DNA of 64,000 bases, taken from assembly GCA_905178155.1 (NCBI GenBank), contig CAJINV010000004.1:5744828-5808827 (forward strand). Reading direction: 5' to 3'. Positions 1 to 64,000 of the stretch are shown piece by piece. Source of the DNA: Amoebophrya sp. A120 (Eukaryota; Protista; Dinoflagellata). Below the pieces are notes generated by a model. That model was not told where the DNA came from and did not search any database. It worked only from the letters and a program-made list of their open reading frames with translations. The translations under genes and the position numbers were made by a program. Each line of letters starts with the position of its first letter. Positions within the stretch are counted from its first letter, which is position 1.

Positions 1-419
1 GCGGAATTCAAATTCTTGTCCATCAGGTCGTAAAAATTCCTGTCCGCCGCTTCTTCGAAAAGGTACTGTGGGAGTTGTGTGGACTTTCCGCTGCCCGTGG
101 CGCCAATGATGCAGCAAACCGGGTGTAGGTCAATATGGGCGAGAATCTCGCCCCGGCAGGCGGCGATCGGAAGGCTTTGATGCACATTGACGCGTTTATT
201 GCTTCTCGTCCTGGATGAAGCACAAGCAGCAGGAAGAAACGACCTTTGGTCAGCAGATAACTGGAAGTCCGTTTTTGCTTTCCGGAGGGAAAGTTCTTGC
301 GCCTGTTGTGGACGAGTCGCCGTATTTATCATAGACAGGAACGTAATGCTGCTGTGTTCATCTTCCTGGAAATCAAAATCATAGATTAAGTTCTGGAGAA
401 GGAGTTCTGTCAGAAAACA

Positions 420-3400
420 TCAAAAGCAAATGCAAAACATCGCAAGACTACTTAGATCAATAAGCACCTGGTCTGAATGCGAATTTCCCTCAAGCGCGTT
501 GGCGTTACCCTCCTCGTCGATGGTCATTTTCGTGTCGCCGTCGTCAGATTTTCCAGTGCCACGCCAGGAGAGAAAAAAGATGTCTTCGTCCGTTGAAGCA
601 ACCTCGTAGTACTCGTTGTCGTTCTCGTCACCGGCACGATCTTCGTGTCTAAGCGCTGCGTTTTGGTTTTTTTCCTCCTTTTCCGATTCGGAGCAGAAGT
701 TGTTCTCGTCGCCGAATAGCATGCTTTCCTCTTCGTCGACGACCATTTCAAAGAATTCGTCGTGCGCTCTCTGTTGTCTCCCGCCCCCGAAGTAGTAAAT
801 TCCGCCCGGCAGAAATAAAGCGTCTCTTGTTTCCGAGAAAATTTCCCACAGCGCCTCGCAGTCAAAAGCTGTACTTCTAGCCGAAGCACCGGAGAACAGA
901 ACTTCCTGGAGTAAAGAACGCTTTTTGGCTGTGATGTCCGCTGCTACTGTTGATCCTGTCCTAGTAGCCGAGGTTGTACTGGAAGCAGACGACCCCCCTG
1001 CGACAGCAGGAAAAAGCGTCAACGCATCCGCCATCCGTCTGTTTAAAGCGGTTATGGGCTTCGGCGGACCTCGGACCTTTCGCTCCGATTTTTTGGAACC
1101 TCCAGCGTCAACGACCAGCCCCGGGTAGCAGTCGTGCAGGTTGAAGTCGTTCAAACAACCGCAATTGAGCAAAAGCGAGAGTATATTTTCCTCTTCTTGT
1201 TCTACTTTTTCAGCCGGCGTCGACGTCTTCGACGTAGTACTAGATGTGGCATCTTGAAGATCTTCGTGAAACTCCTTTGTTCTGCGCCTCGTCTCAGATG
1301 TTGCTGAAAACACGAACCCAAGCTTTTTGACAACCGTGCGAAGCAGCGGCTCGAGAACGTAGCACCGCTCGGCGCAGTAAGAAAGCAGCTCGGGCGAAGG
1401 CGCAGCAGGAGGAGGAGCTGCTGCTGCATAATTGTTAGCAGCAATTCTACTGCGAGAACTACCGGAAGGGGTAGAGGTAGTTGTTCGTCTCCCTCCTGCT
1501 GTTGATCGGAGTGTGCAGTATCGTTCTGATTCTCCGGAAAGGCGCAGGGACCGATCCCAGACAGACTCGGAAGTCAATACATTGTCGAGCGAAGCGTTCT
1601 GCTCCAAGTGCTGAATCATGGCGCTAAGATCATGCTGGTGCTCTTCTTGCTGGTCAGCATCAGTAAGCGACGTACCATGTTGTCGTAGATCACGACCATC
1701 TTCAATGTCGGTCAGTAAGTACTGAATGAAAAGCGCTTGGACGTCCAGGAGGTTGAGAACGGTTTTGTCCACTTTTCGGCCGGCCTGTTTCTGTTTCCTC
1801 TGAAATAAGGCAGAAGTCGATGAAGTCGCAGATGTTGATGCAATGCCTTTATCCTCCACGTAATCAACATAATCCAGCTGGTCCTCGAAATCTAGAAAGG
1901 TCTTCAACAGAAACCATTCCTTGACCTTGAATGAAAAGAAAAGCTTCAACAAATTCTTTTCTTCCAGAACTTTCAAGCGCAGGACCTTCGCGCACTTTCC
2001 CAGTTCTTTGCGATAGCTGGAATATCCAAAAAAAGCTGCAATCCGTTCCACGTCGAGAAGGATAATGAAAGAACTCTGGTTGCAGCAGAGACATAACTGG
2101 CTCACGACCGGGTCAACATGAGTGGAGAGCAAATCCCACACCAATTTCGTATCCTGAAAGAAGTCCCGGGTTGTTTGGTGGTGTGTGTGCTGGTGATCGT
2201 TCTTCGTCCCCCCGTCGAATATGAGTTGAGGCAGCAGGAAGAGGCTGCAACAGGATGTTGAAACTGGGTCTGCACATGGTGAGCGGTTATCAACATCATC
2301 AAGGAACAACAGGCCCCGCATCTCCTCCACGGCAGCTTGGAACGCTGCGCTCGAGGCACAGTAGCGGAACTCCACTTTTGGTGGTATAAGAATCTCTGAA
2401 CAAATCGCCAAGCGTCTCGTCATCTTTTCGTGGAAAGCAGGGGTGTATTGGGGACAGGCATTGCTACATACCCTACTCTGCCGCGCCGACGAGAAGCGGC
2501 CCAGGCCAACATCTGCGTAGTTCCCTGAGGTTGACATCAAGTCAGGCAGAACCAGTCCAGGAATGAAGAAGGTTCCGGAGGCAAACAGAGAGTGCAGGGC
2601 GATCGAGGAAGCTTCATCATCAAAAATGCCGTCGTGCAGCGGAGGATCTTGTTCGTCTAAGCGATTTTTCGTTTTCCCACTGTTTCGCCGTGCTCCTTCT
2701 CGTTCTCGTGTAGAAGAAGATGATGTCCTCGAACAAGATCTCCATTCCGCGTACACATGTTCCGGGGCTGGAAACTCCTCGACTCCTTCACATGTTTCGG
2801 CGCCCGTCGAAGGCATGTGGGGTAGAAAAGGTCTCGAGGTTTTTGTTGTAGAGATGTCTTCTTCATACCGCTCGTTCAATATTTCCACACAGGCAGGAGC
2901 CGCTAAAGCTAAACTGCTGTAGTCAATGTGCCCCTCAATGTCGACTGCAACTTCTGCGCTTATCGATGGCGTTTCGATAGCGCCGGCGCTACCGCTAGTA
3001 TTTCCGACGGGGTCGTTGATGTCGGAGGCGGAGGCGATAGCGACTTTATCATCTTCTGTACCACCACCAGCCAGGACTTGTGGGCCGAAATCCGTCTCAT
3101 CGCCTTGAGGAGAAGACTCTTGCTGCGAGGAGAGCAGCTGAAATTCCTCTCCTTCAACATCTAGCGGCGTTGAGCCCTCTTTTTCATCCGGATTGTCTTC
3201 CGATTTCGGTACCAATACTAATTCCGCATCCGCCATGTCCTCGTCCACAGCCTCATCAAACCGAGTCACTTCTATTGTGTCGCTGCGAGGACTGCTCTCT
3301 GACGAGGAAGTCGAAGTGCTGCCGGATTGAGATTCATCATCCGAAACAAAGCCTTGGGAAGAAGGCGGAGAACTCATGCTGTCCCAGTCGTCACCTTGTT

Positions 3401-6400
3401 CGGCAGGAACGGCCTGGCGGCTCGAAGGCGGCATCGAATTTGCGCCGCCGGTCTTTCGGTTGATAGCTGCATCACTTTCGACGACGTAGTCGGAGCCTGA
3501 GTCCTCTACCTCGTCTGTCGCGTGACGATTTCTCGGGTGCTCTTGACCGCATTTTATTTTTCCAAAAGAATCATCGGCTTTGGAAGCTGCGCCTACGGCT
3601 ACTCCGCCTTCGTCGTCCGATGGTTCTTGGCTTTGCTCTTCGTGCTCTCCCCGGACAGGACCACCTAGCCCTTGTCCCGCCATGTCCAAAAATTTTCTTT
3701 CTAGCAGCGCAGGATGCTGGTCGACGAAGTCGTGCCGTAGACTGTCGAAATCCGGACTGTGAAACAGCGATTTGCGCAGCAAATTGCTGAAGTTCTCCGT
3801 GGTTATTACGTTCTTTTGGGCTTGGTGCTCTCCGTTGTCAAATTTATTCCCAAAACCACATGACAAAAAAGCATCCCGAACCGCTTGGAGAAATTTTACG
3901 TCCTCAGACTTCTCCCTCACAGTCAGGAACTCCATACCGTCTGAAGCGATAGTAGAGGTGCTGGCACTAATATGCGCTAACTCTTCTTCGTCATCAAGGG
4001 AAGATGCAAATAAATTATCGTTACAACTTTTCCGCGCCGCATCTCCTACCTCGTCGTCCGCGAACACAGTGAGCTGTGACGAGCCGTTTTCATTTTGCCG
4101 CACCCCCGGGTAGAACCTGCGCATGCCGTGCCTTGCTAGCAACGCGGACAATGCTGTACCAAGCTGGTCCTTTGTCGTTAGCGGAACTACGGCATGACTG
4201 TCGACTTCCTCCTCCTCCTCCTCCTCATTCACGGACTCCGCTAATGCGGACCGTAGGGCTGCAAGCCCTCCCGCGTTTGCGATCATGGACAAGACGACCT
4301 GGGCGCAGCACGGGCCCGGGAGAAAGCCACCCCGTACATCCAGGTGCAGCTTGAGGAGCTGGGCACGGAGGAAATCCGTTGCCAGAGGGTCCCATGTGTG
4401 GCGCTCAAGTTGCATCTGTTTTCCCTGCAGCGTGAGTCGCTGCCTATGTTTATTTTGAAGCTGCTGTGCGAAGGAAGATGAAGACCCACTATCAAGCGGA
4501 TTTCTTTTTTTCAGCTCGATGCATTCTCGCTTCAGTATGCGCAGAAACCGGCAGCACCACTTTAGACCTTCTTCCTCGAGAACAGGATCGGAACAGTTGG
4601 TCGACGAGGTCTTGTCCCGAGATGAATCCACTTCCTCGGCCGCCGCACTGGTGTTCGCCATCGAAGTGATTGCCGCAGCGGGAAGCAATCTCCGCCCTTC
4701 ATCCACGGTTTGGATGCCCTTAAAGTCGAAAAAGAACTCGAACAAGGTCTGGACGAAGGAGAAAAGGCTTGTTGTGCCGTTTATTTCTTGATGATGATTG
4801 TTCACATTAGATCCTGAAGACTCCTTTCGCCACCACCAAGCGATAACTCGCGCTACTTTAACCAACTGCTTCGTTAGCTTTTCCCTGAGGGAGACGTCGA
4901 ACGGCTTATTCTTCCCAACAGGCTTGGCGGTCAGCAGTGGGTAGGCGAAGAGCTGTAACAGGCGGAGCGGGGTGACAAAAGGCTGGTGGGGCTTATTTCG
5001 TGGGGCTGGGGGCGGCGTGGGGACGTTTACTATTTCATCATCCGGTCGTGGCCCTTCATTCTCATTTTGGCCCATCATATCCTCGTCCCCGTCCCCACTT
5101 GATGCATCTTCATCATCGTCAGGCATTTGGTCTTGCAGTGCGAGGGCCTCGGCGCAACCATGAAAATTCGCCTCATCGTCGCCGAAGAAGGGCGGAAATA
5201 ACCGAAGCTCCAACAACTCTTCAACATGCAGCTCGGGTGCTCCTGTCGTGGAGAGTTGTTTTCGGCCTGTTTTACTCATGTACAACTTTCTCCACATTGC
5301 ATACCTTTCGTACAGCTCCACCAGCAAGGCTTCCGTGTGCTCGAAGCAGATATCCACCCCCACTCGCTGGAGGTGCTGAGACAATTCCATCCGCAGCGAA
5401 AGCTGGGTGGTGATAGCCAGAACCAGCTGCGACAGGATCGAGAAGCAAACCTCTGGGTAAAAGTTCTTCTGGTCATTCTTCTGGTCGCCTGGAGGCGCAT
5501 CTAGTATTGAATAGACGCGCCGCTGGATGACGGTCAGCAGTAGATCCGAAGGGCAGCGGTCTTGCGTAGCCAATGCGGAAAAGCTCGACCAGAGTGCGCA
5601 AGCTGGAGCGGCGTTGCCTTTGTTCGTCAGACTCTTCTTCAGGTCGAAAAGCAGCCGCACGTCAGGAAACAAGAACCCGTCGCTTGCAACGTTCACACCA
5701 CGATCCTCTGCATACGCTTCATGAAGATGATTATTTGCATCGTCCGTGCAGCCCGATAATTGCGACGTTGCACTACGCCCCTCATCGAAGAGAAACGGAA
5801 GGTAGTTGCGAAGAAAAAACTCCGGCGCGGTGAGTTTCAGCCCCTGCCACACCCACTGCCCCTTCGCCAGATTCATAGCTCTCCACAACGCAGCCAGCAC
5901 AAAGTGCGGCAGGGGCCATTTCGGCGTTACCTTTTCCAGGATCGCCCAGCATTCTTGCCGGTCTTGCTCTATCCGCTCGGAATTGGTTGCGCTAGAGATG
6001 ATGTTTCGTACCTCGTCCTCCTTTGTGAGTCTGCCTTTGAGGTAGTCCGAAACCTGCAGCAGGATCCACTTGCGCACCGTTGCCCGCCGTGTCTTGCGCG
6101 AGGCAGTGCGGAGGCTAAATAGCAGATTTTCCAGCGGGTGTAGCGCCCTCACTGCAACATTGCCACCATAATTTATTCCCGTGTTCTTCGGCGGACCAGT
6201 GTGTCCGTCTTCGTCCTGGGCAAAAGTGAAAAGGCACAGATCCGGTTCGCGCTTGACGCTGCTTTCGCATGTGGCTTTCTCAGTGCAGAGCAGAACCCTA
6301 CACGCGGACATCCAGCGTGCCACAGCGCAGTCCTGCACAAGCTTTTTGACAACCTGAGCAGCGACTGTTGATGTTGATGAAACAGAGCCGGAAGCACTGT

Positions 6401-6494
6401 CCTCGTTCCAGACACAGGTGTAGGCATGATGGAATACCTCCACCACTTGCGTCAGCCTTTTTTTATCCAGCTCGGGGCACCGTGGCCGCGTCAT
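420..6494 (-). CDS. Large intronless protein (2024 aa) with a degenerate C-terminal 3'-5' exonuclease (EXD3/Mut-7-like) domain
   Basis: Single long ORF. Segments VSQLCLCCNQSSFIILLDV, KVLEEKNLLKLFFSF, LLDVQALF, SLDNVL and ELLSYCAERCYVLEPL occur in the order of DnaQ-like exonuclease motifs. Catalytic acidic residues are not evident. Start codon uncertain. Confidence 0.6.
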   Translation of the reverse strand: MTRPRCPELDKKRLTQVVEVFHHAYTCVWNEDSASGSVSSTSTVAAQVVKKLVQDCAVARWMSACRVLLCTEKATCESSVKREPDLCLFTFAQDEDGHTGPPKNTGINYGGNVAVRALHPLENLLFSLRTASRKTRRATVRKWILLQVSDYLKGRLTKEDEVRNIISSATNSERIEQDRQECWAILEKVTPKWPLPHFVLAALWRAMNLAKGQWVWQGLKLTAPEFFLRNYLPFLFDEGRSATSQLSGCTDDANNHLHEAYAEDRGVNVASDGFLFPDVRLLFDLKKSLTNKGNAAPACALWSSFSALATQDRCPSDLLLTVIQRRVYSILDAPPGDQKNDQKNFYPEVCFSILSQLVLAITTQLSLRMELSQHLQRVGVDICFEHTEALLVELYERYAMWRKLYMSKTGRKQLSTTGAPELHVEELLELRLFPPFFGDDEANFHGCAEALALQDQMPDDDEDASSGDGDEDMMGQNENEGPRPDDEIVNVPTPPPAPRNKPHQPFVTPLRLLQLFAYPLLTAKPVGKNKPFDVSLREKLTKQLVKVARVIAWWWRKESSGSNVNNHHQEINGTTSLFSFVQTLFEFFFDFKGIQTVDEGRRLLPAAAITSMANTSAAAEEVDSSRDKTSSTNCSDPVLEEEGLKWCCRFLRILKRECIELKKRNPLDSGSSSSFAQQLQNKHRQRLTLQGKQMQLERHTWDPLATDFLRAQLLKLHLDVRGGFLPGPCCAQVVLSMIANAGGLAALRSALAESVNEEEEEEEVDSHAVVPLTTKDQLGTALSALLARHGMRRFYPGVRQNENGSSQLTVFADDEVGDAARKSCNDNLFASSLDDEEELAHISASTSTIASDGMEFLTVREKSEDVKFLQAVRDAFLSCGFGNKFDNGEHQAQKNVITTENFSNLLRKSLFHSPDFDSLRHDFVDQHPALLERKFLDMAGQGLGGPVRGEHEEQSQEPSDDEGGVAVGAASKADDSFGKIKCGQEHPRNRHATDEVEDSGSDYVVESDAAINRKTGGANSMPPSSRQAVPAEQGDDWDSMSSPPSSQGFVSDDESQSGSTSTSSSESSPRSDTIEVTRFDEAVDEDMADAELVLVPKSEDNPDEKEGSTPLDVEGEEFQLLSSQQESSPQGDETDFGPQVLAGGGTEDDKVAIASASDINDPVGNTSGSAGAIETPSISAEVAVDIEGHIDYSSLALAAPACVEILNERYEEDISTTKTSRPFLPHMPSTGAETCEGVEEFPAPEHVYAEWRSCSRTSSSSTREREGARRNSGKTKNRLDEQDPPLHDGIFDDEASSIALHSLFASGTFFIPGLVLPDLMSTSGNYADVGLGRFSSARQSRVCSNACPQYTPAFHEKMTRRLAICSEILIPPKVEFRYCASSAAFQAAVEEMRGLLFLDDVDNRSPCADPVSTSCCSLFLLPQLIFDGGTKNDHQHTHHQTTRDFFQDTKLVWDLLSTHVDPVVSQLCLCCNQSSFIILLDVERIAAFFGYSSYRKELGKCAKVLRLKVLEEKNLLKLFFSFKVKEWFLLKTFLDFEDQLDYVDYVEDKGIASTSATSSTSALFQRKQKQAGRKVDKTVLNLLDVQALFIQYLLTDIEDGRDLRQHGTSLTDADQQEEHQHDLSAMIQHLEQNASLDNVLTSESVWDRSLRLSGESERYCTLRSTAGGRRTTTSTPSGSSRSRIAANNYAAAAPPPAAPSPELLSYCAERCYVLEPLLRTVVKKLGFVFSATSETRRRTKEFHEDLQDATSSTTSKTSTPAEKVEQEEENILSLLLNCGCLNDFNLHDCYPGLVVDAGGSKKSERKVRGPPKPITALNRRMADALTLFPAVAGGSSASSTTSATRTGSTVAADITAKKRSLLQEVLFSGASARSTAFDCEALWEIFSETRDALFLPGGIYYFGGGRQQRAHDEFFEMVVDEEESMLFGDENNFCSESEKEEKNQNAALRHEDRAGDENDNEYYEVASTDEDIFFLSWRGTGKSDDGDTKMTIDEEGNANALEGNSHSDQVLIDLSSLAMFCICF

Positions 6495-7522
6495 GGCAGC
6501 ATGCAGGGCGGTCCATACTCGTCGTGCAGAGAAGCCATGAGAAATTCTATGACTTCTTGCATATCAGGCTGTGGTTGCTGGTACAAATAAGTAGAGGGGT
6601 TCAAATCAAGGGCGTAGTGGAGGCGGTCTCTGAGGATGAATGCGGCATGTTACTTCTACTGAGGATAAATGCGGCACTTCGGACTTCAAATAGGTTCGCA
6701 TATCACTTCTACCATACGTAAATTTGAAGGAAAAAGACCTGTACTACGATACTCGTCTACTTTCGGGGACCCAGGGGACCATCCGTAGTTAAGAAACTCA
6801 AACTAATGCATGGGCATACCATGGCCAAAGGGAAAGGGGTGACAACGGGAGCGAAGGCTAATATATAAACAAGAAAAGATGGCGTTACAAGGGCAGGCAC
6901 TTTGTCCTTGTTCTTGACAGGAAGCGATACCAATGCATCGACGATAAATGGATCTGCGGGAATTAGTTTTCGCGATTCAACAACGAGCACGAGCTGAATC
7001 GAATGGGCATGCCATAAGAGAGTTGTCAATACAATTCATGTATCTGTATTTCACTTCTTTTCTCCGTACAAGAACTGAGCGTACGATGGCAAGCGGCACA
7101 ATAAGTTTTTTTGTTTTTCTAGGTAGTGGATCCGGTTCTGGAAAAGCCACGGAGAGAAATACCAAGATAGATCGAAGCGGCGACATTTTGCTGATGCTGA
7201 GAGACCAACAACCTTCGGCACCATTCTTGATACGAAGCTGCACATAAACGGCCTCTGTAACACGCAAGTTTTGTCATTGTTTGCGCTTCAGTAAATCTTT
7301 CGATTCTTATTCCTGATACCTCTGGTCGAAATGTGAAACGCTGACCGGGACCCTGGGTCAGTATATTTTGGAAAAAATAAGGAAAAGAATTCGAACCGCT
7401 ACCGCACAGGTGTATATGTGCGTTTTGTTTTAACTTCTTCTTCATCATACAGCAAACATCGAAGGCTGAGAAAATGAAACTAGTAGTGCGAGCAAAAATA
7501 CATGACAACGACAACCTTCTTA

Positions 7523-9708
7523 CTACTTCGGCAACAGCTTGTCTCCGGCGGCGTCGTATGAACTGCAAAAGCATCGCTCTAGTATAAATTGCATTACAAA
7601 TTAGCTCAGCATTACAAATTGAATTTGTAATGCTGATTCACCTTGAGAAAGAGATTTGTAATGCATAAATGCAATGACTACAACGAGTATGATACTTTTG
7701 CACAGGATACGTCGGCTTTTCGTTCGGAGTACATCCCGAAGCAGGCGTGGGCCATGGGAATGGAGTACCCCGTATCAAATGCAAAAGTGTCTGGGTCTGG
7801 AAGAATGCAAGTTTGTCATGCTTGTCTGGCATGACTCGCGCATCTGTGTTTCCTAGGCACGAAAAGTAGGCCTTCTTACCTGTCATGTTGGAAGGCTAAG
7901 GGCAGGGCGTCCCCATGTAAATTATTTCGACAAACAGTAGCCGCATACCCGGTAAACTCTAGCGGAATTTATTGGGCAGTGCGATTTCTACCGAAGAACA
8001 ACCACAGCATCTACTGGGACGGCTGCGACGGAAGATGTGTGGGTGCCCAAGTAGAAATAGTTCTGCGCAACGCCATCAACTAGCACCGAGGGAGAAAAAA
8101 GAAAGGTAGAAAAGTGAGAAGCGAGATACTAAGACACAGCCCCACTTACGAAAGAAACACCCTAAAAAGTGGACACACCTATGCGTAGCAGAGTAAAATG
8201 TCCTGAACGCGGGAGCGCGCGCATGAAGAATCAAGCAAGGACGTGCATGCAAATGGCCGAGCAAGTAAATATATGTAGAGAGTGAAACTCTGGTGAAAAA
8301 ACGGGCAAGCAGGAACCCGGATGGACAAACGAGAACATCATGACCAAACCAAAGACCACAAAAAGCATGACAAACTAGGCCAGTCTGCTACACAAGGTGA
8401 AGCCAGGGTGGAATTTAGTTGTAACCCTGAACGGTAAGCCCATAAAAAATCTAAAGCGCTACACAAAATTTCTATCACTAGACCGGTCAATCCACTTCTG
8501 CCTGTACCGTCTCTAACTCGATGGTTTTCTCTGCCACCCTAAGAAGTGGCAAGTGAATGCATGTCATGCCAAGTAGAGACCACTACGACGCGCAACAGCG
8601 GCGCAAGCCAAGTTTTCATTCCCAGAAGGCAGGAGCCCTCGCATACAAAAGTGCCAGTAACCCTGAACAACATACAAAACAGACAGCCGGGCTGTAGAAA
8701 ACAACAAGGGAAACTGGCAGCGGGAGGGGAAGAGGAAAACCTAGTGTCGTAGCTAGTCGAGAAAACCGGAGGTAGAGTGCTCGCTATTTTCCGCGTCTTA
8801 GTTGGTTGCTCAAGGGTACAGGCGCCGGCTCCACCATGAGCAACCACGCGAAAAATACGTGGATATTACTTTTCATGCAAAATTTCATTTCATCCTTCTT
8901 ACCTGTCATGCAAAAACGCAATAAGTTTCCGATGCGGAATACGTAAGACATGGGAGCCAAAAAATTTGTCATGCATAACTGCGTATTGCAGTGCCTCTAC
9001 CATGCACTTTTAGCATTACAAGCTTCCAGACCCAGAGATATTTGCAATCCATACCCCGCGAGCAGGCAATCGACCACGGCCGTGCCGATCACAATCTGGC
9101 TTTTCGCGGCCGTGTAACCTAGCATTAACGCGGTCAGCGCCCCCACCGACATGAGGAGGCCGAGGTAATAAAGGACACCCAAGAAGGCGACGCAGCACGG
9201 GAGGCAACAACAATTCTCTTTCACGATGGCGTACCAGAAGAGGTGGGTGAAGAAAAGGCCGAGGAGAACGGTGGCGACTACCTGGATTATGATGTATTCC
9301 GCGTTCTTTGTGGTCATCATGCGTCCTCCTGTGCTCTCTTGGTTCTGATATTCGTAACTTCGAAGAAAGAAAATGAGGATCGTTGCACGTTGTAGTAATT
9401 CAGGATTTTTGCTATTGCTTTCTTTTCAGAATTATAAGTACCTGTCCCAAAACGTGTCCAACTAAATGCCCGCCGAAGAGCGCCAGCACCGCGATGCCCA
9501 CAAAGACCTGGTAGACCACCTGCATCCAAAAAATCGTGGCCATACCGAATTCGTATGCGAGCGCGTTCTCATCCTTGCTCCAGGAGAAAGAGAGGTATTC
9601 CTTAAACCGGGTCTTCGCGTCCTTTTTGCTGCTCGCCGGCTGGAACTTCAGGGTCTCGATGAACTCCGTGAACGAAGTCACGTAGCCATTGCACGAACAA
9701 CAACCCAT
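7523..9708 (-). CDS. Multi-pass membrane protein, ~214 aa, 4 exons
   Basis: Exons 9442-9708, 9054-9344, 7710-7767 and 7523-7551 (645 nt, in frame). One GT-AG intron (9345-9441) and two introners. Junctions read ...DCLLAG|YSIPMAH... and ...KAD|AAGDKLLPK*. Several hydrophobic helices. Confidence 0.75.
7557..7709. mobile_element. Introner family A (153 bp)
   Basis: Ends TATGAACTGCAAAAG...CTTTTGCACAGGATA, flanked by direct repeat CGTCG. Removal restores frame. Confidence 0.9.
7773..9053. mobile_element. Introner family B carrying a 1-kb nested insertion (258 bp when empty)
   Basis: TIR TAT-N4-TGCAAAA..TCTGGGTCTGGAAG at both ends. Direct repeat CCCCG at 7768-7772 and 9054-9058. Confidence 0.9.
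7888..8893 (+). mobile_element. 1006-bp insertion with 17-bp target duplication; probable 5'-truncated non-LTR retroelement or SINE-like element
   Basis: CCTTCTTACCTGTCATG is repeated at 7871-7887 and 8894-8910. The insert ends in TTTCATTTCAT and has an open frame at 7889-8083. Orientation is inferred. Confidence 0.65.
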
Positions 9709-10701
9709 CTTGTCGAAAGTTCCTCTTGTTCCGTATATGCAATGAGCGCGATATGAACCACGAGGTCGTGTCTATTTAGTGCACAAGCAGAGAGTTTTAC
9801 CTTCACGACGAAAACCTTTGTCCGCTCTTGTGTAAAGAGGGAAAAAACTGCATGCGGGCCTTGTCGCCAATAAAACTACTGACGAGCAGAATCTCCTGTG
9901 ACTTTCAGAAGGCCTCCAGAAGCTGAAAAGTCTTTCGCTCTCTCTGGTACAGCGCCAGCACTACACCTTTCCTTCGAAATAAGAAGCACAGATGCGACCG
10001 GTTTCCTTTCACTTCTAAGTGACCCGGGAACAAAAAGAACAAAAACAAGAGCAATGCAACAAACAGCACCGCCAATCGTTGAGAACGTCCCGGCAAGACA
10101 GGACTTTCTCCATGAGCGAGAAGCACGAGGGTGCGGTGGCTGAGTTTCATTGTAAATGTCCTGTTCCCGTGTACAGTTTCAATTTCTAACTATGTTGCGG
10201 AGGTGTCAACATTTTTAGGAAATAATATCGACCCAGGTGACGTCTTCCAATCTGGATCTGCATCTGCTTTGACTACCTTGTTTTCTACATTGGTTTCTGC
10301 AGGCAACAAGTGTGGTGGGCTGGTTGCGGATTCTTATATCCTTATCGGCAACCAACTGTGGTTTTGCTCCTGGCTCATCTTGGGAGAGAATACCGAGCCA
10401 TGTTTGCAAGAACCTGTCCACCCTCTGTCGTGCCGTAGTAGTTTTATTTGGCAGAAGTTTTCAGTCGCAGCAGAATGTTGATAGCGCATGATGTTGAGTG
10501 GATTGCTTCAGTAGACGACTCAAAATGTTCATGTTGTAGTTAGTTTCATTCAATCGTCGAATCGACGATGATTCATTTCCAATAAATCGTGGCCCACGAG
10601 CGCACAACATCATTCATCAAGTACAATGATCTACTTCCTACAACTTACGGTCATCTCCGCATTTTCGGTAGTACATATACCAAATCGATCCCAACTGTTT
10701 T

Positions 10702-11748
10702 CTACATGGTATTTCTTGCCTGCGGGAATCCACCGTCGTTCGAACTACTTCCAGGAGCACCAGCACCACTGCTGCTCGACGACGAGCTGGCCCCGGCTCC
10801 GAAGTTTTTGTTGTACCACTTGGACACAGCATTCGCCCCACTGACCGTGTTTCGCGCTACTGCTTTGCCCGTGTCACTTTCGGCCGCCTGCTTGCCCAGC
10901 CGCATCGCCTCCGAGGCGGTCTTCTTGCCTATCTCGGCGGCGCGGGTCGAGATCTGGTGCTTCTGATCGACCGACACGGCCTTGTTAATGGTGGTGGACG
11001 TCGCTTTGCCGATGGTCTTGGCCGCGTCGCCCACCTTGTCTTTTCGCGTGCAGGCGTAAACCGCCGCACCGCCCAGAGCCACCGCCGATATGGGGCCCAG
11101 GAGGACCAGACCCGCCGTGGCACCGACGAGCGCCGCGCCAGCTTTTGTACCGATCACCTTTATTTGTACAATAGGGTAAAAATGGTGATATTAAAAGAAG
11201 ATCGGGTTATTCTTACGGTTACGAATACCATCAATACAACAACCGTAAAACGAACCTGCATAAGAAGAAAAGCGGCGAGGACGACTCGCCAAGGTGAAGG
11301 TCTTCTGTTTTAGTACGATGTGTTTCTGTTTGTGCTGTTTAAATACAGCAGAGACAAGCAACTCATCTGTACTTACCCTAAAGTACACAAGTACCTTCTT
11401 GTCCCCGCCCGTCCCACTGCTCGAGGCTGTTGACGCCGTTTCCAGATTATACGCCACGCTGGTCAGCTGCAATCCACCCACCATGTCCTTGGCGGGGACG
11501 GGGGGCACCCCCGGGGGCAGGGAGTTCAGGTGGTCAATCCGCGACCGCACCTCGCGCTGGTGCTGCCGAATCGCATCGACATCGGCGTGGTTGGAGCTCA
11601 CCGCGGTAGCTTCTGCGAGGGACAGATGCTGCAGGGACAGGTCCCAGTGGTGTACGGCCCGGGTGTAGTCCCCTCGCTCGTCGTAGTTCAGCGCCTCACG
11701 CTCCGCTTCTGCAGCGGATGAGGCGTGCCGAGCAAGCTCGGCTTCCAT
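10702..11748 (-). CDS. MIT-like domain protein with a Gly/Ala-rich hydrophobic C-terminal region, 2 exons
   Basis: Exons 11395-11748 and 10702-11157 joined by GT-AG intron 11158-11394. N-terminal EALNYDERGDYTRAVHHWDLSLQHL resembles MIT helices. Confidence 0.7.
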
Positions 11749-13119
11749 GATCTGTATAAATCGTTGTTCCAGCGCTTGTGCGATGATTATTGAGCGGAGC
11801 TATAATTTATTCGCAGCGTATAGATGATCTTTTTGGTTTTTACCTTGATTTTTATTGTCCAAAAATACAGATAGAGCTCCTCTCACGGTCCTTTTATCTT
11901 GCCTCTTCTAGGCACGGCTTTAGTCCGATCGTCGGGCATTATAGGCATGATAACTTCTTCCTTTTGCTTTCCTTCTTTGCGCCGGCCACAACAAGAAAAA
12001 AACGAAACTTTCTTTTGGGTAGAAAAAGACCGCTATTCGACGATGAATACACACCTACAGTGCAAGCGGGAAATATAGTTACATGTACACTGAGCGGAAG
12101 CGGAAGCGCGGCGGGTTACAAAAGTAAAACGACCTCCACTTAGCGACAGCTTTGTATGTGAAACGGTGGAGGTACTAACGGTATGCGTATGCCCATGCGG
12201 TGCAAAATAAAAATGAAAATACTAGGGTAAAAAGCTCAGGGTCAGGAAAAACAACAAAATGGATCACCACATTATCATCATCCCCGCGTGGGGACCGAGA
12301 AGATTGTGGTTTACAGTCAGTGATGCCTCGTCACAAGAGTTTATGGGTTAGGGTTCTTTTGTGGACCTGTAAATTCCTTTATAATTTGGATTTCCTCCTC
12401 CTGCTCGCGACTCGAGTTGACAGTGACACCGCCTCAATGAGCTACATCCGTCTGCTTGTTATCATCTCGCAGTACTATGGTACCTCTTGTGAAGAAGAAG
12501 TCCTCGACCTCGTAAGAGGTAACAACAGAAACAAATACAAATAGTACTGCATCAGCATCTTCGTGTTCAAGCTCACAGTGCTGATACTTGTTCGTTGATA
12601 TCGTTTGTGAAGACAACCATGGTTGATAAATTATTTGGTCGTGGTGCGTGACGAACACACTGTCGCATTTCTCGAAAGATTTGTTCCGCTCGGCCCTGTA
12701 CTAGTGCGGGAAAAGTCATATTGTGTACTTTCGCGCGCCCATTTTCAAAGTGCAAAGAACGAAGTGTTCATATTGTACACGAAGCAAAATATTGTAAACA
12801 AAGCACTCAAGCAAAGAATAGCCGCTCCAAATGGTCGGTTATCGAAAAGAATAGCAGCTTGAAGTCGGTCATCCAAAATCGTTTTCCTCCAGGTAGTGGT
12901 AGCTGAACCTATCATACAGTGTAGTCCTACTTCTGTAGTACCGTGTTCTTGCAAAGACGCTTCAATTGAAGTAGAGCCTCGTCTGCGGAAAAGAGGAGCT
13001 CAGCGAAAATAAGCTGCAGTTACACATACACTACGAGCTCGAAATTTTCTGTTTCCCAAGAATTATTTCCCCAACATTATACAACAAACAGAAACTTCTA
13101 CTACACTATTCAAGTCTTT

Positions 13120-16101
13120 CTATCTGGCCGCGCCAAACGTTTGTATTACCGCCTGAATCGGGTCCCGGCAGATGGGGCACAGCGGTTGGCGGCTGTAGTA
13201 GATTTTGTTCGCGCAGGCGTAGCAACAGACCGTGTGTCCGGTCGAACCGTGGACGAACGTGGCCAGGTCGGATTTTTCCGCCAAACAGGTCACACACTGT
13301 GTGGCGGCGGTGTTGGTTCTTTTCGAAGATAAAGATTCTGCAGGCTGTCCTTTCAAATAATTCGTATTCGATGACAGGTTGCTTCTCGGAGAGCAAAGCG
13401 TTGGTTGAGGACCTACATCAACCGGTGCACAGGTTATTGCACCTTGATCTGCTTCGTCGAAATTCAGAACCCGCGGCTGGAGGAAGAGTTTATTTCGATC
13501 TCCGTTGTTGTTCGTGTTCGGCGTCCTCAGAGTCGGCAAATCCGGAAAAATCTGTTCCTCGATGAGAAAAGCCGCCAGCGGGATGTGCAAGGGGAACTGG
13601 AGGCCGTTGAGCGCAGTGCCGCTGATTTTCAGAAACAATGTGTCGAAGAAGTTTTGCTTCGTCGTGGCCGGCGTGGTCGACGTCGCTCGGTTATGATGCG
13701 TATTGAGATTGTTCATTTTGTGGGCGTCGACGTCGTCTTCTGAATATTGGGTTGCATTCTCCAGCTGCAAAGCCTCTGCCGTGGTCAAAGCCGACGGCGG
13801 GCCTTGTCGACTGGTATTTCCAAGGTTCAAGATTTCCCGCGCTTCTTTGATCCCCTGCGACTGGATTTGGACCCGGCGTCTGTGGCGCGCCTTCGCTTTC
13901 TGCAGCTTTAGCAGCTCCCCGATGCCCTCGAAGGCCAGGTGGGCGAGGTAGGACGAACGGGGAGGAGTTTGTAGTTCTTGTTGCACCTTGTCTAGTACTT
14001 CATCGACGTCCCTTCTTTGCATGAACGTTCTCGAGGGTGTCGTTCCTGTGCTTGCTTCGAAACCTTGAAAATCTTGCATATTAAAAGTAGGCTCTACTTC
14101 TCCCATCATCTGATGCAAGCGGAAGTATTTGACCGGAAAGCTTTCCTTGACCGGTTCCCGGGCCAGCTCCTCCGAAAAAAAAGCCGCTTCCTCCGCCAAC
14201 GAGGTAGTTTGAGTTCGCGCTTGATGTCCACCTCGCTGCTTCGAAAGTATTTTCCGCAGGTTTCCAACGACACCCGCATCGTAGGAACAGAGAGTCACCG
14301 CAAAACGCAAGGCGGCAGCGTCTTGCTCAGGTATATTTCGGAAGTGGCACAGCACGCGTAGCGAATTTTCGTCCTTGAAACACTCCAGGACCCGCAGCTG
14401 CGCTTGTTGATACGCTCCTCGGTCGTGCTGGTCTGGGTTTTTTGAAAGGCTTGATGTCGCACTACCTCCCGTCGCATTTGTTCTTTCCAGTAAAGCTCCA
14501 CCGAGGGGCACGGAAAGCGAGTCGATCGGCTGCAAGAACCCTGCTCCGGAAGTAGATCGCTGGCGCACGTTTGCGGCCAGATCACTCGTGCCCCCGGCGC
14601 TGCTGGCTTCACCTCCAGAGGACCGCAAGTTGACCTGTTCGCCGGAAGATGAATAGTAATCTGACGATCTTGATGTTGTTGATGGCAGTGCGCTGGCATT
14701 GACTTGTCGTTGCGGGCTTTGGTCGCCCGGGGAGCAATTGTACTGGTAATATTCATCTGGGTTCACAGACGAGCTCAGCGCATCGTCTGGCGACGAGGAA
14801 GGAGGTATCAGGCCCAGGGTTGTAGTTCCCCTTGATGCCGTCCGTCCTCTCGTGCTAGAAGTACTCGTCGTCGTCCCACCATGTGGAAGTTGTTGATCCA
14901 CGACTGTGCTGGCTGCCGTCGTTGGTGTCGCTCTTCTAGATAGAGAAAAAGAAGTAGATGCAGGAGCTGCCCCTGTTGATGAAGCACGGCCCGCTCCTGC
15001 GGTTCTTGCTGTGGACTTTCCATCTGCAGTCGGAGCTCCCGCTCCCGGCGAGAAACTACTCCAGGGATTATTGCTTGGCGTAGTCGTTGTACTGGCCACA
15101 CGACGACCTTGGTTAGAACTACCGGTATAATTATTTCCGAATTCCGCGCTCGTAATCTGTTGCGCAGCCAATGAGCCCACCGTCCCCTTCGATCCGGAGC
15201 TGTTCCGTCTTGTAGCCGCAGAACTCGTACAGCCTAAGACACTCAGATACCCGTCTAGGTTCAGCACCGTCCAGCCGGGGCCAAACTCGAAAAAGTAGCT
15301 GCCGGCGGTGGTGGTGAGCTCCTTTTTGACATCCTCCTCGGAAATGCGGAAAACGAGCGTGCCCTCCAGAATCTCCCGCATCTTCGACAGATTTTTACGA
15401 CCACCGCCTGAAGTTGGAGAGGTACCGTTATTCTTATTTGTCGGTGATGAAGAACTTCGTTGTGCAGCTGGTGTAGGACCTGCACCTTGTAGAAGTCCGC
15501 CTGCTGCTCGGGGTACTGGTTCTGGAGTGGTTCGACTTCCGGTCATCTTTGTACTACTTGGATCTCGAAGATCGTCTTCCTGATAGCCCTGCTCCAGACC
15601 AGCATTCATTTCATTTCCGTCCTCTCTACCAGTTGTACTACCATCCTCGCCGTCGCCACCCTGTCTCCCGCCTTGCCACAACTTCATCCGAAACATTTCT
15701 TCCTCCGAAGTCACCCGTCCCAGCTTCGTGCGAACCAGCTTGGTCTGCAGAAAGTGCACCGGGGCCCGCTCGTGCAGGGGGCCCAAAACCCGCGCCTGCG
15801 ACCCCGGCTGGCCGATTAAGGATGACAGAGCGCTGTTCGATGAGGTCGTGGTAGGAGTTGTTGTGTTGATCACCTGGTCGCCCTCCACACAAAACTGCAG
15901 TACCAGCTCGCCCTGGTTCCGCCGCCAGTCGATGTGCTCGAAGAAGCACGCGTAGCTGGTTCCGGGGAGCTGCACCATCTGCTTCGTCTCACGATCGTTC
16001 TGGAACCTACGTCTGTTGCGTCGGGAAGAGGACGTCGCGTGGTCGTCCCGACCCTCGTCGTCAGAACTCGTGTTCCCGTTACCGAAAAACAAGGACCACA
16101 T
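13120..16101 (-). CDS. RING-finger protein (MDM2-type C2H2C4), probable E3 ubiquitin ligase, 993 aa
   Basis: C-terminal CVTC...FVHGSTGHTVCCYACA...CPICRDPIQAVI. Long Ser/Thr-rich disordered middle. Intronless. Confidence 0.85.
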   Translation of the reverse strand: MWSLFFGNGNTSSDDEGRDDHATSSSRRNRRRFQNDRETKQMVQLPGTSYACFFEHIDWRRNQGELVLQFCVEGDQVINTTTPTTTSSNSALSSLIGQPGSQARVLGPLHERAPVHFLQTKLVRTKLGRVTSEEEMFRMKLWQGGRQGGDGEDGSTTGREDGNEMNAGLEQGYQEDDLRDPSSTKMTGSRTTPEPVPRAAGGLLQGAGPTPAAQRSSSSPTNKNNGTSPTSGGGRKNLSKMREILEGTLVFRISEEDVKKELTTTAGSYFFEFGPGWTVLNLDGYLSVLGCTSSAATRRNSSGSKGTVGSLAAQQITSAEFGNNYTGSSNQGRRVASTTTTPSNNPWSSFSPGAGAPTADGKSTARTAGAGRASSTGAAPASTSFSLSRRATPTTAASTVVDQQLPHGGTTTSTSSTRGRTASRGTTTLGLIPPSSSPDDALSSSVNPDEYYQYNCSPGDQSPQRQVNASALPSTTSRSSDYYSSSGEQVNLRSSGGEASSAGGTSDLAANVRQRSTSGAGFLQPIDSLSVPLGGALLERTNATGGSATSSLSKNPDQHDRGAYQQAQLRVLECFKDENSLRVLCHFRNIPEQDAAALRFAVTLCSYDAGVVGNLRKILSKQRGGHQARTQTTSLAEEAAFFSEELAREPVKESFPVKYFRLHQMMGEVEPTFNMQDFQGFEASTGTTPSRTFMQRRDVDEVLDKVQQELQTPPRSSYLAHLAFEGIGELLKLQKAKARHRRRVQIQSQGIKEAREILNLGNTSRQGPPSALTTAEALQLENATQYSEDDVDAHKMNNLNTHHNRATSTTPATTKQNFFDTLFLKISGTALNGLQFPLHIPLAAFLIEEQIFPDLPTLRTPNTNNNGDRNKLFLQPRVLNFDEADQGAITCAPVDVGPQPTLCSPRSNLSSNTNYLKGQPAESLSSKRTNTAATQCVTCLAEKSDLATFVHGSTGHTVCCYACANKIYYSRQPLCPICRDPIQAVIQTFGAAR

Positions 16102-16207
16102 TTTGATTTTTGTTTTTCTTCGATTTCTCGACTTGGATGCGACAAGGAATAAAGAGGGTCGACGCCCCGTCGCCGTCCCACTCGTCCGTCGTAGATAGAG
16201 TTAAAAA

Positions 16208-16504
16208 TCACAACTCCTTCAGCGGCGTGACCTTATTGTCGTCCAAAACGCGTTTGATTCCGGTGAATGCGAAAAAACAGATAAACAGCACGTAGAGCAG
16301 GTAGCCGTACAATTTCAGGAACCACTCCGACCGCTCGCGTTCCAGCTGCTCGTGGTAGCTCTGCTTCAGTTTTTTCGGCGACAGTATTTGAGGTCCTGCT
16401 TCGAGGCTACTGTTTTCAGAATTAGACGCTAGCAACGTGCGGTAGTTTGTTCTTACGGGGGCTCTAGCTGCTCGCGAGGAAGAGGAGGAAAAAAGGTATT
16501 GCAT
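16208..16504 (-). CDS. Small single-pass membrane protein (~98 aa), possible mitochondrial transit peptide
   Basis: ATG at 16504. Ser/Arg-rich N-terminus and hydrophobic helix LYGYLLYVLFICFFAFTGI. Confidence 0.5.
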   Translation of the reverse strand: MQYLFSSSSSRAARAPVRTNYRTLLASNSENSSLEAGPQILSPKKLKQSYHEQLERERSEWFLKLYGYLLYVLFICFFAFTGIKRVLDDNKVTPLKEL

Positions 16505-17103
16505 CTTGTTGTTGTTCTTGATAAAGGACGAAATGCTGGAAAAGTATATTCTTCTTTCGTGCAAAAGGGTAGCAAAGTGGCGTTGCACAACTATATGGGA
16601 AAGAGGTGTAGCTGTAGATCTTGTTGGGGTAGATGTGGGTGGAATTGAACTCGTAGCCTGGTGATTTTCGTCAATTTTTGTCAGTAGTACAACTGATGAA
16701 CGTTGGTACTACAACAAATGCACACAATGTCGATGACATGTCGGTTTCTATAGCGGACGAAAAAGGTGCGTTTTGCTTTTGGTTTTCTACTTTGGGCACC
16801 TCTACTCCATCTCTCATTTTGCGTGCTGTACGAAGGTATGCGGGACGAGGTCGAGAAGAGAGTATGATTACGAGAGCACGACGAGCGCGAATAAAGTCAA
16901 CGATTGCACGACCGCTTGGCCGCGGCTAATTGCCTCAATGTCTGCGCAGAACGAGGAACACGTAGTACTTACGCATATTCGTAGTTATGTTGCGGCTACT
17001 TCATCAACAACATTTTTACAACGTCTTCTTGCGCGCCACAACAGCACGAACGAAGATGTCCTTGTAGAAAGATACGCGATAAAATACTGAATGCATTTCG
17101 GAA

Positions 17104-17965
17104 TTATAATAGGTTTATTAGTGTCTGGCGCCAGCCAAGGGAGTACAGCGCAACTTTTCAAGGGAGTCAAGGGAGTAAGTTAAAAAAGCAGTCGCGCGCG
17201 CCAATGCGATGGCCATATAGCAAAAATTTTTCGCGGCGCGCGCTGCGCGCGCGCGAGTCGACATGTGTGCGCACACCACAAAAATTTTTCGGGCCGCGCG
17301 CTGCGCGCGCGCGCGGCGAGGCACGTGCAACATGTAGGACATACGCCCACATGTGGGAATGTTGCGAAGCATCAATGCGAAGCAGGCTGCATATGCTACG
17401 CGTGTGGGCCTCACACTTGCGGCGCGCTCCGACGGCCGCTGCAACTCTTTCCCGATTGAAGAAAGTCGAAGTGGCCGCTGCAACATTTCCACTTCATTCG
17501 TATTCTCTGCTCGGCATGACGTTGAATCTGGTCACGCAGAACCTCGCGCGAAAGATCTCGATAAGCAAATTGCTGAGGTGGCTGCCTCAACTTCCCCTGG
17601 ACAGCGGAAACTTGACATGGCCACGGCAACAGTTTACGCGGTCCTTCGGCTCCACGCTCTATGTTGCCAGGCAGAGGCCAGGCCGCCCCGGCGACTTCTG
17701 TTTACGGGGGCTACTCTAGAAGCCCTCACCTTCTTCAAGAGGCCAGGACCTTCGGCAGCGAGCCAAAGCCTAAACGCGGCCAAAACTGGGGCCGCAGCGG
17801 GGGGGGCAGCAGGGCCCAAACCGGTGGCCGGTAAATGCGCCCATAGCATGGATTTTTGCGATGATTTTAGGGGAGGCAATTTGTACAAGTTTTATCTTCC
17901 TCCCTTGGCTCCCTTGACTCCCTTCGAAGTTTCACTCCCTTGCCTATAAAATACTCTATTATAAA
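17104..17965. mobile_element. Intergenic MITE-like element with inverted AAGGGAG subterminal arrays
   Basis: TTATAATAG / CTATTATAA ends. AAGGGAG x3 on the left and CTCCCTT x4 on the right. GC-rich core with a duplicated CAAAAATTTTT..GCGCGCTGCGCGCGCGCG. Confidence 0.6.
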
Positions 17966-18124
17966 GCTTGGCTTTGAGAAGCAATTTATTCGGTGTCAAT
18001 CTGCAGTTTCCATTCTTTTACATTCATGTCCTTTTCCTGTTTGGCGGTTGTGGAAAACCACAGCCGGCGATACTGCCTGATGAGTGAATAAAAATTGCAT
18101 CAAAACAACTCAAGAAGCTCTTCA

Positions 18125-20906
18125 TCATTTCTGCCCCCCCTCCACAACTTCCAGCAAGATCTTCGCGCCCTTGACCTTTTTCCCCTCCTTCTCCGCATTT
18201 TGTATCGGCTTCTTGAGGGCAACGGCCGCTGCTCGCAAAAGCTCGTTCTGGCTGGTTTTGTACGCTTCAATGAGCAGGTACACTCGCGGCGAAAGAACCT
18301 GATAATTTTTTGGTGAAGATTTTTGCGTTTTGCTTTTTTATCATGATCGCTGTCCTCTGCCTCGGGTCGTCGTCGTTTCTCAAAGTCAATAAACAAGACT
18401 GAAGCTCTTGAACAACAAGAGCGCCAGTTCTTCTAATAATTCAAACACGTCTACGTACTAAAATTTTTTATAAACAGTCGTACCATTTCCTTGAAGAACC
18501 CTTCTCCCTGGTCCTCGACATAGGCGTAGAGTGCTTCCGCCAGCACCTTGGACTCCTTCAGCAGCGCTAACAAAATCGGTAGCCCCGCCGAGCTGTCCAT
18601 CAGCAAGGATTTCACCTGGGATTCTTCCTCGGAGAACAACTTCTTGCATAACTCGTCCTCGTTTTCCCTCAAAAAACACCCCGCAATGTCCGCCAAAATG
18701 CGGTGCTGCAGCGCGTTGGAGTAGCCGCCGCACTGCTCGATCGTTTTTTGTAGCAGTGGTGCGGCGTACTTCTTCAACTCCAGCCTGCGCTTCTCCGGAT
18801 CCTTCAACGAGCTGGGGGCGGGTATGGATTGCAAAAGTGTCTGGGTCTGGAAGGTTGGAACTTGTCATGCTAAATCAGAATCATGCAAAAATCTGTGTTG
18901 CATGATTACCAAATGCTGTCCACTTTTGATCAAGTTGAGAGGCAGTTTGTCATGCAGGATAGGCATGATAGTGATCTCACGGAATGTGTCATGCTACGTA
19001 CTCCATTACAGATCATATGGGTCATGCAAAACATGCATGACAAGTCTCAGAATCTTCCAGACCCAGACATTTGTGCAATCCATAGCGGGCAGGCTGATGC
19101 AATGTTCCATCTCGTATGGACTGAAGCGTAGAGTTGTCGCGGGCAAAACGCAGGCGTAGAGGATCTTTTTCACGTAGTTGTTGTCCTGCAGCAGGGAGGC
19201 AAGAGACACGTCGTCCGTTGAAGTGGAAGATTTTTCTCCACCACCGCCATTTGTGAGGATCTCGGCGAGAATCTGCTTTTGCGCCAAAACCGTGTCGTCC
19301 AGAGTCAGTAACAGTCGCAGCACGATCAGGTAGCACACGTTGTTTTGTGCCATGTCCTTGAATTTGCCCTTGAATAATTTCAAAACCTGCTTCTTCTGTT
19401 TCGCGGAGTAGAAGCCCAGCATCTTGCACAGGGCCTCGCTGCCGAACTTCGTCTGCAGTAAATGTGGCACGGCGTCGATCGGGAAACGCTCGGAATCGAT
19501 AAATTGCCGGAGCATAGCGTATTTTTGATTCTGTTCTTGATCTCCTGCTTTGTCATCTTTTTGTTCCAGTTCTTTCTCCCCCACCAGCAGTAGAACCTGC
19601 AGGAAGAGGGCGAGAATGCCGTGGGTGATCGGCTGGTCCCAGAGTTCCTTGTCTGTGCACTTATCCACGAGTTCGGACAAATGGGGTACCAAATGTTGCT
19701 TCAGAACCTCCGTTTCCATCGCCGTCACCTGCGTGCTCAGCTTCGCGTTGCAGTTGTAGGTTTCCTTGTTCATCTGCAGCAGCGAGATCTGGCGCGGGAC
19801 GAGAACCTTGTTGAGTAACAGGTTTTTCGTCTTCTGGTTCAGAAACGCGCAGTTGTACAGGTTGGAAAAGCACTTGCAGCCGAATTTGTGGAAGAAGAGT
19901 TTGGAGAACTTGTTCTCGTTCAGGTCCAATAACGGCTTTATCCTGAGTAAAAACGTCCACACCCCATAGTCAACATGGGAAATCTGCTAGACAAATCTAC
20001 GAACTTAGGTTGCTGCGCATGACAAGTTTGGCCTCGTAGTGTAGTGCTGTTTAGCTCGTTCAGAAGCATCACAAATCTGACCTACTATGCTGATTGGAGC
20101 ATTACAAATTTCAAAACACGATTGGGAATTGCTTCTCAAGGGTCTCCGCATGAGAAACATTTGCCGCCTGCGTTCTTGCATTACAACTATGGCGTGGGGA
20201 CGTTTTTACATATGATAGGCTTCAAAATCTTCTCGATGATCTTCTCCTGCTCCTTTTTCGCGGTTAAAGACATCGGCTGCGGCTTGGAAAAGGATGCATT
20301 TTTGTTCGTTGTTGTACTATCAGCACTGTTGTCTCCGGTTTCGACCTTCGGACAGTACCGCAAAATCTTCTCGACCAGCATTCCTCCCGCGCTGGGGCCG
20401 CAGATCAGGTCCGGGATCTCGTTGACAAAAAAGTCCAGAATTTTGGTCCGTTGGTTCCGGGTGCCGTGCTTCAACATGGCCTGCAGGCACCGGCTGCCGT
20501 CGCTGCTGGTGCCCAGCTGGATCTTGGGCATGTTGGACTTTTTCTCCACCATCTTTATCATGTCCGTCACGAGGCGCTCCGTGTTGCGCGGCTTTTTGCT
20601 GTTCTGCAGCTCATTGTACTTTAAGTTCAATTCATATAGAAAACCAGACTTTTTCTTCTCCGATTTATTGTCCTTCGTCTCTTCGGTGGATTTATTGTCC
20701 TTGTTTGGCGTGTTCTTGTTTCCGCTGGCGGTGGGCGTCTGCTCCGCTGTAGTTGTGTGGTTGTCTTCTTCGTCTTGCACAGCCGTGGTTGTGCTGCTGT
20801 TGTTGTCGGTACTCTCTTGCTTCACTCGCTTGGCGGTAGCGGAAATAGCCCCGGCGTCGGAAGGAGCGGCGCGCTTCTTCATTTTGCTCGGAGCTGGCTT
20901 CGCCAT
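18125..20906 (-). CDS. PUF6: Pumilio-homology ribosome biogenesis protein PUF6/PUM3-like
   Basis: Motifs DGSRCLQAMLKHGT, LFFHKFG, YSAKQKKQVLKLFKG, LDDTVL, SSLKDPEKRRLEL and GAKILLE. Introners 19939-20217 and 18823-19084 plus GT-AG intron 18299-18483 all join in frame. Confidence 0.85.
18823..19084. mobile_element. Introner family B (262 bp)
   Basis: TATGGATTGCA ends. Direct repeat GCGGG. Confidence 0.92.
19939..20217. mobile_element. Introner family E (279 bp)
   Basis: TIR TATC..(A/T)GTAAAAACGTCC.CAC.CCATAGT. Direct repeat GGCTT. Confidence 0.9.
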
Positions 20907-21741
20907 AGTGTGCAATTTCTACAGAAGCAAGAAGAGATGGATATTCGTGAAATTTATGTCGCGATGGTTGTCCTTAGCCTTAGACTTAGGAATTTAGGAT
21001 GAAAAACACCGGAAATAATAAAACTCGTAGCTACGCCTGTTGCAATATAGGATCTTCACACGATACTGTGAGTCGATCTACCGAGCCTGGTGGAGAAGAA
21101 AGGAAAAAATATAATGTTCGAACAAATACTTCTTCTTCTCAGACAGCCAAACTACAGACACACAATCACAAACACGACATAAATCGTCCGAGGACGGAGG
21201 AGGTCGAAGATCCTTCTTGATTGTTTCTTGATCATGACTGATTTGAGATCGTTTATAGTATTTTGATCCTTGATTTGATGCCGTTCCTTATCTTCGTGTA
21301 CTGTTGGATCAGACGGACCCGGATCGATTTTACGTAAATACAGTTCAAGCGGATCGTGAGGAAGATCTTCTGCTTCTGTTTCCAGCATCATTTTCTTTCT
21401 TTCTTTCTCACTGCATGTGCCTGGGTGTGGCACCATCGATGGATGACTCACGATCCGTCTCCTCTTTTTCTTGCAGAACAGGATCAGGATGAGGATCTCA
21501 ATATCTGCATGTAGTGCTTTTGCCTTTTAAAGATACAACTACTTGAAGGTGTTTACGTTTCGCGAAATAGTGATTTTCGTACAGGAAAAAGAATTGTTGC
21601 AGAAGTTCTTAGTCGTGGAGCAAAAGTGGGGTGACATCAGCGGGCGTTGTCAACGCAAATGGATGCCACTGGTTGGCAAGTTTACTGCTCGTCGAGAGCA
21701 GAGGAAAGAAAAGACGACCAATAATAGCCGCCGAGGCGGAG

Positions 21742-22444
21742 GTAGTGAGGTCGTGGGCGTTTTTTTGCCGACCGCAGCCTTGGCCGCGGCTTTGCGTTCT
21801 ATGGGCTCGCCATACCGCCGTGAGTAACGTTATGCCGCACGGTATGGCGGCCACTTGGGAAACGTCGCAAATTTTGGAAAATTTCCGAAATTCCTTTCCG
21901 AAAGCCAGCCCCCATGCTATGGGGCCGATCCGGGTGCCACGGGGGGCGCCCAAAAAGCGAAGAAAAATCGGGCCCATAGCATGCGGATTGGCTTTGCGCG
22001 TGCGGGCCGCTTTTTCTTTTTCGCGTTTTTATTTTTCACGCCGGCGCTTTTTGCAAAGCTTCCCAGGCTCTGAAACCGGCGAAAAGGCGGCCGCTTTCGC
22101 GGCCGCCCAAAATGCTCCGAAATCGCGGCCGTGCCATGCTGTTTCGCTGTTCTGATTTTGGACGCGTTTTTTGCGCGCCCCTTTTTGGGCGCCCCAAATC
22201 GCCAGAAACTAAGGCGGTGGCCGCCTCGGAAGGGCGCCCCTTTTGCCGGCTCCCCTGCGTCGTTTTATCCAGTGCGAATCGATAGTCTTCGACCGGGCTT
22301 GTTTGATGGCAAAGCCCCGTCCGCTTGATAATTATAAATTTTTTATGTCAAAAAACGCCTCCGGTCGCTTGAAAACTGCCGGTCGTTTTTCAGGGTAGGT
22401 GTCAAAAAAACTCCCTGGTTAGAACCGTTCGGTGACCTCACTAC
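21742..22444. repeat. Intergenic GC-rich foldback element (candidate MITE)
   Basis: 11-bp inverted ends GTAGTGAGGTC/GACCTCACTAC. Internal hairpins GCCATACCG..CGGTATGGC and CATGCTATGGG.CCGAT..ATCGG.CCCATAGCATG. No TSD seen. Confidence 0.4.
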
Positions 22445-22972
22445 ATATAAAAATCGTGACGAGGGGACAATAAATGAAAGATACTATACAATGAGAAACC
22501 AGTCGGGCAGGACAACTCTTTTCAATGGGGAAGTTTTGATATTGACATGTAGTACGTGTTGAATGCTATTTATTGTTATTCTGGCAGAAACAAAAACTAG
22601 AAATCGAGAACGTCCCTCCAACAACTAGCAAGACATCGGGAGATGATAAATATTGATGACCACGGCGGGGAATAATTCCGTGTAGAAGAAGTTTCTCGTC
22701 GTGTTTCTACTGTACGAAAGGGAAAAAAGGCGCAAAACAAATAGAGGTGATGTTCCACAAATACCTCTTCCACGACAGCACGCCTCATCATCTTTCATCC
22801 CACTTAGCTTGTCGTCGCGAGTACTGTTATTTGCAACTACACAAGTTGTAGCTCCTCCTTCTTTTTACTTCCGGTTGTAGGGCTACTCAATGACAATGAG
22901 ACTGTCCTCGTCTCCCTCTTTTAAGCTTCAACCCTTGATCTCGTTTTCTGATCTCGATCTCGTGCATCGTTT

Positions 22973-25900
22973 TTATGAAGCAGAAGAAGAAGCCACTGGT
23001 TTCGGTTCGCCAGCCGCCACCGTTTGCCGGAAGCCGGGGTCAAAACGTATCCTGTGTAAAAACGTCCCCACCCCAGAGTTGTCATGCAAATCTGCATGCT
23101 CAAAATGTTTGTCATGCGGAGACACATGAGAAGCATTTTTTGGTCGTATTTTGGAATTTGTAATGCGCCAATCAGAATGATATACTAGATCTGTGATGCT
23201 GCTGAACTACCTCAAACAGCACTACGCTGCGATTCCAAATTTGTCATGCAAAACAGCCAAATTTCGTGGACTTGTCTAGCCGATTCCCCATCTTGACTCT
23301 GGTATGGGGATGCTTTTACTCAGGATAAAACGCGCCAGTTCCTCCTCCATGATTCGGATCTTCGATTCCAGCACCGGTTCGTCCTTTATGCGGGCCCTGT
23401 ACTTTTTCCTGGCGCACATCCAGAACGCCAAGATGCAGGCCTTGTCTTCCCGAACGTTGCTCATGCCGTAGCCGCACGCGAAGTCTTTGGGGGCTTTCCC
23501 CGCGTCGAAGCAGAGGCCGTGGTTGCTCTCCCGCGGATTCCGCTCGTACAGGTAGCGGAACTCGGGCGGGTGCAGGGCGCGCCACTCCGTGTCTTATGCA
23601 CTGCAAAAGTATCGTACTCGTAGTGATTGCAGTTATGCAGGATAAATACCTTTGCCAACCTGCATCAGCGTTACAAATGACACTTTTGCTCTTGCCAAAT
23701 AAAATTTGTAATGCAATTCCTACTAGTTCTTGTACAAGTACGATAATTTTGCAATGCATATGTCCTTCGGGTCGTTGATGTTGTTGTCGGCCTGGTTATG
23801 AAAGTGCACAACTCCCCCTCCCCCTCATTTCTATTGCATGAACAGGAATACAAGCGTCAGGGTCAGCAAGAATACAGGATTTGCATGACAAATTATTTGG
23901 ACAGGACTGTATCTCTATTTGGGCTGCCAAAACTTGTCATGCAAACAGTGCCAAGCGTCAAGGCCCTTAGTTAGGCACTTTGCATGACAAATGAGGGGGA
24001 GGGGGAGTTGTGCACTCTCATACTGGTCGATCAGGTGGTACAGCTCGTGAAAATATGCCATGCAAATACTTTCTATGTCTGCTGGGTAGGTTGGATGAAA
24101 GCACGCGATTGGTCACGCTGAGTTTTACGTAACAAAGCGGCCTTGTGCTAGTCGTGTAGGTCATGAACGCATAGAGTACAAGTTTTTCGGGAGCCGCCGT
24201 GACGATCGAATACGAATTCCACCGTCTTTTGCATGACAAAGACAGACTGCATGTTTATTCGAGCACGACAGAAAGACAGTCCCCAATGCTTTCATGCGTC
24301 ACAGATATCAACCGCCACATACAAAGCTCAACATCAGAAATCCAAACAGCCCCCCCACGGAAACACGGCAATATTTGCGACGCCTAGGTAAAACGTGTCC
24401 TTGTTTAGACAGTATCCGAAGGCAAGCCACATCTTGCGGCTGCCCGCCAATTATCCTGTGCGAAAGGATCGGACTCGTACTAATCGCATTCATGCATTAC
24501 AAATTTCCTTCTCAGGTTAAATCCGCATTAAAAATTTTCTTTCTTATGCTGAGGAAGTTTGTCATGCGATTTTTTTTTGCGATTTGTACTAGTACGATGC
24601 TTTTGCATTTGATACCAATCCGGCGCAGGGCCCGAAGGACTTCATCGCCAATTTGTTGGTCACGATAATTTGGTCCAGGACCTTTTTCTCGCGGAGGAAG
24701 GACAGGGGAAGCAGACGCACGATGTTCAACAAGGAATTCGGCTGCGTCGGGTCCAATAGTTCCTCGCACTGCGCCAACGTCAGCGGGTTGCCCGTGATGC
24801 CATGGGAGTTCCCGGGCACGTTTTCGTATGCAATGCAAAAGCATCGTACTCCTATTCGTACCAATTGCAGTCATGCATCACAAATATTTTTCCTAAGGTC
24901 AATAAGCATTACAAATTCCATTTTTCATGCTGAGGAAATTTGTGATGCAAGTCATACTAGTACCATACTTTTGCAGTGCATATTTCGAGCACGGTCGACG
25001 GGTCGTCTTCGCGATTGATGTGGAGCTCGATGCCAAACATCTCTTTTATGGAAAGATTCTCAAACCACTTACATTGACTACGTATTAGATTACAGATGAA
25101 TTTGTGACGCCTGATGTTGACTAGCAAAAGTGGAAGGGGGTGGAGGCTTGCACATCTTGCATATGAAGATGTGGCAAGATTTTCGATTACATTCAGCGCA
25201 TAAAAAACGAAAACTAGTCATGCGAACGCGAAGTGGCTTGATCGTTTGGAGGGCCACGCGAGGGTGATAGCGATTTTGCATGACAAATCATGTATATTTA
25301 TAGAGTGACTAATGTAAGAACGTTTGAGAGCGCCATATCTTCGAACTTCGCAATCCGGTCCATCGGCTCCATGGCCTTCACCTAAGTAAAGGAGGAGCAG
25401 TTTCTTTCATGAGGTTAAACCCATACCTGAATACTTACTTGAAAAATGACAATTGTGGACGAGAGACCTTAGTCTTAGTGCGAGTTCGTCCGATGGGAAA
25501 ATGACAAAGAAAAAAACAAAGAAAAACAACTAGAGCTACTTCTAATATCGCTATATAAATGCAATATATGGCACTTATACGTCGTCCAGCGGAATGTGCT
25601 GCGGGCCGGTGCCGTTTTTGGTTTCGTCGTTATGGAAGCGTCAGGATTGAAATTGACAAAGTTGAAATGATTTGTCATGCATAAAATGAATGCCAATTGG
25701 AACCCAGTTTCCAAGTGGCGCATGACAAATTTTGGTGGTCGTTAAATCCAGTTTGTCATGCTGTTTAGGCAAAGAAGACTGATTTTCTCATGCTACTTTA
25801 GCAGCTCGAGCTCTAACCCCAAACAGGCTCACAATCGGCCCCACTTGCCTGCTCTGCAACACACGTGCCTCGCGTCATGATGCATTTTCTGCATTACAAA

Positions 25901-28900
25901 TCATTTCAACTTTGACGATTTCAAAGCTGACGCTTCCATAGTCGTCATCCGAGTTGTATTCGTTCTCTCCGGAATCTATCAAATGTAAAAATGTCTGGGT
26001 CTGGAAGAATGCAACTTGTGATGCTGCGTTTGGATTCCAAAAAAATCTGTATTGCATGAGTACCAAAGGGAATGCTATTTTTGCTACGCTATCGCATCGC
26101 TTTGACATTTGACTCCTGTCAGGGTGGCGCTAGAACAGATTTAGCCTCTGCCAATACCGTGGCGTTAGAACAGATTTAGCCTCTGCCAATACCCCTAGGT
26201 GGACACCCGTTCCACGTCCTACAGGTACCACCCGACCGCATCCGCCGAACCGCTTGCGATTGCTTACGCATGAGTACGGCCAGTGGGCGCTAGATGTGGC
26301 TGACCTGATTTACCATCCAAGCCCTCGAGCAAGGTGGAGCCCCAGTGTTGCCTTGTTGGGTTATTCTTACAAACATTGAACGCTACAGCTTCTGTGGTCG
26401 GTTGCGCGCTAGGTATACAGGGGGTCTATTGGTCACACACGTTGACCCTATTACGATGACGGGCAACCCCAAAGCATGCCCCTTTCAAGCACTTTACCGA
26501 CCTGCATCCGCGCACCCTTTTTATGCGCATAGGTAGAATCGGACATTGAAGCTCCGCGTTAGCAGAGCCGCCACCGCGCCCGCCCCGGGGGGACCCCTTG
26601 GGGAAGGGGGGTGCTGCCTTAGCGCAGTCTTTAAATTAGCAACCCTGTTCCCACCTACTAGTAAAAGGGACGCGCTGACGACGACGGGATAGCAGTGCCG
26701 TGCCTATTGGCTGGCGAGGACGAGATGATTAGCAGCGCCGTGCCTTTCAGCTGGCGGAAACGGAGCCCTTGCAGGCTAGCTGATACGACCAAGGGAGCCA
26801 CTTTTTCTTTCTTTTTCTTTCCTCTGCTTCCTCTTCCCTCCGCCGACACCCAGAACACTGCTCCCCCATTTTTCGCCCTTCTGTTTCGTTCTCTTTCTTT
26901 CCTTTCATTATTTTCAACATCTCTTTCATCATCGTTTCTCAGTGCGTGTTCCTAAACATCTGGGCTAACTCTTCCTGTAATGAATTATCACGCTTCAGTC
27001 TTTTCATAGATCTCCTTTCTTCCTGCCGTTTGCGCTCCTCCTCCCGTTCTGCTGCCTCTTCGCGGTCCCGCTTCCGGTCCCTCTCGTTCAGCTCCTCCAG
27101 TGTTGGAAATCTTTCCTCTTCCTTTTTATCTTCTTTTTCCCCCACTGTTTCGCTTATGTCTTTGGCGATTTTCTTTCTCAGACTTCCTGATCTCCCCTCT
27201 CCGCCTGGTTCTTCTGCTTCTCGTGATGTCATTTCTATCTCCTCCTCCTCCTCTGCCACTTGGCGCACTTGCTGCGTGTTCTTCTCTTGTCGCGTCACAT
27301 CTCCTGCGACTTCTTTTTTCGCTGTTTTCTGTTCTTTCGAGATTTCCCTCTTAGGCAGTTTTCCTCCTGGCCCCCCTATCGTAATTTTTTGGATCATCTC
27401 CCGCGTTGCCTCCTCCGGTCCTTGATCCTTATAATATCCCATGCCAAAGCGCCCGAGTTTGTACACGTATCCTGAGCGGCTTCCCTGGTACTCCTGCGCC
27501 GGGGAGAAATACACAGCTTCTTCTATTTCGTTCTCTTCTTCTTCTTTTGATTCCTTTCGCTCTTCTGTTATTTCCGGCACGTCCCTCCTGTTGCTGCTGC
27601 TCGACGTCGCGCGAGATTCTAATGGACCGTCTACGGCTGTTTCTAGTAGGTCTGTGGCTCTTCCTATTATGTCCAGCGCCCTCTGCAGCATTTCGCTTCC
27701 TTCTTTCTGTGCTTTTATCTTTTCCCCTTCTACCATTTTTCTGATTGTTTCTGCTAATGACCCGCTGACTATCTCCCTGCTCGTGTCTGTCGTCGCAGTG
27801 TTCCCTTTGGGGCCTTTTTCGCAGCGAGCTTTCCCCTTCGCACTGCTACTTGCCCCCTTCCCCTTCCTCTCTCCTGTGCTGCCTTTCCTTCTGTCGTCCT
27901 CGCCGTTACCACCTCCCTCCTCCACTTTCTGCCCGTCTTTCTTTTCGTCTCCTATAATCTTCCGGCAGATGTACGCTTGTCTTTCTATTTTTGACATTTC
28001 CGGCCATTCCCAGATCGGTTTTGTCGGTGCATTTTTTTCGCCGAAATCGTACTGAACCCATTCAGCATATTCATCATCATGCTTCGACACGTTTGCCACC
28101 CTTAAGGGTATCACTTCTGTATAGCCCCCATGTGCTTCACTTTTTGCGAGGGTTTTTGGCGCGTTCTGCTTCCCCCAGCGCCTGACTATTGTTAAGCCCG
28201 GAATCTGTTCCTCTGCTTTTTCTATTTCCTCCTGCAGCTCTAACGCTATCCCTTGCTCTTTCCGCAGAAGCCCCCGCGTTTTCTCTTTCATCTCGTCGTA
28301 ATCCAGCAAGCACGCGCACACTCCTCCACTCCCTTCGTGTTGCTGTTTCTTCACCATCTCTATTGCTCTTATGGCGTTATTGCAATACGCTACGAATTTT
28401 CGCTCTTCTGTCCTAGCTTCTGTCTTTAGGTGGTCCTGCCTCGTTTCAATTGTTGCCATGTGTTCTTCTTTCCCCTTCCATTCCTCTACTGTTACCATCG
28501 TAGCTTCTTCTTTGTCCGTGTGTTTTACCCATATTTTCGTCATGTAGTCACTCTGCCCTTTCTTGCCTTTCCCCCCTTGTCTTATTTTGTCCGCAAGCAG
28601 ACTCCTGTCGCATCTGTACACGTGCTGGCTTTGTACCATCTGCGGTTTTGCTTTGTTAGTTTTTCTTACTATTCCTACCCCCCGCAGGTCGCTCCCCGCA
28701 GACAACCTCACCGATGCTCCGTCTCTGAGTGCTTGCAGTAGTGCTATGTCAGCTTCTATTCTCTTCATTATTTTTCTTTCCACAGCTCTTGCTATTCCTG
28801 CCTTCGATTCCCCCACTACTTTGAGTGGCATTGTTGCCATTTGGATGAAACCCCCCGGGTCTGTCAAGTAGTTTGCTTGGGCTGTTGCTCTTAGTGTTTT

Positions 28901-31900
28901 CAGCCCCAGCGTGAAAGGGTCTGTAATTCCTAGCATATTCGCCCCGAAAACTACGCGGTAGAAAGTTTCTGCATTTGTGTTCGTCTTTCTCATCAGTTCT
29001 TCCACCGTTTCCTCTGTCATCCCTATCGTCTCTGCTATTGTTAGCGATATTTCTCCTAGCATTGTCGCCCAGTCCTGCATGTCGAAATAGAGCTGCATCA
29101 CCGGTAGAAAGTATATCATCGACGACACAAAGAACACTTGGACTATCCACGCCAGCTCCTCCCCCTCTAGCTTTTTCCGTCTTGACATTACCTGGTAGGC
29201 CAGGTGCTGCCCTATTCCTATGCTCTGCTGAACTTGGCTCCTGAGAGCCTTGCGCTGTCCCTCCTTGTTCGTTGGCACTATCCTTATTCCTAAGATCTTC
29301 AGGAAGTCCTTCTCTTCGAACATTATTCCAAAAGGCTGGAAAGCCTGCCGCAGAATGCTGATTTTCGCAGGGTCTTTCAGCGACGTGGCAAATTCACACT
29401 TCAGGGGCGCCAGAAATTGCCCTTCTGTTTCATAGATTTTTTGGCACGCCCAGCTTGCTGCTCTCAATGCTGCCGCTACCACTTCTATATCTTCTACAAA
29501 AAACTTCAGGACAGTGGTCCCGTCGTCCACATATTGAACCGCTAGGGCCCATTTTCTCTTGTTGTCATGCGGGAGCTTTCCCATGTAGTGCCGAAATTCC
29601 GTCTTTCTTGCTTTTTCGCCCTTTTTCTCTTTCCCTTGCCCTGTTGTGACTTTTTCTCCTCTCCTATATCCCGTTACTGGTGGGCCGGCCTCCTTTTGGT
29701 ATATTTCGCCCACCTCCGTCCGGTGGTCGTAGTCCCGAAAACTTGTGTCTATGTCCCCTCCCTTGTATAGCCTTGCTATTCTCGCGCGCAGCTTAGCCTC
29801 TGCTTTCTGCAGTCTTTCTCTATTTGTTCTCCCTTCTTCATCAAAAACTTCTTCCAAGAATTCTGCTACAATTTCTACGCCCGGGAGAAACATCAGAGTC
29901 CCCCCGAGCATCGTCTCCACTGCGCCCTGGATGAGCTCTCTATGTCTGACTACGTGGCCGTAGCAATCCCCATTTCTTATCCATAGGTCTTTTGTCCACG
30001 CTGTTACTATTATCAGCTTTATAAAGCACGGGTCGCGGAGAGCCAGCCCCGGCGGGCGACTGCCTACATTCCCGCTATTTTTTGAACCGCCCAAGCCCTA
30101 GCCTGGGCGAGCAAGCCCGCCCCGGGCAATAGGCCGAGGCGGGCAACCCTTGCCGGGGACACAGGCGGGGCGCGGGCGACTTGCAGAACGCAGACGCCTG
30201 AGCCCATCGCCGAAGACCCGCCAGAAAGGCGCAGTGGCGAAGCAATTGCGCCGCCAACCCTTTCAGCCGTTCTTGACCACGTCCCGAAATTTTCTAAGTT
30301 TGCGCCTAAATTTCAGAGCAACGGCCGACATAGGCAAAATCGCACGCAAATTGCCCAACTGGGCAAATTAGACAAAAAATAGACAGCAGCCGAAGCGGCC
30401 AAGGCCGCTGCTTAGACAGAAATTAGAGGCGGCAAAGACCGCGAATATAGACAGGAAAATAGACAAAAAAATAGACAGGAAAATAGACAAGAAATTAGAC
30501 AAAAACTTAGACAAAAACTTAGACAGGAAATTAGACAAGAAATTAAACAAAAACTTAGACAAGAAATTAGCGCCCCCGCAAGAGCGCCGACTGTAGGAAA
30601 ATTAGCGCGAAAATAAAGAGCCTGGCGCCGGGGGCGGCTCTGTGCGACACGGGCGCAGCTTTGCTGTTCTGTATGCTTCTACTGCTCTCGGTATTCCAAT
30701 GCTGTTGAAGTAATTGGATGCATCTAGCCCGAACGCAATTGCTTCCTGCTTACTTCTTTCCTCTCCCTTTTTTTCTTGTGCTTCCTTCTGTTTCTCTACC
30801 CCACCGCCTTCGTGGCATGTCTGTAATACCTGTAGCGCTGTCGCTTGGCAGCTAGCCCCTGGCTTTGACGCCGATCCACACCTTGTAAACGCATCACTTT
30901 TGTCGGCTACGCGCGCCATTTCGAAGACTACCACGCTGAGCAGCACTCGCATGATCGCTGTCCCCTGTATCACCGTCCGGATTTTTTCTATTGCCGTCGT
31001 TGCTGCTGTCTGCTTTTTCAACAGTTCTACCTGCACCGCGTTCAGGTGCTCTTCCAGCAACGCCGGCTGATTTTTCTTTGCGCTTTGCTTCATTTCGAAT
31101 TCCTCTCCCTCTTTTAAGAATCTATTAAACACCTCCGCCAGGATCTCATATTGCTCCGGCGTGAGTGCTTTATAAATTTCCATCCTGAGGCCGTCCATAC
31201 CGGCGGCCTCAGGATTGAGTCTTTTTACGTGTTCCTTTAACTGTGGGCCGGTAAAGCGTAGGCTTTTGACCTCCCTGCATGCTTGCGTTAGCTGCCCCAG
31301 TGCTTTCGCTAGCTCCTTTGCGTCATAGGTGTGCTTCTTTCCGTTCTCCTTCCTCGTGGGTTCACACTTTAGCAGGTGGCTGCTAGCGATCCTCTCCGTC
31401 GCTGCCTCTACCCCTTTCACTAGTATTCCGCCTACTGTCACTTCTTTTGCCTCTCCCATTGGCATTCCCCTTCCTACTCCACATATCGCTTCTTTTACTT
31501 TTCTTGCTGTTTCGTATATTTCCTTTTCCGTCTTTTGCCCCTTTTTTGGCATTTGCGGAAATGACTGCGCCCACTCCTTTTCGGCTGTCTCCGCCTTTTC
31601 TTTTTCCTCTTCGCCTTGCTCTCCTTCTTCTTGCTTTATGTTTTTCTCTTCTTTCCGCTTCTCTCTATTTTGCTTCTGCCATTGAGCCTTAAGCTTCCCT
31701 CCCTTTTCTACTTTTTGCACCTTGAGGACCCCCGCCTCGTTCAGTTTGTCCATGAGCCATTTCTGTACTCCCAGCATTGTTCTCCGCTCTGTTGGTATTG
31801 TCCCTGCTTTTTCCATCGTCTCCTGAAGCCTTTCTAGTGTTATCGATTTCCGCGGCCACTTCGCCACCTGTCTCACCGGGTTGGCTTTTTGGAATTTTCT

Positions 31901-34900
31901 CATCCCCCTGATTATTTCTATTCTCCCTTTTGCGCTTTCCACCGTCGGCGCCACGAGTGAGCGCCGTGCGTTGAAGGCCCATCGCTTCTGTTCTTTCGCT
32001 TGCTTTTCTTTTTGCACTTCCCCTATGCACTTCGGGGGCGGTATCCATACCACGTCTGCAAGTAGAGCTACGTGGTCCGACTCCTCCTCCTGATTTTCAT
32101 CTTGTTCCTGATTCTGATCCTCGTCCTGTTTTACCTCTTGCGGTATCTGCACCCTCTCGCAAACTTTCGCCACCACCCTGCCCTTTTTTCCTGCTATTGC
32201 CATGAAGTCAATCGTAGTTGGGTTTTCTTGGCTGCGGTAGCATGTTGGCCCTCCTGTTGGCAGTGTCTCCGCATGCTTGTTCAGCATGTTTTCTAATGGC
32301 TTTATCACCTCCTCGAAATAAATCTTCTGCGCCCCTGTTTTTTCTCTTTCAAGTTTTATCTTTCCTCTTTCTTCTATTGCGTACTGACAGTTCAGGCCTC
32401 CCGTCATTATTGCCATTCCGCATTCTTCTATCATTTTTTCGAGCTTTGCGGTCATTTCTGCCATTTGCTTGCGAATAAACATCGCCTCTTCGCTGTCTTT
32501 TATGGGTGCGTCCTTTGCTGGCCTGCGGTAGAAGACCACGACCAGCATTCCTCTTTCGTCTTGCGCTGCTACCATCCATAGCAAAGCGTCCTCTTTATTG
32601 GTTATGCCTTTCCGCAGGAATGTCCCTCCCATATCTTTCCGAAGTATCTCCGCGCTATATATACTGTCAGGCAGCCTCTTTGGCTCTTCTATGTATATCA
32701 CCCCCACTGCCCCCGCATTGAGTTCCGCGGCCACTTTTTTCATATTTGTCGCCGCCGCAAAGTACACTGCCGGTCTCGTGTCTGGAATCCCCAACGCCTT
32801 CCGTTCCTCTTCAACGTGTTGGAAAGCTGCTTGCTCGTCTGTTAGCGCTGCTACTTTGAGCTCTGCGCAGCTGGCTCCTGTTAGCCTTGGCGTTATCTTT
32901 GTGTTTGCTTTTAGCAGACGTAGCGCATTTCGCCGCTTTACTCCATTTATGTTCCAGAAAGGGTGGCGCTCCCGCCTCATTTCTTCGCTTCCGTCTTCTC
33001 TTTCTTTTTTCTCATCTAGTTCGTCTCCTTCCTGCTCGTCTGCTCCCTCCTCTTCTGTTATTTCTCTCTCGTCTTCGCTTTTTTCTTCTCTATCTCCTCC
33101 CAGTCCGTTTCCTTCTTTTTCTTCTTTTTTGTTTCTTCTGTTACTGTTTTCCTGCCACCCTCTTCTTTCTTCATTTCTTGTCCCGCTCGACTCCTCTTCT
33201 TCTCGTGGCAGTAGCGTCTCCTCCTTCGCGATCTTCATGCCCTCCATTTTTGCCATTCTGTCTTATTTCTTCTATTCTCAGTTAGGCTGCCTACTAACTT
33301 ATATAATTAGTTACTCGCTACCGCTTTCATTGGGTTAGTCCTTCTAAGCGTAGCGCTCTGCTCTACTTACCTTCTACACTCTATATCTATCTACAAACTC
33401 TCTCGCTAGTCGAAGTCACTCTATCACGTCTACTAAGCTTTCCAGTCTTCCTTCTATGGTCGCTGTGGGTGTTTTTTGGCAATTTAGATTCTTCCGCTCG
33501 CGATCTGTCGAACGCTTTTTCGTTTGGAGATCAGTCTTTCTTTGTTCTTCAGTATTTTATAGCGTTAGGCTCTCCTTTCTTTTTATGTCTGCCTCTGTAT
33601 AGCGGAGCTGCTGTTATCATTCCTTCTGTCCCTCATTCTGCCGCCTCGTTCTATTCTGCCGCTGACTCTGCTTCCGAGTTGCTTCCTTCCCTTTTTTCTT
33701 TTCTTTTTTCTTTCTTTTTTCCCAAACGCTCCGCCCTTTGTGCTCTGCTTTCATTTTTTCGCGTTTCCTTCATCCTTTTCGTTTGAGCTTCTGCTGCTCT
33801 TTGTATTCTCTTCTTTTCGTGTTCCATTCTCTCCGTCCGCGAGAGCTCGACCAAGGCCGCGCTTCCTTTATACGATTTCGTCGCTATCAACTCTCTTGCT
33901 CTTTCTTGCCATCTGGCATATTCCTCATCGGATTCGAGCGCTGTAGCTAGGCGCTTTCGCGCATTTTTTGATGTTGTATTCTTTGCGTCTTTTATTTCTT
34001 GGCTCTTCTTCTCTTCTTTCCTTTTCTTTTTTTTCTTCTTTTCCTTTTCTCGCCATCTTCTCATATAGTCTCCGATGTGTATTTTCCACTGTATCCGGGA
34101 CATTCTCCGGAGGCGGACGATTCCGAGCGCTCTTTTCTTGTCCCTTTCATCCTCCACTTCCGCATTCGTCTCTTCGTCTTTTGTTGCTGCTGTGAAAAGC
34201 GCCCGCATCTTCTCCGCCCCTGCTTTCAGTCTCATCGCTTTCGCCATCTGCTGTCTCTGCTTTATTGTCAGCAGTTTACCCTCCGCATCCCTTTCAGGCG
34301 TTCTTCGCAGCCATTTAGTCATTGGCGTCTTCCTTTTTCTCCTTACTGCTGCTAAGTTTTTCAGTATCCGCGCGCTCATTTTCCCGCGCTTTTTATTGAT
34401 TTCCGCGATCGTCGTATCCGGCCTCGCGCGCGCCGTCACCTCCGTTTCCTTTCCTCGTTGGCTTATCAGCTCGTCTATCAGCATGCCGCCCCGCTCTTGC
34501 CGATCCTCTTCTTGGCTTTTTCTCTGTATCTCCAGAGCGTCCTTTCTCTTTTCATTTATTAGTGCCTCTAGCCAGTCCTCTGCTCTCCCGTCTTTCGTTG
34601 TGTTCGTTTTCTCTTCGTTCTGCGCCTCTTTCTTTTGTTTCTTCTCTCCTTCTATATTTGTCTTCGGCGGCGGCCTGAAACGCAGCGGGGCGATCTCCAT
34701 TTTGGATCTTTCTTCGTTTTGTTACAGCTCTCGGTCGCTACTATACTTCCGGTTCTATGCTAAAGATTTGGATCGTCAGCAATTTTCTAAATTTTTTCAC
34801 CTCCTTCTGCTTCCTGATTTTTCAACTCATTGCATTTAGAAGGTTTGCCCTGATCTTTTCGCTGCTGCCTGTTTTTCTGTTCCTGAGACACAACTATCTA

Positions 34901-37900
34901 ACGCATCTACCCCTTCCGTGAAGTAATGCGCCTGCCTACACGTTGTTTCATTTTCATGCATGCAAAGCCCACCACTGTTCCCGTTCATTCCTCTCCGTTC
35001 AACCACTGTATTTTGGGTGAGCCATAAAAAAGCCTCTTCATATTCCAAAAATGGTTCTCTGCTTGCTCTAACCCATTTGTCTAAGTTATTTTCGTCTCTG
35101 TTCTTCCCTTCGTCCGACTAGTCAGAGTCGTACTGCGGCTAACCCTGAGTGTAAAACTAAAGTCTAAATCTTCTCAAAACTAGTGCCTAGTAAGTGTCTC
35201 CGCCTCGTTTCTATCTCGCTTATGTCTGTCTTCTCCTTCCAGTCTCCTTCGGTATATCCCGTCGCTCATCCGCTATCCGCTCCTCGTTTGCCTGCTAGTA
35301 TTCGCCTCCGTTCATGCCCCACTGCATCCCGCTCCCGTGGTCCTGGTCTCCGTACCCTCCGTCACCTGTTCCTTTGCCGGTGATCTGCCAACTTTTTTCT
35401 TTTCCCCAGCCCCATCCCCCTTTTCCTCCTGCTTTGCCGTAGGGCATGCTTCTTTTTCCGCCTTTCGTGTGCCAGTGCTCCGCCCCTTCTTTTCCTCCGT
35501 ACGGGCCCGACTTGGGACCGAACATTGGGGGGGGGTAGTGAAACCATTCCGCGTCCCATCCATTCCCTTTTTTCATCTGTTCTTTCCCGTAATATCCCTG
35601 ATCGTTTTTCCCGGTACCCTCTCCCGCCAGTCCTTCGCTTCCGGCTGTATGGTCCGCCCCGGTTTCCTCGTCGTGCTCCTGATCCATCTGCGATTCCTCC
35701 TTCACTCTAGTTGCGGGGTGGGCTCCATTTCCTGTTTCGTTTTTCTCTTCTTTCTCGTCTTCCCCTTTCCCTCCTTCCTGTTGGTAGTAGAAGGCTTCGC
35801 CTTTTCCATCTTTGTTCTTCGCGAGACCTTTCCCGTAGCCTCCCCCTTTATCCGCTTCCCAGCCGTGGCAAAACTCTCCTCCCATCTTGTATTCGCAGTG
35901 CCCTTCACTTTCATTTTGGTAGTGGTACGCTTCTCCGCCCATGCCGGGGTAGTGTCCGTAGCCCGTTTCTTCGGGCCAGTAGTAGCCTTTTCCTTTTTTT
36001 CCGCTCTGGATCTGGTTCGACGTTCCCCAGTATCCCATCCCCCCTTTCCCTGCTTCTTTCTCCCATTCGATCGCCTTTTTCATTTCATTGCTCGGGCGGA
36101 GGTATTGGTCTTCTTTCCACTCCGTCACTTTTCCCGTCCCGATTTGTTTTTCATCGATCTGCTCTCCGGTGTCGCGGAACTCCTCGAACAAGTCGGCCAT
36201 AAGGGCGCCGTCCCCTTGGAGCATCAAAGTGCCGCTACTCCAGAACCTCACGATAGCCCGCTTTTCCATCCACAGCGCCGCAGCTGTTTTGTCGCATCCT
36301 TCTCGCGAATGCATTTGGATCGTATCCGGGTCCTGGTCCGTCAGCTGACCCAAGAACTCCATCAACTGTTCCGCTTCAATGTTTGCAAATTTTGCGTGAT
36401 TTTCTTTGTCGCGGCATGGGCCGGCCGTCGACTTCTTCTTACGTCCCCTCCCCATTTTCCTTCAATTTTTTTCGTTTCTTCTTTCTTCCCCCCTTCCTTC
36501 ACAGCCTCTACTACCTATCACTTGCGCTTTCTTCAGAAAGAATATAATGTCAACTATTGATACTCTTTATTCTAGTTGCGTGGCTATCGATAAACAAAGA
36601 ATGGCCCAAGGCTTCGCTCCAGCTCTATTCTTCTCAAAAAAAAAGATTCTGCCCTTTGTTGTCGCTGTTCGTCCTTTTTATTTATCATTGGGGGCATTTG
36701 CAAGAATTATTTCCGTCATTTCGCTATCTCTATCATTCTCTTTCGTCTTTTCTTGTTGTCGATCTTTCCGCTCATGCAAACGCCGATCGTTTATTGCAAT
36801 TCCATGCTCCTCGGTTTATCTTACCGCACCCCATCACCCGATGTCCTTCCTACCTAGAAGTACGGACGCGGCCTGCCGCGACGGCAGAGCACCCTTGAAG
36901 CGTGGGCAGAGCGTGCGCGCTGGTTTCCAAGGCTGAAACACAGAAGCGCTGTGCGCGGGGACAGGAAGGCAGGGGCAAAAAAGGGCGCAAGCAAGTTGTG
37001 TTCCGAGGCGCAGGTGGGGGCATGGTCCGCCGCCACATGCCAAGGCAGAGGAAAGGCACATTTGTCCGCGGGAGGACAGAGAAAGACGCAGCACGCAACA
37101 GGGTTGCGCAGCGCGATGGACATCTTGGCTTGGGTGCGCTCCTTGCTCGTTGCAAGGTTATTTCGATCCTCTTATTTTTTGCTGCCGCTGCTAGGATTTC
37201 TTGCTTCGCTTGTGATCCTTTTTGCATTTCGTTTCATCTGGGACCTGTCGCGAGGGAAGCGTTACTCTTACTCATTTTGATCCTTCGTCCCCGGCTTCAT
37301 ACTCGTCCTCGTGTGAAAAGTTTCGGCTCTCCTGGCTCAGCATCCTCGCCTTGTATTTTCAGGCACTGGCAGTTTTTTCTGCTTCGACTTCTTCTGCATC
37401 TCCTTATTTTTCATTTTTTCATCCTCAAAACACAACAACAAAAATAATTCAGTCTCTTATTCCCTCTTGTCCATACTTCGGCTCCTGAATTCAGATAATT
37501 AAGCTGCGAATTCTCGACGTCATGGGAGCTCTCACCTTCCCATTTGTTTTCATATTTCTTTATCCATGCCGTGCTTGCTTTTCGTGCTGCTGCCTCACTT
37601 GGTAGCGAAACAACAGCACTACTTTGCTGGCCTCGGAGGGAAATGCTTTTCGCTTCTTCGTATCTTCCATCTATTTTCGTTATGGGTAACGTCGGTCCGA
37701 ATTTGCGGTAGTGTCAAGCCCTTCGTGGTGAAGACGCGGCTGCTCCGCGCTGCAGTCCGTCTTGTACATATTTACCCTTCAGCTAACTTCTATTTTTTGC
37801 ACTAGCTTCCGTCTCTTCTTTATCCGCGTTTTGTGCCGACTGCTAGTGTACATCTTTTTTTTTTTTTTTTTTTTTTTTATATATATCCCTTTTTTTTTTT

Positions 37901-40754
37901 TTTGCACTGCGCCGACCGCGCCCGGTCGTGGCTAGAGCTTTTTCTGTTAAAATTATGTATAAAAAGAAACTCGTCGTCGGCTACAACGAAAATAGGTGCT
38001 ATGTCTATTTCTCTATCGTTGCCGCGGTCGGTATGCTACTGCCCCTCAGCATGAGTACGCAGCAGCACACCTTTTCAGCTCGCACGGTGATGATAGTCCT
38101 GCTTTTCTTTATGTGTAGTAGCTTCGGATTTACCTTGTAAAATCGAACTTTTTCTTCCTTCTTCTCTTTTTTATCTAATATCTTTGTTGCTTCCGACGTA
38201 GCTTATAGCTTGCTTTCGCATGCTGCTATCCCGTTGGTGCAATTTCAAATCATACACTTTGCGATAAATATTGCCTTCGATATTAACCCGGAGAGTCCAT
38301 TTCTCGCTCATCGATGTAGCGCGACCACTCTTCTTCTCGATCTTCTTCTTTCGTGGTTCCAACCGTATCAGGTCGGTGCAGATTAGCCTCTTCATAGTTG
38401 GTTCTATGCGTTCTGCTGTCTTAATGGGTTGACAGTAGGTCGATCAATATCGTGACTTGCAGGAGAGGACTGTCGAACGACCTCTCTATTTCTCTTTTCG
38501 AAAAGAAAAATACTTAGAGGGCCCCCGTCGCTGTTTCGTCTTTCCATCTATCCGTGTAGCTTGCTCAACCGCTTATGATGGTGTTGGCAGTGTGCCCCTC
38601 AACCGCTCGTAAAACAAAAAATAAAACAAATAGCACTTTCTTCTTTTTCTTCACAGATGTAAACCATTTTTATTTTCCAGACTGCACGGCTACTATCTTG
38701 TGTAGCGATAAAAGTTGAGTCGTGCGGCGAGAAAAATGCTGGATGTGCTCCGGGAAGAAGCCTCGCCATCTACAGCATAACTCATGCGCAGCTTCCTCTT
38801 CTTTTTCGTACGAGTAGTGTACTCCGTCTGTTCTATCTCTTTTTCGAATTTGATACACATCAAAACAAAACCTCCCGTCATCTCTGAAGAAACTAAAAGA
38901 GCCGCTGTCTTAGTCGTCGCGCTCGCGCCATCTACAGCACTTTTCTCCTCTGCTTTGCTACGCTGATAAGGCATTTGTCATGCGGAATAGGCATCAAGAA
39001 GCTCTCAAAAAATCTGTGATGCTAGGGCATGCATCACAGACATCAGGGATCATGCAAAACGTGCATGACAAGTGTCAGAATCTTCCAGACCCAGACATTT
39101 TTACATTTGATAGAATCCGCGGGCGCCCCGGTGCAGAGCTGCATGTCGCGGAGCCCCTGGATTTTCTTGTTGGGCGCCCCGAGGACCAGACGCTTCCAGT
39201 CGAATACCGTCTTGATGCGGGGCAGCTCCTTGTCTTCCGCCCCGGGGCTGGGTCCGGTCAGCACCGACTGCAAAAACCCGTCGGGCAGTTTCAGCTCGTA
39301 CTCCAAATCCGCCGCCCACGCGCAGGCGTCGGCCTGAACATCGTAGCCTTTGAATCCTTGTTCCGCGGAGTCTTTGGCCACGTAGGGGTAGTACCGGACG
39401 TAAAGCGTGTATCGCAAGAAAAAACTGATTCACCGTGCACATGTGAAGATGTTGCGGAGGATACAACAACAACGAAATAAAGTGCTTGTCTTCCTACGCA
39501 TGCAAGACCGCCAAAGATTGGTAGCTCTGTTAATATCCTTAGATAGCTCGCCTTCTTCAAGCAAAATTGTACTTGTGTCGCAACAATACCCTTGCAAATA
39601 AGTAAATCATCACAGTTGTGAACCACTTTTCCCCTACGATAGCATCAGCAAGCAGGCTTTTAGCAGCATCATGTACTTTTCGACCTCTTTATGAAAGTGC
39701 ACAACTCCCCCTCCCCCTCATTTGTAATGCAAAATACCTAATTTACGCATTGGCTCTAAGGACTGTTGGCATCACAAGTTCTGGCAGCCCAAATAACACC
39801 ACACTCCTGTCCAAATTTATCACGCAAAACCCGTATTGGGTATTCTTGCTGATGCTGACGCTTGTATTGCTGTTCATGCAATACAAACGAGGGGGAGGGG
39901 GAGTTGTGCACTGTCATACTCTTTGATGTTCAAGCCGCCCGACTGATCTTTGTCGCACAGTTGGATCAGGAAGGGTCCGAGCGTTTTCTTCTGGCCGCAG
40001 TAGAAGAGAAAGTCGTTCATTTCTTCCTCCTATCAGATGCAAATGTGTCTGGGTCTGGAAGAATGCAAGTTTGTCATGCTTGTCTCGCATGACTCTGGAA
40101 TCTGTCATGCATGAGCAGGAAAGCAGCCTCTTACCTGTCGTGCAAAGACGCAGTTTGTCAAGCAGGAAGCGAAACACGTAGGAGCTCAGAAACTTGTCAT
40201 GCGTGGCTGCGACGTAACGCAGTGCGCCCGCCATGCACGAACTAGCATCACAAGATTCCAGACCCAGACATATTTTCAGTTCATACCTCCCCCTTGATCT
40301 CGCTGCTCTTGTCCTTGTCCACCATCATGAAAGCCTCCTGCAACTCGCCCTGTTCCCAGGGCTCCAGGGCGACGCCCTTTCGGTCCAGGATCAGCTTCTT
40401 CAACACTTTTTCCGCGTCGGGTAGGTCCCGCTGCCCGCCGGATCTGTCACGCGCCCAAGTTTTCCACCCAGTCAGGTTCTGAGAGCTGGAGTTCAGCGAC
40501 TGCGGGTGGTCGAGCAAAGTCTGGAGCTGTTCGAGCTCCGCATCAGTTAATTTGCCGTCCAAGTTAGAATCGAACGTGTTGAACAGCGCGGCTAAGTACT
40601 CGTCGTTCTGCTCCGATTTGCCCTGTTCCGACACCTCCGGCAGTTTCTGCGGGGGCACAACGCGCTTGGAGGAAGAGGAACTGGCGAAACACAAGGAAAA
40701 ACACTTGCCGGCCGCGGCTTCGCCGGCGTTGTCCAAAATATCGCACGGGTTCAT
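22973..40754 (-). CDS. EF-hand + HExxH zinc-metallopeptidase-like fusion protein, highly fragmented gene spanning 17.8 kb
   Basis: Three EF-hand loops (DSNLDGKLTDAE, DKDKSSEIKGEE, DKDQSGGLNIKE), then FHELYHLID...DTEWRALHPPEFRY...YGMSNVREDKAC. Eleven introners and GT-AG intron 25382-25580 join in frame. One further intron between ~24070 and ~24420 is unresolved. Confidence 0.75.
23048..23327. mobile_element. Introner family E (280 bp)
   Basis: TATCCTG(T/A)GTAAAA ends. Direct repeat AAACG. Confidence 0.9.
23595..23760. mobile_element. Introner family A (166 bp)
   Basis: TATGCA.TGCAAAA.TATCGTACT ends. Repeat TGTCT/TGTCC (4/5). Confidence 0.88.
23797..24022. mobile_element. Introner family D (226 bp)
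   Basis: TIR TATGA(A/G)AGTGCACAACTCCCCCTCCCCCTCATTT. Direct repeat CTGGT. Confidence 0.92.
24452..24614. mobile_element. Introner family A (163 bp), opposite orientation to most copies
   Basis: The TATCCTG end is on the left. Direct repeat CCAAT. Confidence 0.88.
24827..24982. mobile_element. Introner family A (156 bp)
   Basis: TATGCA.TGCAAAAG ends. Direct repeat TTTCG. Confidence 0.9.
25047..25337. mobile_element. Introner, divergent family (291 bp)
   Basis: TATGG...TCTCAAAC...CTTACATT inverted ends. Repeat TCTTT/TCTTC. Removal gives KFE|EMFGIEL. Confidence 0.75.
25631..25940. mobile_element. Introner family C (310 bp)
   Basis: ~50-bp TIR TATGGAAGCGTCAG..TTGAAAT.G.CAAAGTTGAAATGATTTGT.ATGCA. 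Direct repeat GTCGT. Confidence 0.92.
26124..26193. repeat. 35-bp tandem duplication near the retroelement 3' end
   Basis: GTGGCG(C/T)TAGAACAGATTTAGCCTCTGCCAATACC x2. Confidence 0.9.
26939..33256 (-). CDS. Retroelement ORF2: apurinic endonuclease - reverse transcriptase - degenerate RNase H-like region (~1898 aa after removing the 621-nt insertion)
   Basis: APE motifs WNING, FYRRP, GGLN (expected GDxN), TIDF and SDH. RT motifs AAGMDG, LDASNYFNSI, LIQG, YVDD and LKILG. The two ORF halves (30602-33256 and 26939-30094) are in the same frame and join as KLRPC|FIKLII. Confidence 0.88.
30033..30647. mobile_element. 615-bp TIR element inserted in the RT coding sequence
   Basis: ~22-bp imperfect TIR TCGC..AGAGCC..CCCCGGCG. 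Direct repeat CACGGG at 30027-30032 and 30648-30653. Internal 12-bp repeat array. Confidence 0.85.
30365..30605. repeat. 12-bp-period minisatellite (TTAGACAA(A/G)AAA-like) inside the TIR element
   Basis: Tandem units such as AAATTAGACAAG, AACTTAGACAAA and AAATAGACAGGA. Confidence 0.85.
33651..34700 (-). CDS. Retroelement accessory ORF, 349 aa, basic/charged, probably coiled-coil
   Basis: Intact ORF upstream of ORF2 on the same strand. K/R/E-rich. No recognisable domain. Confidence 0.65.
   Translation of the reverse strand: MEIAPLRFRPPPKTNIEGEKKQKKEAQNEEKTNTTKDGRAEDWLEALINEKRKDALEIQRKSQEEDRQERGGMLIDELISQRGKETEVTARARPDTTIAEINKKRGKMSARILKNLAAVRRKRKTPMTKWLRRTPERDAEGKLLTIKQRQQMAKAMRLKAGAEKMRALFTAATKDEETNAEVEDERDKKRALGIVRLRRMSRIQWKIHIGDYMRRWREKEKKKKKKRKEEKKSQEIKDAKNTTSKNARKRLATALESDEEYARWQERARELIATKSYKGSAALVELSRTERMEHEKKRIQRAAEAQTKRMKETRKNESRAQRAERLGKKKEKRKEKREGSNSEAESAAE
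35295..36455 (-). CDS. Retroelement ORF1-like protein, 386 aa: small N-terminal fold plus Gly/Lys/aromatic-rich low-complexity tail
   Basis: IVRFWSSGTLMLQG resembles the TBP-like/RNase HIII-N-terminal hairpin motif. The rest is G/K/Y/W-rich and disordered. Confidence 0.65.
   Translation of the reverse strand: MGRGRKKKSTAGPCRDKENHAKFANIEAEQLMEFLGQLTDQDPDTIQMHSREGCDKTAAALWMEKRAIVRFWSSGTLMLQGDGALMADLFEEFRDTGEQIDEKQIGTGKVTEWKEDQYLRPSNEMKKAIEWEKEAGKGGMGYWGTSNQIQSGKKGKGYYWPEETGYGHYPGMGGEAYHYQNESEGHCEYKMGGEFCHGWEADKGGGYGKGLAKNKDGKGEAFYYQQEGGKGEDEKEEKNETGNGAHPATRVKEESQMDQEHDEETGADHTAGSEGLAGEGTGKNDQGYYGKEQMKKGNGWDAEWFHYPPPMFGPKSGPYGGKEGAEHWHTKGGKRSMPYGKAGGKGGWGWGKEKSWQITGKGTGDGGYGDQDHGSGMQWGMNGGEY
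39410..39641. mobile_element. Introner, family F-like, degenerate (232 bp)
   Basis: TATCG.A...AAAA.TG.TTCAC ends. Repeat GCGTG/GCATC (3/5). Removal gives LM|LYVRYYP. Confidence 0.7.
39690..39918. mobile_element. Introner family D (229 bp)
   Basis: TATGA.AGTGCACAACTCCCCCTCCCCCTC ends. Direct repeat CTCTT. Confidence 0.92.
40031..40285. mobile_element. Introner family B (255 bp)
   Basis: TGTCTGGGTCTGGAA TIR. Direct repeat CCTCC. Confidence 0.9.
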
Positions 40755-41214
40755 GGTATAAATAACTCAAGGTTGATGAGTTTATTATTCAGTGTGTTTT
40801 TTAACTAGGTAGGAAATTTATGTTCGGGTGATTATGCGTATGAATCCTCGACGTAAAAATTGCTTCTACAAATTAGAAAGTTACACGACGATTAATATTT
40901 GACAAAATTCTTATCTTCGTCGGTTGCGCTTGCGCATTCGCGTACGCGTTGCGTTGCTTGCGATGTATGACTGAAAGGTCATTGCAGCACTTAGTGCGGT
41001 TTTCTTTACATAGTGATGAACCAGAATAAATTTACAAACTTGAAACTGCCACAACGATTGCAGGTGGTTGTATAGCTTGTTATCCTGCACTGTGCGGTGG
41101 TACAGGCAAAAATACAACTCCGCATAGAAGATGAAAACCGATAGTACCAGCAAGGCCTCAAGAAGAGGTGCACGACCGTCAAGAACGGTTTCACTAGAGA
41201 TGTAGGCACTGCTT

Positions 41215-41314
41215 CACTATCACTATCACTATCACTATCACTATCACTATCACTATCACTATCACTATCACTATCACTATCACTATCACTATCACTATCA
41301 CTATCACTATCACT
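41215..41314. repeat. (CACTAT)16 microsatellite
   Basis: Perfect intergenic hexamer run. Confidence 0.95.
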
Positions 41315-42300
41315 TCTTCTGTGCGGGGCAAGAAATAAACCGATCCTCTATGTTAAAGTGCACCATCTTCATCTGTGTGGTCTGTTCCGAGCAGAACCGA
41401 TAGAACAAGCTGTAGTAGAGGACATGACGACCAGACCGAGAGGACAAAAGAAAACCGAGAAGTAACTTGGAAATCTTGATCTACAAGCGAACCTGTCGAC
41501 GTCCAAAGCGTGAAAATATAATCCCAGCCGGGTTCCAATATTTATCTTCATCTGGAAAAATGTTGCAGTATTACCGACAGCGATGAAAGATCTCTCACCT
41601 GTTGGCGGATGAACCGACTGTCGCTTTGCAACTAGCATTTCTAATATGACGCACCACTCAACATGTGTCGCAGAAGCCGTAGCAGAACCGAGACCGACGT
41701 GAATTTATAGAACAGGGGATACTCATACTTCTCACCTGGTCGTCCTTTTGTGTAACTGTCGAGCATCATCGTTGGTCTCTTGTTGTACAATAAAATGCCA
41801 TTTATTGTACCGATAGTGAAACCACCAATCGCGAAGCCCTGACTCAGTGCGCGTTTCTTTACACAGCGACAATCGAGATGAGTCTTCGCATACTCTGTGG
41901 CTCCAAGAAACAACACTCGTGCGTTTTTCTCTTCAGCAGCGCTATCATGACTTTTCGATTCACAGCACCGCTTTTTCAGTTCATTCATACTCAACAGCAC
42001 GTGGAGCAAAATTTCTAGAAATAAAGCCACTCTAATTAGATTCATTTTTACTTCCTGCGTTAAGCCACTGTAGTTGTGCGGTGGCCTTGTTGGTATACTT
42101 GTAGCGATCATGATTCGCACCAAACGCAGCCACTCTAGTACTGCTCCGCGTCCGCCGGCCATCAAAATATCAAAATCAGATCGCAAGTTGTGCTGTCTTG
42201 TTCTCGCGACCTGGCATGTGCGCAAAGAACAGGGAGAAGAACCACATGTGCTGGCGGGTTGCTGCTGCACCTGCAGTAGCAGAAGTTCTTCATCTTCCAG

Positions 42301-45300
42301 TTAAACGAAGATCGGTGTAGCTTCGTCGGGTGCCGGTTCTTCGAGTCCTTCTCTAATATTATTCCGCCCATCTTCTACAACATGCGCCCGAGTAGACAAA
42401 GCCTCCTGATCTAATATTTCTTCCAGCGGGTTTTCCAGCGTGACTGAATCCAGCAGGTCAAACGTCACATTCGCCGTCCCGATCTGCGCTAACGGCAAGC
42501 CCCAGAAATCCGCGCGGAGGGATTTGCGTCCCTTGACGAACAGGCGGAGGTAGCCGAACGTCAAAAAGCGCTTGGCCGACCAGTTTTGCACCACCTGATC
42601 CTTGTTCGTGTCCAGCCACGCCCCGGCGCTGCCAATCGTAATGTGGGTGGTAGCGAGAAACTTGTTCTTCTTCTCTTCCTGCTTGCCGATAACCTCGACC
42701 CTTGTGTGGTTGAACACCGGCCACGTGCGCTCGTACTCGTGGTAGTGACCGGCCAGGAAGAGGCTCACCCGGTACTTTTTCAGGAGCGGGTCCAGCGCGT
42801 CGGCGAGGTGCGAGCCCACAATGTAGTCCGGCATGAATTTGGAAGAGTCGTAGGCCGGTCGATGGGAGGTGATTATGATCCAGGGGAAGTTCTGCCTTAG
42901 TCTGCTCGTCGTGGTGGATGAGGCTCTTGTGCGACGATCTGCTTCTGATGTGACAACGCCAACAGTTTCCTCTTCATGATGTTGTTCCCCCACCCCACGG
43001 GCCTTCTTCAAATCCTGCTCCAGCCACTGGTACTGGACGGACCCGGGCGTGTAGTCGTGCTCTGAACTGATTTGGATAACGTGCACGTTGGTCATGTCGA
43101 AGCTGTACCAAAAAATGCCGTTTCCCGTCGGCGGCGGGTTCGGGAACCGGTGCACGACCGGAACGGCGCATTCGCCCTTGGAGTCGTTGTTATGGATTGC
43201 AAATATGTTTGGGTCTGGAAGTAGAGTGGAACTTGTAATGCTGTCTGCGGATTCTAAAAATATCTGTGTAGTTGCATGAGCAACAAGAGGACTCGGCTCT
43301 TGGCACGCGGAATGGGCGTTTTTCATGCGTAATTAGCATCAAGAGGCTCTCCAAAAATCTGTGTTGCTAGCACCAGCATCACAGACCTCACGGGTCATGC
43401 AAAATGTGCATGAATAGCCTCGACCCTTCCAGACCCAGACATTTTTGCAGTTGATAGTCGTGGTAGTCGCCCCAGTCCGGGTGGAACCCGAAATCCCGAT
43501 GCTTGTCCGTCCCACGACCGTCGCAGGGGAAATTGAAACTTTCCCCCTTGTTCGGGGTCACCAAACTGGGGTCCTTGCGTATCCCACGAAAAAAGTGCTT
43601 ACAGTTACACCTTTGTAGTCAATGTAGCAACACAAATTTCTCTGCATATGAGTGAAAACTTGTAACGCAGAAATCCTACGGGAAATCACCTATGAAACGA
43701 GGCTCCCATGCATACCCGGGATGACAGTGACAGAGCTCGTCTGTCTTGCTTGGCCTGCAACACAATGTGGAACTGTAACACATTTTTCTTGCGATATTGC
43801 GGCAGTCCGCCCCGGCGGAGAAGTAATCGTACTCGTGGTTTCCGTATGAACTGCAAAAGTATCGCACTCGTATAAATGCATTACAAATTTCCTCAGCATG
43901 AGAACTGCTGTTTTACCTTGAGGACAAGATTTGTAATGCATAAAAGCAATTAGTACGAGTACGATACTTTTGCACAGGATATCCCGATGGACACCATGTA
44001 CGGCATGCGCGCGGCAATGGTGGTCTGGATCTGCGTCTGCCACAGCTTATTCTCTGCAAAAATATCGCACTCGTAGCCGTACTAATTGCAGACACGCATG
44101 ACAAATCGCCTTCCTAAGCGGAAACAGCATTACAAATGCTCTCTGTCATGCTAAGCTAATTTTTTGTAATGCACTTCATACTACTAGCACGATACTTTTG
44201 CAATGCATACAGCTCCCAAATGTAGCCCACCGACCAGGCATAGGCCAGATCGCCGAAGTGCAGCGCGAGACGGGGTGGCGGTGGTTGTGGTCGTGCTGGT
44301 CCTCTCGCTGATGTGCTGGACGATTGTGTTGCTGCAACCACTGCCGTCTTTACAAGTTGTAGTTCCTCGCTAGTGACGACGCCTTGGTTGTTCTTGCTCC
44401 TCTGCAAGCGGTTCGCTCGGTGCTGGCGCTCTTCCTGGCGCAGCAGCAGCAAGGGTGAAACTGACGAAGTGTGCTGTTCTTTTTCTTTTAGGACCACATC
44501 GTATTGCGCCATCAAGTTTCTCAGGTTGATGTTGACCGCGTCCGCCCCGGGCGTGTGCGTGCCCCGTTCGTCGAAGCCCGCTGCCGCGTTGTCGTGATAC
44601 AAACTACCCCATTCCGCCCCGTGGTCTGCGTAGGCCAGGAAGTTCCACTCCGCATCCGGGTCTGGCTGCAGCGGCGTCGTATCAACTGTAAAAGTGTCTG
44701 GGTCTGTGTCTGAACGCCACTCAGACAGGCTCGATAGACGACATGATCATTGGTTGATCGTTGAGAACTCACGATGTGACTACGGTCGAAGTGTAGTACA
44801 CGAGTGAGAACTCGCGATGTGACTAGAACTCACGATGTGTAGTTCTTGCTCTTACCGTAGGTGTAGCACAAGTCGGCCTCTTCGCAGTAGTTGTAGTCGC
44901 TATTCGCATTAGAAGATGCAGAAGTAGAGCTGTTCTTATCGAGAGCATCCTTGATTTGGGATTGGACGTCCTCGATGGTGACAAAAACAGAGCCTGGCTT
45001 GCTTTCGTCCTTGTCTTTTCCAGATTCCGTTTTGTCCCAGTCAACAAGCTCTTTCTCGATTTCTTGCCAGGTCTTCGGTGGTTTTGTTCGTAACCTGCTG
45101 ACTACGGGATCGAAGCACCTCGGCATTCCACCGAGGAGCACTGCTCTCATGCGAGATTCCATAATCGGTCCTTCCGGGCAGGTTTCGGGTAACAAGCGAG
45201 CAAGACGGAACTTCTCTGCTACCCACGCCTCGAGACCCATTTTCTTCGGGTCCCAATTTTCCTGCGTGAGTCTTTGTTCCGTCGTGGTCTTGTCGTACTC

Positions 45301-48273
45301 GGACTGTGACTCGCCAGCCCACCGCTCTAATTCCGTCAAAAGCTTGATGATATCATTTGCGTTGATGCCGTTGCACCGCTGAAGAGCCGCGCCCTTCAGC
45401 TGCTTCTTGACCTCTGCACCTAACGCGTGCAGCTTCTTTGTCTGCACGGGGTCCAGATGGATTTCCTTTCCTTTCATCTTGTCGGCAATTTCTTTCGTTA
45501 CCGCAAGACGCTCTATCTCGCCCTCGACTTTGAATTTCCAGTCTGGATATTCGGTCTTCTGGTCGAGAGTTGGAACCGATGCGCGAACTACTAAATTTCT
45601 AAGCATGGTCTCGGAGAACTGGTCGGATTGAAGCTTGCGCTGCTTCTCGTTCTCGGCTTGTGCGAGACGAGCTTCCTCCTGTTGCTGGTGCAACATTTCT
45701 TTGTGTCGTCGCTCCGTTGCTTCTTTTTCTTCCTTGTGTCGCTTTTCGTCGTCCTTTTTCTTCTTTTCCGCCGCTTCGCGGTCGGCCGTCGCTCTTTCTT
45801 CCGCCGCTTGGCGTGCTTCTTTTTCCGCTTGCATCTGCTCGCGATGCCTTCGCTCCTGCGCGTTGAATTGCTTCTGGAATTGCTGCTGTTGCTGCGCTTG
45901 CTGCGCCTGCATCTGCTGTAGCTGCAGTCTGCTTTGTTCCGCCTGCGCCACCATCATCTGGCTGATCACCATCATGATGTTGGTGTTGTCCGCAGCGCCT
46001 TGTTGCTGCTGCGCGGCGGTTGAGTTTTGTAATGGGCCTCCGCCCAGATTAGGTAAATTCGATGCGGAATAAGAGCCATTTTGATTGAAATTCAAGTTTT
46101 GATTTGTATTGAAATTGGATTGATAATGGGCCTGGAATTGCTGTCCTTGTCCACCAGTACTGCTAGCAGCTGCGTGTTGCATTCCACCAAGACCGGTGGG
46201 TTGCTGCTGCATCCCGACATTCGGATTTTGCTGTTGCGATTGCAAACCCGCATGCTGCTGCTGCAGCAGTCCATCTCCCATGTCGCCAAGAGAGGTGGTG
46301 TCGGGCTGGTGGTGGTCGCTCGCAGCGGGAAAACCCCCGCCAGTACCGGTCGGATCGCCGTCCCCGGTCGCCATGCTGCACCGAGAGATTGGCGATTTAC
46401 TCCCGATGGGTGTGCGTTTTGCTCGTCGGCTCGAGGGTTAGGAGAATGTCTGAACGCCACTCAGACAGGCTCGATAGACGACATGATCATTGGTTGATCG
46501 TTGAGAACTCACGACGTGACTACGGTCGAAGTACAGATTTGCATTGCGTGTAGCATGCGTGTTCGCGTGCAGTGTGTTTGTGTTCTGAGAGCATTCAGCT
46601 CGTGCAACTCCTAAGCCTGACAAGGTTCCAAAGTGAATCGATTGATTGAGGTCGTGCATTAGCATCGGGATTCAAGATGCTTCGTCGTCTAAACACGACC
46701 TGAGTACATCATCATCTTGCACTGAAATGTGCTCAAACAGGAGCTATGGACATCATCATCATCTGATCATCTTCTGTCCAAACGGGACCAAACAGGAGCG
46801 AAAACCTTCAAGGAACATCGGGACTACAGTCGTCCAACAGTCTGGAAGAATCCAACTTGTCATGCTGATTTTGGATTCTAAAAAAATCTATATTGCATGA
46901 GCAGCAAAGAGAGTCCAAGTGTTGCAGTACGGAGACGGAGAGAGCATTTGTCATGCGGAATAGGCATCAGGGAGCCCTCTAAAAATCTGTGATGCTAGGG
47001 CATGCATCACAGACTTGAGGAGTCATGCAAAATGTGCATGACAAAGCCGGCAATCTTCCAGACCCAGACATTTTTACATTTGATACGTCGCGAAGGTAAA
47101 CCAGTCGGATTTCACGTTTTCCGCCTGAAAAACGCGGTACTGGATCGCCGCCGCTGAGGGAAAATGCGGTTCCCAGTCGAGAAGTACAGAATGGAAAAAC
47201 CCGGTGTCACGAAATTGGTTCGGGCCCGTGATGTTGCTGGGGGCGCCACACATGTCGGAGGCCGAGTAGAAGTGGCTGGGGTGTTTCGCGGTGGCGAAGA
47301 CGGATTTAGTAGAGGAGGACGTTGTTGTGCCCGCGCCGCACAACTCCGCGCAGCGAAACTCGACGGTAGGAGGGTGAACTGCAACTTTAGCGCTGTCAAC
47401 ATGAACTGGTTGATCATGCTGTCGTGCTACCGCCTGCACCTGCTGCTGCTGCAGCGCCGTGTTGTACTCCGTTCCGGAATTCCAGGTAGCCCACATGGCG
47501 GAATCGCCCGTCTTCCTTCCCGCGAAAGACAAGTGCACCTGCGTCGGCTCCAGTTTGGAATACTCGAAGGAGATTAGCTCCGATTCCCCGAGGCAGACTA
47601 TGGTCTTGTCGCTAGTCCGACTGTCCTTCATTCCTCGAAAGTAGCGCAGCTGGTACTTGTCACGCATGTTCAACAGGCGGAAAGTGAAGCTCGTGCGGGA
47701 TTTAATATCATCTCCTGTATTTCTGGCGGTTCGTTTGTCGTGTTTCGTCTTCACCTTCACGGGTAAAAAGTCAACGTACTCGTCGTGCTCCGAGTCCGCC
47801 GGGCTGTAGATCCCCACCCAGTCCTCGTCGCTTGTGTCGGCGGTAAGAGCGGAAGCTTCATCAAGCGCCAAGTCATTTGTACTAGCAGTTTTCATGCTGT
47901 TCATGGGTGATGGATTTCTCGGACTCCACTTCACCTCTACCTCGTCCAACGACCGCTTCGGACTGGGATTCTTGATGGTGAACTGAAATTCAGCTTTACA
48001 GGCAGAGGCATCGAGAGGACTGTTCTTCATCTTCTTGTCGGCTTTCTTGCTTTTGTCAAAAAACGGCACTGCGTCTGTGTGCAGGTGCGGAACACCGGCG
48101 GCGCCACTCCAGGGCTCCGTGCGGGGCCGCGCGATGTTGGTTGCCGTGACCACATTGATCACTTGAAATGCACCTGCCATTAGTGAAAAACAAAGCAGCA
48201 GGGGCAGGCTCGACATCAAGTGACGCCCCAGCCGCAGCCGGGACGATATTCCTTGCTGGCGCGCGTCCGTCAT
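42301..48273 (-). CDS. Purple acid phosphatase (metallophosphoesterase with N-terminal FN3-like domains), probably secreted
   Basis: Motifs YADHG, GDLAY, GNHEYD (formed across an introner junction), DSKGECAVP, TSHRP and GHYH. N-terminal hydrophobic segment. Five introners are removed in frame. Confidence 0.9.
43191..43456. mobile_element. Introner family B (266 bp)
   Basis: Family B TIR. Repeat GTTGT/GTCGT (4/5). Confidence 0.88.
43580..43796. mobile_element. Introner family F (217 bp)
   Basis: TATC.CA.GAAAAA.GTG.TTACAGTT.CAC ends. Direct repeat TTGCG. Confidence 0.88.
43845..43981. mobile_element. Introner family A (137 bp)
   Basis: Family A TIR. Repeat TTCCG/TCCCG. Splits the GNHE metal-binding motif. 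Confidence 0.9.
44048..44209. mobile_element. Introner family A (162 bp)
   Basis: Family A TIR. Direct repeat CAGCT. Confidence 0.9.
44707..46839 (-). mobile_element. Internally deleted Ty1/copia-like LTR retrotransposon (gag only)
   Basis: TG...CA ends with 5-bp TSD GTCTG (44702-44706 and 46840-46844). Full LTR 46447-46839 and an ~86-bp LTR remnant at 44707-44792. No pol. Confidence 0.88.
44830..46374 (-). CDS. gag: Copia-type Gag, Gln-rich N-terminus, truncated at the zinc knuckle
   Basis: YPDWKFKVE and LLGGMPRCFDPVVSRL resemble copia gag blocks. The ORF ends at CYTYGK, running into LTR-derived repeats. Confidence 0.75.
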   Translation of the reverse strand: MATGDGDPTGTGGGFPAASDHHQPDTTSLGDMGDGLLQQQHAGLQSQQQNPNVGMQQQPTGLGGMQHAAASSTGGQGQQFQAHYQSNFNTNQNLNFNQNGSYSASNLPNLGGGPLQNSTAAQQQQGAADNTNIMMVISQMMVAQAEQSRLQLQQMQAQQAQQQQQFQKQFNAQERRHREQMQAEKEARQAAEERATADREAAEKKKKDDEKRHKEEKEATERRHKEMLHQQQEEARLAQAENEKQRKLQSDQFSETMLRNLVVRASVPTLDQKTEYPDWKFKVEGEIERLAVTKEIADKMKGKEIHLDPVQTKKLHALGAEVKKQLKGAALQRCNGINANDIIKLLTELERWAGESQSEYDKTTTEQRLTQENWDPKKMGLEAWVAEKFRLARLLPETCPEGPIMESRMRAVLLGGMPRCFDPVVSRLRTKPPKTWQEIEKELVDWDKTESGKDKDESKPGSVFVTIEDVQSQIKDALDKNSSTSASSNANSDYNYCEEADLCYTYGKSKNYTS

Positions 48274-49180
48274 CTTGTCCCTCCCGAGCAGCGCAGCATC
48301 AAACTATAACCTGCTCCTATTTTATTTTTGCTCTCGATCGATGTAACTCTGACTCAGAAAAAAACCCATAGCACACACCTTTGTCTACTGAAACATCAGT
48401 TTGGGGAAACTGCGAGTTGTGCTGCTTTGCATCCTACTTCTGACTGTGTAGAGTCAAAAAAAAGCGGAGAGAAAAACAGTTTTACTATTATGCGACGTCC
48501 TTTGCAGAAATCTCGTTTCAGTTGCTACAATCTACTCGTCACCCGTGCTCCTCGTTTCTTCTGTGCGATGGCGATCTCAAGTGGTCTCTCGTCGTGGTAG
48601 GCTAGTTCTTGTTGTCTCATTCATATTCAAACACTGCAGTTCCAGTTTCTGTCAGCTTGGAACACCTTGCTTTGCGTGATTCACGCGAAAGATGAACAGG
48701 GCGCAAGCAATAGGACCACGCGGGTTCTTGTCCCCGCCTGTAGCTAGAAGATGAAAGTACAAGTAGCAAATTCATTTTAGCGGGCTGCTGATGTGCATGT
48801 GCAGCTAGCACTAGTAGTAAGTTCTCACTCAATATTCACTTTTATCAGCTTCCGATGTGCAGTTTGTGTGGCTACAACCTTGGGTTGTTCAGCAATATGC
48901 GTACTATGCCGAGAAGCAAGCTTTTGAAGAGAGCTCAGCATAATTTTTATTTTTTCAATTTGCAATAGTAAAATCAAAAACAAAATTGGAGTCCGTCTGG
49001 TTCGCTTGTGAGGTTGTTTTAAGTCACAAGTTGTGATTTTAAAAAAATAAATTTGTGCTAAAAATTTTATCGGTTTGTGTAAGTTTTGTTCATAAAAATC
49101 ATCATTACATACAGGACTTTAGCGACAACTGCCGTGGAGTTAACATCAACAGCAGGAGCGTCATAGCGACGGGGGCGTGC

Positions 49181-50012
49181 TTAGGAGTTGTAATGAAACG
49201 AGGGCGGCATCTCTTCTGAGCACCGCAAACCGCGCGACGACCACTTCCCGAAGCAAATCACTTTCCCCCAGTATCCGTTTTCGGTGTGGAAGCAGCGCGC
49301 TGGATTCTCGGCTGAGGCTCCCCCCCAGCCCCAACCCTTGGGCACCCTGCAGAAGCACTCTCCACCCGAGGACAGACCAGTGTCACACCCCCAATTTAAC
49401 CGCCCCAAATTCGTGTTGACCATTTCCACGAGTCCGACGTCGTCGATGGGTTGGTTGGGATACGGGTGTATGAACTGCAAAAGTATCGCACTCGTATAAA
49501 TGCATTACAAATTTCTTCAGCGTGAGAAATAAAATTTGTCATGCGGATTTACCTCTAAGAAAAAAACTTGTAATGCATGACTGCAATTACTACGAGTACG
49601 ATACTTTTGCACAGGATAGGGTGATGCGGATGCGTGGTTGTTAGTGGTTGCCTCTCTTCCAGTTCGTGGGGCGCGTCGTAAAACCAATCCGAAAACCAGC
49701 CCCCACCGGTTTCGGCTGGCTGTTGGGCCTTGTCCTCGGGCTCGTCGTCCCAAAACGAAAACCAGCTCCCATCAGATTGCTTCTCCAACACTGCGCTTTT
49801 CGCCTTCGCGGCATCGCCGTGCTCCTCAGATTTTTCCGGGCCGCGCAGACTGTTGCCACTGGCGGGCTTGGAGTCTCCGTTCGGGAGGGTCTCCAGTTCC
49901 ATGGTGCCTGCCGGGCGGGGGGGGGGTCAATCGCCTTGCAAAGGGCGACTGAACCCCACGCGGCGTTCCAGAGGAAAAACGTCTTCATCATCTCCCACGC
50001 CAACATCATACT
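49181..50012 (-). CDS. Small Cys/Gly/Trp-rich protein, probably secreted; 5' end uncertain
   Basis: ORF 49555-49902 joins ORF 49181-49480 in frame across introner 49469-49618. A signal-like N-terminus lies in another frame, separated by a G10 run at 49917-49926. Confidence 0.55.
49469..49618. mobile_element. Introner family A (150 bp)
   Basis: Family A TIR. Direct repeat GGGTG. Confidence 0.92.
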
Positions 50013-51194
50013 TGGAACACGGAAAAGGGGTGAGGTGCGTGGTACTAACACGAGTTGCCCTATACGGTTTGGAATTGAGTGCAAAAATTAAATTTACTCC
50101 GCTTAAATCTGGCACGTGGTGATGCGAGTGATACGTAGATGCTCTGAGTGGAGCTTTATTGTGCTTGACTACCCTTTCCAAGTCCAACGCAAGCCACTCA
50201 TCTCACTGTTGCTGAAAGACCACATGCACTCCACGTCTACGTACCTCTATCACCAGTAGCGCAACTAAAAAATAACACTGCTTACCTCGCCTACCAAATG
50301 GCCACTATGTTAATTTTCAACTCCACGAAGGCGTCAACAATTCTGAATCTGTTTTTGTGCTCTCTCCATCTACTTTGCAAGCCTGTAAATTCACTCACAA
50401 ACCGTCCCGGCCTCGCTCGTCGTCGTCGTGTTTCATCGTTATAAACTATCCAAATCCACCTACACGAATTTTCTGTTGCGAAATTCTTTCGCGCTGTTCT
50501 CTCGGCACTGCTTGTATCGCAGCAACGACGATCACCTTGGAACACCGTACTTTGCCTGATTCGCGACAGATGACTAGGACGCAAACAATAGGACCACGCG
50601 GGTCATTCCCGCCTAAAGCTAGAAGATGACAAGCAGCAAATTTATTCTAGCGGGCTACTGTTGATATGCAGCTAGAAAGCTCTCACCCAATATTTCTTTT
50701 CATCAATTGATGATGTGTAGTTTGTGGTCTTTGGTTGTTCATCGATATGTTGCGTATGCCGAGAGGCAATCTTTTGAAGAGAGCTCAGCAAAATAAAAAC
50801 GATCAAACCGCAGTCAGAAGTCCATACCCGAAAGAGGGCTGTAGCCCTCTTTATTCCTGACAGTACTAATGCCTCTTTATTCCTTAGACAGTAATAGTGT
50901 CAATTTGTTTTCCTTCGACACCAAACGCAGAAGAAGTTTTGCAATTCTTCACCTGTGTCTTCCCTTTATACGCGAGGTTGTGTCAACATCAAACTAAAAG
51001 TAAAACTCTAATATGTAAAAATATGAGTTAGAGTTCCCTATGAGGGCAGTGTGAGTTCATAACAGTATAGTTACTCAAAGACCACGCGGTTGGTCGATAC
51101 CAATCCCGAAGTTTTATTAAAGACCACGTAGGAGGTCATCTAGATACAGAGCAAGCAGGTACTTCTGCCCCATCTGGGTAGCGCAAATACTCAC

Positions 51195-52184
51195 TCACGG
51201 GGTGGCTGCGGCATAGAAGTCCTCCGGGGTGCCTGCGTTGCTATTCCCCGCATCAATTTCGGCCTGGAAGGGCGGGGTGGCTGCGTTGCTCTTCTCTGCC
51301 TTAATCTTGGCATAGAACCGTCGGACTTCCCCGAGAAACGCCTGTACAAAATTATTATTTTTTGGGTATGGCTGAAAAGGAGCGACTACAGACTTCTGCA
51401 AGGAGTAAAGAACTCAAGAGTTGTATCTATGATCATGGTTGAGATGATGAAGAAAAGGGTATTTATAAGTACCTTCCCGCGCACGCTGGATCCTCCCGCG
51501 GGACAAAATCCGTCGACGTTCAGGTTATGCATTGCAAAAGTATCGCACTCGTACTGATTGCGTTTATGCATTACAAATCGAAATCTCTTTACCAAGGGAA
51601 ATCCGCATTATTTAGTTTGGAATGCCAAGTGAATTTGTAATGCAATTTATACTAGTACGATACTTCTGCTCTGGATACAGGTACTCGCGCGCCATTTTCA
51701 TCGCACGATTCCAACCGTGAATGTTCTTGAACATTTTTTTTCCGTTTTCACTGACTTTCGCCGACACAATCTTGCCATACTTGTTCTTCCGCAGATCATC
51801 TTTGGTAAGTCCGCCCTGCGTCTTCTCCTTGGACCCAGCCAGCACCTTACGGCGAGCCAATTTTCCCTTGGCAATCTTCGACTCGCGGCCGTTCTTCTTG
51901 GCGCCGCGCTTTTTGGTAGTTTTCATAACCTTCATAGAAGCGGGCTTTTTCACCACCTTCTTCATCGCAACAACAATTTTTTTGTTTTTCGCCGCTTGTT
52001 TCATCGGAGGAACTTTTTTCATAGCTTTTTTCATCGCAGGAACCCGCTTCTCCGCTGCCTTCGCCTTTTTCATAGGTCGCGCGGCGGCATCGGAAGCAAT
52101 AGCCTTCTTCATGGCCTTCTTCATGGCGGGAGCAGGAGCCTTCGCTTTGGCTTTCTTCATCGGAAGAGCCGCCTTCTTGGCCAT
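51195..52184 (-). CDS. DVNP: Dinoflagellate/viral nucleoprotein, 233 aa
   Basis: MKKAMK-rich N-terminus and SKIAKGKLARRKVLAGSKEKTQGGLTKDDLRKNKYGKIVS...W...AREYLNVDGFCPAGG. Exons 51678-52184, 51473-51520 and 51195-51341 (GT-AG intron 51342-51472). Confidence 0.92.
51526..51677. mobile_element. Introner family A (152 bp)
   Basis: Family A TIR. Direct repeat CAGGT. Confidence 0.92.
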
Positions 52185-53371
52185 TTTGCTGCGGACAAAA
52201 GGAGTGATCGTCGATGTTATGTACTTTAATATTCTGGGAAGAAGTGAACTTGGGTTTTTATTAGACGTGGTGTTGAATGATCTGTGTGGAGATAAACTTG
52301 CTTTGAAAACTCGTTGGGGTAAAAACGCGAAGTAACTGTCGTCTACTGAAGCAATAGCTGACGACGACGAGTGTAGCTGTGAGCGCTGCTTTCTTAGTTT
52401 GTTCATTTCTTGTTTTATTGGCTAATCCTCCGGGAGGGGTAAATAGAGATTGTGATTGACATTGATACCAGCGATAATTAAGACCATGACGTTCTTGTGA
52501 GATTCTTTACGGGCCGCAATATTTATTGAGCTAGCGAGGCAGCAACAATCAAAGGACCAGAAGCCGGCTCTTGCCTTAGATAGACAGTTTCTTCAAAAGA
52601 TCGCGATGGATAGCAGCAACGAGAATAGACTGCGACTACTAGATCCCTGAAGTCTTCACGTTTTGCTGGTCATCTCATCTACAGAAGGATCTTTGTTCAG
52701 GCTCACGTGGAGGTCACTCGTCCCTCGCGGAACCTTCCAATACAGAACTTCCAACGGTTTGGAGCGAGCGAGTGGGTGGAGCGGCCCGCGTCCGCCCTTG
52801 TAGAGATAGCTAGTAGATCTAGATCGTCCTCGTTAATAAGGGAATGCTGCGACTACCGAAAAACGAGGGCGCTTCTGATCTTCGCATCAAGTCGCTGTAG
52901 CAAGTAGCCGCCAGAAGGCACTATAGCGCCAGAACCCGGAGCCATCTTCTATTCTCTCGCCGTCGATGAATACCACGTCAACAATTTTCATCGACGGAAC
53001 TTCGTACATGGCCGCGAAGTGCGCTTTCTATATCACCCGCCAAAGTTTAAGTTTGGCCCTTTTCATCACCCACACGGTCGTGGGTACACAGGTAGGGGAG
53101 GAACGACAAAAAGAAAATAAGAAGAACGCCGAATGTTGCGCAATGTATTGCCTTTACATCACCGGCACTTCACTAGCACAGCCGACGAAAAATGTGCGGC
53201 AGCGTCCTTCTCTGTCCTGCCTCGTTTGAGAGCAGCCACCTTGCTCTTGAGACTGACCGCACGCCGCCGCTGGCCCGCCGCAAAACTGCACAAGCACTTA
53301 GCGGGCATCAGCTTGGAGACTTTCCACAGCCCGAACCTCGCGAATCGCCGCCCTACTTTTCCGCGCCTTGC

Positions 53372-56300
53372 TCACCTCTTTCGCACGCCGGTCGTGAGTG
53401 ACGGGGAAGCGGCTGCGTTCTTTTGGCACTTCTTCTGCAGGCTCTTCGGCAGCGGTTTATCCTTGTAAAAGGAGTCCGTAGCGGCGTAGAGTTCCTGCGG
53501 ACATCCAGAATTGAAGACAGTTTATTTCGCAACAAAGCATCAAGCCAACTAGAACTACCGAAACAACCAAAAAGCACCACGCTGCGCTGCCGCTGGCGCA
53601 CTAGGTTACAAATAACAATAGCAGTCCAGCGAGCTAATACCAAGCGCGAAAGCGTACGGCTGCGCTTCTTGTTCTACAGCTGCGCAAAATGTTTTATGCC
53701 TTCCCCTGCTTGGTTTTTCCGCCCATCGGGCAGAAGCCTTCGATACCTAAAAACTTTCTTCCCTCCACCGTGGCAGCAATCCACTTGCTTTCTTCGCCTT
53801 GCTTGGAGTTTTATGCTGTGCAAAAGTAATATCTTCGCAGGCATGAACTACGTGTGGCAATCATCAATCACGCAAGACAAATCTCGCTGCCAAGGGAGAT
53901 CGACGGCGCAAACTCTATTGTGCTCCTTGCTGAGCAATAGACCTGCCATAGATAACGCAACACAAATGGTTAATTTCCCGGCGCGAAGATAGTTATTCTT
54001 GCAGTGCTTAGCTTCTTCTTCGAGACAACCTTCCCCGCTTTCGACTTCTTCAGATCGTCCTTCTTCAGCCCCCCCGCGGTCTTCTCCTTCTTGCCCTTGA
54101 AAGCTTGCGACTTCGCCTGTTTGCCTCGCGCGATCTTGTTGCTGGGCTTGGCCTCCTTTTTCGCTGCGGTTTTCTTGGCGCTTTTCTGCTTTTCTTCACT
54201 CTTCTTCTTCACCGCAGGAGTGGGCGCTCTTGCAGCAGCTGCAGGATCCTTCCTCTGCTTCGTAGCTTCGCTCGGAAGATCCGTTTTCATCGCCGACAAC
54301 TCACGATCTGTGTCTTTTTTCTTTGTGCTTTTTTTCGAAGTTGTTGTGCTCTCTCCTGCAACCGGAGCCATGCTCTTTCTCCCCATGCTTCTTTTCGGTT
54401 TCGCTGGCCCTTTGGCTACATCAAGTTCCGGAGTGGGTATCGGAAGCAGAGGAACTGGCGCGGCCGGCTCTGAAGACACACCCGCCACTGCTGGGGCCGC
54501 GGCGCCCTTATTGGTATTAAGCTTCCGCTTTTTCCGATTATGCGCGGAAAAAGGTTGTGCTACAGTTGCACACTGTGTTGCAGGCCATGCAAAAGAGCCA
54601 AGCCCTTTCATGTCGGATATTTACGGCCCCGTGCCATATCGCGTCTCTGTTTTCTCTTGAAGATATGATTTTTGCATATGCAAATTTTCTCTGTCACGCA
54701 GAGCAGATTTGTGCTGCTGGCGCTGCAAGTATATTGAACTGCACCACTAATCTTTTCATGGGATATTGCATTGGCGGCCCAGCAATCACATCGTGGTTGT
54801 CCGCAAGAAGGTCGTCCTCCTCGTCCTCGATGAAGTCATTGCCACCTGCTTCATATGCATGGCAAAAGTATCGCACTCATGCTAATGGCAATACAACTGC
54901 GTGACAAGTGAGATTGTAGTTACATTAGACTTAAGGGCAATGTGAAAAATGAAAATGAAAATCAGCATAGACAAATTCAAAATGCGACTTTTTCGCTACG
55001 AAAATTCATAAGTGATGCAATATTACTTACGCGATAGTGATGCAATACTTACGAATAGCGCGATAGTTTTGATGCATACCACAAGCGAGATCCCGCTCTC
55101 GTCCTGGGGCATCGCGATCGGCAGGACAGGTTGACTCTCATCTGTCGGCACTTTTCCTCCTTTCGCCTTCGAGCTTTTCCGTTTTTTCTCCCCCTTTGCA
55201 GCCTGCTCGCCCTGCGCCTGCGTCGCTCCTGCTTTAGCTGTTGCTTGCCTGCTCCTCGTTGCCTTCTTCTGCGACTGCGCTGTTGCTTTGGTAGCTGCCG
55301 GCGTAGTGTCCACTTCCACCGGTGGCACTGGCGCCACATCGTTGCCATATATTTTCTCGGGATTCCGATTGATCTCCTTCTCCTCGCCCGCCTTCTTCTT
55401 CGATTTCCGACCCCTGGCTGGCGGCTCCGCCTTGCTCTTCTTCCCTTCTTTTGCGTCCATCTTGCCTTTGTTGTGGTCCTCCGCGGCTGGCGATGAAAAC
55501 GCCACCGCCGGCGGTTTGTCCCCAGCCTTCCCCTTGAGCGATGCCTTGGCTTTTTTGTCAGCTTTCTTTTCAATATCAACAAGTGCAAATATATGTCTGG
55601 GTCCGCATGATAAGTGCTGGTATCTGTCATGGTGTTTTTACATGGGCCACGGGCCTGGCTAGGTCTTTCAATGCGTAATAAGCATGACAGATTCCGTCTT
55701 GCGGTGACACGAAATAATCACCTTGTAATACTGTCCATGCATGGGAGACTTTCGTGTGATCTAAAATGCGCATCACAAGTGGTTTACATCCTTCCAGACA
55801 CAGACATATTTCGTATGTGAAATGCATATAATTCAATCTTCGCGACCTCCTCGTCCTCGGCCTTTACTTGTGGAAAAACAGAGGCAACACCAGCTGCCGC
55901 CTTCTATCCTGCGTAGAAACGTCCCCGCCACAAACTTGCCATGCAAATGTGCATGTTGATGCTTCCAAAACGGAATGCTAATGCTTCTCATGCGGAGTTC
56001 CATGAAAAGCGTTTTCAAGTGCTGATGCTGGGATCAGTGAAGACGCTAGATCCGTGACGCTGCTGCAATAGCTAAGCACGACTAGAAAGCAAGCCCGCAC
56101 TGACTTATCATGCGCATCAACAACCAGCAATGCTTGCTGATTAGTCTTTCATGATAATATTTCTCCCCATCTTGACGCTGGGGTGGGGACGTATTCAAAA
56201 CACAGGATACATTCGTCAAGCTCTTCCTCTTTTTCTTTTCTTTTTTTTCGTCACCAGCAGGGGTTGTCCGCACAACTACACCTTTCGCGGATATCAAATC

Positions 56301-56708
56301 TCCTGGCTCCTCCTGCATGTTTTCATCTGGTTTTATCGGCATCTCCACTTCCTGTTTCGTGTTCATGTTCTCTTTCTTCGTGTTTTTTTTGCTGCAGTGC
56401 AAAGATGCTGCTGCTGACTCGCCCTTGATCTCGTTCCCGGCTGCGATTTGTGGTAAATTTTTTCCGAGTTTACTTTCGCGGGCTGGGGCTTCGGCGCGGG
56501 CGCGCTCCTCTTTTTTTCCATCGCTCTCGCCGGGGTTCGAGCTCTTTTTCTTTCCTACTTTGGCCTTCTTCCGTTTCTCCAACTCGGAGGCATTGCGAGC
56601 CGCGCCATCGACCTTCTCCCCGCCAGGTCCGCCAAAGGGGACCAGGTTGTAGGACAGCCCCGCTTGTTGCGTAGTGTGACGTTCAGCCTTTTTGCTTTTT
56701 TTCGGCAT
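53372..56708 (-). CDS. DVNP: Long DVNP variant (~630 aa) with extended basic/acidic N-terminal tail, 7 exons
   Basis: Core NKIARGKQAKSQAFKGKKEKTAGGLKKDDLKKSKAGKVVSKK...WIAA...LGIEGFCPMGGKTKQGK|ELYAA. Five introners and GC-AG intron 53495-53699. Exon total 1893 nt. Confidence 0.8.
53812..54010. mobile_element. Introner family A, degenerate (199 bp)
   Basis: TATGCTGTGCAAAAGTAA.ATCTTCGC / TAAGCACTGCAAGAATAACTATCTTCGC ends. Flanking repeat eroded, but removal of element+5 restores the DVNP frame. Confidence 0.75.
54539..54765. mobile_element. Introner family F, degenerate (227 bp)
   Basis: TAT..GAAAA..CAGTT ends. No intact direct repeat. Removal of element+5 gives MQ|KKRKL. Confidence 0.65.
54854..55078. 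mobile_element. Introner family A-like, degenerate (225 bp)
   Basis: TATGCAT..CAAAA.TATCGC ends. Repeat CTTCA/CCACA (3/5). Confidence 0.75.
55574..55831. mobile_element. Introner family B, degenerate (258 bp)
   Basis: ATATGTCTG.GTC TIR core. Direct repeat TTCAA. Confidence 0.75.
55905..56209. mobile_element. Introner family E (305 bp)
   Basis: TATCCTG.GT...ACGTCCCC ends. Repeat CCTTC/CATTC. Confidence 0.82.
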
Positions 56709-57672
56709 CTTGGTTTCGTTTTCGCTGGTTTAGTTTCTCGTTTAGATATTAGCAAAAGAAGACGACAGAATCAATAATATGATGAAGCGGCCAAGTTGGT
56801 TATCAAGCGCAAGGGGTGTAATTCCAAAATAAAACACTCGAAGAAGTGACTGCGGATGCTCACTCGTAACACCAAGTCATGGAAGAATAAGAAATAAAGT
56901 CTTACTTGTGATAAAAAACAGAGATATTAGCAAGCCTCCACCTGCTAAAAAGAAAAAACGAAACAGGATATTAAGACGATGGCTTAATACTGGTTTGCTC
57001 TCGGCTCCTTTCACTAGAGAAGGAAACCTACAACTTACTCCGTTGCGGAGGGTCGTGAAACCCAAGGATACACACAAGAGTTGTGTATTGTAGAGATCGT
57101 GAAACGTGCATGTCGTGGAAGCGCCGGGCGCTCGATCTAGATCCCACAAAGTTAGAGCGTGGTTTTGAAGATCTTGTCCACATCATATAGCACCTTTGTT
57201 CAATAGTTAGTCGTGTCAGAACAACCCGACGGTGTCATGATCTTCTTCTATCGACGTCCTCCCGCGGGTCTTGCTTGTTATTAAATATACTCCTCTTCAG
57301 AAACGTAAGTATACATCCGGTAGTTGCAGAAGTGGTCTGGCATTACAAATCGTGTCGAGGCTGTGCCTATCCTGTTCTAGTCTTCCATACTGCTTGTAGA
57401 CAGTTTTTTGTACCATGCACAGAGTGGTCTCGAAGCCTCGTCGCACCTGTGTAACATCTTCTGTGGTAGTCTACGGCCCCCTGAGTGAAGCTCGAAACAA
57501 TCACTTCCTATACTTGGTAAAAAGCATTCATAAAGTAAAAAGTAGGTAAGCCGCATAAGAGCTGTAGTGGGGATCAGCTTGATCATACATGTGCTGGCTC
57601 GACCGCCAACCGGCAAGCCTTGCTATGCAAAGTGCATAGCCACCACCAGCGCGTCATCGATCTGGTCGTGGT

Positions 57673-58130
57673 TATAGAACAGGGCAACAAGGAAGTTGGA
57701 CGTGACCGGGGGGGTCACGTCCGTCCGTCCGGCCGGACGGACGGCACGTGACCGGGGGCAGTCCGGCCTCGGGGCGAGTTCGGCGCTCCTGAACTGTGGC
57801 CCACAGTAGCTAGAAGCCCCCGGCCGGCGCGTCACCGACGGCGGACCAGGGGCACGAGCCGCGCCTTTTTCCGTGAAAGACCGAACTCATGACCTTTTTT
57901 TTGAGCTAGCTGACAGCCCCCGGCCGCGTGACCGGGGGCGGAGCGTGACGAAGAGAGGCAGTTCTTCAGTGAAGTGCCGAGCTCATGACCCTTTTTTTAG
58001 TCGCCTGGGTTCGCGGCCCACAGCAGCCACCTCGACCACGACCGACCCCCGGTCACGTGCCGTCCGTCCGGCCGGCTGGACGGACGTGACCCCCCCGGTC
58101 ACGTCTAGGTTCCTTGTTACCTTGTTCATA
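57673..58130. mobile_element. Intergenic MITE with ~85-bp TIRs and palindromic CGTGACC(G)nGGTCACG units
   Basis: GAACA.GG.AACAAGGAA...GACGTGACCGGGGGGGTCACGTCCGTCC..CCGGCCGGACGGACGGCACGTGACCGGGGG mirrored at both ends. Confidence 0.85.
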
Positions 58131-58292
58131 CTAGTTTTAGTTTTAATACTTTTTGGAAATGAAAAATGGAGTTGAAGAAAAGAAACACGTTAGTATGAAT
58201 ATCGTATAAAGGTTCTGCCCTTAAAAATGTAGTGAAGCACATGGGTCTCCTCTGCATCTTCTTGTCGTGCTTTGTGATTGATTTTCCTTACA

Positions 58293-58446
58293 TATGCTGT
58301 GCAAAAGTATCGTACTCGTAGGGACTAATTGCAAATATGCATGACAAATCTTCCTCCAAAGGTAAAACAGCATTACAAATTCCACTTTTCTTCTAGAGAA
58401 AATGTGTAATGCAATTTATACTAGTACGTTACTTTTGCAATGCATA
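58293..58446. mobile_element. Family A element immediately downstream of a stop codon (154 bp)
   Basis: Family A TIR. Flanking repeat poor (TTACA/TTTAT). Confidence 0.8.
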
Positions 58447-58452
58447 TTTATA

Positions 58453-61400
58453 TTACAACTTCGTTGTTGACTTCCGCTTCATCAGGCTGATTTTTTTCTT
58501 CGGCGCAGTGAGTAAATCCGTGTCGTGTGTTATGAGAGTGCGAAGGAACTCCACCTCCCCCTAAAGATTTGTCATGCCTAAATTCCGATACATCTTCGAT
58601 ACAGTTCCAGTACCTGTCATCTGGCACTGTTCGCATCACAAGTTCCCGGATGATCAGAGGATCCCGAGCGGTACTAAGTATTTACCACGTCGAGATATGT
58701 TGTAGCTCTGCCTTTGTCATGCGGAAGTTGCACTGTTGCTGTTGCTTGTGTTGCTGCAGATGCAAAGATGCGAATGAGGGATGAGGGGGGGGCAACGTCG
58801 AGTTGTTGTGCACTCTCGTATGCGCGTGAGCATGCTCGGTGTGCTCGTCGTGCACGGCAGCCTCGTTCTTGGCTCCAACAACCGCAAGAACATCGACGCT
58901 GTTCAGATCCACCGGGATATTTTCTGCCGCCTGTTGTACCACTTGCTCGATATTAACCTGGTCTTTTCCCGTTTCCACATCGAGGTTTATATTATTCGCA
59001 GCAATGTCAACAGCTTCTCCCTCCGTTTGAGCAGGAAGGTGCAGAGGACCACTTGCTACTCCTGTCTGTTGTTCCTCTTCTGCTTTACTATTATTTTCAC
59101 TCTTCTCCAGTGCCCGCTCCGCAAAAGCCATGGTCGAGAGCCGCTTCCAAATTGGCCGGTGCGTCGGCATTGCTGCCATGACGGAATCCGTATTCCCGAC
59201 CGTGCCCAGCCGCCGAAACGGACTCGCCGCACGCACCGCCTCGGTCTTGGTCTCGTGCGCCTCCGGCATGGCGGAATTGAAATTCCCCACGGTGCCGAGG
59301 CGGGAGAGAACTTTGTTGCTACTGTCGTCACCTTCGTCCAACAGCGCTTCCCCCTCTGCTTTCTGTGCATTCCCCTTTTCCATCTGGTCAGCGCTGTCTA
59401 GATTGTTTGAAGAGTTTCCGTATGAATTGCAAAAGTATCGTATTCGTATAAATGCAATGTCCTCAGCATTGTAATGCGGATTTGCTTTCAGAAAAAATTT
59501 GTAATGCATGATTGCAATACGAGTACGATACTTTTGCACAGGATATTCCGCCTTTCTTCCTCAAAACGAATGCAGCAACCCCGCCGATGAGCAGCACTCC
59601 GCCGACAGCAGCCAAAATGATGGAAAGCAAAGAAGAGGAGTCGTCCGAGGAAGATCCACCGGCAATGCCAGCCGCACTCGTCTCTACTGTGGGCGGAGGC
59701 GTGGTGGTTACGAGCTCAGCAGTGGCCGTGCGTGTGACCGCCACGCCGGCCATCGTGAAATTGAACGAGTCCAAGCTAACGTTGCTGTTCGCCGCGATGG
59801 CGGCACTCAGCGCCGGGCCAAAGTGGTTCTGAAACAGCGTGGAAAACGTGCTGTTGCCCGCGCCAAGGGGACCCGCCGCGGCGTTCACTTGCGCCGCGAC
59901 ACTGGTGGCTTCGGCCTGCGACGCGAACCCGCGGATTGCGTAAGACACCGCGACCGTAAGGGAATTCACACCCACGTTCATTTGTGACGTCAGATGACGG
60001 TGGAAGAGGTAATTTCGAATGGAGTGGAACAGCCTCTCCTCATCGACTTGAATTTTGGGGTCAACAAACCCCTTCTCCTGCAGCTCCAGTAACCTCCTCC
60101 TTACCGTGGCGACGAGCCAGTACGCCAGCATCTCGATGCATCCCACAGAAAAAGCAGGCAGGGCATATTTGCAATGCAAAAATAGATACACAAAAAAATC
60201 TGCATTGCACCATACCCAAAGCAGCGTGCTATGGGGCCACCCATGACAAATTTTTCTGTGTATTTATTTTTGCATTACAAATTATATGCCCTGCCAGTTT
60301 TTTTCTCTGGGATACGATCCGGCTGCACTCCAGCGTCGCGTAGGCTGGGACGCTGCCGTATGAAAGTGCACAACTCCCTTTCCCCCTCGTTTTGTCATGC
60401 AAAATCCCACATCCAGCCTGCGCCTCTTGGCACTGTTTGCATGCCAAGCTCTGGTAGCCCAAATAGCACTATGTATACTCTAGTGCAAATTTGAATTTGT
60501 CATGCAAAACCGGCACTCTTGCTGATGCTTGTATTGCCGGCCATGCTATACAAATGAGGGAGAGGAGGGGCAGTTGTGCACTGTCATATGCCCCGCGTGG
60601 TTTCGCAGAGCGCCGAGTGGATGGCGGCGCGGAACGTGACACACACCGGGTTTGCGGAATTCAAGGTTTCGTTGGTGCCGCAGTTCGCGACGAACTGATT
60701 TTGGGTAGTCGAGGGCGGCGCGGTCGTCGCGACCAAACTACCTCCGGAGCCGCCAGAAGATGTTCCACTCGTTGTGCTGCCGGATCCTGTAGTACCGGAA
60801 GATCCTGTAGTACCGGAAGATCCTGTCGTACCAGATCCACCTGTCGTACCGGATCCTGTCGTGCCCGCAGTGCCGCCTGTTGTACCACCTGAAGTTGTCC
60901 CGGTCGTGCCCGTTCCGCCTGTTGTACCGCCTGAAGTTGTTCCTGTGGTGCCCGTTCCACCTGTTGTACCACCCGTCGTCCCACCAGTACTTCCGCTTCC
61001 CGTCGATGGCGACGGTGAGGGGCTCGGCGACGGACTCGGACTCGGTGACGGACTCGGGGTCGGGTCCGGCACTGGCGTGTCCAACACGATCTGCACTTCC
61101 GGCACCACTACCTGGTATTCCGCTACGAGTGTCGTGGTGGTTGTAGTGGTTGTCGTGGTGCTACTCGTTGCCGTGACCTGGAACGACTCAAACTGCACCT
61201 CGCACCTTGCGCCGGCGTAGCCCGGCGCGCATTTGGAACACAGGCAGCTGGTCTGGTTTTGCGCGGGATATATGCATTGCAAAAGTATCTTACCAGTATA
61301 AATGCCTATGCAAATTTCCTCAGCATGAGAAATAAAATCTGTCATGCGGATTCACCTTAAGAAAAAATAATGCAGGACTGCAATTACTACGAGTACGAGG

Positions 61401-62183
61401 ACGATACTTTTGCACAGGATAGGATACGCCTCCGTGCAATTTGGGCTCACGTGGAGTGCCGGATTGCACTCCTGGCACACGTCGAAAGGCGGGGTGCCGG
61501 TCAGTCCTGTATGGAATGCAAAAATGTCTGGGTCGTCTGGAAGCCTGTGATGCTGCATTGCGCATGACTGCAACGCTTGCAATGGCAGCCAAGCATGACA
61601 CACTTCGGAACGCTTTATTCTGCTGTGTGACGCGCATGACAAATTGCCTTTTTCCATAAACAAGGAAAGCTGCTCCTTTGCTGCTCATGCAACACAGATT
61701 TTCCAGGAATGCAAATTACGCATGTACAAGAAGTTGAAACCTTCGAGACCCAGACATATTTGCAATGCATATCCCGCGTCGGAGTGCAGCACCAGCGGCC
61801 ACGGGCAGGGCAGCGGCGCGGATCCGAGCCCGACGTTGGAGGTGGTGCCGGAATATCAAATGCAAAAATGTCTGGGTCTGGAAGAGTGCCAGACTTGTCA
61901 TGCAGGTATTCCATGACGCATGAGGTCTGGTATGTAGGACATAGCATGACAGATTCGGTGTTAGTTCTATCATGCCTATCCCGCATGAGAAACTGCCTCT
62001 CGATTAGGTCAAAGCGGACAGCTTTATTTGGTAATCATGCAACACTGATTTTATACATGGTTCATATTTAGCATGACAAGTTGCTTTGTTCCAGACCACC
62101 CAGACATTTTTGCATTTGATACGGAGGTGCACATGGCACTGGCTTCGTCGGACCCGTCCGCGCAGTTGTTCACCCCGTTGCAG
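58453..62183 (-). CDS. Type I membrane protein: LDL-receptor class A motif, laminin-EGF-like module, Thr/Gly/Ser/Pro mucin stalk, TM helix, cytoplasmic tail (5' exons unresolved, probably extending to ~62650)
   Basis: CNGVNNCADGSDE; CLCSKCAPGYAGARCE; (SP)n and GGTTG repeats; RRRLL; SIILAAVGGVLLIGGVAAFVLRKK. Seven introners are removed in frame. Confidence 0.75.
58531..58820. mobile_element. Introner family D, degenerate (290 bp)
   Basis: TA(T/C)GAGAGTGC ends. Repeat TGTGT/TGCGC (3/5). Confidence 0.7.
59421..59545. mobile_element. Introner family A (125 bp)
   Basis: Family A TIR. Direct repeat TTCCG. Confidence 0.92.
60139..60314. mobile_element. Introner family G (176 bp)
   Basis: (C/T)ATCCCA.AGAAAAA...GGCAGGGCATAT ends, almost fully palindromic. 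Repeat CGATG/CGATC. Confidence 0.85.
60359..60588. mobile_element. Introner family D (230 bp)
   Basis: TATGA.AGTGCACAACT ends. Repeat TGCCG/TGCCC. Confidence 0.88.
61271..61421. mobile_element. Introner family A (151 bp)
   Basis: Family A TIR. Direct repeat GGATA. Confidence 0.9.
61510..61771. mobile_element. Introner family B (262 bp)
   Basis: Family B TIR. Repeat TCCTG/TCCCG. Confidence 0.88.
61854..62121. mobile_element. Introner family B (268 bp)
   Basis: TATCAAATGCAAAAATGTCTGGGT at both ends. Repeat CGGAA/CGGAG. Confidence 0.9.
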
Positions 62184-62415
62184 CATCAAACGCAAATATG
62201 TCTGGATCTGGCAGCTCCAGCTTGTCATGCAAGGAAGGGAATACTGAGCACACTGTAATGCGCTCCCCAGCATGACAAGTTTTTCCGTGGTTCAGAGTTG
62301 CGTAGTCCGCATGAGAAACTGCGTTTTTGCATTGGGGCCAAAGCTTGGCAGCTATGCGCTTTTGATGACGCTCCATTGGTACTACCGACAGGAGACACAG
62401 ATATTTATGCTCTCC
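62184..62415. mobile_element. Degenerate family B introner, right boundary uncertain
   Basis: Left end CATCAAACGCAAATATGTCTGGATCTGG; eroded right end AGACACAGATATTT. Confidence 0.5.
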
Positions 62416-62967
62416 TTCAGCTTCACGATGGATATTAAGTACTTGCTATTTACACCTCCGCCCGACAGGGACACGGTGAATCGATTCGTTGTAAGTAAAG
62501 CGATTTTGTATTAAAGAGAAGGTTGTTGACGAACTCACGATCAATAAACCGATGCTTCAGCTCCTTGTACTTTACTGCTGTGTGGCCCACCAACGAGTGG
62601 CTTTCGCTTTTCTGCCTCGCGAACAACACCCAGAGATAGAGCATCAATTTACAGTCGTTCTGACTCACGGTAGTTTATTTCGTTTGTAGTTTAAAAATTT
62701 GACTCACCTGTAGTCACATGATTTTCATCTGCTTCTTCCCCATTTTGTGCTGTTATTTTTTTCTTGCAGCTTCCACCTTTCGCAGGTCAAGATTCTGTCC
62801 AAGTAAAGAATTCTCTCTCCAGCGTTCAGACTCACCAAACTCGAAAAGAAGCCTTGCTAGGTGAGAATATCAGGATTTGTGTTAGAAACCTAGACCTAGA
62901 CGCACCAATTTGCTTTTTCGTGTGATAATTTTTTTGGAACAAAAATGCATATTTATCACAAGAACCC

Positions 62968-64000
62968 TCACTTCTTCTCCCGCCGATGCTCTTCCACCGC
63001 AGCCCTGGCAGCGTCAGCGCCAGCACCGCCGGCGGCGAAGGTGTTTTGCAGCAGAAACTCCCGATCAAAGGCGTTGTCCGCGAACCGGCTGCGGTCCACT
63101 TTGCGGTGGGCCTCGCGGTTTTTCTCCCGTCGCCACTGGGATTCAAGGTGCTGCACTTCCTGCTCCTTCAGCGCCGCCGGAGACCCGACGGCGAAGACGC
63201 GCAGCTGAATCCTCTCCGGAAACTCCCACTGAAATGGCGGTTTTATTTCCTGTTCACTTTCATCGTCGTCGTCGTCGTCCGGGGGGCTGGAAGTGGCGGT
63301 AGAACGGGCCTTATTATAATTGGTCCTATGCTGCAAAACCTGCGTGACTAACTGGCCGTCGTCGAAAACAGAGTCGGAGGCCAGCATGTGCCCATTAAAG
63401 TCCGCGTCAATCCAGAGTCTGGACATGTCGCCGCCCTGGCCGCCGACGCCGAGCCCCTTGGGATGGTACGGGTTTTTGCTGTTCAAGTACGTATATGCAT
63501 TGCAAAAGCATCTTACTAGTAGTAATTGCAATACAAGTGTGCTTAGCATGACAAATGGAATTTGTCATGTCGATTCAGTTTAAGAAGCAGATTTGTAATG
63601 CATCGCTGCAATTACTACGAGTACGATACTTTTGCACAGCATAACGTAAAGTTGTTCTTCCGCCGGTTGCTCTTCACGCCCGCGGTCCGGAAGTTGACGT
63701 GCGGATGAACAAGTGGCCCTGCTAGGGGGTGCTGCGGCTGCTGCTGCTGTTGCTGCTCGTCCCCGTACGTGGAAGTTTCCGCACAAGTTCCACTGGTTGC
63801 GAATAGCGGTGAAGTTTCCGCACAAGTTCCACTGGAGGCAAAGAGAAACGCCGTGTCGCCAAGGTTGTCGGTGACATACTCGCCTTTTAGAGTTTCCTCG
63901 AAGCCACAGGGGATAAAAGCACCGAAAACGACCAAGCGCGAGGTCGTCGTGGTGGTGCAGGGAGCTGCTGTTCTTGTGGCGCTTGATGTTAGTGATGGAT
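62968..64000 (-). CDS. TLDc-domain protein, 3' part (5' end outside the window)
   Basis: VFGAF...AFLF...NNFT|YLNSKNPYHPKGLGVGG...RLWIDADF...LRVFAVG follow TLDc motif order. One introner. Confidence 0.8.
63494..63643. mobile_element. Introner family A (150 bp)
   Basis: Family A TIR. Direct repeat ACGTA. Confidence 0.92.

What the first reader, a model, noticed from the sequence alone, without database searches (positions are those of the whole stretch)
7773..47085. All three retro-type insertions sit inside family-B introners, two at the same offset
Seen: the 1-kb insert (17-bp TSD), the 12.9-kb LINE (11-bp TSD) and the copia-like element (5-bp TSD) are each inside a family-B introner. The ten family-B copies make up only ~2.6 kb of ~48 kb of host DNA. 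None of the ~27 other introners, and no intergenic region, carries a recognisable retroelement. The two non-LTR-type TSDs end at nt 115 (7887) and nt 114 (26090) from the same introner end, although the target sequences differ. Inference: retroelements may target introners by structure or by a bound protein, as safe havens in a compact genome. With n=3, purifying selection alone is a real alternative.
Basis: partly seen in the sequence, partly recalled or inferred. Interest (0 to 1): 0.85.

Follow-up and report, generated by a model that had tools for sequence, protein, structure and literature searches.

The report
Retrotransposons hiding inside mobile introns
Three retro-type insertions do sit inside one family of mobile introns in this marine-parasite genome, and related DNA shows many more such insertions at scattered positions and in a second intron family, likely because these introns are packed with short sequence motifs that the retroelements cut and prime on, rather than because of one fixed position.

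Summary
All three inserts lie in family-B introners, with TSDs of 17, 11 and 5 bp; two TSDs end at nt 115 and 114. The genome is Amoebophrya-like (DVNP gene, TIR introners).

The interpretation needs changing. In 146 loci from a related assembly (385 kb unique) I found 13 more inserts in B introners and 2-3 in family D, with junctions from nt 62 to 230.

The 1-kb element has two further copies, at nt 128 and 188. All 3 of 3 join their constant end directly after TGTCAYG, with variable TSDs and truncation. That motif is 16-fold denser in B introners than outside introners. Of 10 tailed inserts, 7 share at least 3 nt between tail and target (0 of 200,000 simulations).

Best reading: sequence-guided target-primed insertion into motif-rich introners, kept because these are likely spliced out. 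The closest known case is Xenopus Tx1L targeting Tx1D. B-exclusivity and one fixed offset are not supported. The LINE's own site lacks the motif, and the flanks of other LINE and LTR copies remain unknown.

The parts
7773..9053 (.). Family-B TIR introner (B1/B4 subfamily) in a minus-strand gene, 5-bp flanking direct repeat, interrupted by the 1-kb element
   Evidence: TIR pair; alignment
7888..8893 (-). 1-kb element 'S': 5'-truncated non-coding piece of a non-LTR-type element. The constant 3' end is at 7888, directly after TGTCATG. The last ~28 nt (8866-8893) resemble the target site and are likely filler.
   Evidence: 17-bp TSD; two further copies with the same 3' junction; a contig continues at least 255 nt beyond 8864 with other letters; no ORF similarity to LINE proteins
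25977..39112 (.). Family-B introner (B3/B6 subfamily) interrupted by the 12.9-kb LINE
26091..38953 (-). 12.9-kb non-LTR retrotransposon (LINE), 11-bp TSD, 3' end at 26091 with a short ATCGC repeat; upstream ORFs 35295-36461 and 33651-34721
26939..33262 (-). ORF2 in two pieces (30602-33262 and 26939-30097): endonuclease-like N-terminus and RT with YVDD
   Evidence: 6 homologues; second piece aligns to homologue P0007 from residue 846, E 4e-34; Exo_endo_phos E 4e-4 on P0007; Exo_endo_phos_2 E 0.082 here
30033..30647 (.). TIR-bounded element with 6-bp flanking direct repeat and internal 12-bp tandem repeat, interrupting the LINE RT
   Evidence: TIR scan; homologues are continuous across the site
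44680..47085 (.). Family-B introner inside a purple-acid-phosphatase-like gene, interrupted within its TIR at nt 27
44707..46839 (-). Deleted LTR retrotransposon: full 5' LTR 46447-46839, gag-like ORF 44830-46437, only the last 86 nt of the 3' LTR (44707-44792, 85 of 86 identical), no pol; 5-bp TSD
   Evidence: nearest Atlas cluster has zf-CCHC in 33% of members, score 0.92
18823..19084 (.). Uninterrupted family-B introner
40031..40285 (.). Uninterrupted family-B introner; carries the empty site of the 1-kb element
43191..43456 (.). Uninterrupted family-B introner
61510..62121 (.). Two uninterrupted family-B introners in reverse orientation (61510-61771, 61854-62121)
62184..62332 (.). Half family-B introner with no right TIR in the window; a decayed copy or an unresolved insertion

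Best explanation
Many unrelated retroelements lie inside this genome's TIR introners, likely because non-LTR elements nick and prime on short motifs (TGTCATG/CATG cores and T-tracts) that introners carry in many copies, and because an insertion there would be spliced out with the introner and so survive. Shown: the 1-kb family joins its constant end directly after TGTCAYG in 3 of 3 copies, at three different offsets, with variable TSDs and variable far ends; most tailed inserts of other families share 3-4 nt between tail and target. Inferred: target-primed reverse transcription, with an endonuclease nick followed by annealing of the RNA tail to the nicked strand, which makes the 1-kb family in effect introner-specific, as Tx1L is for Tx1D. 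The 114/115 match between the LINE and the 1-kb element is likely coincidence. The LTR insertion in the TIR is likely plain safe-haven survival.
For: S family: window nt 115 (TSD 17), L039 nt 188 (345 bp, 97% identical, TSD 13), L007/L008 nt 128 (about 71% identical over 247 nt, TSD 21); all junctions TGTCAYG^TTGG. These were all the distinct hits of the element in 146 loci plus the window. Chance per strand-position in B introners is 0.0047, so 2e-5 for the two copies found after the first. Motif density: 8.5/kb in B, 4.4-9.5/kb in other introner families, 0.53/kb outside introners. L038, another family with an (AATG)n tail, also sits at TGTCATG^. Tail-target microhomology is at least 3 nt in 7 of 10 tailed inserts, total 26 against a null mean of 3.7, reached by 0 of 200,000 simulations. 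Three unrelated poly(A) inserts lie at the T-tract 56-57 nt from the TIR end. A location-blind scan for direct repeats of 13 nt or more gave 5 clean TSD-flanked inserts in 55 kb of B introner and at most 1 candidate outside introners (shuffled null about 0.8 at 15 nt or more); p 0.003-0.011 for B, 0.03-0.12 for all introners. Intergenic DNA in the window carries TIR-bounded elements, so it tolerates insertions.
Against: The 12.9-kb LINE site lacks TGTCAYG and has 0 nt microhomology; L069 has 1 nt. S has only 3 copies in hand, and all loci were fetched through a B-TIR pattern, so B is oversampled. S carries no ORF, so its endonuclease is unknown and no link to the LINE was found. The commonest TGTCAYG positions (nt 40-49) hold no S copy. 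Enrichment over non-introner non-coding DNA is modest once all introners are pooled (p 0.03-0.12). No other copies of the LINE or LTR element were found in the loci, so their preferences rest on one insertion each. Splicing of an insert-bearing introner was not shown.
Confidence: 0.6

Rival explanations
1. Safe haven only: the elements insert with weak, generic preferences, and only those landing in neutral spliced DNA survive. Introners are simply the largest neutral pool, and B is the most abundant long family.
For: Introners are about half of the non-coding DNA in the loci (93 kb against about 89 kb). Pooled-introner enrichment is p 0.03-0.12, and B against other introners is p 0.06-0.21. 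It fits the LTR insertion and the LINE, whose sites show no motif. Tail-target microhomology is generic to target-primed reverse transcription (established knowledge).
Against: It does not explain 3 of 3 S junctions plus L038 at TGTCAYG^. Intergenic DNA carries other mobile-looking elements.
Confidence: 0.2
2. Structure- or protein-guided targeting at a fixed position of family-B introners, for example the apex region between the inverted arms or the edge of a bound protein.
For: Window nicks at nt 114 and 115 in copies 61% alike with different sequence; a third at 113 (L038); 5 of 16 junctions at nt 99-128 and 5 of 16 at nt 201-210.
Against: S itself uses nt 115, 128 and 188. The clusters coincide with conserved motif positions. 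D introners are also hit.
Confidence: 0.13
3. Hitchhiking: a few old insertions were copied along when the host introner transposed, so the nested copies are not independent events.
For: A published A120 family has TIRs, LTR-element homology and several near-identical copies (PMC12130899, passage).
Against: The three S copies differ in host subfamily, offset, TSD length and truncation point; every other insert family was seen once.
Confidence: 0.05

Closest known systems
Xenopus laevis Tx1L non-LTR retrotransposon targeting the DNA transposon Tx1D (PMC6719617 and PMC1950540, passages)
   Same: A non-LTR element inserts at a specific sequence inside a DNA-transposon-like repeat as a safe haven.
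   Different: Here the host repeat is an introner inside coding exons; the target is a short motif repeated within and across introner families, so offsets vary; many unrelated families use the same hosts. Clade membership was not tested.
Amoebophrya introner elements (Farhat et al. 2021, PMC7789003; passages, sections 5 and 11)
   Same: IRs starting TAT-N7-AAA as described for strain A120, short direct repeats, MITE-like; the paper notes LTR and non-LTR elements in the genome.
   Different: In the parts I read, the paper does not describe retroelements nested in introners; its intron set was limited to 40-1000 bp.
Amoebophrya A120 introner families of Gozashti et al. 2025 (PMC12130899; passages; 21 of 58 A120 rows of supplementary file 8)
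   Same: Reports introners attributed to non-LTR and LTR elements, and family 38 with TIRs plus Copia/Gypsy homology. Some TIR families of 148-305 bp have LINE or LTR hits and multi-kb coordinates.
   Different: Read there as retro-derived or novel introners, not as nested insertions ('nested' occurs 0 times in the main text and in 13 of 14 supplementary files). That these are nested inserts is my inference; I could not see the sequences or figures.
L1-type target-primed insertion at T-tracts (5'-TTTT/AA consensus; PMC1950540 passage)
   Same: Three poly(A) inserts sit at a T-tract with 3-4 nt tail pairing.
   Different: The downstream base is G or C, not AA; the families are unrelated to one another by blastn.

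Membership tests
APE-type non-LTR retrotransposon (12.9-kb insert) | N-terminal APE endonuclease in ORF2 | tested here: inconclusive
   Pfam Exo_endo_phos_2 E 0.082; homologue P0007 Exo_endo_phos E 4e-4, below cut-off. WN.NG, T.D and SDH motifs are visible (motif identities recalled).
APE-type non-LTR retrotransposon (12.9-kb insert) | Reverse transcriptase with Y.DD | tested here: inconclusive
   YVDD present and shared with homologues; no Pfam RVT hit; no PDB hit with the profile.
APE-type non-LTR retrotransposon (12.9-kb insert) | No LTRs, TSD of about 5-20 bp, simple-repeat 3' tail | tested here: met
   11-bp TSD, two ATCGC units at the 3' end, no terminal repeats
Non-LTR / target-primed insertion (1-kb S element) | Constant 3' end, variable 5' truncation, variable TSD length | tested here: met
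   3 of 3 copies: lengths 1006, about 340 and 976; TSD 17, 13 and 21
Non-LTR / target-primed insertion (1-kb S element) | Poly(A) or simple-repeat tail, or an encoded RT | tested here: not met
   No tail at the constant end; no ORF similarity in the pieces held
Tx1-clade target-specific elements | RT phylogeny within the L1/Tx1 clade | not tested
   No named references were available; the homologues are unnamed; S has no RT
Tx1-clade target-specific elements | Sequence-specific insertion into a repeated element | tested here: met
   For S only: 3 of 3 at TGTCAYG^ in introners; not shown for the LINE
Tx1-clade target-specific elements | Endonuclease nicks the target in vitro | not testable with these tools
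   Needs biochemistry
Ty1/copia LTR retrotransposon (2.1-kb insert) | TG...CA LTRs and 4-6-bp TSD | tested here: met
   393-bp LTR, 86-nt partner 85 of 86 identical, 5-bp TSD
Ty1/copia LTR retrotransposon (2.1-kb insert) | Integrase before RT in pol | not testable with these tools
   pol is deleted in this copy
Ty1/copia LTR retrotransposon (2.1-kb insert) | Copia-type gag domain | tested here: inconclusive
   No Pfam gag hit; no longer homologues; single-sequence fold pLDDT 36; Atlas zf-CCHC lead
Amoebophrya A120-type introner element | IR starting TAT-N7-AAA with 3-5-nt direct repeats at exon boundaries | tested here: met
   against section 11 of PMC7789003; reading frame is continuous across the 5-bp repeat

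The most novel reading that the evidence does not exclude
The 1-kb S family is a retrotransposon specialised on introners. It recognises the TGTCATG motif shared by all introner families, so it always lands in DNA that the host splices out, even in the middle of genes. Introners would then be the main reservoir of retroelements in this compact genome, and some published 'retro-derived' or 'TIR plus LTR' Amoebophrya introner families would be nested insertions.
Probability: 0.45. Interest if true: 0.72.

Novelty: new variant of a known kind. Interest (0 to 1): 0.52.

Why it matters
Retroelements that target other transposons are known (Tx1L into Tx1D), but I found no report of one that targets introners (searches; open-access library only). 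If true, intron-generating transposons open a new niche inside genes for a second tier of parasites. That could explain multi-kb introns in a compact genome and would mean some introner family classifications need checking for nesting. The claim is directly testable on an existing chromosome-scale assembly.

Tried and rejected
No whole genome is held for this window and the loci are not searchable as handles, so the census rests on 146 loci from a related assembly.

Homologue searches: LINE RT half, none at E<=0.001; gag, none among longer proteins; PDB sequence searches, nothing meaningful; gag fold unusable. The LINE and LTR element had 0 hits in the loci by blastn and tblastn. Three look-ups of earlier findings returned nothing. 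No RNA holder was listed on record; run X9 laid almost nothing.

A TSD+tail scan at 10 nt or more (40 rows) was dominated by chance and introner-motif matches. Outside-introner candidates L006, L053 and L056 were inspected and none was convincing. In the scan at 13 nt or more (78 rows), I set aside long repeats outside introners as tandem or segmental duplications, coding repeats or chance, by eye.

Rows dropped before the insert count: of 13 partial B orphans, L009 and L065 (locus end), L019b and L028 (diverged or expanded introners) and window 62184 (unresolved). Non-B partials L104, L116 and L132 (locus end), L114, window 54854 and window 55905 (diverged). 12 of 15 C, 3 A, 3 D and 1 B orphans had no library hit and could not be judged, so non-B inserts are undercounted.

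Rejected: B-exclusivity, a single fixed offset, hitchhiking for S, the 48-kb denominator. A weak Conantokin Pfam match (E 0.002, below cut-off) on a lysine/glutamate-rich LINE ORF is spurious.

Full report
Setting. The window encodes a DVNP protein (Pfam E 1.7e-16) and is full of 130-320-nt elements with terminal inverted repeats and 4-5-nt direct repeats inside coding exons. Their TAT-N7-AAA termini match the signature that Farhat et al. 2021 give for Amoebophrya A120 introners (PMC7789003, section 11). The organism is therefore inferred to be an Amoebophrya-like syndinian. No whole genome was available.

Observation. Eight complete family-B copies and one half copy were found, plus a degenerate tenth seen by eye. 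Three carry inserts, with exact TSDs of 17 bp (7871-7887 / 8894-8910), 11 bp (26080-26090 / 38954-38964) and 5 bp (44702-44706 / 46840-46844). The TSDs end at nt 115, 114 and 27. The first two host copies are only 61% alike, and both TSDs fall in the variable central spacer. Empty versions of both sites exist in intact copies (12 and 7 of 162), so these are true insertions. About 34 of the 48 kb of host DNA is ORF-covered; introners make up 6.3 kb, B 2.4 kb, and other non-ORF DNA at least 7.4 kb. The window alone is therefore suggestive, not decisive.

What the inserts are. The 12.9-kb insert is a divergent LINE. Its ORF2 has endonuclease-like motifs and YVDD and six unnamed homologues. It is split by a 615-nt TIR element at 30033-30647, across which the homologues are continuous. 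Pfam support is weak. The 2.1-kb insert is an internally deleted LTR element with gag only; copia versus gypsy cannot be decided. The 1-kb insert (S) has no ORF similarity. In one run's contigs it is laid at depth 127 against about 45 for unique DNA, and in another run a contig continues past 8864 with other letters. This suggests a few copies of a longer element; the tool warns that depth is no copy number.

Wider sample. A scan with a B-TIR pattern gave 146 loci from a related assembly (416,552 bases, 385,287 unique), a subset of about 420 matching stretches. They hold 157 intact and 5 long B pairs, and 24 intact and 2 long D pairs; there were no long pairs among 27 A, 11 C and 10 E. With 8 of the 13 partial B orphans judged to be inserts, there are 13 inserts in 55 kb of B and 2-3 in 38 kb of other introners. 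The B excess is not significant (p 0.06-0.21), and non-B detection was less sensitive. So inserts are not confined to B.

Offsets. Sixteen insert junctions mapped to a common orientation lie at nt 27, 62, 67, 68, 99, 113, 114, 115, 128, 188, 201, 201, 205, 206, 210 and 230. There is no single offset. There are clusters at 113-115 and 201-210, which coincide with conserved motif positions.

The signal is sequence. S has two more copies: L039 (97% identical over 345 nt) and L007/L008 (about 71% over 247 nt). All three have the same constant end joined directly after TGTCAYG, at nt 115, 188 and 128, with TSDs of 17, 13 and 21 and different far ends. The chance per position in B is 0.0047, or 2e-5 for the two later copies. 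The motif occurs at 8.5/kb in B, 4.4-9.5/kb in other introners and 0.53/kb elsewhere, so an element with this preference lands mostly in introners of any family. L038, an unrelated insert with an (AATG)n tail, uses the same site at nt 113. Across 10 tailed inserts, 7 share at least 3 nt between tail and target; the total of 26 against a null mean of 3.7 was reached in 0 of 200,000 simulations. Three unrelated poly(A) inserts sit at one T-tract. A location-blind search for TSDs of 13 nt or more found 5 clean inserts in B and at most 1 candidate outside introners (null about 0.8): p 0.003-0.011 for B, but only 0.03-0.12 for introners pooled.

Against this reading. The window's LINE has neither the motif nor microhomology, so its match to nt 115 is either chance (0.6-2.5% a priori) or a structural effect that I cannot exclude. 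No other LINE or LTR copy occurred in the loci, and their genome-wide flanks remain unknown. S has three copies only, sampled around B TIRs. Splicing of insert-bearing introners was not shown; contigs guessed to be RNA skip an uninterrupted D introner (19933 to 20218).

Mechanism. Shown: nesting, TSDs, constant and variable ends of S, motif junctions, tail-target overlap. Inferred from established knowledge of target-primed reverse transcription: an endonuclease nicks at the motif, the RNA tail pairs with the nicked strand and primes cDNA, and a second nick 8-21 nt away makes the TSD. Inferred: the enlarged introner keeps its ends and is still spliced, so the insertion is nearly neutral.

Comparison. 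It works like Xenopus Tx1L, which targets the DNA transposon Tx1D (passages of PMC6719617 and PMC1950540). Tx1 membership was not tested. Gozashti et al. 2025 (PMC12130899; passages, part 1 of file 3, supplement searches, and 21 of 58 A120 rows in file 8) list A120 introners with LINE or LTR homology and a TIR-flanked family with Copia/Gypsy homology, without calling them nested. Six library searches (listings only, apart from the four papers named) showed no report of retroelements targeting introners; subscription journals are not covered.

Verdict. It is a new variant of a known kind. Interest 0.52.

Noticed in passing
window 30033-30647: A TIR element with a 6-bp direct repeat and an internal 12-bp tandem array interrupts the LINE RT, so nesting runs both ways. 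Its termini are not of the TAT type; whether it is spliced is unknown.
   Followed up: partly
all introner families, window and loci: The motif TGTCATG / TGTAATG / TGTGATG recurs several times inside every introner family in both orientations (4-9.5 per kb against 0.5 outside). It may be the transposase- or chromatin-protein-binding site; function untested.
   Followed up: partly
window 17156-17928, 57693-58111, about 21800-22400: Intergenic TIR-bounded or high-depth repeated elements (the 21.7-22.4-kb bin has summed contig depth 17,896 against about 50); not introners, no hits in the loci.
   Followed up: partly
window 48652-48944 and 50532-50794: Two copies of a ~290-nt intergenic repeat, 74% alike, downstream of neighbouring genes; a paralogous UTR or an old mobile element.
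   Followed up: partly
window 37793-37908: Long T-run (poly(A) on the LINE's strand) with an 11-bp direct repeat around 94 nt inside the LINE's 2.5-kb 5' region; the 12.9-kb insert may be composite.
   Followed up: no
window 51612-52421 and 53970-54620: DVNP gene (Pfam E 1.7e-16) interrupted by a family-A introner; a second lysine-rich ORF nearby has a similar-looking C-terminus.
   Followed up: no
window 62184-62332: Half B introner with no partner TIR, followed by apparent small exons and GT donors; likely a decayed introner reusing a canonical donor.
   Followed up: partly
L073 4552-5699; L020 from 3068; L115: Non-tailed inserts in introners: an 850-bp repeat-rich insert in a D copy, a GC-rich repeat in a B copy, and a 36-nt insert with an imperfect duplication ending in CATG in a D copy.
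   Followed up: partly
window 41214-41314: (TCACTA)n microsatellite of about 100 nt in intergenic DNA.
   Followed up: no

Follow-up and report, generated by a model that had tools for sequence, protein, structure and literature searches.

The window, a 64,000-nucleotide stretch of the Amoebophrya sp. A120 genome, contains on its minus strand a gene for an EF-hand protein, one of whose introns holds three levels of nesting within a single, precisely spliced, non-canonical intervening sequence of 13.1 kb. The features of the locus are as follows, in coordinates of the window.

22973..40754, minus strand: host gene, 14 exons, 581-aa EF-hand protein (public model CAD7946012.1 / GSA120T00000941001)
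25941..25971, minus strand: host exon of 31 nt directly downstream of the giant intron, placed by RNA joints
25972..25976, unstranded: 5-bp direct repeat GAATC, the copy on the downstream side of the transcript, spliced out together with the intron
25977..26090, minus strand: introner arm, the 3' arm in transcript sense, with TIR 25977-26008 and ending in the 11-bp duplication 26080-26090
26091..38953, minus strand: putative non-LTR retroelement insert of 12,863 bp on the host-gene strand, 65% purine on its sense strand, without terminal repeats
26124..26193, minus strand: 35-bp tandem dimer, separated by 33 bp from the insert's 3' end, which has no terminal poly(A)
26939..30032, minus strand: C-terminal part of the pol frame, carrying the later RT motifs (codons for YVDD from 29533), helices resembling a thumb and a long tail
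30033..30647, unstranded: nested TIR element interrupting RT, 615 bp, 18 of 22 terminal bases pairing, with an internal 12-bp tandem array
30654..33256, minus strand: N-terminal part of the pol frame, with an AP-type endonuclease and the first RT motifs
33651..34700, minus strand: ORF of 349 codons, basic and charged, no family match
35295..36455, minus strand: ORF of 386 codons, Gly-rich, a possible ORF1, no family match
36456..38953, minus strand: 5' region of the insert, 2.5 kb, sense-strand frames all of 130 codons or fewer, two A-runs (14 and 24 nt)
38954..39112, minus strand: remaining introner arm (5' in transcript sense), with TIR 39081-39112 and the other copy of the 11-bp duplication at 38954-38964
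39113..39403, minus strand: host exon upstream of the giant intron, including the retained 5-bp repeat 39113-39117

The giant introner is a single TAT...ATA element of 13,136 bp (25977-39112), whose perfect TIRs of exactly 32 bp are flanked by the GAATC repeat on both sides; the coordinates thus bear out the first-pass annotation, which had described an introner with intact termini and its arms 13 kb apart. Inside it, the 11-bp direct repeat encloses the 12,863-bp insert, and a match of this length between the two 81-bp junction zones arose in none of 1000 shuffles. Taking away the insert and one repeat copy leaves an empty form of 262 bp, as had also been proposed, and this form aligns over its full length with other copies of the family: best with the emptied copy at 44680 (83%), at 73–76% with those at 18823, 43191 and 61854, and at 61–63% with the remaining three. 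The insertion point lies in the variable central spacer of the introner and leaves both arms whole. A sister copy is visible in two runs as a loose end that passes from 26089 into right-arm sequence with the 8-base spacing of the empty form.

According to the available text of PMC7789003, introners of A120 carry inverted repeats that begin with TAT, seven variable bases and AAA, and are bordered by direct repeats of 3–5 nt; non-canonical introns of this species average 240 nt. The giant introner shares this signature, since its TIR begins with TAT, seven nucleotides and AAA, GAATC lies at both exon borders, it belongs to a repeated family (eight copies with recognisable ends in the window), and it is removed from mRNA at non-GT-AG ends, as the joint in two RNA-type runs indicates. 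It differs in length and content: in place of a short non-coding interior it spans 13,136 bp with a coding insert, made up of a retroelement with three ORFs and, nested in it, a second TIR element, and only the 262-bp empty form fits the published description. The intron analysis of that paper was limited to 40–1000 bp, and its table lists 35,152 bp as the longest A120 intron.

Removal of the intron from host RNA was assessed by comparing four of 13 listed sequencing runs (X1, X3, X6 and X11) with positions 23000-41100 of the window, using assembled contigs rather than raw reads as evidence. X3 and X6 are RNA-type runs from two samples of one study; the label is a program's guess, and their contigs do skip introns precisely. 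The DNA-type run X1 comes from a different sample than the RNA runs. X11, raw RNA under the same species label, has only four reads on the whole stretch and is hence uninformative. A joint from 25971 to 39113, skipping 13,141 bases, is present exactly as predicted in X3 (depth 179.1) and X6 (depth 6.37), i.e., in two of the four runs, and a single X3 contig of 1,846 nt at the former depth passes unbroken through this and the neighbouring joints. The joint is absent from X1 among the rows listed. Intron retention can show in these data, as a 338-nt intron of the same gene is represented by a retained-form contig at depth 43.1; no retained form of the giant intron occurs among the contigs and joints listed. 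The gene is thus transcribed and its 13.1-kb intron removed precisely, so that the two intron ends have to meet over a distance of 13 kb, which is what had been anticipated for an expressed gene. A further X3 joint, from 23628 to 24483, links introner arms that are repeated and was regarded as an artefact of a sister copy.

Exons derived from the RNA joints (two of them inferred from contig spacing) form an open frame of 581 codons that is identical at all 581 positions to the public protein GSA120T00000941001 of Amoebophrya sp. A120. This agrees with the earlier observation that the flanking exons join in frame without obvious decay, and the public annotation therefore already spans the giant intron. 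The intron lies at codon 304 of 581, and its retention would yield a product of 326 aa. Termination of the gene 27 codons after the giant intron was ruled out because the stop in question sits in a GT..AG intron. The search for an ortholog of the host protein gave one match among 132 candidates, the host protein itself. One locus in JGI metagenomes matched a host exon over 31 residues only, without DNA similarity, and was rejected.

Several features of the insert point to a divergent LINE-type element, encoding an endonuclease and a reverse transcriptase, that has relatives in other Amoebophrya. Motif comparison places endonuclease before RT motifs in pol, the order found in LINEs. VDD and the flanking RT motifs are conserved in all four aligned rows. 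In the ESM Atlas, the first pol piece matched Exo_endo_phos clusters (top match 0.94) and RVT_1 clusters (0.90–0.94), and the second matched RT clusters at 0.84–0.85, which is taken as a lead only. A full HMMER scan with the second piece gave 31 matches, three of which span the RT region; these derive from Amoebophrya AT5.2 and A25 and are its only relatives in the scan. The other 28 share no more than a short motif around residues 815-933 and were discounted. P0001, the homolog from AT5.2, matches the first pol piece as far as residue 846 (E 4e-25); from that residue onwards it aligns with the second (E 4e-34). P0001 itself matches Pfam PF03372 at E 4e-4, below the cut-off, while the pol frame in the window has no Pfam match and reads GGLN where P0001 has GDFN.

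Database searches indicate considerable divergence. Pfam returned nothing but sub-threshold chance matches for the four insert frames, PDB sequence searches with the insert frames gave nothing below E 0.04, leaving the RT without a Pfam or PDB sequence match, and a word-index search with the first pol piece matched none of 7,987 candidates. Predicted folds of the RT pieces were of low confidence (pLDDT 38.7 and 48.6) and returned no Foldseek match; in a VIA fold search with a low-confidence model, LINE-1 ORF2p ranked 19th (Z 5.5, rmsd 3.8, 98 aligned) among unrelated helical rows. Self-comparison revealed no terminal repeats of the LTR or TIR kind in the insert, whose 3' end carries the 35-bp dimer and no poly(A) tail. 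An AP-type endonuclease, an RT domain and an 11-bp target duplication in an element lacking LTRs and TIRs are nevertheless what is expected of a LINE. Shared with APE-type LINEs are the succession of endonuclease and RT in one frame, upstream ORFs, a target duplication of the variable-length kind, the lack of terminal repeats and a purine-rich sense strand; unlike them, the insert is too divergent for Pfam or PDB sequence matches, lacks a poly(A) tail, and has two upstream ORFs and an interrupted RT. Its 5' region (36456-38953) may be a long 5' UTR or co-inserted sequence. DNA depth in X1 is 72–184 over 26624-30851 and 18–41 over 30852-38703; summed depth is no copy number, and the excess in the 3' part fits the presence of extra, 5'-truncated copies elsewhere. 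X1 also shows variant letters in the insert.

The 615-bp element within pol is flanked by a 6-bp direct repeat, CACGGG (30027-30032 and 30648-30653), and sits at the position of P0001 residue 846, where the two pol alignments meet. Without the element and one repeat copy the pol frame is open for 1,900 codons; with it, a stop follows after 886 codons, and the insert thus lacks the uninterrupted pol frame of an autonomous LINE. An X1 DNA contig begins exactly at 30033, with a depth of 158.7 and 13 differences in 364, as expected if the element is multi-copy. TIRs, a target duplication and multiple copies together characterise it as a MITE-like TIR element. Its ends read TCGC...GCGA next to a 6-bp repeat, compared with TAT...ATA and 5 bp for the introner, and offer no GT..AG register; almost no RNA contig in X3 or X6 covers its span. 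The insert had been described as a whole retrotransposon, which does not hold for its coding capacity, as the element at 30033-30647 splits the RT frame.

The giant introner is not a one-off, as two further copies of the family in the window hold nested inserts. Five ordinary copies measure 255, 262, 262, 266 and 268 bp, and three of the eight copies with recognisable ends are enlarged: the giant, one of 2,406 bp (44680-47085) and one of 1,281 bp (7773-9053). The catalogue contains 25 elements (28 automated pairings less three dropped cross-pairings), and none of its 17 elements from other families is enlarged (Fisher p 0.024, a soft, post hoc figure from a catalogue that missed several diverged elements of normal size, e.g., a likely ninth family copy near 55575-55830). 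The 2,406-bp copy carries a TG...CA insert with a 5-bp duplication, only 26 bases from the end of the copy. A public phosphatase model joins the exons flanking this copy in frame, and a related Amoebophrya protein is uninterrupted at that point, so that removal of the copy is indicated by gene model and ortholog rather than by reads. The perfect TIR of the giant may reflect youth rather than selection, as the TIRs of the other two enlarged copies agree at 25 of 32 positions; those of ordinary copies do so at 23–29 of 32.

The history of the locus can be read as three successive insertions. An introner of about 262 bp would have entered codon 304 with a 5-bp duplication, a LINE would then have inserted into its variable central spacer, likely by target-primed reverse transcription and with an 11-bp duplication, and finally a small TIR element would have entered RT, likely leaving this copy unable to move on its own. 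In the reading we favour, and hold to be probable, this introner with its 12.9-kb LINE, itself split by the 615-bp TIR element, is transcribed as part of one long pre-mRNA and spliced in cis; the precise removal of the 13.1 kb would come about because the paired terminal repeats mark the cut, with the interior ignored. The retroelement would be a passive passenger whose RNA is degraded. Predicted energies are consistent with such pairing: the duplex of the two 32-nt ends reaches -52.4 kcal/mol, compared with -23.0 for the strongest rival pairing within the insert, and by extrapolation the loop becomes less than 5 kcal/mol costlier (from 9.7 to 14.3) between 200 and 13,070 nt. The 5' arm pairs with the upstream family copy at -44.1 kcal/mol over 40 nt and with its own partner at -54.8. 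None of the six registers of the giant intron reads GT..AG, and such a register is available at three of the 11 host joints examined. Joining guided by hairpins has been proposed by Farhat 2021 (PMC7789003, available text), where U1 was not detected, and Euglena knock-ins support a role of terminal inverted repeats, as described in the accessible part of PMC12501133.

The main rival to end-pairing, which we regard as rather unlikely, accepts the same anatomy and cis-splicing, and assumes that sequence-specific proteins or a modified spliceosome read the ends, TIR pairing being a leftover of the transposon. Ordinary copies have only 23–29 of 32 matching TIR positions, so that the end sequence they share could instead be recognised by a protein, and all A120-type ends in the window have TAT...ATA and conserved subterminal sequence in common. 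One register of the giant intron reads AT..AG, the same gene holds elements whose predicted 25-nt end duplexes are as weak as -14.9 kcal/mol, and the available text of PMC7789003 reports nearly all spliceosome proteins in A120. However, at least four unrelated TIR families in the host gene sit at precise RNA joints, and the property common to them is self-complementarity; most joints also lack any single terminal dinucleotide pair of the GT..AG kind.

We consider it improbable that the spliced RNA came from cells with an empty 262-bp allele, or that the 13-kb locus is locally misassembled, the long allele being unspliced. An empty allele would give an identical joint, RNA and DNA derive from different samples, none of the DNA pieces listed bridges the left junction or the whole locus, and one X1 contig (31132-36425) departs from the window sequence at 15 letters and four gaps. 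Yet the right junction is bridged by another X1 contig (36398-38997) with no differences and a depth of 20.7, within the range of the four flanking unique X1 contigs (20.6–33.8), and removal of the insert at the exact 11-bp duplication restores the length typical of the family. Two stacked insertions would speak against a very recent event in culture, and the available description of the published A120 assembly states that scaffolds were checked for chimeric joins with Nanopore reads (PMC7789003). The exact duplication, the stacked insertions and this check together make an artefact unlikely.

Of the two roles that had been suggested for the introner, that of a shelter is supported, in that the retroelement sits inside an open 581-codon gene and its intron is removed precisely. 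The other role, that of an expression vehicle, is unsupported rather than refuted, and we give it little credence. Here, excised intron RNA would serve as sense, full-length RNA of the retroelement, either for translation or as a template, the inner element being spliced out as a further intron or pol being supplied in trans. Insert and host lie on the same strand, the other insert frames are open, clean removal of the inner element with its TIR and direct repeat restores the pol frame, and the higher X1 depth in the 3' part looks as if 5'-truncated copies exist. Insert RNA is nevertheless near-absent from the contigs: RNA-type contigs occupy three of 19 depth bins in X3 (highest 1.27, vs. 179.1 for the host) and one of 19 in X6 (0.14 vs. 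6.37), figures from contigs that show presence and not absence, in libraries that may miss excised intron RNA. The excised full-length RNA would encounter the stop after 886 pol codons unless the inner element were also removed, and the ends of that element resemble neither those of the introner nor a GT..AG intron. Excised introns have neither cap nor poly(A) tail, and an Rfam search for ribozymes and other families gave no match at E<=1.

Separate transcription of the two halves, with a stop near the A-runs and a restart inside the LINE, followed by joining in trans via the paired TIRs, appears scarcely credible. Base-paired split introns are joined in trans in Giardia, the perfect 32-bp duplex has the strength to hold two separate molecules together, the two A-runs (14 and 24 nt) are situated some 1.2 kb inside the intron, and most of the insert lacks RNA contigs; but any intron that is spliced efficiently should leave little RNA, promoter evidence is absent, and hundreds of near-identical TIRs elsewhere (3,258 X1 contigs at >=99% on this stretch) would invite wrong partners. 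Stepwise removal of the insert as an intron of its own was rejected, with none of 12 registers reading GT..AG and no TIR.

The locus resembles twintrons and stwintrons in that one intervening sequence is nested in another, and differs in that the insert has neither splice ends of its own nor a TIR, which makes removal in one piece likelier than stepwise removal. Nonconventional introns of euglenids also have non-GT-AG ends brought together by terminal inverted repeats, and their insensitivity to small central length changes (5 bp tested) parallels the proposed disregard of the giant intron's interior; they belong to an unrelated lineage, and their CAG/CTG motifs at fixed spacing are absent at the ends of the giant intron, which read TATCAAATG...CATTTGATA (PMC12501133, accessible part, for the motifs). 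Neither the locus nor any nesting of retroelements within introners of Amoebophrya turned up in the literature covered, mostly non-subscription papers. Several short TIR families with retroelement hits and end coordinates of 4–16 kb are listed among the 41 of 58 A120 rows available from Dataset file 8 of PMC12130899, including fam6 (234-bp TIR element, LINE/RTE-BovB hit, end 7,165), fam21 (305-bp TIR element, end 13,919) and fam3 (RT and integrase domains, end 16,115, classed non-LTR). In its available parts, that study attributes such introners to retrotransposons or a hybrid mechanism that it leaves unknown, and the word 'nested' is absent from its main text and 12 of its 14 supplements. The giant introner shares with these families a short TIR family, retroelement homology and a very long span; unlike in that reading, the retroelement here is a passenger with its own target duplication. 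By inference from the rows available, families of the fam3, fam6 and fam21 type may likewise hold nested passengers, which would explain the retroelement homology of A120 introner families more simply than a founding role of retroelements would.

Transposons landing in introns are ordinary and long A120 introns have already been annotated, which limits the surprise. The locus matters for splicing: more than 60% of the introns in Amoebophrya lack GT-AG ends and are still removed, U1 snRNA was not detected, and the mechanism is described as open in the available text of PMC7789003. An intron 50 times the size of its family and yet removed to the base amounts to a natural experiment, in which the interior would be irrelevant and the signal would lie at the ends; the 2.4-kb sister, with its insert 26 bp from one end, would narrow the required signal further.

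A more far-reaching proposal, which we think doubtful at best, is that TIR pairing alone defines A120 introns, so that some 30,000 introners would form a length-blind, splice-proof landing field sought by retroelements, the family of the giant above all, and that the excised intron, perhaps circular, doubles as retroelement RNA once the inner TIR element is likewise removed. Circular excision has been reported for euglenid introns in the accessible part of PMC12501133. If the landing field were real, the A120 introners published as retrotransposon-derived would largely be passengers.

Two further members of the giant introner's family are enlarged within the window, each by an insert:

7773-9053, enlarged introner, 1,281 bp
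44680-47085, enlarged introner, 2,406 bp, in a purple acid phosphatase gene
44707-46839, TG...CA insert, 2,133 bp, within the introner at 44680-47085

The TG...CA insert, whose 5-bp duplication falls inside the introner TIR, contains an internal 86-bp direct repeat and a 514-codon ORF that is presumably gag-like, judging by resemblance; a Pfam search of this ORF returned no match. The insert is likely a deleted LTR element, and the public gene model of the phosphatase joins in frame across the introner. At 7773-9053, the insert measures 1,006 bp and is bounded by 17-bp direct repeats (7871-7887 and 8894-8910). Emptied of it, the introner is 258 bp long and 76% identical to the family member at 40031, and joining its flanks in the genomic sequence leaves an open frame.

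The EF-hand gene hosting the giant introner (minus strand) includes exons of only 26-31 nt:

25941-25971, host-gene exon
24023-24048, host-gene exon
23761-23791, host-gene exon

Each lies between non-canonical introns, and all three are precisely included in the mRNA. In X3, an RNA-type run, the gene's 338-nt intron at 24049-24386 is spliced out of some contigs (depth 186.9) and kept in others (43.1).

Contig 4 of the DNA-type run X1 (31132-36425) shows 15 letter differences and four gaps against the window and stops close to where the first ORF of the LINE-type insert begins; it represents either a second, near-identical copy or an assembly mosaic. The tail of the insert's pol frame bears a short aromatic/Gly motif (27400-27520, minus strand), common to 28 otherwise unrelated proteins, frequently in tandem copies; no Pfam family covered it in the seven proteins scanned.

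Also present in the window:

41202-41333, intergenic (TCACTA)n microsatellite, roughly 110 bp
57677-58127, GC-rich element

The GC-rich element differs from the TAT...ATA introner families and has 82-bp inverted arms (91% identical) with palindromes inside.
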